This document shows positions 1 to 64,000 of a stretch of 64,000 nucleotides of DNA, piece by piece. Below the pieces are notes generated by a model that saw only the letters and a list, made by a program, of their open reading frames with translations, was not told where the DNA came from and made no database searches. The stretch lies in NCBI GenBank assembly GCA_047495785.1, contig JBLDXI010000019.1:2604001-2668000 (forward strand), written 5' to 3'. The position numbers and the translations under genes were made by a program. This DNA comes from Lepidodermella squamata. Taxonomy: Eukaryota > Animalia > Gastrotricha. Each line of letters starts with the position of its first letter. Positions within the stretch are counted from its first letter, which is position 1.

Positions 1-2721
1 ACAGGGTTTACAGCCCACTGGCCGCCAGTAGTTGCTTTCATTGTGAAAGCAAAATCTCTTATGGGAAACGGCGGGCTTGCGAATTTGAGCCAAGGCAGAT
101 CAGCTGAGAAGTAAGTGCCATCAGTTCCATTACGTCTAAACCGTGGTCCCAGTGCGCTGTTAACGCCATCCATCCATTGGAAATTTCCATCTGTAAAATG
201 AAGTAGTGATGTAGCCTACACATCAGGGACGATAAAACCTGGGTCGTTGACATAATTATCAGCCACGCTCCAGTACGTGCTGCTATTTCCTGCTGATCGC
301 CTGGCCCAGTCCTGTAGACCTATCCAATACTCTTGGTTCGACGAGGTAAGGTTTTCGGTGACGTATTTCCATTCTGATGGCGAGTTGGGGACGAAAAAAT
401 GTGCGCCTTTTTCAGTGCATTTTTGCAGGCCGATCAAATAGTGCTCTACCACTCTAAGATAGGTGAAAAGGTTCATTTAATTCATCTTCAATAATGTCCC
501 GGAATGCTAATGCTGATGTTCTCTTGATGTTCTGTTTTTTAGGTCTAAACAACCTTAGCAAACTTTCTGGAAGTAAAACGCGATAACCTATCCACATCGA
601 TTCCAAACTAGAGAATTGCAAACGCATAATATGCATAAAAGAAAATGAAAAGATTTTATTGTTTCACTTCCCCGCGACTGAGCGTCTATACCCTATGAGG
701 AAGGCGAAGGCAAGGCAAATCAAAAGAATCAGTCATCCGCCCCCACGTCCGAGAGTATCTTGCTTTTGTTGTAAAATTCATAAATCTTCCAAATAAGTCT
801 CGATAATTTTACGCCATTCTTCTCGATCTCGTGCAGTTGTTTCGGTCCAGGCAACAGTTATTTCGATAATGTCGGTTATATTACTAACATCTTTACGAGG
901 TCTGCCATGGGACCCGTCAGTGTTTTCCTGATTATATTTTCGGTTGTAAGGCCCACTCTTCTCAGACTTCTTTCACCGAATCGAGCCACCTCGTTTGAGA
1001 AGCGTTTGAGGTCTTCCCACCGGTCTCTGTCATTCCTTAGGTACTACCAACCTGTAAAAGTCGTAGACTGGCCTCGGGTCACCTTTGTCATCGACATAAG
1101 TTTCCATCTTTATTATATGTAATAATTAAGGCCTTAATTTTCAATTAATCTACCGACCCTAATTATTCCGCCGCACATTGATTTGCATATGAAATTTGCC
1201 CACAAAAATATAATTTTCCCTCATCTTGTTGATGATCAAATATAATAAAAAATGCGTGTTTCCATTTTCCATCAACCTGATGTTACCTGTTGAAGGCTCA
1301 GTTTGAACTTACGTTTGAGCGAAGTAGCAGCTGTCGAAGCATGGATTGTACGTGTATCCAACCGGGCAATTGACAGATTGAAGGCAGGGCAATTTGCATT
1401 CGTCATTAGGAAGCGATATCGGCATGACAACGGCAGTGGCAGTAGATGTAAGGCCTGTCTTCGCAGGTAGTTGGCACCCAGCCGAAAATGAATTACTCGC
1501 AGGAATCCACCGCAAACTGCCCACTAAAGCTGAAGTATCTTTCATGGAGGAGTAATTCGGGACGTCATAAATTATGCGAGCAGCATCTTCGCTAGCATCT
1601 GTCGGTTCATCGGTACACACATCTATTCCGTCCGCTGGGATCATTGTTTCATTCCTGTCGAGCCACAAGTACGCACGGACTAATGATTTCGAGAAATATG
1701 AACTTGGTTAAACGTTATTGAAATGTACCGTTAGTGTCTTGCCACATTCCAACGTATGAATCACTGCCCATCCGCTTCACCTGAGTTCGCATGAATATGC
1801 TTACTGCCTCAGTTCGTGGGGCCCATAAATCAGCGGGAGTGGGCAGCGATCTGCAGTAGTTGTGCTGGCCCCAAAAGTTCGTACTCTGACCAGTACTTGT
1901 CAGGTAGCACATGTCGAGAAATTTTGTCCAATTACCTGTAGTTGGGCAGGTAGCGCAAGCCTTGGAGTACTCGCAAATGTAATTTTTCTCCGAATCAAAT
2001 GCTTTATCGTATTCGGCCCCCCACTGATTCGAGTAAGTCAGCCATACGGTAACAGCGTCTGATCTGGTGGTTTCAAAGAACGGAAGCCATGGCTTTGAGG
2101 CCTCGTTGTAGCTATTAGACTGCTGTGTCCACCTAGGCCCCATACCCGGTGTAGAATCATCCATCCATTGAAAAACGCCGTCTTAAAACGGATGAAAAGG
2201 TTACTATCTTGTTTTCATAGCATGTGTGTCAATCTAACCCGGATCTGTTTGATAGCCTATAGTATTGAATGGCCAGATTGCAGTCCCAGCACTTTTACGA
2301 GCCCAGTCTTGCAAGCCAAGCCAATAATTATTCGATTTGCTAAGCATCCCAGTAACATTTTGCCATTCAGCTTGCGTGTTTGGCACAAATAAATGCGCAC
2401 CGTCATTGTTACAATCTTGAACTGCAACCAAATATCTCAATTTTGCCCTTAAATAATTCAATTATTAAATGAGTTGATGAATTCAATAAATGGTGAAACG
2501 AACGTTGACACAAAGTAACAGCTGTCGAAGCAGGCTACGTACACGTAGCCGCTGGGGCAGATCTTAGTGACGTCCAACGTGCAGCTTGGACTACATGACG
2601 TGGATTGTGTAATGACCAGTTCGAAAAGTAAGGCGATCGACACACTTAGAACGACAAGTTTGGCGATAGAATATCTCCCACATATTTTCGAACTCCCGTT
2701 TTTCGAAAATTCCTTATCCAT
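1..2721 (-). CDS. Secreted multi-CTLD protein, copy A (multi-exon; 3' part runs off the window)
   Basis: ATG at 2721 (MDKEF...) followed by a hydrophobic signal stretch and the CSPSC..ICP..Y.ACFDSCY cap. Spliced ORFs 2234-2461, 1715-2164, 1309-1668 and 216-476 carry CTLD hallmarks (C..GAHL, YWLGL/WIGL, FQWMD, YICEY). Exon order is colinear with copies B-E. Confidence 0.85.
655..1110 (-). mobile_element. 3' end relic of an RTE-clade LINE in an intron of lectin gene A
   Basis: Minus-strand translation gives RPVGRPQ/RWLDSVKRSLRRVGL...RDREEWRKII, the typical RTE ORF2 C-terminus. It is broken by a small duplication (ctcaaacg) and is followed by AATAAA near 656. Confidence 0.6.
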
Positions 2722-3805
2722 CCTTGAGATATAATATCGTTCTCCTAGTTTCTCAAAGCGAATGGAATAGGCAGTCATATCTGTGACACCAACCAGAATC
2801 CCTAAAGGACGCTATTCTGTAGTAATAAATAGTGTATACAATGTTCAGCAACAACCATTCGATGTATGCCAATTAGAGGAGAAGGCTTTATGGACCCGTG
2901 AACGGACTTGATAATTTACGTATATTGTTAACACTTAACGCCGCATCACTTAAAAAACGGCAGGGGCAAGAATCTGCAAGAATTAATTATGCATTAATTA
3001 CCAAATTATCCCAAAGGAAAGCCGGGAATTATGATCTTAACGCTTGGTTTATAAATTATTGAAATTCTGCTGCCAAGCGCAACAAGCAAAAAACAACAAG
3101 CGTCGCGCAAGGCCTTCGCACACCGATTTGGTAGGATTGCAGCAGTTCTGAAGTAACTCATCGATCTGTTTCGATTTAAAAACGCTAGCTCGATAACTGC
3201 ATTGCACAGCCTACTTTTTAAAATCGTGGTATTATTCTGATGAGATCACTGTGCTGGAAATGTTCGAAAATTTAAATCCTAAATCACGGCATTCAAAAAA
3301 GCCATCCGCAAGTAATGCAAGAGATAGGAATGCATCAACCGGAAAATCGGCGTTTGGGAACCACTGTTTCATCATGTGACCTACTGTAGAACGCAGTGGC
3401 TTTGAAGCTCACATTACGTTTCCTCGAAAAACAATAATGAGTTGCATAGTAGTGTGAATTTTTCAAATGTTTGTGAAGCAAAGCATAAAAAGCTCATTTT
3501 TCCAATTCTCTGCGAGCGTCCTGTCGTACGTCTATTGGTTTATAGGATCCCGGGTTTTCATTTCACATCTCCTTCTATATCAGATTCACTTTGATGCTCG
3601 CTTTATTCAACCTTTATGAATATCAAGGACTGCTTTATTGACTACCGGATGACACTCATGCCAAAAGAAGGCACCGGAACAAACTGATTCAAAATATATG
3701 TTCAAAATATAAATAAGTTATTGAAAAAATGAGATAGAGATCAGTTCGAAAATGTCTTGGGTGATGTAAGATTAAGGTTTGCTTTCAATGTGGTCGCGCA
3801 TTGCA

Positions 3806-6788
3806 TTAGGTGGGAATACGTCCATCGATGCGCACGCGGTTTTTGACGAGTAGTTCCCAAATCCGGTCCACTGCTTTAGTGCTCACGGTAATAGCAGCTT
3901 GCGTAACAGCAGTAGTTGAGACGGTACTAGTTTGTGTCGATTGGGTAAAGCTAGTCGAAAAGGTTGAAGTAACTGCTGCCGTGCTTGTTCGAATAGTTGT
4001 CGTTAGAGAGGTCGTTGTAGTCGCTGCGATTGTTGGCGCGATAGTTGTAGATGGCCGATTCGTTGTAGTTGTAGTCATTGGAGGGATCGTCGTAGTCGCT
4101 GTGGTTGTTGTAGGAGCGCGCGTTGTAGTCGGTCTAGTCGTTGTAACTGTGGTAGTAGTGGTCGTCGGTACCGTAGTTACTGTTGTTGTGGTTGAGAATG
4201 TCGTAGTAGATGTCGTGGCTGCAGTCGTCGTACCATATTGACCTAGTGCTGCTGGTAATTGGCACATGAATTTGAAGGTTTGACCTGGCAAAGTATCGGA
4301 GCCTGCCCAGCCTCCTCTGTTGTCCATAACACCCTTGATACTTGCAACGTTCGTGTCCGCTTTTAATACCATTGCGATTCTCGTAATTTGTGGCTCCCCA
4401 TCGACCATATCAAATGTGTCTGCGGAAGAAACCGTCTGATTTGTGTCAGCCCATAGCCATGAAGAAGTAGCTTTGGAAACAAATGCGATATTTAAGAACG
4501 TTCAAATCTAATTGTCTAAGAATTACCCAAATTTCTATACAAGCCGACCCACATGTTACCAGCATTTAACCTGTTGGCTGTTGTTCTGGCGAAGATCACC
4601 AATGGCTCAGTTTTAGGCGACCAAAAATAGGAATTATTGTTTGCTGCACATTTCTGCACAGCATTTTCGAACGTCGAAGATTCATTGAAAAATCTGAAGC
4701 AATTTCCGTTGAACTTTATCCAGTTATCATTTGGGCATTTAGCACATGCCAAAGAATATTCGCAAATATAAGCACGTGGATCATTGAACGCAGTGGCAGG
4801 CCCAGCAACCCACATGCCTGCATCAGTCAATGCCATCCCGAAAGCGAAATCTCTTATGGGAAACGGCGGGCTTGAGAATTTGAGCCAAGGCAGATTTGCC
4901 GAGAAATAAGTTCCATCAGTTCCATTACGTTTGAACCTTGGTCCGAGCGCAATATTTACGCCATCCATCCATTGGAAAACTCCATCTGAAACGATATCTT
5001 TGTAATTGTGATATTATAGAAATAATCTTAACCTGGGTCATCCACGTAATTATCTGCTACGCTCCAGTAAATACTAGTATTTCCAGATGATCGCCTAGCC
5101 CAGTCCTCCAGACCTATCCAGTAGTCTTGGTTCGGCGAGGCAATCTTTTCGGTGACGTATTTCCATTCTGATGGTGAGTTGGGGACGAAATAATGCGCAC
5201 CTTTTTCCGTGCATTTCTGCAGGCCGACCAAGTAGTGCTCTGGCGATCTATGTAACATTTGTACAAATAATTCACATATAAATGCAACAATGAATCACGT
5301 GTCGAATCAAATCGCGAAGAATGATTTGTTTTCTATTTCCTTATGGCCTATGCATATTGTCTAGAGCCCATCAAAGCGAGAAGTCTCGTTGAACGTACGT
5401 TTGAGCGAAGTAGCAGCTGTCGAAGCATGGATTGTACGTGTATCCAACCGGGCAATTGACAGATTGAAGACATGGTAATTTGCAAGCATCATCAGGTATT
5501 GCAATCGGGCTTGTGATAGTTGAAGATGAAGATGAATCTGTAAGGCCTGACGTAGCAGGCAACTGGCACCCGCCAGAATATGGATCTGTGTAGTTCAGCC
5601 ACCTCAAGCTTCCATCAAAATCTGAAGGTTTCTGCATGTCTGCATAATCTTTGCCGTCAGGAGTTATGCGAGCAGTGTTTTCATAGTAGAAGCTAGGTTC
5701 CTCGAATCTTGCATCTATGGCATCGGCTGGGATCATTGTTTCATTCTTGTCGATCCACAAGTATGCTCGAGCTATAAGGGTTAACGTCAAAGATATGAAG
5801 ATTAATTTCAAATTAACGAACCATTTAAATCTTGCCACATGCCGACGTATGAATCAACGTTCAAGCGCTTTATCTGAGTTCGAATGAAGATGCTTACACC
5901 TTCTGTTCGCGGCGCCCATAGATCAGCAGGTGGTGACAGCGATCTGCAGTAGTTGTACTGGTTCCAGTAGGTTGTTACCTTGCCCGTACTTGTCAGGTAG
6001 CACGTGTCGAGAAATTTTACCCAATTAGGTGGGCAGGTTGCGCAAGCCTTTGAGTATTCGCAAATGTAATTTTTCTGAGGATCGAATTTATTCTCATATC
6101 TGGCACCCCACAGATTCGAGTAATCCAGCCATACGTTAATATCATCTGAATTGGTGCTTTCCAGGAACGGAAGCCATGTCTTAGAGGCCTCGTTGTAGCT
6201 AGAAGACTGATGTGTCCACTTTGGCCCCATTCCTGGCGTGGAGTCATCCATCCATTGAAAAATGCCGTCTAAAAATTGAAGTCTTATAACGAGGGAAACA
6301 AAGGGCTTTCGTACACACCCGGATCTGTTTTGTATCCAATCGTATTGAATGGCCAGATTGCAGTTCCTGCTGATCTGCGAGCCCAGTCTTGTAAGCCAAT
6401 CCAATAGTCATTTCCTGTGGCCAGCATACCAGTGATATTCTGCCATTCTTCTTGCGAGTTTGGCACAAACAAATGAGCACCGACATTGTTACACGTTTGA
6501 GCCGCCGTCAAATACTTCGCTTTTCCTCTAGAAAAACGAGTAATGATTACGATATAATGATGTTGTTATTGATGATGAAACAAACATTGAAACCATGTAA
6601 CAGCTGTCAAAGCAGGCTCGGTAAGTATAGTTAGGTGGGCAGATCTGGGAGACATTCAACGAGCAGCTTGGGCTGCAGGACGTGGCCTGTGAATCAACCA
6701 GTTCGGCAAGTAAGGCGATTGAAATACTCATGATGACAGAATTCAACACAAGACGATTCGAATTTCCCGTAATAAATTGTTTATCCAT
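3806..6788 (-). CDS. Secreted 4xCTLD protein with Thr-rich stalk and C-terminal tag, copy B (multi-exon)
   Basis: ORFs 6528-6788, 6284-6511, 5808-6404, 5371-5838, 5028-5258, 4516-4968 and 3806-4408 join through short GT-AG introns. The protein ends TKAVDRIWELLVKNRVRIDGRIPT*. Confidence 0.9.
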
Positions 6789-7945
6789 CTGGACCCTTAA
6801 AGGAAAATCTTATTTTCCTAGTTTTAAATTTTCATTTAGGGCTATAAGGAGAAATATTTATGCCTAAATGTTGACTAAAAGATGACTAAAAAAATTCACT
6901 ATAGGTTTAAGCGATAAAAATAATGAATTAATGAATTAAAAACACTTTTACTGTACTTATAACCGTTTTCCTCGGTCCTTCTTCGGAGCTTGGGACCTCG
7001 GTTCATGCGGTAATTTGTACAGGAAAAGTTTTTCTGTATTCCGTGCCATCCAGGATTATGTCAGACTGGCTTGAGGTATGAGCAGCATAGAATCACTTTA
7101 ACCTTACAGACATGTCAGTGCATCAGAGCCAGAAAAACTCGAAGTGCAAGCTTAATATTAAAGCCGCAATCCTTGGACAGACTTGCGCTTCGAAATAATT
7201 TATGTCTTGTTAACACCTAGTCATGCTGAGGCCTGAATCACTTGGAAGAGCGGCAGTGTACAGGAATCTGCTTCTTAATTATGCAAGAATTATACAATGA
7301 TTCTGAGAGGTAGCCGGGAATTTTGATCATAACTCACTGTTTATGAATTATTGAAATTCCGCTGTCAAGCGCAACTGTAAAAAATATGTACTACGACTTA
7401 AGAATCGCAAAACGCCGCCCAGATTAGGACAATTATGCATGAGAAGCCGTGGACAACACTTATTTGTATCCAGCATCTAGTCACCAACTAATTTGAAAAT
7501 TTTCCCAGTTCTGTACTCATACACGCGAAACTCAATGGTAAATTTATTTTAAAACGAAACTTTCCGTTTCATGCAGTGTCTTCTTATTAATCTTGGACAT
7601 TTAATCTTGGAATAAATGAGGCGGGACAGAATTTTCATCATTTTTCAATCTCCTCCGAGCGATGGAAATGTGACATTTATCAGATTAATTCGGAATGTCA
7701 TTTTCTTTATCTCCTTTCAAGTACAATTCACCATGAATGGCTTTATTCAAAATTTAATGAACATCAAGCATTGATGTTGAAACACATAGGTATAATTGAG
7801 TACTGGATATTAACAACTGAAATAAAACTAAAAATAAAACTAAAAAAATACATGAAGTTCGAAAAAGTTATCTTAGTCTTGTGTAAGATATGATTACAGT
7901 TCGCTTTGCATTATGAATGCGCGTCTAATAATGGAAAGTAGCGAC

Positions 7946-10900
7946 TCAGGTTGGAATACGTCCATCGATGCGCACCCGGTTCTTGACGAGTAGTTCCCAA
8001 ATCCGGTCCACTGCTTTAGTGCTCACGGTAATAGCAGCTTGCGTAACAGCAGTAGTTGGGACGGTAGTAGTTTGTGTCGATTGGGTGAAGCTTGTCGAAA
8101 AGGTTGAAGTACCTGCTGCCGTAATAGCAGCCGTGCTTGTTCTAATTGTTGATGTTGAAGGGGTACTTGTAATCACCTTGGTTGTTGTAGGAGCGGGCGT
8201 TGTAGTCGATGTAGTCGTTGTCACAATAGAAGTGGGGGTCGTAGTTGAGGCCATCGTTGTCGTGGTTGAGACTGTCGTAGTCGATGTCGTGGCCGCAGTT
8301 GTCGTGCCATATTGACCTGGCGTAGCTGACAATTGACACATCTGCCTTGAGGAAGATGTGTAGTTGAAGCTTGCCCAGCCTCCTCTATTATCCATAACAC
8401 CCTTGATATTCCCAACGTTTGTGTCCGGTTTTATGATCATTGCAGTTCTCGCGCTGGAAGGCTCCCCATCAACCATATCAAAGGCATCTGTGGACAAAAC
8501 CGTCTGATTGGTGTCTCCCCAAAGCCATGATGAAGTGTCTTGACAAGCAAATGCAATATTTAAGGCTCAAAACAAATATGAATAATTCGAAAAAGAAATT
8601 ACACGAATTTCGATACAAGCCGGCCATTATGTTAGTAGCGTTTATTCTGTTGGCTGTTGTTCTAGCGAAGATCAGCAATGGTTCGGTTTTAGGCGACCAT
8701 AAGTAGGAATTATCGATTGAGGTACATTTCTGAGCTCCAGTTATCAACGTTAGCGATTCATTTAAAAGTCTGAAGCAATTGTCGTTGAATTTTATCCAGG
8801 TAGCATTTGGACATTTTGCACAGGCCAGCGAATATTCGCATATGTAAGCGCGAGGCTCATTGAACGCAGAAAGAGAATTAACTGCCCACATGCCTGCATC
8901 GGTCAATGTCATCGCGAAAGCGAAATCTCTTATGGGAAACGGCGGGCTTGAGAATTTGAGCCAAGGCAGATTTGCCGAGAAATAAGTTCCATCAGTTCCA
9001 TTACGTTTGAACCTTGGTCCGAGCGCAATATTTACGCCATCCATCCATTGAAAATTTCCATCTAAAAAAAAACGCTGTATTTGCGAGCCAATATCACTGC
9101 AAGAATACAAACCTGGATCATTGACATAATCAGTTGCTACGCTCCAATACGTGCTAGTAATTCCAGCAGATCGCCTAGCCCAATCCTGTAAGCCTATCCA
9201 ATACTGCTGCGACGACGAGGCAACGTTTTCGGTGACGTATTTCCATTCTGACGGTGAGTTGGGGACGAAGTAATGCGCACCTTTTTCCGTGCATTTTTGC
9301 AGACTAATCAAATAGTGCTCCGCCACTCTGCAATTAGGCAGCATTTTAGTCATAAATTATAAACAGCCCACATTATTTTGACTTGCATGTTTAGCACTAG
9401 CATTAGTATACAACGGCAACGACAGTTAAAAAATACAATCACATCATCGCCATTCTGGATCAAAAATCCTCACTTTCTGGCAAATTCCCGCCATTTAGCG
9501 CTAATTAATGCCTCGTAGCGACGTAAACCCGAGGTCTAACTGCGTAAAAAAGAGGGCTGTGATCGAAAGAGTAATAATTTTTTTATAATTTATTTCAGCG
9601 TTATAACGCCGTTATAATTTTTTGTGGTGTCGCAATACATATTTTTTTATTATATAAACAATAATGACGATAATACACTGATGAGTGTATTTCATTGGGC
9701 CGGTTTTATTGCTAATATTCATGTGAGTGTTGTCGTCAAGGCATCAACCAGGAGAAAAATGTAGTGAATTATACTGATGGCAATAAATGGACAACAGTCA
9801 TACTGGCCTCAGATTATTTCCATAATTTTCTATCTCCTCAATTATACCGCGATAGCTTCCCTCTCGAATATTCGATATCTCAAGAAAGGATAAAAGAAGC
9901 AAACAGTTTAATCTTAATTTTTTAAGGTATTCCCTTTAGGTTACCTTTATGAGTAGAGCAAAAAAAGGTAAAAAAAGCAAGAAGAGCCGTCGTAGCTCTT
10001 CAAGCTCATCGAGTTCATCCTCATCAACAGCTTCGTCTCGTCTTGACGCTATATCTGAAGCTTCCTCGAAGAGGTCTCGTGGCAAAAATTGGACCCAGGG
10101 TGACGTGGCGGTTCTCATTTCTGTTTTAAAACAACCCTTCAATGACAAAGACTCATTCATGGCTATATTGAGCAACAAGGATCCGTCGACTCTCAAGGAT
10201 AGAGATTTGGCGACTGAGCGCCTCACGGACTTGTTTAATTCTGAGGTTCCGGACCGCAAGCGAGACCGCAAGCAAATAATCTCCAAGATAAACCAAATGA
10301 GAATCGCTGCAAGAGCCGAGATAAGTAAATATAACGCTAAGAGGTCGATATCAGGTAATGTGGAAATCGGTAATCTCTCCCCGTTTGCTGAATTGGTCCT
10401 GCAATATGAGCCTTCGACGGCCCTTCCAATCGATGGAGTGGAGGATAGCCGAGAGTTTCAGGAAGTACCTCTGAATTTGGCTCGTCGTAAAAGCCACGTG
10501 GATGTTATTCATGAGCTGCGGATGGAGGTCCTAGCCAAGGAGAAGTCGGCTTGGGAGGCTGTTGAAGCTGCGGCTAATATCCGAAAGGAGGTATTATCCA
10601 AAGAGAAATCGGCATGGGAAGCCGTCGAAGCCGCAGCAATTATCGTCGCCGAGGCGGGTAGAAGATTTTGCGAGAAATAAGAATGAATTTGAATTTTCCT
10701 AGAAGTATTTTTACTTTATTTTTAATTCCATTCTTCTCATGGCTATAGGTAATAATGCTCAGAAGTTACTACGATTATATTTCTGCCGATCGTTCACTTC
10801 GAAGAGAACGAGTTTTTAGACTGAGATCTGACGAGTTACGGAAATGGAGTGATGAAGAATTTTTCGAAAGGTACAAGTTCTCAAAGCAAACAGTTGTTGA

Positions 10901-13900
10901 GCTGGAAGAACGGTTGCGCCCCCATTTACAGCCGCGAAAGACTACCCGAAATAATGCGCTAACTAGCATGCAAGTTTTTTTGAGTGGCCTCGGCTTTTTA
11001 ACGTGCGCACCCTCGCAACGCTGCCAAGCAGATAAATTGGGCCTCCATCGTACAACGGTGTGTAAGAATGTTCACCTGGTGGTTTCTGCAATCGTTAGGC
11101 AGCTGAAAGACCATCTTAGCTTGCCCAGCCAGGCTGAAGCAAAATCTTTGGCGGAGGAAGCTTTCGGCAGAAGTGAAATCCCAGGTATACTGGGCATTGT
11201 TGATGGGACTCATATAAGAATACGACGGCCCGGAAAATGTGTACCGGACCCAGGATCATTTTGGTGCAGCCGATATAGTTAATAGCCTTTCCTTTCGAAA
11301 GCTTAATGCCTAATTAATTTATTATTTCAGACATGTATAGCATAAACTGCCTGGTGTTCGGTGATATCAACTACAAAATTAGATACGTGTGTGCAAGCTT
11401 TGCTGGTCTGGATATTTTTTTACGAGATTTCCGGAAATTTGAAACCTTCCTATCCTTTAGGTTCGGTTCATGACTCAGCTGTTCTGCGTGGAACCGATTT
11501 GCTCGAAACGGTGGAGAAGAGATATCAAAACATGCACATAATAGCTGATGGTGGCTATCCATGCCTAGAATCTCTTATAACTCCTATTGAGAACCCGAGC
11601 AACGCGGCTGAAAGAAAATTCTCGAAGCGTTTTTTGAAAATTCGACGGATAATCGAGTGCATTATTGGAATACTGAAAATGCGTTATGCGATTTTGCGCG
11701 AACACCTTTGTAGCCTGTTGCATACTGCATAACATCGCTATTGAGAAAAATGAGATAAATATTCGTTCATTGAAATGTTCGAAAACTGGCGGCGGCGATG
11801 TATCGACTTTCCAGCCTCTCGAGGGCGATGTTGAAATCAAAGCTGGATTCGCACGCCGTAAAGCTCTCATTTCACTATTCGAGTAACATGAATGAATAAA
11901 TACGTATTATCGATGAATTTGTAGTTTTTTTGAGAAAGAAATATATTTTTTTCGATAATCCTGGTCCATTCCTGCTATCCGTTCTCGTCATTCTAGTAGT
12001 TACAGTGTTCATTATTTTTTCATTTTTTTCGTAAATTTTGGTCATCCCTGTTATCCAGCTCATTCTTGTTATTCTAGTGGTTTCAGTGTTTCCTGCTTTT
12101 TTCCTTTTATCAATCAAATCGCATGCGTAATTTTCGAGTTTTCCAAGTTTTAAACGCTTAGAATTGAGCTGAAATCTGGAATTTTAAGAAAAATAGCCGT
12201 TATTCACTGCTGTTGAGCTCAATCAAACCCCAATCAGAGATCAATTGCCCTCTATACTTGCATTTTATATATTGCAGGCATTTTCTTATTTTTGTTTACA
12301 TCCAAATTAAAGAATGGGTGGCAGAAGCAGAAGCAGTTCGCGAAACGCATCGGGTCGAAAAAGAGGTGCATCTGCTGAGGATGATGCTTCAGAGGAAGCA
12401 GAGAAGAAAGTTCGAATTACTGCTAAAAACGCAACCATAACTCCGAAAAAATCCGCTGCTGAAAGCAAGGAGACCGTAGACAAAGGTGACGTCGATGAGG
12501 ACCAAGACGAAGGCGAAGAAGAGGAGGAGCAAGACGAAGAGGACGACGAGGACGAAGAAGAGGAAGAGGATAACAAAAGCAGGCGAGATCACACAGCCGC
12601 AGCGCCAAAAAGCGATGATGAGGGGCCATCATACGATGCCATTAGACGAGTGAGCGAAAAATTCCCAGTCGTTAAATCGTGGTACCGAAAACGCGAGCTC
12701 AAAAAAGTATTGAAATATATCTTCTTCCTAATTGGTCAAGATGCAAAAAGATCGGCGTGCTTTGGGAATTTATTGCTCTTCCGGCGTGAATGCTGGCCCG
12801 AATTTCCGGGGAATATAAATAGAAGCATCGATTCTGTGAATCAAATCGCTTCAAAAATTATAGCCTTGGCGAACAAAGATTTCGATGCAGCTGCCAAGAT
12901 AGTTGAAAACTGGCCGCGTGATTGACATGAACTATTTTTTGATGTGTTGACGTGATGGGTGCATTATTAAATCTCGATATAGAGGTGAAGGAAGTACAAT
13001 GCTGTGGGAGAATACGTACTTGAATGAGTAAAAGTTCGTTTAAAAATAATGATGGAAATTACCTTTGGATTTTTGTAATATGATAAGCTAGTGAAATTAG
13101 TAAACATTAGTGGCAAAAAACAGGTCATGTAAAGAGCCCCTATTTTTGCTGCGCAGCACACAAATATACATAGCTGGCTATCTTTATTATTTATTACGCA
13201 TTGCAAAAAACTTGGTAAAATTTCTTGTGATTATAACGGCGTTATAATGGTGTTATAAATTTTATTTATGTACGATCACAGCCCTCAAAGTCTATCATAC
13301 CAATCATAAGAGAAAATGAATGAATTTTGTGCAACAGCATGCGTCGACGTTGCATTACCTATGCGTGATCCATAACGGTTAGGAATGCGGCGACCCGTTG
13401 CAAGCAGTGATAAAGTTTAAAAGACTAGTAATTTTCGCAAATACAGCAACATAAAATGTGTCCATCCCTGGCAGCTCATCTGAGAGCTAAGATCGCACCC
13501 TGAGTGTGCATAATAACTATTTACGAAATTTTAAATTTTACGAAAGAGCTAATTAGAAGCGGCTATGTCGAAAGCTAGCTAGATTGAACTTACGTTGAAG
13601 CAAAGTAGCAGCTGTCAAAGCACGAATTGTACGAGTATCCGGTCGGACAGTTTACAGATTGAAGGCATGGCAATTTGCAGTCATCATCAGGAACTGTCAT
13701 AGGCTTTGTGGTAGTTGAAGTTGAAGATTTGTCCGATAGGTTTGATGTTGCAGGCAACTGGCAACCGCCCGAATACAGATCAGTATAGTTCAGCCACCTC
13801 AAACTTCCTGAAAATTCCGACGGAGACCTCATGGCTGAATAATCATTGCCATCAGTAGTTATGCGAGCAGTGTTTTCAAAGACGTAGTTAGGTTCATCGT

Positions 13901-15011
13901 ATCTTGCATCTATGGCGTCGGCTGGAATCATTGTTTCATTCTTGTCAAGCCACATGTACGCTCGCGCTTAGGGATCAGGATAAATATAGGAAGTTAGTCA
14001 AACAATATTCAATATACTTACCGCTGATATCTTGCCACATGCCAACGTATGAATGGACGTTCAACCGCTTTATCTGAGTTCGGATAAAGATGCTCACGCC
14101 TTCTGTTCGCGGGGCCCATAGATCAGCAGGAGGTGACAGAGATCTGCAGTAGTTGTACTGATTCCAGAAGGTCGTACTCAGACCAGTACTAGTCAGGTAG
14201 CACATGTCGAGAAATTTTGTCCAATTACCTGGACAAGAAGAGCAAGCCTTGGAGTATTCACAAATGTAATATTTCTCCGGATCAAACGCAAACTCGTATT
14301 TGGCCCCCCACCGGTTCGAGTAAGTCAGCCATACGTTAATAGCGTCTGATCTGGTGATTTCCAGGAACGGAAGCCATGGCCTAGAAGCCTCGTTGTAGCC
14401 GTAAGACTGCTGTGTCCACTGCGGCCCCATTCCCGGCGTAGAATCATCCATCCATTGAAAAACACCGTCTAAAATTCGAAGAAGCCATGAATTTAGTTTT
14501 AATTATAAAATATGTTGTGTAGACCGGGATCAGTTTTGTAGCCAGTTGTATTGAATGGCCAAACTGCTGTTCCTGCGGTTCTGCGAGCCCAATCTTGTAA
14601 GCCAAACCAATACGTGTTTGTCGTGGCCAGCATTCCAGTAACATTTTGCCATTCTTCTTGCGAGTTTGGCACAAACAAATGAGCGCCGACATTGTTACAA
14701 GTTTGAACAGCCACCAAATACTTTGATCTCACCCTAGGAAAAGTCTGAATGATGATGGTCTAATGTTGTTATCGATGATGAACAAACGTTGACACTGAGT
14801 AACAGCTGTCAAAGCAGGCTATGTACGTATAGCCAGACGGGCAGATCCTCGAGACGTTCAGCGAGCAGCTAGGGCTGCATGTTGTAGTTTGTGCATGGGC
14901 GAATTCAACAAATAAGCCGATTGAAAGGCTCAGGATAACAGGTGTACAGATAGGCTTCTTCAGACAGCGAACACTCAGCATCTTATTAGTTTTCCATACT
15001 GGCTTTTCCAT
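7946..15011 (-). CDS. Secreted 4xCTLD protein with Thr-rich stalk and C-terminal tag, copy C (Harbinger element in the intron ~9329-13591)
   Basis: ATG at 15011 (MEKPVW...). Exons lie in ORFs 14769-15053, 14499-14732, 13975-14451, 13590-13955, 8478-9353 and 7946-8497. The C-terminus is identical to copy B. Confidence 0.88.
9949..10680 (+). CDS. Harbinger Myb/SANT-like (trihelix) DNA-binding protein
   Basis: RGKNWTQGDVAVLISVL...LTDLFNS...KRDRKQIISKINQMR matches the Myb/SANT pattern of Harbinger ORF1. It has a basic/Ser-rich N-terminus and a duplicated EVLxKEKSAWEAVEAAA coiled segment. Confidence 0.8.
   Translation: MSRAKKGKKSKKSRRSSSSSSSSSSSTASSRLDAISEASSKRSRGKNWTQGDVAVLISVLKQPFNDKDSFMAILSNKDPSTLKDRDLATERLTDLFNSEVPDRKRDRKQIISKINQMRIAARAEISKYNAKRSISGNVEIGNLSPFAELVLQYEPSTALPIDGVEDSREFQEVPLNLARRKSHVDVIHELRMEVLAKEKSAWEAVEAAANIRKEVLSKEKSAWEAVEAAAIIVAEAGRRFCEK
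10755..11886 (+). pseudogene. HARBI1-like DDE transposase with two introns (11278-11330, 11406-11460) and a frameshift near 11705
   Basis: Motifs GIVDGTHI, YSINCLVFGD..KIRYV...GSVHDS, IIADGGYP, RRIIECIIGILKMRY and ACCILHN. The last motif is out of frame and about 10 residues appear to be missing before it. Confidence 0.88.
12314..12925 (+). CDS. Uncharacterised third ORF inside the Harbinger element (basic N-tail, acidic tract, helical C-domain)
   Basis: Intact 203-aa ORF inside the TIRs, on the same strand as the other two ORFs. I recognise no family. Confidence 0.6.
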   Translation: MGGRSRSSSRNASGRKRGASAEDDASEEAEKKVRITAKNATITPKKSAAESKETVDKGDVDEDQDEGEEEEEQDEEDDEDEEEEEDNKSRRDHTAAAPKSDDEGPSYDAIRRVSEKFPVVKSWYRKRELKKVLKYIFFLIGQDAKRSACFGNLLLFRRECWPEFPGNINRSIDSVNQIASKIIALANKDFDAAAKIVENWPRD

Positions 15012-15563
15012 CCTTCCCTTTAGATCGAAAATGTTTCTAGTTATATAATTCAATTATGGACAATTTTTATATATCTCTATGGGTGATGAAACTATTTACC
15101 AGCTATTCTATCTATTTTTAATCTGTACTTGAGTTTTTAACCATTAATCATTTATCCTGGAAAATGGGCTTTTAGAGCCAAATTCCAGCATAACAGCTTT
15201 ATTAATTAGTTAACCGTTAACCTTCCCACGTGGGGCCGTTTTGGCCTATCGTCAGGTCATTTTAAACGCTATTTAATCGTTGATTTTGATTTCGTCAGTT
15301 GCTATTATGCAGCTTAAAGCATCACGTCTGGTTCGATATTTGCTGATGCATAACTGAATACCTGAATAATACATCAGAGTCGCAAAATGACGCCAATTTT
15401 GTTTGAGAAATGTTTTGAATCCAGCATCCAGCCATCAGCTAGTTTACATTATTTCCCCGTTCTGTACCTATACACGCGAGATTCATTGGTTAATTTATTT
15501 GAGAACGAAACGTTCCTTTTCATGCAGCAGTATCTATAATATATCTTGGCAACTGGAGCAAAC

Positions 15564-18500
15564 TCATCCCACCATGGGAACGCCATACTTGATTAGAAGC
15601 TTCAGAATTTCGTTTTCAGCCTTGCTTGTTGTTGCAGCGGGTATTTCTGTTGTCGTTGAAACCGTCGTTACTGCTGAAGATGCGGGAGTTGAAGTCGTCG
15701 TTGAAACAGTTGACGGTAGCGTAGTAGCGCTGCTTGCTGTGGATAATGTGCCAATTGTTGACTGTGTGGTCGTTGACATAGTAGTCGGAGTACTAGTAGC
15801 TGTAGTCGTAGAAGAGTTTGTGGTTGTTACTGGCTGTTGAGTGGTGGTGGTGGTAGACCACATTGTTGTTGTCGTCAAAGAGCTCGCGGTAGTATAAGTT
15901 GTTGCAGAAGTTGAAGCCGTAGCCCCAGTAGATACAGTAGAATTTGTGGCTGTCTGGGCGTTATTGTTTTGCACATTTGGCGATGATGTTACCGAGGAAT
16001 TAGTTATTGCGGCAGAAGTAGTAGTGGTCCTAGTCGTCGTAGCAGTCGTAGTATTCGTAGTAGTAGGAGCAGGCGTTGTAGTTGTCGTAGTAGTAGTCGT
16101 AGTAGTTGTAGTCGTGGTTGTAGTTCCATACTGACCCACAGAAGCCGTCAGCTGGCACATTTGGTACGCTCTCAATGTCCCATCAACCGTTGACCAGCCT
16201 CCCATGTTGTCCAGGACGCTCGAGAGAGTTAGCAGGTTAATGTCAGGCTTCAGCAGCATATAGTTATTCGAAGAGGGCTGATTCGCAGCTAAATCCAGGG
16301 CGTCAGAGACAGTCAAAGTAGCATTATCATCAGCCCATTTCCAGCCATCTACCGTAGAGGGTTAAAAAAACATTCAATAAAATATATTTCATCCTTACTG
16401 TTCTTGGTTAATCCGACCCAGAGAGAATCTGAATTCAACCTATTAACTATTGCTCTTGCGTAAATCACTAGCGGTTCGGTTTTCGCTGCGAATCCAACTG
16501 AGTTATTGTTAGCTCTACATTGTCCAAGTCCATTATCCGGAGTATATTGAGTAGCAAGAAGCTTGAAACACTTATCAATGAATTTGTTCCAACCGCTAGG
16601 GCAAGTATAGCATGCAAGCGAGTATTCACAGACATAGTGATTTGGGCCTGTGAAGCTTGATTTCGGCTCTACCAACCATTTTGAGTTTACGTTCTCCAGC
16701 GTGAATGCAAAATCCCGCCCAGGGAACGGCGGACTTTCAAACCTTAGCCACGGCATAGCTGGTGAGAAGTAAGTATCATTCGCCCGTGAAAACCTAGGTC
16801 CGATTGGGTTGGCCAGCCCATCCATCCAAGTGTAAATACCATCTGGATCATAAACATAAATATCAAATTTTTATGACTTAAGCATGGCAAAAATGAACCT
16901 GGATCGCTGACATAATTAGCTGCGATGTCCCAGCCACTTCCTTCTGACCTTCTAGCCCAATCTTGGAGCCCGATCCAATATTGGCGACTGGTTTGCGTGA
17001 TATTCGTAAACGCACTCATCTCAGATAAAGAGTTGGGTACGAAGAAATGTCCGCCCATTTCCGTGCATTTTTGCAACGCGACCAAATAGTGTTCCGCAGT
17101 GCTAAACAGTGCGCTTATTTTAAATTTGATAAGAATGGAAGCCTACCTCGATGCTGAGTAGCAACTATCAAAGCAAGGATAGTAACTATAGCCTGATGGG
17201 CAAGGCACTGCAAATACACAATTGTACACTATCAATCGACGGAAATAATGCCATGAAATTGTACCTGATATTGAACACTCATTTCGGCACGCTGTAGCTG
17301 GGTTAGGCGGCGCCGTCGTTGTAACGGGCGGAGTGCTAGTTGTTGTGTTATAACCCGGAGTTGCAGGTATTTGACATCCAGCGAACTCTTTTTCCTGAGC
17401 TTTGACCATACGCCAACTGGCTTGAACATCGGCAAAGGAAACAACCTTGCTGTAATCTCCGCCATCTTTCGACACGATTACGTACACATCATCCTTATCA
17501 CTTGGGTCGCTGGAGACCATGTCAAACAAATCCGTTGGAATCATCGTTTCGCCGCTCTCGTACAACATAAACGCTGGACGAAAACGATTGATTGTAAGTA
17601 CAACGAAAAGCAATGCATACTCTTGGTGTTGGGCTCCCGCCATATTCCAATGAACGCATCTTTACCATTATCTTCCACTTGCGTTCTGAAAAATATATTT
17701 GTCGCTTCTGTTCTCGGCGTGATAAGCTTTGCGGATGGTTGAACTGAATTTGTACAATATTTGACTTGATCTTCGAATTTTCGATCATTGCCAGTGCTGA
17801 CCAAATAGCAGGTGTCAAGAAATTTCACCCAGCCCCCCGATGTCGGGCATGTCATGCATGCATTGGAGAATTCACATATGTTAAACTTTTTATCGTTGAA
17901 TTTTGAGGTGAACGTAACTCGCCAGCTCCCTTGAGAGTTCTGAAGGTATGCGATTGGCGTGGCTGTGGTACCTGTGGTAGGTTTGTTTGTGAACATCAGC
18001 CATGATTTCGACGACTCTGTGAATGGGCCGGTGGCATTTCCTTGCCACGTGGGCCCCATAGCAGGCGTAGAATCATCCATCCACTGGAAAATTCCATCTG
18101 TGGACGAGTAACTCTAACTCAGCTTGGTCAATTTAAATGAGTTACCTGGGTCTGTATTGCTGATCCCATTAAATGGGGAGGATGAGCTCCCAGTCCCGCG
18201 TCGAGCCCAATCTTGGAGTCCAAGCCAGTAAGTGTTTGCTGTTGATAGACGGTTGGTGACGTATCCCCACTCTGCTTGCGAGTTCGGCACAAAAAGATTA
18301 CCCCCATAGCCACCACACGTCTGAACAGTCGACATGTACGTGTCAGCGCTTGAAAGCAAGAAAAATCACTTGCATTTATCATGAATGGGAAGAATACTCA
18401 CGTCGGCGTAAAATAATAGCAGCTATCGTAACAAGGCTCGTAATAAGTATAAGCAGAACAGACTTGGGTTTTTGTTAAAGGGCAGTTGTTGGAACACGAC

Positions 18501-18568
18501 TGACCCGTGGCCCTTGCAAGGTAATGAAATAGTACTATGAAAACACTCAACGAAACAGTTTGCAACAT
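15564..18568 (-). CDS. Secreted 4xCTLD protein with long Thr-rich stalk and C-terminal tag, copy D (multi-exon)
   Basis: First exon read by eye: MLQTVSLSVFIVLFHYLARATGQSCSNNC...CYDSCYY, then GTGAGT. Later exons lie in ORFs 18114-18359, 17541-18080, 17143-17643, 16744-17085, 16349-16825 and 15564-16316. The protein ends ENEILKLLIKYGVPMVG*. Confidence 0.88.
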
Positions 18569-19430
18569 GTTCGTCCGACTTTTTCGGGTGTTCTTCTTAT
18601 TTTTTCTGTGCGATTTTAAGGTTTACCTCATGTATTGGCAGGCTTCTTACCCCACTCGCGCCAACAAAAGGATTGGTATTCTATACATGGTTATACTCAC
18701 CGAATCCGAACTTTCTTTCCAAATCCTACTTAGAGAAAGGGGGATGGCCTGGAAGAAAGGACAGCCTACATTACAACGCGGGCTTACAGGCTACTTGTGC
18801 AAACATAACACAGGGCTAAAAAAAAGTAGGATAAACATCAGCTTATGGATCCCTTTGGATAAGAAAACTTAAAATTGTTTCAGCGAGAGGATATTGCGTC
18901 ATTGCCATTAGACAAACTTGCAACTGTCTCAACACTTTCAAAACTTGGTCGTCTATATTGATGGCTAGCGTGGTTATCTTCGCTAATCGAAAGTGTCTCG
19001 CCTGCCTAGGTATGATGCGGTGCTCGGGCCAAATTTGAGAATTGAAGCTTATTTGGCAAATTTTTAGCACTGTGACACTTTGAAGAACACATAAATCTGA
19101 TACCTGATGTCAAATCAGATATCGCATTTGTTCTAATGAGAACTTTTCTCTCATTCTTCGAAAATTGTAACTCTCAATGTTGCGAGTCATTTCCTCACGG
19201 GATTCCCTATTCTTCCAACTCATACTTGACCAGATATTTTATTGGGTATCTCTTTACAAAATTTGCCTATAGGTGAAATCATTTGTAACTAGATGCTAGG
19301 CATTACTAAAACTGTTTGTGATGATGTCTGTAAAATTCTGAGACCAAAACAATGAATTTAATGCTTCGCAAAATTAGATATATATTGAACGAAGGCCTAT
19401 TGTTATGAATAATTATGCAAATATTGAACA

Positions 19431-20581
19431 TCATGTTAATATTATGAAAGCCACGACGTTCGAGACAACATACGCGACTATCGCAATAAAAAATGCTGCT
19501 TTGTCGATGAGAGCGTAGAATTTCACAGAACTTTCCAGACAGCGCAGCTTCCATTTCCTACCAGCGATACTTGGGTAAGATGCTATGAAACCGCACATGG
19601 CTGATGCGTAGATCACAACAATTGTAGCTAGAATCGTCTGTGATAAGCAGTAGTTCGCGGCAAAGACAGGCTGCGGCGTTTTAGGCAAACTAGCCTGAAC
19701 ATCACCTTGCAGCACAAAGATTGACAGCATCACCGTACAGGCGAACGTAGGCCTGTCGGAAACATCGGCGGGAATAAAGAAAGAAGATAGGACTAAACAG
19801 CTCAAAATCAAACTCGGAGCGTAGAGACTTGCCAAGTAATAATCAGGTTTACGTCTGAATTGAAATTCAAAAATCGCCTCGGAAAGGTTGACCGCCATGC
19901 CTGTGCCAATGAAACGGTTTGCTGAAGTTCGATCGTTAATAGCATCATGTTCCCATCCGGCATTGGTCGACATGAAAGGAAAGCCAAGAGGTGGTAACAA
20001 TCCAGCTTCAGCTATGTATGCATAGTGGGCACTTTGTGCGAGACCAAATACGAATTTGCAGGTTTGCGAATCGAACGGGAAATAGGTTAAATCGAAACTG
20101 CAGTAGGAAGAAAACTTTCCTTCAATAACGCCAGTTACTTTACCGTGATTCGCCGGGTAAATTTTCATCGTCCTGGCGTATCCTTCGAATATTGCTGAAC
20201 AGAGTTCGAGTGGAATAATGGCGGCCACCAGTAAAGATCTGGATTTTCATTAGTCAATTCCCGGATAATAGCAGGCCACTTCACATCTGACGAGCTCGAT
20301 ACATTTCGGTAAAGATTAGCAACGCATGTCGATTCCCATGTGACTACCAAGGCGAAATCTAGTGTGATTGTTTCAGCTAAATCATCGATTGATATGAACT
20401 TCTTTGGCTGCAATGAGATCGTTACTTGCGTTGGTTCGCCTTCCAGCTCTGTAGGCGAGTTGATATTAGGTCCCAACCAACAGTTATCCAGAATTGTTTG
20501 CGCTGGCCTGAAACTTTGAAAATTAATGCCAGTGTTTCTTGCCCCAAGAGGTAACAGAGAAAAGATAAGAGCATAAAACAT
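19431..20581 (-). pseudogene. Intronless Cys-loop ligand-gated ion channel subunit, split by a frameshift near 20165-20200
   Basis: Signal-like N-terminus, WWPPLF, Cys-loop CSFDLTYFPFDSQTC, FRRKPDYY before M1 and four TM segments. The coding sequence spans two overlapping ORFs in different frames (pseudogene or sequence error). Confidence 0.8.
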
Positions 20582-21243
20582 GTCAGATTTAATAAAAATG
20601 TGATAACCCTTCGAGTTTTAGAGTGCGAGCCTCTAACGCGTGGCAAAAGCCCAAAGCGTCTGTATTTCAAAGTCAAATATTTGAATAGCGTGTTCAGTTC
20701 GCAGTAGATAACGTAAAAGGGCGCGGCAATAAAATTCAAGCGGAGACAGAATTTATTTTACTGCTTGAATCGCCCACTGCTTGAGATTTTCAAAAAAATC
20801 ATTCTATAAAAAACCACCATGTTCACGCTTCAGCGGAATTTGCCACTCAATTTAATGGAATACATAAAATTTGAAGCAAAGTGATTTTAAGCTTCTCGGA
20901 TTGAAACATTTTTGTCACTTTCATATCATTCTTGGATCCAACGAGAATATGATTCAGAACAAATACCCTTTCGAATGACTGACGATAATGTTACTATTTG
21001 TCCCCAAAAGTTTATTTGATATATGGTTTACGATGAACCAGTTAGATCGACGTCGTCGTATAGCAAGAGAAGGAAATAAAATAAAAATGAAAACGCCCCT
21101 AACAAATAACGAGGGAGTACTGTTTACGTATTTCGCAGAACTCAGTTTGGCTAACCGCTGTTATAACCGGCAACCGGACATCTAGAGTTATATTGCATCT
21201 TTACTAAACAAATGAAAGTCACTGGCGTCACAGTATGTGGAAT

Positions 21244-21819
21244 TCACCCAGCAACAGGAACGCCGTATTTCAGGAGCAGCTTTAAAATGTTATTGCTACT
21301 CGTTGATGTCGTCGGGTTTGCACCTGGAGAACTTGAGGCCGTGCTACTGGTAACAGGCATAGGGGTTGTAGTTATGGTTATAGATGTTGGGGTTGGCGTT
21401 GTGGTTGTTGTTGTCATGGACAATGAGGTTATGCTAGTAGTATAAGTTGAAGGTGTGCTACTAGTGCTTGAAGACGAGTTTGGACAAACTTCGTATTTTA
21501 TGCATTGCGAGTACCACTCGCTTTGATCGACACAGCTGCTTCCAAGCGGGCAGCACGTCGCTCCAGTATAGTTTTTGCCCCCACATTTGCTGTCGAAAAC
21601 ATTACTGCACGATCGATCGGTTGCAGGCTGGCATTGCGAGTTGTACGCATCCGAGTAAATGCAATCCCACCCGATAATGCAATCAGTTGGCCCTGTATAA
21701 CCTGAGCCGCCACACTTAGCATATCGGCCAGCGCATTGCAGATCCGCCGATACTAGAACCGGAAGAATCGCAAAAATTGCCGATAATCTCATCAGAGACG
21801 TTTTCGCCCGATGTGCCAT
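21244..21819 (-). CDS. Secreted 2xCBM1 (fungal-type cellulose-binding module) protein with S/T stalk and C-terminal tag
   Basis: Signal peptide; CGGSGYTGPTDC...YNSQC and CGGKNYTGATCCPLGSSC...WYSQC match the CBM1 consensus. The protein ends NNILKLLLKYGVPVAG*. Intronless. Confidence 0.88.
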   Translation of the reverse strand: MAHRAKTSLMRLSAIFAILPVLVSADLQCAGRYAKCGGSGYTGPTDCIIGWDCIYSDAYNSQCQPATDRSCSNVFDSKCGGKNYTGATCCPLGSSCVDQSEWYSQCIKYEVCPNSSSSTSSTPSTYTTSITSLSMTTTTTTPTPTSITITTTPMPVTSSTASSSPGANPTTSTSSNNILKLLLKYGVPVAG

Positions 21820-22546
21820 CAAGTTTTTCCGGACTATTCTTCACTCGACCGAGTTGCAGACGTTTTAAATATAACTGTAATATTGGACGTAGCATAGCCT
21901 CCAAGCTAATTGATTTAAAGCTTTTACCTCAAAATAATTTCGCTGCCTAGGTATAAATGAATAATTCAATGAACAACGATAATATTTTGGATTTCATGTC
22001 ATCGAAAATGCTCACCTGTGTAACCTTCCCAGCAATTATGTTTCATTATAATTTTTATATTATCAGGCTAACCTCTCCTGGGCGTTGCAGCTTTCGATTT
22101 ATATAAATAATAATAATGCACTATTTGTTTCGGGAAAATGACAGCGTTTTCCAGTGACTGCAATATTGAATGTACGTGCTCTCATCGATTAGACGATTTT
22201 CACGTTATATCGTCACGTGGCGAGAAGGTCTGTGACTTTTGCTGATCTTTTTTCGGACAAGTGAACTTCATAACTTGTATCGTAGTCAGTAAAATACAGG
22301 GTTTACTGTGTCATGAATTTCGATTTTGAAAGAGCGATTAAACTGCCTTTGATTTTGGACCTTTAACCAAATTTATCAATAACAAATCGCATGTAAATCA
22401 AAATCGAACTTACAAGCTTTCTTATATTTATTCACCCTTAACAAAAGCAAACGCATGGATCCGAACATTTCGAACATTTTTACCGGTTTTAGTTTTCATC
22501 CAGAGCAAGGCTCGCGGCATCTCTAGTTGATACTAAATAAGAAACA

Positions 22547-23428
22547 TCAATTGTCTGTCTTAGCAGGTAATCCAACAATGGGAACGCCAAATTTGATGAG
22601 CAGCTGCAAAATTGTATCCTCAGCTGTGGTAACAGGATTCACCGGCGATAAATCAGAATCCACTATAGTATACTGAGAGCGAATGGTCGACGTGGCGCTC
22701 GCAGCTGCTGTAGAACTTGAGGCTTGGCTGTTCGTTGATGTGGAGCTTGTAGAAATCGGAGCTGTATTGCTAGTGACTGACGTAGCTTTCGTAGTAGTGG
22801 ATGTATGAGCTGGACTACTTGTAGACGTGGTTGTAGGCCTCGTTGTTGTAGAAGTCGCCGTTGAGCTACTTGTTGATGTCGGGCTCGCAGTTGTAGAGGT
22901 CGCGGCTGTGCTATTCGCCAACGAGGTGGTTGCCGCTGTTGTCGTAGTTGTTGATGTCGCAGTTGAGCTCCTTGTCGTCGTCGTGGTTTTAGCTGTGGTG
23001 GTACTCGATGTCGTTGGCGTGACTGTACTTGTGCTCTTTGGTGTTGTAGTGGTAGTTGTTGTTGTTGTTGTGGATGTTGTCGTGGTTGTGCTACTTGTAG
23101 TTGTAGCTTCACACAAAGTGTAAAGTGTGCATTGGGAGTTCCACTCGCTCTGGACGATGCAGGAGCTTCCAAGTGGGCAACAGGTCAATCCAGTATAGTT
23201 TATGCCTCCACATTGGCCGCCGTTAGCATCATTACTGCATGATGGGTCAGTTGCAGGCTTGCATTGAGCGTAGCTTGCATCTCCAACGCAAGACCACCCA
23301 ACATTGCAATTTGTTGGCCCTGTATAACTCCCGCCGCCGCATTGATTCCAATTGGCGACGCATTGTGATTTCGCCAAGATTAGCACAGGAAAAATTGCAA
23401 CAACTTGCAATGAACTAAACAGATACAT
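22547..23428 (-). CDS. Secreted 2xCBM1 protein with long Thr/Ser stalk and C-terminal tag
   Basis: Signal peptide; WNQCGGGSYTGPTNC...YAQC and QCGGINYTGLTCCPLGSSC...WNSQC. The protein ends EDTILQLLIKFGVPIVGLPAKTDN*. Intronless. Confidence 0.88.
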   Translation of the reverse strand: MYLFSSLQVVAIFPVLILAKSQCVANWNQCGGGSYTGPTNCNVGWSCVGDASYAQCKPATDPSCSNDANGGQCGGINYTGLTCCPLGSSCIVQSEWNSQCTLYTLCEATTTSSTTTTTSTTTTTTTTTTPKSTSTVTPTTSSTTTAKTTTTTRSSTATSTTTTTAATTSLANSTAATSTTASPTSTSSSTATSTTTRPTTTSTSSPAHTSTTTKATSVTSNTAPISTSSTSTNSQASSSTAAASATSTIRSQYTIVDSDLSPVNPVTTAEDTILQLLIKFGVPIVGLPAKTDN

Positions 23429-23818
23429 TTTTATTTGTTGACCAATTCAAGAAAATTTATCTGACTAGTCGCAGCGCAGCTTGTATCCCTACATTGCAGA
23501 ACCTTAATATCAAACGGATGAAGCTTTCACGATATTAAATCCGGCTTGCGGGGTACTGATGTCGCGTTAAGAATGAACTAATGTTCAAGCATCTTAGTTT
23601 CAATCTTATCTCATGCCGAAGCCTCAACGTTATTACTTCCGGCGCGAATTTCCAGGCGAGATTTTTGCGATTTGCGAGGCATTCGTTCGCGTGTGGAACC
23701 ACAAATTATGATAAATAACAATTATTAGTTTGTCAGCTTTTATAGCTCGTCTATTCACGGATAACTTGGTCCTTATGCTACTGAAGAAATCATTAATGAT
23801 GAATGTCTTAGGCGGAAA

Positions 23819-26600
23819 TCAATTTCGAGTCCGCGACCTCCCATCCATCGGAACGCCATACTTCAGCAACAGCTTTAGTATTTTATCTTCCACAGTTGCA
23901 CTAGCTACAGCTGCTGTTGTAGTGGGTTCCGTTGCTGTAGTAGTCACAGCTGTTGTTGAAGTGGTTCCCTTTGTTGTAGTAGTTACAGCCGCCGTTGAAG
24001 TAGTTCCGGTTGTTTTAGTGGTTACAGTTGCTGTTGTAGGAGTTCCCGTTGTTGCAGTAGTTGCAGCCGCTGTTGAAGTAGTTCCCTTTGTTGTAGAAGT
24101 TACAGTTGCTGCCGAAGTAGTTACCGTCGTTGTAGTGGTTACAGCTGTCGTTGTAGTAGGTGACGTTGTTGTAGTTGTTGTTGGAGCAGCCGTGGTACCG
24201 TAAAGACCAGGGGTAGCCGCCAACTGGCATATACTTCGCAGCAAGGCTGATTGGTTATACCCTATCCAGCCGCCCATATTATCGATCACTTTACTAATCC
24301 GATTCACATCGCTGTCTGCTCTTAAAGCGACCGCTAATTCATTTTGCGTTGGCTCGGGAGTTCCCATGTCATATGCTTGGTTGGCGGAAAGAGTTGTGTT
24401 AGAGTCAGACCAAACCCAAGAGCCAGCTACAAATAATTTATAATACAATAAAGGCTAGTTGAATTCCCAAACGAACTTGATGAGGATCTCCAGATTCCAA
24501 TCCACATATCGGGTAAATTCAACCGGTTAGCGGTGGATCTAGCGAAAATGATCAAATCCTCAGTTTTTGGCGCCCAAGTGACTGATCTATTTGCAGCTGT
24601 GCATTGCGCACCTCGATTTGTAAGAGTATAAGTGCCGTTAAGTAGCAAAAAGCATTTCTCATTGAATTTAACCCAGCCAGATGGGCAGGTCGAGCATGCC
24701 TTTGAATACTCGCATACGTAATGATTCGGGCCCAGGAAACTTGCATTAGGGGTAACAAGCCAATTCGAGCTGGTGAAGTTCAACGTGAAAACAAAGTCAC
24801 GACCTTTGAATGGAGGGGCGAAGAATTTGAGCCATGACATCGAGGATTCAGGGTTGTAGTAACTCCCGTCGGTCATGTTTCGGAAAAATCTAGGGCCGAA
24901 GGACCCACTTGATCCGTCCATCCACTGATAAATACCATCTGAAAGACGATTCATAAAAATATTAAAGAAAATTGCGTCTCTAACCGGGGTCTTCGACGTA
25001 ATTGGCTCGGAAATCACCCCAAGCGCTACTGCCTCCTGATCGCCTGGCCCAATCTTGGAGGCCGATCCAATATTGCCGGGAAGAATCCGCCAAACTTTCG
25101 GCGAAGTAACGTAGCTCTGAAGGAGTATTCGGGACGAAAAAGTGGGCCCCTTGCTCTGTGCACTTTTGAAGAGCTATAAGATAGTGCTCCGAAGCACTTA
25201 TGAACATTTTATTGTTAAGTTGAAAGTTGGGGACAATGGGAATACTTACTTTGATAGAAGGTAGCAGCTGTCCTGGCAAGGGTTGTAAGTATATCCATTA
25301 GGACAATTGACCGAGCTCAGACACATAGTCTGACATTTCTCGCCAGGGTCCGGAAATTGAGTAGCCGTTGCCGTAGTACCAGCATTGGTTGTTGTATTGT
25401 ATCGCTGTGTTGCAGGCATTTGGCAACCAGCAGAAAATATACCATTGGCAGTTATAATTGTTCGCCACAATCCAGACAAATCAGCCAAATTTGCCACGGA
25501 AGAGAATGCCTTGGAGTCCGCAGCTACCCTTGTTGCATCCTCCTCGAAATCGCTCGGTTCGTCTTTCTTCATGTCGACTGGATCTGTCGGCAGAATGGTA
25601 TCGTTCTTGTCGAGCCAGAGAAATGTACGCGCTGCAGAACATAAAGAGACGAGTAATTTTAGATTAGAACGAATAAAGCTTACCATTCAAATCCCGCCAA
25701 ACACCAATGAGTGTTTGGAGACCTGACCGCTTAATTTGAGTTCTCACAAATATATCGACCGATTCAGTTCTAGGAGTCCACAGCGTTCCTTCAGCGTGGA
25801 AAGATCTGCAATAGTTGTGCTGCTCCCACAATGTCGCATCGATCCCGTTGTTGACGAGGTAGCATTTGTCAAGATATTTCACCCAGCCAGTAACCGGACA
25901 AGTTGCGCAAGCTTTCGAGTATTCACAAATGTAGTTCCTCACAGAGCTAAATGAGTTTTCGAAGTTAGCAACCCATCTCTGAGATTGATAATCAACGTAA
26001 ACCGCGAAGTGGCTTAAGGTTGGCGATTGTTTGAAGGGCAGCCAAGGTTTCGAAGGATCTGTGGAATTCGTTAACCAATTTGGACCCATCGCTGGGGTAG
26101 AATCATCCATCCATTGAAATATTCCATCTTGAAAATTAAATGCTCACAGTATTTCTCAGAAATCTGCTGTAACTTACCGGGGTCTGTTATGTAGTTCGTG
26201 CTGTTCTCGCCGATGGTCCAGTTTCCGTTTCCGGCGGATCGACGAGCCCAATCTTGTAAGCCGATGTAGTACTTGAAAGACGTATCCAGCTTCGAAGTCA
26301 CAGATTGCCATTCCGCCAGCGAGTTTGGCACGAAGAAGTGACCCCCGGCTGTGTTACATTCGAGCAAATCCACCATGTATTGACTTGAATTTCTGGAATA
26401 AAAAACATTCGTTTTTTTATAATTGAGACAGTTTTTAGCTACCTCGAAATAAGATAGCAACTGTCATAGCAGGCGTCGTAATAGAAATTTGAAGGGCAAA
26501 TCTGATTCTGCGAAAGAGAACATGCAGGACTGCAAGAAGGATCGCCATTGACGGAAGCCACGATAAAGCCGCAAAGAGCAAGTAATTTTGCGCTCATCAT
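23819..26600 (-). CDS. Secreted 4xCTLD protein with Thr-rich stalk and C-terminal tag, copy E (multi-exon)
   Basis: First exon MMSAKLLALCGFIVASVNGDPSCSPAC...CYDSCYL read by eye. Later exons lie in ORFs 26071-26460, 25664-26110, 25246-25686, 24980-25279, 24427-25017 and 23819-24448. The protein ends EDKILKLLLKYGVPMDGRSRTRN*. Confidence 0.88.
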
Positions 26601-27141
26601 TACCGGACGCGACGAATATGTTAGGTTAGATAATTTGAATAAGTTAGAACACCTATTGCCATTCGACTTTGCAAACGCTCAATTGTGATCAATAATTTAC
26701 GTTATATTATGGTGACTATTTAGCTTACTAATTCAGTATTGACGGAAATGCAGGCATGTTTACCTAAAGAATATCGACAACTGACTTATGAATGTTCCAA
26801 TGTTGCAGCGCCCTGGCATAATCAATCGTTTCCGTGCTAGAATAATTAAGGCTTAAAGACTACTGAACGAATTGACAAATTGCTTTTTGCTATTATTCGC
26901 TATTAGCAATGGTTATGCAACAGTTTCATCGTAAAAATGCAGTCACATTTACCGCATCGCCTAAAATGTAAACTCGGGCATGTAACGTTCCGGGTGACCT
27001 ATGGAGGCTACTATTAAATGGTGGGCTTATGCGGTATGGAACATTTGAAACTGACATTTATTCTCACTTTACTGTCTTCAGGGTTGATCAGGGTTTATCG
27101 AAAGGTCAGGATCTAAAACTGCAAAGTTTACTCTATCCTAA

Positions 27142-27882
27142 TGTATAGCTGCGAAACGAGGGTCCGAAAATCAGACCAGGAGACTATACGCCAAGACAGG
27201 CACTAGACTAGCTTCGGAGATTTGTTTATTTATTGTTTACGGTACTGCCCGAAAATAGTCAGCCTCTTATAAATGTCAGAGGTTAGAGGTCGTTCGAAAT
27301 AATAAATGTCAGGTCAGCAAGAATGAGATGATGACGCCTCTTCGGCCACATTCTACGTCTACCGGCGACGACACCAGCGCAAGCTGCGATGGCCCTGTAT
27401 TTCCGAATCGGTGGCCAGCCCTACCTAGGCCGAGGCCTGACCACACTGCCAAAAGGGCTTGCCAAGAAAATAAGGGAAGCGCACAATCACCTGTAAATAA
27501 CATATGAAGACCACAACTACGGGAAGCATTGGTACCCAGATGTGACTAGTGCAAAAGACATGCGGCGATGCTCCAAAATCTCGCCAGCGACCACAACGGA
27601 TGGCGGCGACTGACTGCCCGAATTTGTGCCTCCGCGTTGAAGGCCGCGAAACCCTCGCAAAGCGTGTAAAGCCGTAATCATCATCATTATCATCATTACT
27701 GTCTTCATTGAGCAGGTTGCGCCAACACCCCTTAAGATTTGTCTGTGCTCAGGATGCGGTCTCCGTGGACGCCGCTCTCTTATTTTCCTTATCACACGGC
27801 CTATAGAGGTCATTGTTGCACTCAGCGGCGTAATTCATAATCTGCTGAAGTTGCTTCATAGACCGTCGGACGTGATGTTACA
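27142..27882 (-). mobile_element. Possible solo LTR
   Basis: TGTA...TACA termini. On the minus strand a TATA-like TTTATAAG (~27270) precedes AATAAA (~27230) near the 3' end. No TSD seen. Confidence 0.3.
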
Positions 27883-28415
27883 TCCCGGGCTACTGTAATA
27901 TGAGAGTGAGCCTATGTCGTCATTTAGCATTTAGCTGGACCACTAAATAAGGGTGGACTTCAGGCGAAATACGGTATTTCTATTATGACAAATTTTAACG
28001 AAAATATCTGGCCACATACTTGTTCTAATTAAGGGGAGATTTTTTCGGCCTCGATGTTAGCTGAACTCTAATGCTGGAACTCTTAGCTGGAAATCGGTTT
28101 TCTCAGTGCTGTAGAAGGCTGAAAACCTGTGCGCCTCAACTTCCTGGTCACACATCCACATCATCTGGCAATGAAATTATACCGGCTATTGTTAGCCTAT
28201 TGTTAGCATCGAAGATGTGTGCCTCCACCCCGCCTTTGTTGACATACCAATTCTCACCTGTCAGGCTGCAAACAACGGGGACAGAAACGCAAACAAACCA
28301 AATACTGCCACGCGAACGCGTTTACACACACACATTCGAGCCCTAAAAACTGGAATAATAAACAAAAAAATTGCTTTGATTCTAGATTCCACGCCAATTA
28401 TTCTAGAAACTAGAA

Positions 28416-29195
28416 ATGACTTTGATCCAAACAATCATCGTAACATTTTTGCCTTTAATTTGCTCAGCTGTGTGGCAGCCTAAACCCGGCACGACATGGC
28501 AGTGGCAGCTGCAGGGTCGAGTCAATACCAGTCTAAACGTTACAATGTACGACATCGATCTCGACGTCTCCCAGTCGACGATCGACTCGCTCCACCAGAA
28601 GGGCAAAATCGTTATTTGCTACTTTTGCGCCGGCACATACGAGACGTATCGTGATGACAAGGATAACTTCCCTCGCGAAGTCATCGGCCAAGTCGCAGAC
28701 GGCTATCCGGATGAGTATTGGCTTGATATTCGCAGCGAAAAACTGAAGCCAGCGATTTTGGCCCGGCTAGATAAAGCAGTTCAGAAGAAGTGCGACGGCG
28801 TAGAACCGGATAATGTCGATTCGGTTCAGGCAAACAGCGGATTCCCAATCACCTCCGCAGACCAGCTTGCCTTTAACAAATGGCTAGCAACAGAGGCTCA
28901 TAAACGCAATTTGAGCGTTGGTCTGAAGAACGATGCTTTTCAAATCAAGGAGTTGCTGCCGTATTTCGACTGGGCTCTTGTTGAGTCTTGTCGCCAGTTT
29001 AACTCTTGCAGGTATTGGGACCAAGTTTTAGCAGCTGGGAAGGCTGTTTTCGGGGTCGAATATCGCAGAAGCCAGAAACCTTCCAATTTTTGTGACTCTA
29101 TGAACCAAAAGGGTTTTAGCTTCCTGAAAAAGCGGCCCGATCTCGATGGACCGCGGGCAGACTGCCGTGATCCGTCAACATGGAACAACTTGTAA
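28416..29195 (+). CDS. Secreted glycoside hydrolase family 114 (endo-alpha-1,4-polygalactosaminidase, Ega3-like)
   Basis: Signal peptide, WQP.PGTTWQWQL, YDIDL, ICYF.AG.YE.YR.D, WLDIR, CDGVEPDNVD, VGLKND, FDWALVE.C and VFGVEY. Intronless. Confidence 0.9.
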   Translation: MTLIQTIIVTFLPLICSAVWQPKPGTTWQWQLQGRVNTSLNVTMYDIDLDVSQSTIDSLHQKGKIVICYFCAGTYETYRDDKDNFPREVIGQVADGYPDEYWLDIRSEKLKPAILARLDKAVQKKCDGVEPDNVDSVQANSGFPITSADQLAFNKWLATEAHKRNLSVGLKNDAFQIKELLPYFDWALVESCRQFNSCRYWDQVLAAGKAVFGVEYRRSQKPSNFCDSMNQKGFSFLKKRPDLDGPRADCRDPSTWNNL

Positions 29196-29432
29196 ATTGT
29201 CCATTATATCGCAAATTAGCTGCTGAAAAAATGTCCCGGCTTTTTAATGAGGCAATGGCGTCAAATTATCACATAAAAATGAGAACGTGACACGTGTTTA
29301 ACCAGTCCAATTACCGCTTCGCACTTCATCGAGTCCTTATTAATTGTGTTTATAACAGGCAAACAATGGCCAGAAGGGCGCTTATTTCACACTTATTCTC
29401 ACTTTTTACCTCTTGCTGGTAACGCCGAATTT

Positions 29433-30218
29433 ATGGATACCGTTTTTCGGGTATTTTTCCAAATTTTATCTCTGGCTAGCGTTTTAGGGTTGTACCAACC
29501 TCAGCCCGGGACTACCTTCCACATCCAGCTGTCTGGGAATTTGAACACTCGAGTTCAGGCCGTGGTTTACATCGTCGATTTAGATACCACCCAGCATGGC
29601 ACGATTGTTAAATTGCAAGAAACCCATCGCCGCGTAATTTGCCGGTTTTCTGGTGGAACGTATGAAGAATGGCGGCAGGATACGTATGTCTTCCCTCGGA
29701 AAGCAATTGGAGCTTTTCATCACAAATATCCAGATGTTCGTTGGTTGAATATTCGGAACTACGGCCTCAAACACGTCATGACTGATCGATTGGACAGGGC
29801 TGTGGACAAAGAATGCGATGGAGTTCTAATCTATGATTTGGATGGCTATCTGAATTACAACGGCTTCGAACTTACTTATGAGGACCAGTTGGAGTACAAC
29901 ATTTGGCTGGCAAATCAGGCCCATTCCCGAAATCTTACTGTTGGTATTCAAAACAGCATGGAACAAATACTGGAGTTGGTCGATTTCTATGATTTCACGT
30001 TCAATGACATGTGTCTGGAGTTCAAAGTCTGCGATCAGCTTTACTCGTTCGTCTCGGCTGGTAAGGCAGTTTTCGGCGCTGAGCTGCGGCCGAAGGCTTT
30101 GCCGGATAAATTTTGTTCTCTTATGAATTTGCGGGGCTTCAGTTGGCAGAAGAAGTTTCCTAACTACAACACTAGCCGGGCGGACTGCCAAGACAAATCT
30201 ACTTGGGACGAGGTGTGA
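29433..30218 (+). CDS. Secreted GH114 paralogue with altered active-site motif
   Basis: Probable ATG at 29433 (MDTVFRVFFQILSLASVLG, signal peptide). It is colinear with the upstream GH114, but CDGVEPDNVD reads CDGVLIYDLD. Intronless. Confidence 0.85.
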   Translation: MDTVFRVFFQILSLASVLGLYQPQPGTTFHIQLSGNLNTRVQAVVYIVDLDTTQHGTIVKLQETHRRVICRFSGGTYEEWRQDTYVFPRKAIGAFHHKYPDVRWLNIRNYGLKHVMTDRLDRAVDKECDGVLIYDLDGYLNYNGFELTYEDQLEYNIWLANQAHSRNLTVGIQNSMEQILELVDFYDFTFNDMCLEFKVCDQLYSFVSAGKAVFGAELRPKALPDKFCSLMNLRGFSWQKKFPNYNTSRADCQDKSTWDEV

Positions 30219-30508
30219 TAAAGTCAGCTAATTATTGTTTACTCATACAAAATTGAGAGGAGCATCGAATTGACATATTATTCAGTGCACAATTAACGTA
30301 CTACCTTACGGAGAATATTATAGTTCAAAGATTAATTGCTTTACTTTAAAATGTGCAAGCTGTTTTTAACTGCGTGAATGTAAGTCATTAAAAATACCAG
30401 GCTATTTTCACAGACTTACTGATGAAAAGTTTCTTCAACACGAAAAGAACTTTTCTTTAATCTTTAAAATACGTAAATAAATCAATTTCATTCGAATTAA
30501 CCATTCGT

Positions 30509-31594
30509 TTATTTTAAAAATTCGTCAAGATCTATTTCAGACCAATCGAGCGTCAAAGACGGCCTTGTTACCTTGGCAAAAAAGTCGTCCCAAAATAGTT
30601 GTTCGCCGAGCCATGGGAGGCGGTGGTTATTCAATAGGCGGGCGTTTGACGTGCTAATGGCCTCAAGCAGGGCCGCAGAGACGATGTAGTAATTTACTTT
30701 ACCCGTGAAACCAGCGTAATCAAGTTCCCCATCCATATAATCGCGAATAATCTGCTGAGTCCTTCCGAAGATTGGCTGCTGTTCTTCTTCCGATAAATCC
30801 TTGTAAGAAACAAATGCGCCATGGTCTTTCACGGTTTCGGCATCAATGCTGATGTCAAATTTCGACCGCACAAACATCACAGGAATGTTCAGTTTCAAAG
30901 CATTCCGTGCGAGTTCTATGTCTGTCACTTGAACGCGATTCCCAACAACAATGATGATAGCACTCATCAAAAATAAAAAATTGTTCCTGAAGTAATTTTC
31001 CAGATGGTAATTTTTTGTACAAGCGCCAGGAAAATCCCACAAAACAATCGAATCCATTTGCTTGTAGATATGCTTTTCCACTTCGTTCTTGCCCTGGACG
31101 ATATCAACTGCTACCTTATTTCCACCGAGGATAGCGTTGATCAAGCTGGATTTGCCATTCCCAGCCACACCGATGAATGCAAAATTGAATTTTTTATGGT
31201 CAAGACCGTACCTATTTGCTTCGTCCAAGACGCTTTTTATCAATTCCTGCCTTCTTCGCTCGACCTCTTGCCTTCCGCGAAACATTGTTTCAAGATCAAT
31301 TTTCAACTGGATCAACTGGTCGATTAACACCCTTTCGGCTGTTTCGCGATTATCTACCATTCTGGCTGCTTCTTTTCCACCAGTTGATACTTTGCAGCGC
31401 TGACGGCTGTATTTAACATGGTCAACGATGTCATCAATTGTTTTGGAAATACGTTTCGCGGCTTCATCGGTCAGAGGCACCATGATTGGCTGTGTTGTTG
31501 GAGAGTTTCCGGCTGACGTATGCGCGGTACAACCTACTGCCGCTGTGACATTATCGCGACAATTTTTCTGAGTAGGTCTTGAATTTGGATCCAT
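30509..31594 (-). CDS. IRG/IIGP-like (immunity-related) GTPase, copy 1
   Basis: G1 NFAFIGVAGNGKSSLINAILG, G3 VLWDFPG, G4 FVRSKFD, plus YIVSA. Intronless. Confidence 0.85.
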   Translation of the reverse strand: MDPNSRPTQKNCRDNVTAAVGCTAHTSAGNSPTTQPIMVPLTDEAAKRISKTIDDIVDHVKYSRQRCKVSTGGKEAARMVDNRETAERVLIDQLIQLKIDLETMFRGRQEVERRRQELIKSVLDEANRYGLDHKKFNFAFIGVAGNGKSSLINAILGGNKVAVDIVQGKNEVEKHIYKQMDSIVLWDFPGACTKNYHLENYFRNNFLFLMSAIIIVVGNRVQVTDIELARNALKLNIPVMFVRSKFDISIDAETVKDHGAFVSYKDLSEEEQQPIFGRTQQIIRDYMDGELDYAGFTGKVNYYIVSAALLEAISTSNARLLNNHRLPWLGEQLFWDDFFAKVTRPSLTLDWSEIDLDEFLK

Positions 31595-31676
31595 TTTATA
31601 ATAAAAACCTAGCGTTATGTTATTACAAAATAATTAACTTGGGTTAGCTAAATATAATGGATGCAACATTTCGGCC

Positions 31677-32177
31677 AATAATCCGAACCCCAGCAATGCG
31701 GACAGCGGGCTAGTCCGGACGATTTCAGGGCGACGGACAGAGTTAACGTTATAACATGCGGACGTCGCGCTCGTTAAGGCGGGCAGCCTCTTAATGCGGA
31801 CAGCCTATTAATGCGGACGCAGGCTAATACGGCCAGGTTTCTAGCTACAGTCGCACTATCCATACCACCAAGAATCTAGTCAATGGGGACACCGCGGACA
31901 CCCCCAACTCCATGTCTCCGAGTGGGTTCTGGATATGGTCCCAAATCTTCGCTTACTCAGCCTCAAATTGCAAATTATGTTTGAAAACCACTGAAATCCA
32001 ATTAAAGAGCGCGCTAATTAGAAAAGCAACCAGTAACTGCGCGTAAAAGGGGGCTGTCCGCTGATGCCGTTTCAAGAGGCCCCTCGGAATACAGGGGATC
32101 GCCCAATGCGGACAGCGCGCTAATGCGGACAAATTTTCCGCGACCGATGGTGTCCGGATTATACAGCTTCTACTGTA
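31677..32177. mobile_element. Degenerate pogo/Tigger-type MITE
   Basis: Right end ...GTCCGGATTATACAGCTTCTACTGTA (CAGT-type terminus plus TA), repeated AATGCGGAC motifs, and a truncated left end ATAATCCGAAC. Confidence 0.5.
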
Positions 32178-32830
32178 ATAAAGTATGCGGCATACTTTTT
32201 TTTAAACTTTAAAACTCAACAGCTTTTTTATTTCTCGGAATATTTTAACAAACCTTATATCAATTTGTAGCCCTGGTCTTAGGAATTTTTCTGCAGGTGA
32301 AATTTTTGAAAACGGACGAGGGAGTCAATAGTAATCGTTAAACGAATGAATTGCGTAACGAATGAAAGCTCATTATTTTCCAGCCAGAACAAAAATAGCT
32401 ATGAATTTCGGCCAAAAATCATAGTGCTTCTCGCGTTAAAGAAGTTCGATTTTGTGATATGCGCGTTTGATGATATCACGCGATTCTCGTATGTTTGTTT
32501 CAATAAATTCCAACGGCCGATTGATCTACCAAAGCAGAGCTACATTTCGATATAAAGTTTGCCACAAGATTCTTCGAAATATGAAAACTGCAGCTTGCTG
32601 AAATTCGTCTTGAAAACAAATTTTCAAAATAGCAATTTTTCCGAAAACATGCAGTTCACACTTTTAACGATTGTGTTATTGACTCCCTCGTCCGTTTTCA
32701 AAAATTCCACCTACAGAAAAATTCCTAAAACTTGGGCTTCAAATTGATATAAGGTTTGTTAAAATATTCCGAGAAATAAAAAAGCTGTTGAGTTTTAAAG
32801 TTTAAAAAAAAAGTATGCCGCATACTTTAT
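32178..32830. mobile_element. Long-TIR non-autonomous DNA transposon (MITE)
   Basis: Inverted repeats of about 175 bp begin ATAAAGTATGCGGCATAC and end GTATGCCGCATACTTTAT; the outer ~90 bp are near perfect. A lone diverged arm occurs at 48932-49110. Confidence 0.85.
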
Positions 32831-33237
32831 GGTAGATTGATTCTTATTTAATATTTGTGACGGGGTGTGACAAAGGCAGCAGTTTTGTTGTTTATTGATG
32901 AAAAATCAAGCACAGCGATGAATTTGCCCATAATTCAGTAATTTATAGCTGAGGTTAATTAATCTGATCCGTGGAAAGTTATAATTTGGAAATTTGATCT
33001 CTACATTCAGCAGATAAGTAAACTGCAACGAATTTTATAGTTTGAAGACTAATTCTATCTATGCACATCATGCTTTTACTTAAATAATGAGCTTGAATAG
33101 AGAATAAAAGGATTAGAATATTTTCGCTAGTTTTGCAGCATCACTGGTGAAACGTTCGTTTGATAGGAACTACGAACTACGAATAAATAAAGTTAGGGAA
33201 GAAATCAATTTTACGAGGGTCGCCCATTTGCCAATGT

Positions 33238-34497
33238 TCAGAATTCGTCTAGATTAATTTGAGTCCAATCGAGCGTCGTAGGCTTACTTGTAACCTTGGC
33301 AAAAAAGTCGTCCCTAAAACGTCGTTCATCGAGCCATGGAAGGCGCGGGTTATCCAAAAACCGTGTGTTAGACTGGCTAATGGCCTCCACCAGGTGCGAG
33401 GTGACGATATAGAAAGGTACTTCATGCATTAAACCAGTGCCTTCAAGTTCTTCATCCATGTAATCACGAATAACCTGTAGCGATCTTTCGAAGATCGGCT
33501 TTTGCTGTTCTTCCGATAAATCCTTGTAAGAAACAAATGCGCCATGGTCTTTCACGGTTTCGGCACCAATGCTGATGTCAAATTTCGACCGCACAAACAT
33601 CACAGGAATGTTCAGTTTCAAAGCATTCCGTGCGAGTTCTATGTCTGTCACTTGAACGCGATTCCCAACAACAATGATGATAGCACTCATCAAAAATAAA
33701 AAATTGTCCCTGAAGTAATTTTCCATAGGTTGATCTCTTGTGCAAGCGCCAGGAAAATCCCACAAAACAATCGAATCCATTTGCTTGTAGATATGCTTTT
33801 CCACTTCGTACTGGCCTTGGACGATATCAACTTGTGCCACTTTTTCACCGAGAATAGCGTTGATTAAGCTGGATTTGCCATTCCCAGCCACACCGATGAA
33901 TGCAAAATTGAATTTTTTACGGTCAAGACCGTACCTATTTGCTTTGTCCAAGATTCTTGTTATCAATTCCTGCCTTCTCCGCTCGGCCTCCTCGGCCTCT
34001 TGCTTTTCGCGAATCTTGACCTCTTCTTCAATTTTCAACTTGATTAGGTCCAGCTCTGCCTCTAGACGAGCTATCTCAGCATTTTGTGCTGCTTCGTCTT
34101 GAGCATTCGACCGTTTACTGTAGTCTATGATGGCCTTGGCGATTTTGGTAGCGCCCTGCAATAGAGCAGGAATAGATTTTGCGGCTTCCTGGACCACAGG
34201 AACCCATGCGGACCCGTCTGTTGTTGAGCTCGTTGAAGGGTTTTCGTCGGCCTCACTTGAACTTGACTCTGTTTTCACTTGGGAACTTCCACTATTCCGT
34301 GAAACCGAAAGACCAGGTTCTTGATTGAGGCTTTCGGAGCTCCTCGAGATATTCAACTCATCTCGCGTAGGCTGGGGTTTCGGTGGAAGTAAAGCCGGCG
34401 TGAGCCTAAGCTGTTCAGGGACATCCATTGTATGCCGAAAAAAATATGCGCTAACTGGTAGTGGAGCAGATGGTAACGGAGGATTCCTTTGTGACAT
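33238..34497 (-). CDS. IRG/IIGP-like GTPase, copy 2, with Pro/Ser-rich N-terminus and coiled coil
   Basis: Same G1/G3/G4 motifs as copy 1, with a different N-terminal region. Intronless. Confidence 0.85.
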   Translation of the reverse strand: MSQRNPPLPSAPLPVSAYFFRHTMDVPEQLRLTPALLPPKPQPTRDELNISRSSESLNQEPGLSVSRNSGSSQVKTESSSSEADENPSTSSTTDGSAWVPVVQEAAKSIPALLQGATKIAKAIIDYSKRSNAQDEAAQNAEIARLEAELDLIKLKIEEEVKIREKQEAEEAERRRQELITRILDKANRYGLDRKKFNFAFIGVAGNGKSSLINAILGEKVAQVDIVQGQYEVEKHIYKQMDSIVLWDFPGACTRDQPMENYFRDNFLFLMSAIIIVVGNRVQVTDIELARNALKLNIPVMFVRSKFDISIGAETVKDHGAFVSYKDLSEEQQKPIFERSLQVIRDYMDEELEGTGLMHEVPFYIVTSHLVEAISQSNTRFLDNPRLPWLDERRFRDDFFAKVTSKPTTLDWTQINLDEF

Positions 34498-34996
34498 TTT
34501 CGAATATTAAAACCTAAAGCTAAATACAAAAAGACTTATTAACAGGAAATTGAGAGACGTCAACCTCGAAAGTCAATCTCGAAATTCACGGGATTGATTT
34601 TTGTTTAAATAAAAAGAAATTCAATAGCTAGATGAAAAAGTCACGGTAGGGGTCATTTCGACAAATGCTGAGGAGCTTTAGCTAACCGATCCCTTGCCAA
34701 ACCATAGAATGGGGTTGATTTAATACGTGACCGCTGACGTTCGAGAAATTCGGCTTAATTGGTCTTAAACCGCTCGCGGGATGCAACAGCAACACCCATG
34801 CTGCTTTCAGCAGTTGCAATTGCTGCTTGAGTAGGTAATTGGTAGTCTCAGATTAAAGGCTAAAGCACTGCTCTGTAATGTATTACAGCTGGTTTCGCAG
34901 CCCAGAGATGCATATGTTGCAACACTTTGAACGCAAGCCCTCCGGAGAGGTCCGGCGATGTGAGACTGAATAGCTGTGCTAAGGCGCTACTCCACC

Positions 34997-37464
34997 TTAT
35001 TTATTTATTTATTTAGAAGCTATGACACCCAAGAGAGGGCAGCTTGACAATGTTTGAAGGAAAAAGCAACAGATAATTTCAGGACAGGTTCAGATTTAGG
35101 ACAGGAAAAGTGAGCACAGTGAGACGCAACAAAGGTTTGGACCATTCATCGTTTTAATATGTAGCAGTGATCAGTCAACAATTTGGATCAGTAGTACATA
35201 GTGTGTAATAATAATAAAGATAATATTAAAACAAAATCTCAACAACTTCATAAAAGGCAGTAGCAGCTCATAATAGCTTCACAACAGTAAAAAAATAGAG
35301 TGCAATCAATTTATTAAAGTGCTAAACTAGAGGCATTTTTGTTGAAGAAAAAAGCGTGAGCAATTGAACGGCATATGTCAGCTGACTCGGCCTGCCGTGC
35401 CTCAATAGGCAGTTGATTCCACAGTTCGGGACCTCTGTAACTCAGACTAAGCATTTCTCGTTTTGAGTCGCATTTCGGCTTGAACATGGGTTCGGAATTT
35501 CGAACCTCGTATCGGGGAGGCGGGTTCAGACAAAAAAGCGCTTGCATTGCAGCCGGTGCTTGCTTGTTAAGGCACTTCCATATGAAGGTGGCCAGGTGGA
35601 TGGCGTGTTTTTGTTCCACGTCAACCCAGCCAAGGCGATGTCGCAGTGGTTGAGCATCAGCGAGCGGATGAGCGCCACAAATAACTCGAACTGCTCGGTC
35701 TTGCGTCGATTGAAGCCTGGCCAGTGTGGTCGGGGCAGCTTGGCCCAAGGTCAGGTCACCGTAATTCAAGTGACTAAATATCAAACCATTGGCCATTAAG
35801 ATAGCAGTCCTACGACTTACGAACTTCGAGGCCAGCTTGAGAGCAAACAAACCTCTTCTTGCTTTGCTTTTGGCACCATTTATGTGCTTCTTGAAAGACA
35901 GTTTATTGTCGATCGTAAAGCCAAGTGTTACCATTGCACTTGACGGCTTAACAATTGCGTCGCCGATTTTAATACAGAAATCCGGAGCCGTAGGCATCGC
36001 GCATTTCAATATCAAAAATTGCGACTTTTTACCGTTAACCTGCAAGGAGTTGGATTTCAACCAGCAACAAACCCGATTGATTTCCTGTTGAAGAACCGAT
36101 CTGAGTTCGTTGACGTTCCGACTGGCGAAATAAATTGTTATATCGTCTGCGTATTGTTTGATTCCGCAGCGCGTAACGACGAGTGATAGTTCATTTACGT
36201 ACACTGTAAACATAAGTGGCCCTAAAACTGAGCCCTGAGGCACACCATGGTGAATTTCTTCGAAGGCAGATAGTGCGCTGTTAATCTTTGTAGCCTGGCG
36301 GCGATCGCTCAGGTAGTTACTCAGTAGATTCAGGGCGCTTGTTGAAAGACCCGCACTTTTGAATGACTCGATGATGCCACCATGGTTCAACGTATCGAAT
36401 GCCTTTGATAGGTCGATTGAAATGGCACCAACGACCTTGCCTTCACACATAGAACGTCTCCAGTCCTCAGTGAATTCGCCGACACAGGTGTCTGTGGAAT
36501 GCTTCTCCCTAAATCCATGCTGTGCCGGTGTCCAGAATTCGAAAAGATGCTTTTTTAGTTGGAATGACAAGCATCGCTCAAATGTACGTGCGATCGGTGA
36601 TGTTATTGATATGGGACGATAATTGCTTAGGTCAGTACGGTTTCCCGATTTGTGAAGAGGAGATACGATCGAAATCTTCCAGTCTGAAACAAAGACTCCT
36701 TCCGCGATTCCCATGTTGAATAATCTCGCCAGATGACAGGAGATTGTGGATTTGGTCATCTTTACAACGCACTCAGGTATGCCGTCATAGCCAGTTGTCG
36801 CTTTGTAGGATAGTTTATCGATAGCTGCCTCCACTTCAGCTAGCGAGACAGACCGAAATTCGAGGTTAGGATACTTTTTTCGGCGCCTAACAAAGCTGAG
36901 GCTCGCCGCTAATGTTTGAGCAACTTTCGCGCCGGCTTGCGCGAAAAATACATTGAAAGCATTTGCCTTTTCCAATGACTCATTTCCACCGAGCTCTTGA
37001 AAGGGTCCACCGCGTTTGGGTTTCGGTCTGAAATCATTTATCACGCGCCATATTTTGCGCGGATCTCGACCTGCTTCAGTCAGACGCTTGTGATATTTTT
37101 CTCGACGCATTTTTCGACGTATTCTTTTCCTTTCACGCCGTGATAGGGTCGGGTCAACACTGGGCTTCCGCTTTTTGTTTGGTTGATTGGGCTTCTTCAC
37201 AATCAACGGGGCAACTTCGTTGACCGCTTCCAGTATGTAGGCTTTGATAATTTTCCAATAGCTTTCACAGTCATGAAATGCCTTCTGATCGATCGAATCT
37301 AATTTAGCTCCCAGAATGCAGTTTAAACGATTCGAGTCAATGTTGCGCAGGTCACGTATTACGCGAACATCTGCATTTTTCGTTTCAGTAACGCCACTGT
37401 TCTCAAGAACCATTGTCGTTCCGTAATGATCGCTGAGCCCGACTACTGTCCCAGCCATTGCCAC
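34997..37464 (-). mobile_element. CR1/L2-group LINE with an open RT region (ORF 35314-37464) and endonuclease largely missing
   Basis: YRPISI, QHGFR, IDLSKAFDT, GVPQGSVLGP, YADD and the C-terminal GPELWNQLP. Only the terminal SDH motif of the APE domain remains. A (TAAA)n tail lies at ~34997-35015. Confidence 0.92.
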
Positions 37465-38459
37465 TTCCGAGTCACTTTTATAAATGATCGCGGAACCTCA
37501 GGAATGATCGCGTCTGCAGCCCTCTCGAATTCGACTTGATCGTAAATTGCACTCTTGCAGCTAAGGCTGCTGTCAAGTTCGTTTGTGAGTTCACTAAGAA
37601 TTGAATCGATCATATCTGCCACGATCCCAGCTTTAGCAGCAGCTCCTCCAACTTTCATGAGCGAAATTGTCAAATCAGCTAGTGGCTTCGTTGCAGTAGA
37701 TTTGGTTAGACTCTTTTAAATGAAGCTAGATGCAACATCGATCGCCGGTGAGATCAACTTGCAGAGAGCAAGTGCTGCCTTTTTTTAAGCTAGAGCCTCC
37801 GGTGAATTTGACGACTTGTTGCAAAATAAAGTTAGCAGCATCTTGACCCTCCAGCAAGCAGGCCTTGCCGATCGCTGCTTTCAGGCCAATTTGTAGGCCA
37901 ATGTAGGCCAATTTAGAATTTTTTCAATTTTTTCGCTAAGCTGCTGCTGCAGAGTTCGCAAAAACTAGTTAATACGCGATTAAAAAACCACAGATGTTAT
38001 TACCTAAAGCTTAAAGCCTAAAAGTCTGAAGCTGTTCTGGGGGAGTAAGGTCTTTTATATATAGCTGTTGATATGTTATATCAGGAGAAAACATATCTCG
38101 AAGGATTAGAATGCGAGCGAAGCGAGCCGATTTTTCGGCGATTTGTCTTTGAAAATGCGAAAAGGAGCATCTCGAAGCAGGTTTTTTCTCTAAATAGGAA
38201 GGAATTTTAGGTCTCTTTCAAACTGACTCCCAGATTCCAGATTCCAGATCATTGAAAACTGGGTCTATTGAGAATGGTACCTGTTGGCTCAAGAGAGGGG
38301 AAAATAAAAGGCAAAAGTGAGCAAAATGTTTGATACAAGAGCACGAAATTGCGATTTTTTAACTTAAAAAATCTCTAAACCTGGCTGGCTTCATCAAGGT
38401 CTGAAAGTTTACGCCGATTAAATATACCCCTACCCATTTTCTCAACGGTTTTAATAAGG

Positions 38460-38875
38460 AATATTTTTTTGTCTGCCACTGAGCGTGGTCCCAAGGGCAA
38501 AAATCGGAACACTGGATAGAACTGGATATATTGCTTTTATAAAATGCATCGTAATATCGTAATATCGCTTATAAGGCATCGTTTTCGCTATATTGTAAAA
38601 AATCCCAATAATACCTTCCGTAATGCTACTAAACCAGTGTATAAAAATTTCTTTCTTAATCGTAACATTGAAATATGGAATAATCTTCACCCGAGTGTTT
38701 TTGATTTTTCTGATTCTCTCCCTGTTAAAGTACGTAATGAAATCTTCAAAGCTAATATTTTTCGCGTGGATCTTAAATCCTATATAAAATGTAAACTACT
38801 ACTGGGTTAGTGTTAGTGGCCTGCCCTTCTAATCCTGAAAGCAATTTCGAAATAAAATTATTATTATTATTATAT
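38460..38875 (+). mobile_element. 3' fragment of a CR1/L2-like LINE
   Basis: KNFFLNRNIEIWNNLH resembles the ORF2 C-terminal motif and is followed by AATAAA and a (TTA)n tail. Confidence 0.6.
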
Positions 38876-39517
38876 AAAATGTTGCTGACATTTTCGGCTG
38901 CGAATGACACAGCTATGTTTGTAGTTCCGTGTATAAGAGCGCCGTCAATTTCTCGTTCAACTTCAACGCCGACTGTGTAAGCTACGGCACCACGACCGAC
39001 TTTGTTGATCAACTCGTGGCCATACAACTGAGAAACGCCGGGGAATCTACTAATTCGAGAGAATTTAGCCGCGGGAGCAAGAAAATTGCCAGCTAAAAGG
39101 ACCATAGAAGTTGTCAACACTGACTGAGCAACACATACGCTTTCCATATTATCGCGTAATTTCGCCACGAGAAGAAGCATTGATAAGCGGTGAGCATTGT
39201 AAATGATATGAGCCGAAAACCGTGGGTTACGCACTTCTGTAAAATTTGCACATTTTCCGGCCCGCCGGTGTTTTCTCCGCGCGCGCGCTCCTAATGGTTG
39301 GCTCGTTTTACGCGTAAATACGCCTCGCTCGCATTTATTGCGCAACAAATAATTGCAGCTTTTCTTCGCGCGCGCGCACAGATATCTCTAAGTACAAGTC
39401 CGAAATTCAGAAAAAATCACACGGCATTAGGGGTCGATTTTTGTGGAATGAAAGGCGAAATTTAGTTGCATGGGTATTACCAGTTTATTTTAAATTTGAA
39501 CATAAATTTTCCCGCAT

Positions 39518-39552
39518 ACAAACAAACAAACAAACAAACAAACAAACAAACA
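39518..39552 (+). repeat. (CAAA)n microsatellite
   Basis: Direct reading of the sequence. Confidence 0.9.
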
Positions 39553-39594
39553 ACTTGTCCACTCACAAACGGTGACAGTATGGGGGTTCCCGCC

Positions 39595-40129
39595 GGCATC
39601 AACACTGAGCGAGGGTTTTTCTTGTTTCCAGTCATCTCAAGGCACTTTTCACGATCGTCGATTTGTGCTCCTGAACAGAGGAGCAAACTACATCGTCTTA
39701 TAGCTTATAGAATAAAGCGGCTTCGTTTGAAAGTTCTGGAAAAGTGACGTGATCAACACCATACAACCGAGTAAGTAACTCACGTTCAGCACTGCTGCCA
39801 AGCGTTCCGCTAAGCCCAAATATTTTGGAATATTTAGGAAAGAAATAAGTATTCGATAGGAAAACCGCCTTCAGCGACTGAACAGAGAATCGATGACTAT
39901 GTTTGAGCTGCAGGAACTGCTGTAGAGCCTCAGAATATTCTGTTGTGACAAGATCTGTTCAAGTGCCGAGGTCTTGTATCACAATATTAGGTTCAGCCCC
40001 TCCATTGCTGTCGATGATACACTCAACATCCTGCCGCATCATAAGAGCATGGAAAGCGCTTTCTATCCAGGCATTCAGATGGCTCACCATAAATTCCAGT
40101 AAATAGCGAGGCGGCAGAAGAATTATACG
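39595..40129 (-). pseudogene. SecA-like DEAD ATPase fragment
   Basis: Manual translation: QDVECIID...IVIQDLGT*T...YSEALQQFLQLKH...SLKAVFLSNTYFFPKYSKIFGLSGTLGSSAERELLTRLYGVDHVTFP...RSVLM. This parallels SecA DVDYIV...IIVDEHTGR...WSDGLHQAVEAKE...YFRLYEKLAGMTGT. There is an in-frame stop at 39959-39961 and a frameshift downstream. Confidence 0.75.
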
Positions 40130-40748
40130 AGTACGTTCGGCGGTATAAGATTTGAGGTGGGCAATAGCTGCTCAATAGCCGTCTTGATTTATCAAAATAA
40201 ATGAAACCACAGTGAAAAAGAGGTTTTTGTATCGTAACAACGGTTGGGTTGCCCACCTCAAATCTTATTCCACGCGAAAGAGCAGATCACGTTCTATATG
40301 CATGCAAAATTTGGTGAATAACGGTGAAATCCGTTTCGAATTTCACCGTTATTCACCAAATTCAACTTTAAATAAAGATGAAGATTCTGAAATTTTAGCT
40401 TGAGTTCTTACTCTGGTCTTTTTTCTCTATGCATCTACAAAATTTAGTTTAAAAAAGCCCTAGTGAAAATTTCGATCGCAGACCAACGCAAAATGTAGTG
40501 TTTTAAGGATAGTTTCAGCCTTTTAGATTGGCGCATAACAGAGCACTTTTTGAGACCCCCAAACAAGACTAATCTGAATTTCGGCTCGAATACGTCAGTG
40601 TGAAGAATTCAGAATGCGCAATTTTACAATATGAAAGCTCTGTTATAGCTATACTAATATGATAGCCAATTTCTATGTCAAATATCGACCCTTATAGGTA
40701 CTGTATAGGTAACTTACGATGGGTAGCAGGCCACCTTAGGCCTCTTGG

Positions 40749-41001
40749 CAGGGGCGTAACTAGCCGGGGACCCAAGGGGAGGGGGGGGGGGGCAGGCCCC
40801 ACCATCCGGAAAAATCCAAAAAATGAAAAGCTCTGTACTTCTCAAAATTAATGTCTTTCGAACTAGGGGGTAGTGTAATACTCACGGAAGGTGCAACGCT
40901 TGATGTCAAACATGCTTTTTCGTTACATTTTGAAGCATTTTTAGGCTATTTCTGAGGCAAAAATGAAATAAAAACCGTTAGCTAAAGCTCGCTACGCTCG
41001 C
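40749..41001 (+). mobile_element. Left part of a hAT-like MITE
   Basis: CAGGGGCGTAACTAG terminus. The segment 40864-41001 is directly repeated at 44483-44606. Confidence 0.55.
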
Positions 41002-41227
41002 GAGGGGCTGATCCCTGAGAGAATCTTTGTTTACAGCTTGAGATTCATTAAAGTGGGGTCGTTAATATATGTGGAATCGCGGATGGCTTGGAATAGGGCT
41101 GCGGTAGTATCGAAGTCGCAGGGAAAATTATCAAATTTAAAAGAAATTAATGGACAAGCCGACTATTTAGAATAACTTTTACACTATTTTCAGCTCGAAT
41201 CGATCCTCTCACCGATTCTTCGAACCT

Positions 41228-42110
41228 TTGAAAGGGTCGTTGTCGAGCAGATTAAGTCTCATCTACAAAAAACACGCTTCTTTTAACCCAGTCAGTTTGG
41301 ATTCAGGATTCAGGCGATATCACTCATGCGACACCTGCATGCTCAAAATTACGGAAGACTGGCGACTGGCACTGGACAAAGATATGAAAGTCGCAGCCGT
41401 CTCAATAGATCTGTCAAACGCATTTGACACGCTACACCCGTTGGGAGTCGAAGCTTCTTTGACAAACGCTGGTTTTGATGATTGATGATCACGCTGTGAA
41501 GCTAATGGTAAGTTTTCTTTCTGAAAGATATCAAATCACAAAATTGAATGGCTCTATTTCGTCCAGCAGCAGAATAGCGTATGGCGTCCCACAATGTAGC
41601 GTCATTGGCCCGCTTTTGTTTACCATCTACGTGAACGACATCGCCGCGGTTACATCTGCTTGATGACCGAAGCTCATCATCACTTTTCCAGATAAAAAGT
41701 GGATTCCTCGATGCGGATTACCCCTTGTGGTCAACATGGCGTTGTACACTTTAAATGGCGATTTTTGTTATAAATTGTCGACAATTCACGATTGTACACT
41801 TTCAATGTGACATTTATACTGCTATGCTGTACTTCTTGTTGCGATTTTTGTTGTTCAGTTTGACATCAGAACATAATTGATCGAGTGTCTGATCTATAAC
41901 TTTGTTTTCTCCTACTACACCTTTCCTGTATCAGTTGCCCTAAACAAGTTACAAGCTGATATCGATAAGGTCAGTAAATGGCTGGGCAACAACAGCCTGA
42001 TGGTTAATGCAAAGAAGACAGGTCTCAAGATAGTAATAAACGAAGCGGTGCTATTACCAGCTGAAAAATGGAAATTCTCGGATTTGTTCTTGACCGAAAG
42101 CTTCTCTTCA
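41228..42110 (+). mobile_element. Degenerate CR1/L2-group RT fragments
   Basis: SGFRRYHSC, SIDLSNAFDT, GVPQCSVIGPLLFTIYVND and WL..NSL.VNAKKT, split by frameshifts and stops. Confidence 0.8.
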
Positions 42111-42569
42111 AAGAGCAAATTGTTCTGCGTTGAATTACCTGGGCCAGATGAGAATTTTGCTGGACCTACGATCAATTTTTTCTGAACCTACAGATGATAG
42201 GGCACCCATGAAAATTTAAACCGACCCGATGCGACTCATACTTTTGTCTAATTAATTGCGTCCGAATAGCCCCACGAAAAAATGAGATTGTGGGGCAATC
42301 GGAACAGAGAAATGCGGCAGAATTGGAATATTCTAATGAGCTTTGTAGTTGATAAGTTTCTCAGCAATTGAGGCATACTTCGAATTTAAGAGTTTTGTAA
42401 AACTTTTCATTAGGTTAACCGAATGAAAGGCTAGTACACGTGGCATGAATTAAAAATTCGCTAATTTACTACTGCTAATTAAAAAACTAACTGAGCTAAA
42501 AACCATCGATATGCACTGCATACGAATAATTGCAATAAAATGCCAACTTTTGTTTGGAAAAAAATTGCT

Positions 42570-42651
42570 TCGTGGTCTGGACTCGAACCCTCGTTTTGTA
42601 CTTTGCTGTGCTTTCTAGAAGCACATCCAATCCCACTCGGCCACTGAACAC
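42570..42651 (-). other. tRNA-derived pseudogene or SINE head (Leu/Ser-like)
   Basis: Minus strand has A box TGGCCGAGTGG, stem-loop GTGCT-TCTAGAA-AGCAC and B box GGTTCGAGTCC. The acceptor and T stems are imperfect, so it is not called a functional tRNA. Confidence 0.55.
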
Positions 42652-42702
42652 AACACATCAGTAATATTTGAATTGAATATTTATGTATAGTTAAAAGCCA
42701 AA

Positions 42703-44473
42703 GGGCTTGTAAAATGTGTAGACCAGATTACGCACAATTGTAGACCACTCAAGGTGGTGCGTAGACCAAAAGGGTGCGCGCGCAGACCAAACGCAACAGC
42801 TGTAGACCAGCACGCACACTTGTCGACCAAACTGTTAAATTGTAGACCATTCAAAAATTTAATTGTATACCAACGCGTATTTCGGCTAATTTTGGCTAAT
42901 TTCGATGCCTTTAAACCTTCAATTATCCTTCGAGCTATCAGGCGAAGAGCTTTCAAGTGAAACATCGACCGAGGAGCCTTTTACCGCCGAGGCTATAGAA
43001 AATCAGGTTGATGAGGTGGCTGATTGTTTAGAGGCAATCGTCAAGCAGATAGTCGAGGCGGACGAGTTGGCCTATAAACAAACCCCACACCATTGGGTTG
43101 AAGTTTTCCGGGGTAATTCCGTCGAGGCCACTGATTTCCTGAAGGCAAATAATCACACCAGCAAAATCTCAGCACCGAGAATGCGAAATGGCATGACAGA
43201 AGCCTACTACTATTGCGATTGTGCGGGCAGAAGCATGTGCCGCAACCAGTTGAAAACAGTCGAAACACCGTCAGCCGTTGTCGTTTTCACTAACTCGATA
43301 GCTCACCGACACCCAGCGAAATCAACAGCAGTGTCCATACTTAATGATCAAGTTACGCATTTATTGCACCAATCACGCGCGATCCACCCTGTAACGATTA
43401 GTTATTGTTTTGATATTGTTGTTCATGTTTGTTTGGCATTTGGCCATTGTACTATCAGCTCATTCATAACTTGGCTTCTATTGCGTTTCCCTCATTAGTC
43501 ATAGCTGTGGCCTATAATAAGGCGTAGATGTATCATTTTCAGTATTCTGGTTATTTTCAATGAATAAATCAAGCATCTCGGGAAACATTGACTCTTCATG
43601 ACACACCCATTTCATCCAATCTTCAAAACAACACACACGCGCACACGCACGCACCCGCTGCGCACCTCGACGCGCACCCCCGCGCGACGTCTGAGACAGT
43701 TTGCCGTGTTTTACAGCCGACGGATCAAGGGATTATCTGTATTGGAGTGTTTACACGCCGGTTTAGCTACTAGCTGCGTGAATAAGAGCTACGGACCGTG
43801 TCCGGTCATTGAACTGGGTCGCCATGAGCGCGCTACCTACAACTGCAACAACAAATCAACAGCTACAACTTATCATACGATTTTTTTAAGAAATCAGCAA
43901 TTTGCGATATTATTATAGGACTAATTTCAAGTGATCGGAATTGAAAGATGCGTTGACCGCCGGGCCGCTATCTTCTATTAAACTATTCGCATAATTTAGA
44001 AAAAATTTATCTAGCATCCAAGCTGAGAAAACATTTTTACGCCGACGCCCTCCCGTAGCACAACCATATAGGTTCAACGTAACAACCTCTCCTCTACTCG
44101 CCGCCTCCTTGCCAAAAAATGGGTCCCTATTACCAAGGAAATCCTGGGCTTCCTCGCATGACCCAGCGAAAACAGGTATAGCCAGTTGTTTTTCAACTCG
44201 TCGTAGCCTTCAAAAATTGTGTTAATCGAGTGGCAAGGGTCGAAATTGCCCTTGCATCGTTGTTAATCAAAAATGTAACGACTGTCGTTGCAAAAATTGC
44301 GAAAATAAATAGTTGGCTCCTATTTACGGCTTGTATTTACTTGGTCTACACGCGCCCTAATTTTGGTCTACACGCGCACTCATTTTGGTCGACACGCGCG
44401 CATATTGGTCTACAAGTGCGCGCGCGGTTGGTCTACAAAGTGGTCAATCTGGTCGACGCACAAAATTTCCCTC
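42703..44473. mobile_element. Non-autonomous Mutator-like element (MULE)
   Basis: 9-bp TSD AAAGCCAAA (42694-42702 and 44474-44482), G...C termini, and arrays of GTAGACCA (left) and TGGTCTAC (right). The internal ORF 42905-43498 has a YYxC..C...HxH zinc-finger pattern. Confidence 0.8.
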
Positions 44474-44482
44474 AAAGCCAAA

Positions 44483-44876
44483 TAGGGGGTGTAATACCCA
44501 CGAAAGGTGTAAAATTTGATGTCAAATATGATTTTTCGTTCATTTTCAGGCTAATTCTGAGGCGAAAATGAAATGAAAACCGTTAGCTAAAGCTCGCTTC
44601 GCTCGCATATTCAATAATTTAGTTTTTAATGAATCTGGCAGGTTGACTACTAGAAAATTCCACAGATTTAGGAGTTTTTGGAGTATTTCTGAGAGACAAA
44701 TCTTTTTGGTTAAAATTACAATTCATTTTAAGAAAGCAAACAATTCTTTTCCATCACTGATAGCTCTTGGATTCTTGAGCTCACCCTGAAAATATGACCT
44801 AGGCCTCCTCCCCCTTCCTTCCCGCCCCTGCCTGAGATCCATTGCAACTACCAAAAAAACCCTGGTTACGCCCCTG
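44483..44876 (+). mobile_element. Right part of the same hAT-like MITE family
   Basis: Ends CTGGTTACGCCCCTG, the inverted match to 40749, and shares about 130 bp with 40864-41001. No common TSD. Confidence 0.55.
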
Positions 44877-45339
44877 AAATGGGGCTATCCTGGAATCAGG
44901 ACCTTCTGAAACGTGTAAAAATGCTAAAAAAATCAGGGGTAATTGTTTTTCGCCGTCAGAATAGCCCCATCTGACGGTACCGCTTGGCGTTCTCTCTCAG
45001 AAATGCGTAACATTTGCGGTGACCATGCGGTTTTGGTGCATTTTCGGAGGAAAAAAATGCACTCGCGAAAAAAATCGATAACGCGCAGCAGCAGTATAAT
45101 TTCATAGGAGTTCGGTTTTTTATGAAACACCCTGTATATAGTCCCGATATACTGTTATGTGTGACATCGGCAAGACATTGGTGGTATGGTTCAGTGCATT
45201 CGGTGCCTAATGTCAGTAAGCAAGAACCCCTTTTCATTACCTTGCTGCCGCGAAGCTGGCCAACCGTCGTCGTTAGAAAGATCGTACTAATGTAAGAGAC
45301 ACATGGGCATATAGCTCATTTCTGGTCAACTTAAACTTA

Positions 45340-45735
45340 CCAGATTCTGCCCTGAACTAGAACTAGTTTGAAGGATTGAACTCCTCTCTCGATCAGTGAT
45401 ATCAAGTTGCTGTTTTTCGAATATACTCACAAGGGAATGAAACTGATCACACAGACGCTGTGCCTGAGTACTGTCTGAGTACAAACGCCCAGTGATAGCT
45501 TAGCTGCTGCAATAGCTGTTGCATTAAGTTGGGTCAATTCTTCAAGCTGCTCGCTGATTTGCTGCGCGAGTTCTTTCGCCGTGTGAGACAATTCGTGCAA
45601 CTCGGCGCGTACTTGTTTTGAATCTTGATAAGTCCCGGTTTTAACGACATGTTGTTGAATTTGCTGTATGTTGTATAAGAAATTTTGAATGTTGAACGAA
45701 ACGGTCTGAGATATCCGAGCAAATTCCCTGGACAT
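45340..45735 (-). pseudogene. Syntaxin-7/12-like Habc domain fragment
   Basis: EFARISQTVSFNIQ...GTYQDSKQVRAELHEL, then in a shifted frame QRLCDQFHSLVSIFEKQQ..ITDRER. No SNARE or TM exon was recognised. Confidence 0.65.
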
Positions 45736-46122
45736 TTTAAATCAACCCCTGAAATTCGAGAAAACATCATGAAGTATCCGAACCGAGGCTGAATTCGAAT
45801 CGAGGTCAGAGGTAGAGGCCAAAAAAGCGCGGAATTGCAGAATCGTCTGACATGCAAAGTTGTGTCCAGTACTTTGAATCAATCAGCAATTAATGAAAAA
45901 TTAATGAAAATAAGCAAGCATAATCTTTCCAGGGTCGGTAGTAGCTTATTTCATAACAGCGAAAAGAAATATTTAAAGAAATATAAAATATTTAATTGAT
46001 CCTATGGATTCTACATGAATTCTACAGTTGAAGTAGAGTAAATTCATACCACAAACAATGTTGTTTCGGAATGACTTAGAAATTGAAAGATCCATCAAAT
46101 TCGTTATAATGATAATAAATGA

Positions 46123-47158
46123 TAGGGTAAAGTCGCACAATTTGGTACAAAATTGGACGCGTTGTCGTAAATTAAATTCAACTAATCCATTTCGAGCGCT
46201 GTATAGACGATTCATATACATGTTATAGCCAGATGAGTCCACTATAATTTGACACCTTGCGCGCGCACATACGAGCTACCGTTGCGTCAGCGCGCGCGCC
46301 CGAAACAATAAAAACACCCCGTCCCACACTGCGTGCCAGGTTTGCTATTCGGGACAAGAGCGGTAATTTTGGATGCTTATTTGGGACAAGCTGCAGTTTA
46401 CTCATTTTTATCGATAATGATTTGAAATTTTGGCAACAAAGACTTTCGATTATGCGCTCTTTCAGATCTCATTTAAAAATTGCCGCGCACAAGCACAACC
46501 TGCGGAATTTGACTGCTGTTCATAGCCTATTTACGCGCATATTGTGTGGTGCGCGGCCAGCAGCAAAATCCTCACATTTGCGTACATTAGTACTCTGTTT
46601 CAGACAGAATCGCGCGCTTCTTAAATTTGACTTGGTAAAGGTGATGAATTAATAGAGCGCAAGAAATTATACATTTCTGCAAAAACTGCATCGAAAACGG
46701 ACGAAGTGATCGTGAACTGCACGCTGTTCCAAATAGCGCGCTGGACGGGGGTGTTACGCGCACAAAACCTAGCCCACACAAAAGGAGCGAGAGCGCTGCC
46801 ATATGCGCGCGGTAACTTTCTAACAAAGGACCATTTCTAGGGTAGTTTAACGCGCCGCACACGCTGGTGTCGTCACATTCTCATTTGCCTGGACCCACAA
46901 AACAGCATTCGAGTTCTAAATTCAACACCTCGCCTTAAGTTCTCACAATTATTTGCCACCTCCCTCGCAATCAGCGCCCTTTAAAGGCGCGCGCGCGTCA
47001 TATTTGAGTTCCGCGTTTTCCTGGTATGTCGAGCGCATCAAAAGGCAGCTATTGACACCATCCTCATCTAAATGCGATTTACAGAAATGATACGAATATC
47101 AATAAACCTTAACTTGTCCCACATTAGGAGCCGTCCCACATTGTGCGACTTTACCCTA
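46123..47158. mobile_element. Non-autonomous TA-flanked DNA transposon
   Basis: TIRs TAGGGTAAAGTCGCACAAT and ATTGTGCGACTTTACCCTA, with subterminal GTCCCACA repeats. Confidence 0.75.
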
Positions 47159-47957
47159 TAGTTTCCATTGTGAAATTTGAATCAACAGGTTGGGTCAGTA
47201 CGGGATAAGCAACCATACTACTCGGCCATCAAAATAAGGGTGAAATTTGTTCAAAAATAAAATATGTCGACGTTTCGATGTAAATACATCTTCCTCAGGG
47301 TTAAGGATTCAAAAGTCTATACGCATGCGTGATGCGTGATCGAAGCATAAGCATAGCATAGCATTTTCTGTATTTTATCTTTTCCTTCATTAATCAACAA
47401 TAACATAACAATAACAATTGAATAGGTTTACAGAAACGAAGAAAAAATGAGAAGGAACATGATAAAATAAAATTCACTCCGGTGTACCCAATCCGCCGGG
47501 CGTGATGTAAGTTTTGTTCACGCCAAGCGAACCGACTGTCGGAGGAGGACCGGTAGCAAGCTATCCTGATCACCCAACTCAAATACATGTTCTAATCCGA
47601 TATTTCGATTTCCTTCCCAAACTTCCCAAACTTCCCAAACTTCGACTTCCCAAATATAGCATTCGTTTCAAAAATATAGATCGAATACACATGTTCATGC
47701 AATATTTTTTGATACAGCACTCGTAAATCGTTTATATCTGAACTCGCCGCACTCGATTTGGTCATGCCGACTCGGCTCCGCCTCGTCAGCATGCCCACAT
47801 CTCGTGCTACGAATCTCAGATATTAATAAAAAACTCGTACAATATCATACAAATATATGAATTCATCAACTTCTTCAATTTACTACCCGCAGATGGAGAA
47901 AGGTAAATGTAAATTGCAGTCATTTTTATTGACTCTCATGAATTTGGTTTTTGGAAC

Positions 47958-48734
47958 CATAGATAATAATAAAGATCGGAAGCTTACGATCCTGCCATAG
48001 TGTCAAAATTTTAGGGTGCGCCTAGCTAAATGCATGTAAAATCGACCCATTTTTAAATCGATTTTTTGAAAAACGTCATTTTTGTAATTTTTTGGTAACT
48101 TGTGCCCTGGAACAACTTTTTCCGCTCTTTCGAACGAGACCAGGCTCGTCATCCTGGGACCTTTACAAGGCCATCTAGATATTCGCAAAGTAGGTCACAA
48201 AATTGCGAAGATCAAAATTTGTCGATTATGTCGGGGCGGGAAAAATTGTTAAAATTTGATCAGAAAATATCAGAAAAAATATTTTCTTTATCAGGATGGA
48301 CTAAGCTATCGAAATATATAACTTTTATATAGCTTAGTCTATCCTGATAAAGAAAATATTTTTTCTGATATTTTCTGATCAAATTTTAACAATTTTTCCC
48401 TCCCCGACATAATCGACAAATTTTGATCTTCGCAATTTTGTGACCTACTTTGCGAATATCTAGATGGCCTTGTAAAGGTCCCAGGATGACGAGCCTGGTC
48501 TCGTTCGGAAGAGCGCTAAAAGTTGTACTAGGATAAAAATTATCAAAAAATCAGAAAAATGACGTTTTTCAAAAAATCGATTTAAAAATGGGTCGATTTT
48601 ACATGCATTTAGCTAGGCGCACATGGCTCAAATAAAACGCTCAAAAATGTGGCTTTGCACATGGTGACCTTTGCACCCTAAAATTTTGACACTATGGCAG
48701 GATCGTAAGCTTCCGATCTTTATTATTATCTATG
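47958..48734. mobile_element. Foldback (near-palindromic) element, P- or hAT-superfamily-like
   Basis: Inverted arms of about 350 bp starting CATAGATAATAATAAAG, a very short spacer, and a perfect 8-bp TSD TTTGGAAC (47950-47957 and 48735-48742). Confidence 0.88.
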
Positions 48735-48931
48735 TTTGGAACATAAATTTCAAGCCCAAGTGTCCACACGCCTCCACAAAAATATCTATAATCGATTGTA
48801 TTTTCTCCGAATCTTGTGATAATAAAGTAGTATCGTCCGCGAATGCTAGTAACATTAGCCACTCCTCGTCAGTTAGGGGATTCCTGTTTTCTCTAATTTA
48901 ACACGCTTGCAAACTACATTAAATACTGCTG

Positions 48932-49110
48932 AAGTATGCGGTATGCGGCATAATTTTTTTAAACTTTAAAACTCAGCAGTTTTCTTATTTCCGGGAATAT
49001 TTTAACAAAACGTATATCAATTTTTAGCCCTGGTTGTAGGAGTTATTCTGCAGGTAGAATTTTTGAAAACGGATTAGGAGTCAATAGTAATCGTTAAAAG
49101 AATGAATTGC
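48932..49110 (+). repeat. Solo diverged arm of the MITE at 32178-32830
   Basis: GTATGCGGCATAATTTTTTTAAACTTTAAAACTC...GGAGTCAATAGTAATCGTTAAA matches the left arm of that element. Confidence 0.8.
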
Positions 49111-49936
49111 AATCGCGCTTACAAAATCCAATTTTCGACAATTTTTCGAAACCATATTCAGCATAAACCGCCAATGGCCTAATCATGAGCCCTATTCCGT
49201 TAGAAAGCTGATGACCTCACGAGTCGTTTGAGACCAAACAATCAACAATCCAACTCTCCTAACCGGAATTATTGCGGTTCTAGTGCGCGATAACAGATTT
49301 TTCTAGTGATGTTTACTGGACATCAAGATTGCACAATCGCGGAATTTCCACTAGAATGCGCGCATTTTTGCATTTCAAAGTAAAGAAATTCGAAAAACAA
49401 CGAACCGCATTTGCGTTACTCATCATTTCAGAAAGAATTTTTACCGATGCCAGAAAAGAAATGCGAAAACGTCGTGGAGGAAACAAGCAGCAAGAGTCTA
49501 ATGTCCGGGCGGGCGGGGTGCGAAACACCCGAATGTCGACCTGGCCGCCGGTCGTCCCGGAAACTGGGTCAAAAGAAGAAGGTCAAAATGAAAACGAGGT
49601 CAAAGACAAAGATTAAGACAAGGGCAACAGCCGGGCTTGTTATGAGTGCGGTGAAACCATAGAGCTGATAGAGTGCTCACTCGCCATCAAAAACACGGAA
49701 CGCTATGGGGGCCATATGGCAAGGGATTAACTCATTGTCCTGGAGTAAGAAACTGAACTAATTACAAATCGATCGATCACATAAATCGCTGGCGCCAACG
49801 CTTCGATTATCGGTTACAACGTTGGGCTTTGGGTCATCGCTAAACCGAGAGACGGCCGATATTTTGACACTAAATTTGCCCGGTCAGCATATTTAGAAGT
49901 GGCCAATAGGCGACCGAGAAGTCAACGTCCACTTTC

Positions 49937-50431
49937 GACCATTTACCTCTGAGGTAGTCCACACCTGAAGCTAAGGTGAAATTGAACGACCTTTTGAAGC
50001 CAAGTTATTCATCAGGCCGAGGCGATCATTTTGGTACCTGATTTAGATCTGGAACCCCCATATTTTGATTGGTATATATTTTTTAGTTAATTAAAAACCA
50101 CTTTGTTTGCTGTTTTCGCAGTTTTTACTGAGTGATTTAAAGGAAAAAAAGGTTGCGTAATTATTGAGATTTAGTTTTTTTGCGCTAAGCTTAATTTTAA
50201 ACAAGCGATTTCGATGACTCATGCTCGTTCACTCGCACAAAATAAAGATTTGTGACTCAAAACAGTGCTTTTAAAGGGCGAATTTACTTTGAAAATGTGT
50301 ACCCATCAAAATATGGGGGTTCCAGATCTAAATCAGGTGCCAAAACGATCGCCTCGGACTGATGAATAACTTGGCTTCAAAAGGTCGTTCAATTTCACCT
50401 TAGCTTCAGGTGTGGACCACCTCAAATGGTC
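49937..50431. mobile_element. MITE with ~135-bp TIRs
   Basis: GAGGTAGTCCACACCTGAAGCTAAGGTG... is inverted at ...CACCTTAGCTTCAGGTGTGGACCACCTC. No TSD identified. Confidence 0.8.
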
Positions 50432-50551
50432 AAGGATGATAAGAGACGCCGACTTCTCGGCCGCCTTACGACCACTTCTAAGATAGCTACCTTTGTAAAT
50501 TTGGTATAATAAAATCGGCCGTCTCTTACCCTTTCGATGGCCAAACACTCG

Positions 50552-50608
50552 ACCATGGAACCGATAATCGAATCGCTGGCCCAGCGATTCGATTATCGGT
50601 TCCATGGT
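50552..50608. repeat. Perfect 57-bp palindrome
   Basis: 28-bp arms ACCATGGAACCGATAATCGAATCGCTGG around a single C. A degenerate relative lies at ~49784-49815. Confidence 0.9.
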
Positions 50609-50629
50609 AGGGAAAAAATCCGTGAATGG

Positions 50630-51944
50630 TGTTCACGTTTTACATTCAGGGGTCGATGCGAGCGCCGCGAGAAACCGCGATGGGGTAGTAACTTTTATAA
50701 CGGAGAATTCCGAAATTTTAAATACCGGTGATGAGATGATCGATGAGAGACTGCAAATTGTGAAACTAAATATTGGCGACCAAAAAATTACAATAATGAA
50801 CATATATGCACCTGCGGAATCTGGGACAGATGCGTTAGATATTTTCATTGCGAAAGTAGAGACTAAACTAGAGGAGCTTGAGCGATGCAAAGACAGCGAC
50901 GACATTATTCTTATTGACGGCGATTCGAATGGCGAAATAGCTAAGGGTGTGGAGGAAAGCGAGGTGATTGGTGAATACGCTTCGGAAACAGGTAACGATA
51001 AAGGTGAACAGTGGTTCGATTTTGCCAGCCGAAACGGCTACTGCTTCATAAATACTTTCTTCCCAAATTGCGGTTACACTTTCTTTCGGCACCATAAAAC
51101 CACTGGAGAAACTCGACGACCATTTATTGACTATTTATTGCTACCTCAATATTTGAGAAAAAAAGTTTTCGCCTGCGAACAATTGAAGATGCTTGTTTGG
51201 GCCCTGATCATTTGTTATTATTTGTACGGATGAGATTCGAACTAGACCGCAAAAAAGATATAGCTGAAGAGGCATGGCGCACGTCTCATGAGCGGCTAGA
51301 ACAGCCAACTTTTTCTAATAAATTGAAGCAGGTGACGGACCAGAAATTATTCATTGTGGAACCCATAAGAGGTGGAACCACTAAAAAGTTGACCTTCGAC
51401 GTGCACGCTGATTGGTCAATTGATCGTTGCTATGACCCCGGGATGAAACATTTCGACGTGCGATCCACTTATAAATTATTTATATTTATGTAATAAATGA
51501 CCTTGCCACACCCTCTGCACGGTTTCCATTGACCACGAGCGTAAACCCCATAATAATCGTGGAAAATGACTGCGGCAAAAAACACTTGTTGCAAAAAATC
51601 TTATGGATCGCCCGACCATAATGTTTCATCCTGGAGTCATAGCAACGATCGATTGACCAATCAGCGCGCGCATTGGAATTGGACTTTTGAGTGGTTCCAC
51701 AATGTTCGATGTAGATAGGACAACTTCATCTGAGGATGTGTGGCTAAAACTGAAGACGCTGGAGGCGGAAACTACGAAAATTTGCGAGAAAAAACGGGTT
51801 AGGAAAATCGGTAAACGAACTAAGTGGTGGGGCAATAAAACTAGGAAAAAAGCAGCGGCGAAAAAGCGGAAATTTAAACTATTCGCGAAGGAAAGGAAAC
51901 AGTTAGATGAACTCGGCGTTGCTGCTAGCGCAGATTTGAAATGA
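50630..51944 (+). mobile_element. Degenerate RTE-like LINE (APE endonuclease plus linker), interrupted by a MITE
   Basis: NIYAP, GDSNG, N..GE....F, INTFF, IDYLL and PDH motifs, then a W..LK...KWW linker at 51705-51944. Confidence 0.75.
51352..51704. mobile_element. MITE inserted in the RTE relic
   Basis: Inverted repeats GTGGAACCACT...GCTGATTGGTCAAT.GATCGTTGCTATGAC and GTCATAGCAACGATCGATTGACCAATCAGC...AGTGGTTCCAC. Confidence 0.7.
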
Positions 51945-52508
51945 TTGTGGGACGATTACGTGGACCCACATCTTTTCTTTTGAATGTACGCCTTCGACCA
52001 AAGCACCATAGATTGTTGAACTTTGGACTTCTCGTTGTAGTCCTGCCGCATGGCTGTGCGGCCTATTCCTACTCCTTCCCCATTTGACGTTGAGAGGAAC
52101 CTTGTGCCACATTTCAAACTAATTTTGCGGAAAGCCTTGGTCAAATTAATGGCAATTAATGGAGACATAGAGAACGAAGTGATCACTCACGTTCTCTATG
52201 CGCTGAGATAACGGTGTGTACAGTCAAGTCCAGCAGCGTTATCTGAACCCTTATCTCGAAATAACCGTACATAGCAACGGTTGCTAAGATAAAGCGTTTT
52301 TGTTTCCAAACAATTTTCAAGCAGATTTTATTTCTGTGACTATCCAAGAAGTAACAGCTCTTCTATCAAAAACAAAAATTAATAACCGGTATAAGTATCG
52401 TGGTTATTGCCTCAAAGAAACACGAAAAAAAAATAAAGAACAAATTTCCGGGATTAAAATTTCAATTAAACTTGAGTATATTTAAAAAATTAGAATATTA
52501 GTTGTTTT

Positions 52509-54559
52509 TCAGGCCGATGTTTCGTGGATAAGCTCAGATTTGCTTGTGCCATTGCGGTGCATCTCAATCTGGGAAGATTGGGAAGATTCGCCCACCTGGT
52601 TCTTCCTAAGCCGCACTTCGTACTGTTTGCCAGCCGTAAGAGAGTTAGCTGTGACGGAAGCTCGTTCGAGGTTAACCAAGCGTGGAATCGGTAAAGAGAA
52701 CCCTGGTCTCTTCAGGTAAGCTTCGTCGAATTCAGCCATGATAGTCTCAGCTTCCTTCTTGGCGATGTGCTCTCGTTCTGTAACATAAAACATTAAATAC
52801 ATTTAATACAGTAATTCTCACAGTTCATCAACTTACCTTCTTCAGTAATGTATTTGTCCCCGGTTAAGACGCCCCGATTTCCTGCCACGCATGGTTCTTC
52901 GCAAGCATCAGTTGGTACAGCGATTTCGTGGCCGCAAGCATAGTCCAAGCCGGCACATTCCATAGCAGGATCGCTGATCTTGAGAAGTCCAAAGATTTTC
53001 AGGAGGAAAAACAGCGTGCCATGAGTAACAACAGTCCAGCCAATGATAACAGCAAGGCCAGCCAGTTGCCAGGCGAAGAAAAGGCCTGACTCGCGGTCCC
53101 AGGCGTAGAGGATGCCTTGGTTCTCGTGGAGGAAAGAGAAACCCAGCGCTCCAGCGAGACCGCCGCCGAAATGGGATGGAACTGCCTCAACTGCATCGTC
53201 GATTCTGAGCCTCTTTATTAGGACAGCAAATGCCATGTAGAACCAGCCAGCAAAGCAACTAAAAATTCGAAACTAAGACATTTTATATCATATGATACGA
53301 ATATCTTACCCAGTCGTGAAAGCACCCCAAGCATGAAGGAAGGCACAGCTGTGGCAGGCAGCAACACACCCAGCAACACCACCGGTCAGCGCAGGAATAA
53401 GAGGCCACTTTTTCCAGGCGATTCTTCCCGTGAAAAGAACAGCCAGAAAACCACCCGTAGCGCAAAGAATCGTCGACATAGCAGCTTTTCCAATAAATTT
53501 CCCATCTGGGATTCCGCTCCCGTCAATGCTACCGACAGTAAGTTGAGAACCAGCGTTGAACGAGAAAAATCCGGTGTAGAGACACATGCAAGAAAGCGTT
53601 ATGTACTAAAATTCGGGGAAATTCACAAAAAATCCGATAATTCTGTCTAAATCTGTCTTACAGGGACATTAGCCGGAGGAAATTCGATGACTTTGCCATC
53701 AGGTCGGAATCTGCCAATTCTAGGCCCCAGGAATAACAGAGCCGTAAGAGCTGTCACAGCGCCGAAGACGTGGATAACTCCAGACCCAGCGAAATCGACG
53801 TAGCCGATCGGCACGTTTTTCCCATCGATGTCATAGACAATGCCTTGCTTCAGGAAACCGTTTGGATTCCAAGCCCAGTGGACGACGAACGGGTAGGTGA
53901 ACATTGAACAGAATAGACAATAGATTATGTAGCCAACAGGGGCCATTCGTTCAGCAACAGCTCCTGTCATGATTGTTGTTCCAGTGGCGCAGAATATGTA
54001 CTCGAAGAACCAGAATGAGTAGAGTTCAGTTTGGGTGCTCTCGTCGTAGTAGTAATTGGTAGGCAACAAAGGCTGCTTCCCAAGGGCCCAATGAGTGCTT
54101 CCAACGCCGTGGTTCACAGAATCTCCGAAGGAAATCGCAAAGCCAGTGAGCCAATATCCGACGGCCGATAAAACTAAAAGAAATCAGGGTTAATTGGAAC
54201 ACATTTTCGAAGCTAACTCACAGTAGCAGGTTGGATACTTCCAAAGAGCATTTGTCAGATTTTTTGACCTTACAAACCCAGCCTCGAGGAAAATGAAGCC
54301 GATAATCATAACTGGACAATTATACTGATGTGAGATTCAATTTTCAATATCCAAATTCAGACTTACAGAAGATGAAAGTAGCATTGATGACCAAGAAAAA
54401 GGCGTTCAAGCTCATTCGCATCGGAGCGATCGCGGTTTGGCGAATGTAAGTATTCAGCGTGCCATTTGGATCGATGATCGATGGATCTGCGATGAAGTCA
54501 GATATGGCCTGCTTCGTGATTTGGTAAATCTCAGCACGTTGAGCATCGGTCAGCGACAT
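52509..54559 (-). CDS. amt: Ammonium transporter (Amt family), about six exons
   Basis: GFIFLEAGFVRSKN, GAVAER, YPFVVHWAW, DFAGSGVIH, GFFSFNAGS and IDDAVEAVPSH. Both pore histidines are present and the introns are GT-AG. Confidence 0.93.
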
Positions 54560-56784
54560 GATGATTATTCCTATTCGTGTCTTTAAAGCCTACATAAGGA
54601 TAAGGGAAGGTATATTATGCATTTATAGATATACCTTGAAGCCTACTTGAGAACCATTGCGCAAACAAGAAAAGGCGAAAAGACAATAGAGAGGCAAACA
54701 CAACGGTAGCTATGCAAAAGATGAATTGTACTAGTACGTAGGGGTTCACTGGCCTATGAGATGATGTTTTTTGCTTTCTCTGCCTTCCTTGCGCATTCAC
54801 ACGGCGCGCATGCAATTTTTATGGGGTAACTAGGCAAGCCGCTATCTCGCGCGGTGTCGAATTCTACGCGGTGATCAATCGATCAGGTTACTTCCTCTTG
54901 ATATTCTGCCGCAGATAATTTGAATTTTATATGAAGCCAAATATTTGCCCTGTGTGTGATTTGGATGTTAAAAGCTTCCGCCATTCAGTGGCAGAAAACG
55001 TTGCACAAAATCTACTACGTATCACTCAGACGATCACATTGGTCCGAGCAAAAAACCTGAGGGATCTCAATCCGCAGCAGACCTTCAAGTCACATACGTA
55101 GCATATAATAAGCGCAAAATATTATAAATGGAAAATATTGAAAACAAATTATTAGAATTTCATATTATGTGAATGCCCAACTGAGTTATCCTATTTTAAT
55201 CTAGTTCTCCTTCTCCTTCTAATACATAAAGATACATAGCGAATAAATCATAGTGATGGGGATAACGATCGGTTCACGTAGCTTTCTTTTGGAAAGTTGT
55301 CTGGAAGGTACAATTTCGGCAGTCTGAGGTGCCAATGTTGCTAATCAATAAACGATGAGGATAAAACATGACTCAGAGCCATCGGGGTGTCGAGCATTTG
55401 TTGGTTTTCGATCTAAACTTGAAAAGTTCGATTCATTCAGTTTGCCAAATTTCAAAACAACAGCACATAACAATAAAATGCAGGGTGGCCAAAAAAGCTG
55501 CAGGTGGAGGGCGAATTTGATGAGGAGTTCAAATAAATTGAAGAATTCCAAGCATCAAATTCGCCCACTGCGCCTTTATTTAGCCACCCTGTTGAAGCCA
55601 AGTCCAATCCAAATTACGCTCCAGAGAAGGCATATTACATCAGTATATACGTACGTAATTTACGTCATATAAAGGATACGGTAGACCCGTGGTGTAAGAA
55701 GCCTCATATACATTTCTAACTAATTCCACCTGCCTTTATATCCTTCATATGACCCAATTTGTTGAGAAACAATTACTGAATAGAAATGGATTTTTGGCAT
55801 AGGTCATTTACTCCCAGAGTACGGCGGCCCTGCAAAAGCTTCAAAAGCGAAGATTCTTTATTATTTTGGCACGTACTTGCTGAATGAGCACTACTGCTAC
55901 GGTAAATACCGCAACGCCTGGGCAAGTGTGAAATTTGCATTTTTACTATTCATACTACACTGCGCATTGTATTTGAGCAGTTGAAAAAAATCGGTGAAAG
56001 AATTCTGCAAATAAAAAAACGGAGTAAGTATTATCACGAAACAGGTGTTGTATCTGAGCGGTAAATTTAACCGGTTTGGGTCTTACGTCTACCACAGTGA
56101 TCATAGAATTGTTCGCCAGGCAACGCTCAGCCGTGATTAAGACTACGCCTAACTACTGTAAACATTGCATTTTCCGAATGAAAATACCCGCAAAACGCCC
56201 TGAGCTAGCATTAAGTTTCTTGCATAATTTATGGCAATAGATCTTGACAACGGAAGATATTGGTAGAAAGCTTTCGCGTAATAGGAATGAGACATTAAAA
56301 TAACAGGTATATATCGACTATATTACAGATAGATGAGAGAACACACTATTTCTTATGACGAAGTGGAGCCGTAACGTATAGAGGTGACGTAACGTGTTGC
56401 AGTGATAATCTTCTACTGACAATTTTTTGCCAGCCGCGTAATTTAATAAGCATGCGCAACGTCACTTTTACGTGATGTGAGCAGGTACGAAAAACAGCGG
56501 CCCAAGGTTATTCCACCGAGTTCACATTGCCATAACGCAGTGGAATATAACGAAAGAGCGGTCTCCGCGTTGCTAGCTATACAAAAGCCGTTGAGCCTGC
56601 AGAAAAATGAACGAGGCGAAAAAAGCATAATTGATTTAGATGCTACAATACAAAAGACCACCGAAAAATGATATAATGAGAAAACTTTACTGGTGAGATT
56701 TTTTAACAAACCCAGTGTGGGTAAGTGGTTTTCAACAAAGAAACTTCTAGAACACCAATTCCATCTACAACACAGAATTTAAAT

Positions 56785-59700
56785 TCATTTTGACGGGAAA
56801 AGAATAATAGCTCCGGAGGTTGTAGCCGTGAGCCATGCAATCACTGATAACGCCATCATTTGCGAAACTTGATTGCGGTCGAAAACGAAGTTGAAGAAAA
56901 TCGCAGCTGCAAAAAGCGTCGCTAAGTTAGCCGCGGCAAGTCTGATTCGAACAATTTCCTTTGAAACAGAGCTTGGCAGTGGAATGCCACGTAAAGAATA
57001 GGAAAACCAGTTGCTGACTAGCAAGAGTGCGAAATTTGCGATCATAACCGGAGCCAGCCAGAAAATGTCGCGATCCGAAGTAAGAAGGTTCTCTCGAACA
57101 GATTTGAATGAATCAGATACAATGTCGTACGACTCATCGATTGATAAATTAACAAGGCGGACCCTTGTATAATCAATAAACAGCCAGATTGTTAGATAAG
57201 CTATTCCTCCGATTAGAATTATTGCGATCGAATTTCTGGCGATTTTTGAGGGTTCGAGAATAACTTCCGGTTCTTGTGGGGCTAAGCTAGCCACTGAAGG
57301 TTTGAGTACAGCGGAAGATCTTGGCTTTTGAAGTGAATTTCGCGAAGACGGCTTAGCTGAGGAAGCTCTTGATGCAGTGCTAATTCTTTTCACCTTCAAC
57401 TTGCATTGCAACAGGTGGCCAAAAAACACGCCCTGTCAACGAAAATCTCCATTATTATAATTTAATTTAATTGCGTTTAATTTGTTGGAATCTTATCTTC
57501 AATCTGAACTTATCGTAGACCCATTTTTGAACTCCGCTAAATACCTGGTCTCGTTCGGCTCTACCTTATTGCGATGTCCCGTGACCCTAAAATTACCCAA
57601 ACTTCGGGGCTCCCGAAATAGCTTCGCAGGTTAGTTTGCTTTTAAGAACTAGGGCAGAAAATTTGTATTGCACTTTGGACACTGCTGTGCCTGTTGCGTA
57701 GGCGTTAGATCTGTGCCCGATGAGGTCATACGCCCTTTAAGAAAAATCTGTCTTGCTAAAACTGTCATGTGCCGACTTTGGCAAAGCGAGCTTCCTGTCA
57801 GCTCGAAAATGGAAAGTCTATCTTTCTAAAATTTGAAGCAAACATAGCAGTGAAAGGTTTAGAGCATGGTGACTCGTAATATGACCCTATGTCGTGCTCA
57901 TAGCAATGCCTCACCTGTTGTAGGGTCAAAGACACGAAAGCAAGCACTCGCTGAAGGTAATACAGATTCTTGTTCGGAATGAAAGCCGCAGAAGTTGCCA
58001 GAAAGATTGAAGCCAACGACAAGCATACACTAGCAACCAAAATAACCACTTTGGTGGCAACAAACTTCTTCCCGGCCATGAGAAGACAGAAAAGACCGAT
58101 CGCCGATACAGAATTAACCGCAATCATCGTCCATTGAAATTCCGTTGGGATCTGGCGGGTAATAATCACTTCATTCCGCCGATCTCGAGGAGGCCGGCCG
58201 TCTCCAGTCAACCATGACGGTGGCTGATAATCGCGTCGGATTGTGTAGCTCAAGTAGCTTGTCGGGGGTGAGTTGGCCGCCTTACGGAAAGAATTTACAA
58301 CCTGTTGCCCCGATTTTGCTGTCCATTGCACTCCGATGAATAAATCGTCATCCGGCTCCAGGCGGGATGACAGACGGAATTTACCGATCCTCAACCCGGT
58401 GAATTCCGCCTTGGCCATGGAGTCATTGACGGCGCGCATGACTAGTTCCGGATCTGTTTTATAGCTGCTTAAGGAACGATTCGAGCTTCTGAGGGCCATT
58501 TCCGAATTTTTCAAGGCTTGGAGACCGAACAGCACCCCGTCGTGGCAGATGGTCCTTCGATCGAAATCCAAAGGCTTTGTGCCAGGCTTCCCATTGAACA
58601 TTTCGGCCCATTTCCGGTCAAATCTTCGATCGAACTCAGCTAGGTCGTAGCCCAAGGTCGAATTGAGATTTGGGTCTTCTGGGTTGATTGAAGCCCAGGC
58701 GATCCAAAACGCCTGTTCGTACTGCTCGGAAATCATCGCCCTCGAACAAGTTGGAGTTACATAATCCGGGAATGCTGCTGGGTTCGTGAACATGGTAAAG
58801 AACAGAACGAAAGCGTATCTCGGACCTTTGATGCCCATTTCATAGGCTCGGCATAGGAACTTCAGAACCAAGGGTAGCGATGTTATGTAAACGTCAATGA
58901 TACGAATGTCGGCTCGTTTAATGGCTTCAATAGTTAGATCGTCAATGTCGTTGACGATTTCGAAGTAAGGAACCTCGAATCCATTAGCGAGACCCTCTTG
59001 AACCATTGTTGCCCCGCCGATGTAGTCGGACTCTGTTGTAGTCGACGCTATGAGGCCAAAGCGATTCCATCTACCAACTTCTCGGATGAACCTTAATTCG
59101 AACGATTGAAGAACATTCTTTATTTGAAGTGTCATTAAAATTAAAAAACGCGCATTCACTTTGAAGTGCGCGCCTTAATTAGGTCACGCATGATTACATC
59201 AGCGTTAAGACTGCGCTAATTAGTTGGAATTTTACATGCAGAAACAAGGGCAAGCTTATAGTCAATCGATAGCTTATTTGCTATACATCCGAATGGTATA
59301 AAAGCCGACTGGGGATTTGAATCTTTTTCTTTGACACTTTTTGTTCGAACGAGTAAGATTAACGCACTCACCTTAAGCGCGAGTATAACATCAATTCAGC
59401 GCCAGCTCGGTTTCGGTACATATTCGGGTAAAGCTTCCTGTAGTTTGTCAACGAAGGGCTGTTACAAGCGAAGGCCGAATGAACCATATTCAAATTGGGG
59501 ACAATCGGCCCTAGGGTCTTGCATCCACCTGCGAAGAGAGCACCCGCGAAAACGGGTGACTGTACGGTGTTGGGCGTTGCATCGTTCTTGAATTTCATCA
59601 AAGCTCTAGCGGCTAAATTACTGCCAGCTCCTTCGTCAAGGTAAACCGGTTGGATGTTGTAGCCAGGGACAAATTTCATGTTATTGGCGGCTTCAATAGC

Positions 59701-59841
59701 CACTTCAGCCGCCAAAACGCATGCGTCACCCTTTTTGGGAGCTTCGCCTGTCAATGGTACTAGAACCATCATAGTAATATTCTCTTCAGCAGCCAAAAAT
59801 CTCAGTAAAAAATTCAGCAATAAAATTGTGATCAAATTCAT
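56785..59841 (-). CDS. Divergent GABA-B-like class C GPCR (exons ~59841-59372, ~59092-57916, ~57433-56785)
   Basis: Signal peptide, a Venus-flytrap/ANF-receptor domain (AAEVAIEAANN...PGY, SPSLTNYRKLYPNMYR, DIRII, FLCRAYEMGIKGPRY), and seven hydrophobic segments with no Cys-rich domain. Confidence 0.78.
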
Positions 59842-60386
59842 TTTTATCGAAAAAATATGAATATGTGCGCGGGTACCAAATTTGTTTTCAAGGTTGATCG
59901 TACGCTGTCGCGGATGTGTGTGGTACCTTTAGTATCATTATGGCACAGGCTATAGAAAAGCCTCATGGTTTCCTGTTCCGGCCTTTTTCGAACTTCGAAC
60001 ACTTTGGCGGCGAGACGAGACACTTCCCAGAATCTATTTGTCGTCGCATTTTCTTGTCGTCGAATTATGAAATCTGAACGTGAACATAATTTATGATAAA
60101 AAAACAAATTGTCTCTACCTTTGAGGTCAAAAATAAAGGTTAAAGTTTGAAAGGACAATTCATTTTGCGGTCCTTGCCTTTTTTTAATTTTTGTTTGTTT
60201 TTAATTTTCAATTGAGGATTTTCGGTCGCGTGGCTTTCTACAGATGTGAACCCTGATGACCTCTGCCCCGCCCGGCGTCACGCGACCTTATAACGGCGCC
60301 CAAAATATGACGCCAACCATGAAAGATTCCTCTCCCTCAAATTTCAAACAAAATTTTCAATTATCATTTACAACTTCATTCAAAAC

Positions 60387-63300
60387 ATGCTTCGTTGTAC
60401 TGTAGTAGCGATATTGATCGCTTTGGCTTCATGCCAAGCTGCCCTGGTTCATGATGTCAAGGATCATGATAAGCAAACCGAGCCGGACCGTGACCAGATT
60501 TTCTTCGATTACAACCAGCAATTCGAGGACCCGCGAATTGCTGCGATTCGGAATAATATGCTGGGCGTTGTCGAACCGATGGTTCCTGTTCAGCCTCATC
60601 ATGATGACTACTACGAGCATGAACTTGTCACCGACCACGAGGTTAGCAAACGAGAAAAATTATCCAAAAATTAGCAAAATATTTTGTTATAATACGTCGC
60701 TGAGTTCAACGGACCAAATTTTAGCGGACCAGTGTTTCGGACTAGGTTGGAGGTGTGCCATAGGATTAGTCGATTCCCCCTGAAAAGTGCCATCCAATGA
60801 CCTACTATGCACACCTGAGCTAATTAGCCTCACTCATGCGGTTGCAAACATCCAAGTACTACAACTTGATTCGGTCCGCTAAATTGGGCCCGCCGAGTTC
60901 AACAAAGCCAGGGTTTTTGGAACTCAGCGGACCCTGGTTTAGCGGACCGCTCTGTTTAAAGCAACCCCCTATTAAGATGGAATGCCATTTTGGGTAATAA
61001 TTGATCTCATTAGATGCGCCACACCTTGCCGCACTTGGCACTCAAGTGGCACACTTCGATGGTATCCATGATTAGGATATAAGAGGTGATTAGTGTGGTC
61101 CGCCAAGAAATGGTCCGTTGAACTCAGCGACGTTGTTATAATTCAAACTTTTGAAAATCTTATTTCTTGTCTTTTTTCTCAATTTAGCTAGTTCACGATC
61201 ATGAAGAGGAGCTCGTTAAAAGAATTCACGGCATCAAGCAGGCAAAACCTGTTGAGAAGCAGGAGTCGAAAAAGGAGCATGAAGCCGAGAAAGAGAAGGA
61301 CGTTGCCAAGGCGATTCATGACCAGAATAGGCTTCGCCATCATGCCGATCACTTAGTCGAGGCGAAAAAGCAGGAAAAAGTGGGCGGAGCTCGCATTTAT
61401 TTGACCCTCGAAGAATTGTGGCATTCTTGGATGGCTGGTAAGAAATTAAACAATTACGAGAAACATTTCGAAAAATGAATTACAAAAATAAATAAATTTT
61501 CAAAAATATTATAAAAATATTTTTCTAATTTTTACTAAATTAGCATTTTGGATTTAAAAAATTCTGCAAAAAATGGAAAATTAAAATTCGATTTCAAAAA
61601 TTTGATAATTCTGCGGTGAACTATTTATGATGATTTTTTATTAGTTCATGACCGTCGTTATCAATCAAGCAAGGACGAAACCAAGCGATTCGAGCATTTT
61701 TCCAAGGTCTACAAAATGGTGCGTGACCACAACGAGCGGTACCGCCAGGGCCTTGAGACCTACGACGTTGAGCTGAACCGATTCGCCGACATTCCGCACG
61801 ACGAGTTCCGCAAGACTATGAACGGCTTCAAGCCAGCTAAACGGCACCTGTTGAAGATGGCTGGCGGTTTGAATGGCCACATTGATAACAGGATCGCGTT
61901 TCAGCGTAAATTGGACCGGAAATTGCCGACTCACGTCGACTGGCGCCCGGTTGCTGTCACCCAGGTCAAGGATCAGGGCGCCTGTGGGTGCTGCTGGGCC
62001 TTCTCAACTACGGTATGCTATGAACTGTCCAACTATGAGGCAAAATTATTATCATTCAATCCTAGGATTTTTCAAGTTTTGAAATTTTTGTTTAAATTTT
62101 TGAAATATTTTTTGAAAATTAAAACAATTTTAATTTTAAATTATTTTAGGGATCAATGGAAGGTCAGTACTACATGAAGACGAAGAAGCTGGTTTCGCTT
62201 TCGGAGCAAAATTTGATCGATTGCTCGCAAAAGTATGGCAACGAAGGCTGCAATGGCGGCATTATGGACGAAGCTTTCCAGTACGTCAAGGAAAACGGAA
62301 TCGAGTTCGAATCCGATTATCCTTACGAAGGCCGCGATGGCAAGTGCCGTTTCGACAAAAGCAAGGCTCTCGATGCTAAAGTGACGGCCTACGTCGACAT
62401 TCCAAGCGGTGATGAAGCTGCTCTGGCTGAGGTTAGACCTAAATAGGAATAGGATAGGACCTTTGAACCCTTCGAACTAAGTTCGAAAATCTGGTTTTAA
62501 AGGCCAGGAGTAATTTCTTGTTAATAGATCAGTGACCTAATTTCTCGAAAAGCTGAATCTTATCGTGATTGGATGAGAAGACCAGTGAGTGAGGAAAATT
62601 ACAGCGAAATTTACAAATTGATGCCCAAAATGTAAAAATAATCTAAAATTAGATGAAAAATAGCGAAATTGGTAGCTTTCATTGAGAATCAAGCTTTCAT
62701 TTGAAAATCATATCTCTAAATTTGGCATCTAATTTTCTGATGCTAATTTTAACTTTGACCTGAATTCTGGGGACATGTGACGAGGTAGGAATTCCCAAGA
62801 CTAAATTAAAATTAAATTAAACACTTCGAAGTTTGCTCTATGACACTCCATTCGGGGGCTATTGCCAGCTTAAAACTGAAAGGAAAAAATTTATTGAAAT
62901 TTCGAAATTCGTTAAAATTGCAGAAAATAGGATCCATGATTGTCTAAAAATACGTATTTTGTTGATCAGGATGGTCCATAAGTTGCAAAAATCTTTCGGC
63001 GACCATTCATCCATTTTTTTAATTGATTCTATTAAGGAAATCCCTACCCGTTAGCCGCGATTTCATCAAAAAAGTACCCGACGGTAACTACTTCGGAAAT
63101 TATCGGTATTTTCGTGATGCTAAGATTCATAGCTGCGGCCAATCAGATAGGGCATTGGTGTATTTCCATTGGTTTCGTTCTCATGGGAGATTGTTTAGGT
63201 TTGAGTAGGAAAGGCCGCTTCAGAAAACAGCAATATACAAAATAATCAGCTTCACAATTGAGAAATTTTCTTTCAAAATTAATTCCCCATCTAGGCTTTG

Positions 63301-63698
63301 ATTTTCGCGAAATCAAGCAATTTTCGGTTTTAATTTGTTTTTGAATTTATCAGGCCCTTGCTTTCTATGGCCCGATTTCGGTCGCCATCGACGCCTCACA
63401 TCAATCGCTGCAGTACTACACTGAGGGTGTCTACGCCGAGCCGAAATGCGGCAACACTACAGAGTCGCTGGACCACGCCGTGCTGCTCGTCGGCTACGGC
63501 ACGGACGCGAAGACGAAGCAGGCGTACTGGCTGGTGAAGAACAGCTGGGGCGAGCGGTGGGGCGAGAAGGGCTACGTGCGCATCGCCCGCAACGCCGACA
63601 ACAAGTGCGGCATTGCGACGATGGCGTCGTTCCCGCAGCTCAAGGTGCGCGCCGACTACGACACCAAGTCAGACGACAACGACATGGTCACCTTCTAG
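60387..63698 (+). CDS. Cathepsin L-like papain-family protease (about five exons)
   Basis: Signal peptide, I29-like propeptide (ETKRFEHF...HN, LNRFAD), QGACGCCWAFS, SLSEQNLIDCS, GCNGG, LDHAVLLVGYG and YWLVKNSWG. Confidence 0.93.
60694..61133. mobile_element. MULE-type MITE in cathepsin intron 1
   Basis: TIRs ACGTCGCTGAGTTCAACGGACCA and TGGTCCGTTGAACTCAGCGACGT, with a perfect 9-bp TSD TGTTATAAT (60685-60693 and 61134-61142). Confidence 0.9.
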
Positions 63699-64000
63699 AT
63701 TCTTATTTGAACAACAAATAAATTCAGTCAGAACATCAAACGCTCAAGTTTGTAATTAACTTTTGCTGAAACTAAGTTTTAATTATACTATCTGGTATGA
63801 TGATTATTATATAAGACAACAGCTGTACTTTTCGACATTCGAAACTTTATTATCGCAAGTGAAAAAATGAGGAAAATAAAATTATCTGCATTTTTTAAAA
63901 TGAGGAAAATCGTTGATGCCAATAAAAGGAGAAGACGGTCGAAATTTAGAACGGCAGATCTTCTATGCCACCAAAAACGATGGCATAGAAAATTCGATGA

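Follow-up and report, generated by a model that had tools for sequence, protein, structure and literature searches.

Why should neighbouring genes for sugar-binding proteins with unrelated heads end in the same short peptide? The question is raised by a window of 64,000 nucleotides from the gastrotrich Lepidodermella squamata (contig JBLDXI010000019.1, positions 2,604,001 to 2,668,000), for which a first-pass annotation proposed a modular system, likened to dockerins and PEP-CTERM, that lets different binding modules plug into a common platform. What the locus holds is a family-specific C-terminal peptide, neither a dockerin- nor a PEP-CTERM-like platform, and the finding as it stands is a lineage-specific lectin family with one dated head swap and no new sorting system.

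The genes lie side by side and encode secreted sugar-binding proteins on stalks, all with a common C-terminal peptide of about 17 residues. The six tails first reported were all recovered from the minus strand, identical to the residues given for them, and each is the end of an ORF whose preceding part encodes a Thr/Ser-rich stalk, but the carriers number seven, the tail of gene A lying ~930 bp to the left of the window (Table 1). An 11-residue helix part, x-I-[LW]-x-L-L-[LIV]-K-[YFN], is followed by a turn, [GQR]-V-[PR]-x-x-G, in which I, L, L, K, V and G are invariant across the whole peptide; 0–7 variable residues follow the final Gly. The tag was rightly described as too short and too charged for a transmembrane helix or GPI signal. 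Its longest uncharged hydrophobic run is 3–4 residues with a Lys inside the motif, and a search for a GPI signal or C-terminal membrane anchor found no uninterrupted hydrophobic stretch of ~15–20 residues in the tails and no hydrophobic ORF downstream.

Table 1. Genes and tail peptides of the cluster (positions in the window unless prefixed C19 or L010)
Feature	Position	Strand	Remarks
Gene A, head exons	59..2778	-	4 CTLD-like domains; stalk and tail exon left of window, C19:2603018-2603071 (= L010:1492-2250)
Gene B	3806..6788	-	signal peptide, 4 CTLD-like domains, Thr-rich stalk, tail; last exon 3806-4408
Gene C, 3' half	7946..9353	-	CTLD3-4, stalk, tail
Gene C, probable 5' half	13590..15053	-	signal peptide, CTLD1-2
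Gene D	15564..18568	-	signal peptide, 4 CTLD-like domains, stalk, tail; signal-peptide exon 18398-18568; last exon 15564-16316
Cys-loop channel gene	19431..20581	-	own Met and signal peptide; outside the family; only candidate exon downstream of any tail
CBM1-1	21244..21822	-	single exon; signal peptide, 2 x CBM1, stalk, tail
CBM1-2	22547..23428	-	single exon; signal peptide, 2 x CBM1, stalk, tail; run X1 coverage matches gene limits
Gene E	23819..26600	-	signal peptide, 4 CTLD-like domains, stalk, tail; signal-peptide exon 26439-26600
Tail of A	C19:2603018-2603071 (left of window)		reads ...NRIWNLLIKYQVPLDGRFST, then stop
Tail of B	3821-3871	-	VDRIWELLVKNRVRIDG, then RIPT and stop at 3806-3820
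Tail of C	7961-8011	-	
Tail of D	15567-15617	-	ENEILKLLIKYGVPMVG, stop codon immediately after
Tail of CBM1-1	21247-21297	-	
Tail of CBM1-2	22571-22621	-	then LPAKTDN
Tail of E	23840-23890	-	then RSRTRN

Five of the genes (A–E) have heads of four CTLD-like domains. Their scores against Lectin_C (PF00059) are weak to passing (28.4 bits for gene C and 20.7 for D, against a cut-off of 22.6), and there are weak UL45/A33R CTLD-like matches as well. Where signal peptides were claimed for the set, N-termini that look hydrophobic and signal-peptide-like by eye occur in both CBM1 genes and in B (first exon 6528-6788), D and E, with a similar stretch in the first exon of A (2458-2778). It is uncertain whether gene C is intact because its halves are ~4.2 kb apart, the gap holding a Harbinger-type transposon (9936-11886).

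The two remaining carriers have a different head. Both pass the CBM1 model (PF00734; 63.1 and 50.0 bits, cut-off 20.6) with two modules per protein, and they are 58% identical to one another across the head. Signal peptide included, the head of CBM1-1 shares 53% and that of CBM1-2 52% identity with the N-terminal part of L065, a gene on the same contig (C19:471015) that encodes two CBM1 modules, a stalk and a GH9 cellulase. These identities show the CBM1 genes to be chimeras, with a head module from the CBM1-stalk-GH9 gene and a tail from the lectin family. The layout of L065 is that of fungal-type cellulases (CBM1, O-glycosylated Ser/Thr linker, catalytic domain), and the two CBM1 tail genes share its signal peptide, paired CBM1 modules and Thr/Ser-rich linker but have the 17-residue lectin-family peptide where the catalytic domain would stand. 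One head swap followed by tandem duplication would account for both CBM1 carriers. The lectin family would have expanded by tandem duplication at this single locus to its five 4xCTLD genes; the module of signal peptide, 2xCBM1 and stalk would have been copied and fused to the family's tail, probably via recombination within the repetitive Thr-coding stalk, and the product later duplicated.

What, then, does the peptide do? AlphaFold2 predicts a single helix at residues 21–31 of the last 45 (pLDDT ~87). The amphipathic helix-turn proposed in the first-pass annotation stands as a predicted 11-residue helix and turn, moderately amphipathic in D, E and both CBM1 genes (hydrophobic moment 0.54–0.65, in the top 3–4% of shuffles), whereas the moment does not stand out in A, B and C. 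A rigid O-glycosylated stalk is sensible only with a fixed base, so a short docking or anchoring element is the most likely role. We incline, with some reserve, to regard the tail as a conserved C-terminal peptide belonging to a single stalked-lectin family, young and lineage-specific, with a putative docking or anchoring function at the stalk base. It would hold that base, without a covalent bond, on a partner protein common to all, or lie in-plane on the surface of a membrane or granule, and the heads would then point outward. A helix of 11 residues would by itself bind weakly, which counts against a docking role. In collectin-type ‘bouquet’ lectins (MBL, SP-A), CTLD heads are likewise held by an extended stalk off a short terminal assembly segment, and a similar multivalency would follow if the stalk bases were brought together; here, however, the order is reversed with the heads N-terminal, the stalk is mucin-like rather than collagen, the tail is without cysteines and there is no coiled-coil neck. 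If docking or anchoring holds, the peptide would be a compact, Cys-free mount for glycan-binding heads on a surface, and the locus would clearly exemplify how domains can be exchanged by way of a repetitive mucin-type stalk. Such exchange may also have produced the unusual head-stalk-channel genes of this animal.

A terminal helix on a secretory protein that is soluble could instead serve sorting for regulated secretion, binding the granule membrane transiently and not anchoring the mature protein. C-terminal amphipathic helices have this function in carboxypeptidase E and the prohormone convertases, such as PC1/3, and the tail resembles them, by prediction, in being short, amphipathic and terminal; it also has the Lys and aromatic side chains often met in helices at interfaces. 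There is no sequence relation to those helices, which are about twice as long, and specific residues (I, L, L, K, V and G) are invariant beyond the hydrophobic pattern. Stereospecific recognition fits such invariance better than a mere hydrophobic pattern does. A sorting helix is unlikely.

Any role at the stalk base supposes that the protein ends there. Tail and Thr-rich stalk lie on one last exon, and the 390–1160 bp between tail and next gene contain neither a hydrophobic ORF nor a conserved block common to the set. In six of the seven genes a poly(A) signal is found 67–260 nt past the stop. Two contigs of run X1 (23795-23847 and 23818-23870) cross the stop of gene E, unspliced and collinear with the genome; the run is RNA by guess only, with contigs of ~100 nt, and its coverage takes in E and CBM1-2 while missing CBM1-1. 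Splicing past the stops, which had been raised as an objection to the tails, was not seen in these thin data, X1 (probable RNA) having no joint that skips a tail at E or CBM1-2. As far as tested, the tails are true C-termini. At CBM1-1 at least, the tail exon might be spliced onward, so that 2xCBM1, stalk and tail would precede the mature chain of the Cys-loop channel next door, a layout known from other head-stalk-channel genes of this genome. A candidate donor, GG/GTGAAT (GT at 21247-21246), is in phase with a channel acceptor (AG at 20539-20538) 2–3 residues from the likely signal-peptide cleavage site, donors no stronger than this one serve genuine introns of the cluster (GTTAAG, GTGTGT, GTTCGT, GTAATT), and contig C2 carries CBM1-stalk-channel genes that are each one ORF. 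The channel, however, starts with an ATG of its own, and its signal peptide is homologous to the ones on standalone paralogues (MFYALIF... versus MLCALIF...), and its ~150 relatives are mostly stand-alone with open frames of ~380–440 aa. The intron would be 710 nt long where 45–60 nt is usual, the other six tails are without a downstream exon or in-phase donor, no tail-like motif occurs at the stalk-channel junction in ~60 channel loci, and X1 has no such joint, though it does not extend to CBM1-1. This fusion is quite improbable.

The final Gly might be a processing site, the chain being trimmed to it and then alpha-amidated, or the peptide being cleaved off as a propeptide. The Gly is invariant, with a stop right after it in two of the seven genes and Arg next in four, as G-R-x (GR-IPT, GR-FST, GR-SRTRN). 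The seventh, CBM1-2, continues G-L-P-A-K (GLPAKTDN) with no basic residue next to the Gly; moreover, there is none at P4, P6 or P8 of a monobasic site, and no conserved cleavage site lies upstream of the peptide. Processing of this kind is very doubtful.

As many head-stalk-Cys-loop fusions occur in the genome and one channel gene sits inside the tail-gene cluster, a channel subunit could conceivably be the partner. The peptide would then plug the free stalks, lectin and CBM1 alike, into one receptor that they share, with CBM1-1 possibly a true splice fusion (21247/20538), and the fused ‘lectin-armed’ channels would have here a counterpart held together non-covalently, its parts exchangeable; we consider this a very long shot. 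The fused genes (e.g. L062, 4xCBM1-stalk-LBD) have the same CBM1 heads and mucin-like stalks, but unlike the tail genes they run from stalk into ligand-binding domain as one ORF with no tail motif at the junction. That the tail might be left over from a head-stalk-channel fusion, as the first helix of the Cys-loop ligand-binding domain, was also considered and rejected: nothing tail-like above chance was found at the stalk/LBD junction in ~60 channel loci, CBM1-channel fusions included, and channel paralogues begin ...DIWDFKPTETILANC... directly after the signal peptide. The channel gene in the cluster has a frameshift near 20198-20228, mended by a 7-nt insertion in about half of the depth of run X2. 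Further neighbours are two GH114 genes and two IIGP-like GTPases.

How far the peptide extends beyond the cluster bears on the platform first proposed. In a six-frame search of the whole 121-Mb genome, the tail profile finds seven sites only (E 3e-11 to 2e-5), all within C19:2603018-2627890, and an exact degenerate DNA pattern agrees on this restriction. By these scores the similarity of the tails is not due to chance, and the peptide is private to one 25-kb tandem cluster within this genome. The next matches are ankyrin repeats (ILELLIKFGTPFD and RIMKLLLDYGAEID), scoring at chance level (E 0.7 genome-wide). A likeness of the tail to the second helix and loop of such repeats (consensus ...VVKLLLEHGADVN...) was considered and rejected: no Pfam Ank match appears even at E 10, and a tail equal to half a repeat could not be expected to fold. 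A profile search of 1.84 billion representative proteins yielded no tail, and neither did word-indexed searches; little weight attaches to this absence from other species, since the heads are likewise without database relatives and sampling of the lineage is poor. Dockerin/cohesin, PEP-CTERM/exosortase and LPXTG/sortase systems also combine a short conserved C-terminal element with differing binding heads, but their tags occur on tens of unrelated proteins and have a dedicated partner, whereas here the carriers are seven genes of a single locus, paralogous or chimeric, a single head swap and duplication explaining the second head type, and no candidate partner gene was identified. The presence of the peptide on two unrelated head types, and its better conservation than the heads, would suit a general tag plugging many secreted modules into one platform. 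Found at this cluster only, it is not a general protein-sorting tag; within this genome that reading is largely refuted, and overall it is highly improbable.

Of the two observations on profile hits and divergence that had been set against the tag, only the restriction of profile hits was obtained; neutral divergence is excluded. Among divergent pairs the tails have pS of 0.54–1.2 and pN of 0.13–0.36, with a synonymous excess in each pair (P = 0.0002–0.02), and D, E, CBM1-1 and CBM1-2 have 10–13 of 17 aligned residues identical despite saturated synonymous sites (pS 0.4–0.9). A functionless remnant of recent common ancestry or gene conversion, in unique sequence beside fast-evolving repeats, is barely credible: B and C are near-identical (96% nucleotide identity in the tail) and Thr-rich stalks diverge fast by slippage, making any unique flank look conserved, but for the divergent pairs a peptide kept at saturated synonymous sites, with an excess of P down to 0.0002, excludes a neutral relic, and diverged synonymous sites exclude gene conversion. 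The substitution patterns show the peptide to be under purifying selection although the heads differ, and to be better conserved than the lectin domains: between D and E, at equal saturation, pN is 0.13 in the tail and 0.32–0.46 in the CTLD exons.

The motif is carried by a tandem array of minus-strand genes in an animal genome of 121 Mb with short introns. In assembly G000, the window spans C19:2604001-2668000. Genes A to E have one architecture: behind the signal peptide come four C-type-lectin-like domains (CTLDs), arranged as two pairs, and then a Thr-rich stalk that leads into a short tail. CBM1-1 and CBM1-2, each of one exon, carry a signal peptide and two CBM1 modules ahead of a stalk and the tail found in A to E; the stalks are 65-180 residues long. 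All six tails quoted in the first-pass annotation were found with identical residues, and a seventh, NRIWNLLIKYQVPLDGRFST, belongs to gene A and lies ~930 bp to the left of the window. The gene A tail is intermediate between two forms, 'RIWELLVKNRVRIDG' in B and C and 'ILKLLLKYGVPxxG' in the remaining genes; CBM1-1 and CBM1-2 have tails of the D/E type. Residues I, L, L, K and V and the final G do not vary, whether six tails or all seven are aligned.

Several lines of evidence identify the tail as a real protein end. One exon holds the tail, the stalk and the last half-CTLD; between the last, invariant Gly and the stop codon lie 0 to 7 residues that are not conserved; and in the 390-1160 bp up to the start of the next gene there is neither a hydrophobic reading frame nor a stretch conserved throughout the set. 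Six of the seven genes have AATAAA or ATTAAA at 67-260 nt past the stop. Coverage in X1, a sequencing run taken by guess to be RNA, begins and ends at the limits of CBM1-2, gene E and a neighbouring Cys-loop channel gene, and is zero across CBM1-1 and 1.9 kb of intergenic DNA. Two error-free X1 contigs (23795-23847 and 23818-23870) span the gene E stop codon collinearly with the genome, and no skip joint lies at any tail in this single run of ~100-nt contigs, which was aligned over the channel gene, both CBM1 genes and gene E. These data argue, if thinly, against splicing past the tail stops.

For CBM1-1 only, the tail exon might be spliced onward into the Cys-loop channel gene 660 bp downstream. 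An in-phase donor, GG/GTGAAT (GT at 21247-21246), and acceptor (AG at 20539-20538) exist, the predicted product reading ...KYGVPVAG joined to NTGINFQSFRP..., and another locus, L062, encodes four CBM1 modules, a stalk and Neur_chan_LBD (Pfam) within a single ORF. However, the channel gene starts with an ATG of its own and encodes a signal peptide whose homologues are present in its paralogues; most of its ~150 relatives stand alone, their open frames spanning ~380-440 aa; the required intron would be 710 nt long against 45-60 nt for introns of the cluster; and a tail-like motif is absent from the stalk/channel junctions of ~60 channel loci. Such a fusion is very unlikely. Descent of the tail from the N-terminal helix of Cys-loop proteins was rejected on the basis of the paralogue N-termini and a local profile search.

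The channel gene is frameshifted in the assembled haplotype, around 20198-20228 (-). In another sequencing run, X2, about half the depth has 7 extra nt (ACTTCCG) inserted behind 20198. With them the gene regains the single ORF of its paralogues, so one allele is intact and one broken. Cys-loop receptors are hugely expanded in this genome, a first look giving 2530 Neur_chan_LBD candidates; the relatives of this channel number at least 150, mostly stand-alone frames of about 400 aa, and are clustered on contigs C23, C54 and C19.

Conservation of the tail was assessed over its 17 codons in divergent members (D, E, CBM1-1 and CBM1-2, plus these against A and B), for which pS is 0.54-1.2 and pN 0.13-0.36. 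Synonymous changes exceed the number predicted from the ~24% share of synonymous sites two- to threefold (P = 0.0002-0.02 per pair), and the comparison of D with E, at equal synonymous saturation, gives a pN of 0.13 for the tail and 0.32-0.46 for the CTLD exons. Together, these codon comparisons indicate that the tail is under purifying selection at least as strong as that on the folded domains. Gene conversion is ruled out as the cause because the synonymous sites of the tail have diverged, and RNA structure was rejected (z = -1.4, synonymous sites saturated).

Within this genome, the tail is firmly private to one cluster. A 21-position profile searched against all six frames recovers all seven sites of the cluster (E = 3e-11 to 2e-5), and its sole further match, an ankyrin repeat at E = 0.7, is similar at chance level only, so an ankyrin origin was rejected. 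A degenerate DNA pattern for KLLxK[YF]GVP has three sites in the genome, all inside the cluster. Among 1.84 billion representative proteins, a profile of five last exons, in a search that would list tails of at least 35 bits, gave seven matches, none of which has the tail; all are either Thr-rich proteins or unrelated CTLD proteins. Word-indexed protein searches with the CBM1-2 tail region, the last exon of E (a query swamped by Thr-rich words) and the CTLD3-4 ORF were blank, Pfam gave no match to the tails alone even with E allowed to reach 10, a feature-based search of the ESM Atlas returned no usable match, and nothing was found on such a motif in the literature. The heads of the cluster likewise lack database relatives, so the cross-species blank says little beyond poor sampling of the lineage. 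The tail is an undescribed, family-private C-terminal motif.

The origin of the second head type can be traced. Including their signal peptides, the heads of CBM1-1 and CBM1-2 share 53% and 52% identity with the N-terminus of L065, which lies on the same contig at a distance of 2.1 Mb and encodes two CBM1 modules, a stalk and a GH9 cellulase (Pfam); the two heads are 58% identical to each other. In the simplest history, a copy of the 5' module of the cellulase gene would have landed in the lectin cluster and been joined to the 3' end of the lectin family, recombination inside the repeats that encode the Thr-rich stalk being the most plausible route, and the chimeric CBM1-tail gene would then have been duplicated. 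Unrelated heads with a common tag would thus reflect one event and no recurrent plug-in system. The first-pass annotation had proposed a modular display or sorting platform; its tail is real, terminal and selected, but the platform is not supported, as the genome profile finds the tail at one cluster only and a single swap can explain the two head types. The cluster is a clean case of head swapping across a mucin-type stalk.

The genome as a whole has 30 CBM1 matches. CBM1 also sits on Thr-rich stalks in L065, in L064, which has the same arrangement by eye, and in L076, where the C-terminal domain has no significant Pfam match. L062, L063 and L079 on contig C2 encode, in an uninterrupted ORF, one to four CBM1 copies, then a long Ser/Thr stalk and finally a Cys-loop ligand-binding domain (by Pfam for L062 only, by eye for the other two); L066, from that region too, breaks off directly behind its stalk.

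From an alignment of the seven tails, AF2 predicts a single helix over AEDTILQLLIK (pLDDT ~87) followed by coil. The hydrophobic moment is 0.54-0.65 (top 3-4% of shuffles) in D, E and the CBM1 genes and unremarkable in A and B; the tail has no Cys, a net charge of 0 to +2 and no hydrophobic run long enough for a transmembrane or GPI signal. An O-glycosylated stalk would be useful only with a fixed base, which would be the catalytic domain in the parental cellulase and here the selected tail peptide. Given this need and the selection on the tail, we infer a short docking or anchoring element. It may, tentatively, be recognised by a common partner protein, and the invariance of particular residues, beyond a mere hydrophobic pattern, favours specific recognition. 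In-plane binding to a membrane or granule is rather unlikely. Self-association is improbable (a prediction with four copies of the last 45 residues scored 0.01, 'no answer', which is evidence neither way), and a processing or amidation signal would be equally surprising.

Coordinates of the cluster, its neighbours and the loci compared (positions within the window unless a contig of assembly G000 is named)
Feature	Position	Strand
Tandem gene array	59-26600	-
CBM1-1	21244-21822	-
CBM1-2	22547-23428	-
Cys-loop channel gene	19431-20581	-
Harbinger/PIF-type transposon	9936-11886	+
Further ORF	12314-12925	
114-nt block, 3' flank of D	15414-15527	-
114-nt block, 3' flank of C	7463-7576	-
GH114 genes	28416-29195; 29346-30218	+
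IIGP/IRG-like GTPase genes	30509-31594; 33238-34497	-
Reverse transcriptase	35314-37464	-
L065	C19:471015...	
L064	C25:1116954...	
L076	C3:1454245...	
L062, L063, L079	C2:624750-641000	
CTLD paralogues outside the cluster	C6:80190-82175; C32:4282202-4284252; C28:946349-951443; C4; C24	

Between both halves of lectin gene C lie the further ORF and the transposon, which comprises a Myb/SANT-like ORF and a fragmented DDE_Tnp_4 transposase; gene C has either a 4.2-kb intron or is split. The 114-nt block, 81% identical between D and C, lies 40-153 nt from the stop codon in D and 373-486 nt in C, and may represent an element common to both UTRs or a piece of a repeat. Adjoining the cluster are two tandem single-exon GH114 genes (endo-alpha-1,4-polygalactosaminidase family; 257 and 182 bits); both have a hydrophobic stretch at the N-terminus that by eye resembles a signal peptide. 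Since most members of this family are microbial, the genes may have been acquired horizontally long ago. With the two paralogous GTPase genes (PF05049, 50 and 54 bits), the lectins and GH114 genes possibly form a defence or feeding neighbourhood. The reverse transcriptase, of non-LTR retrotransposon type, is a 716-aa ORF (RVT_1, 109 bits).
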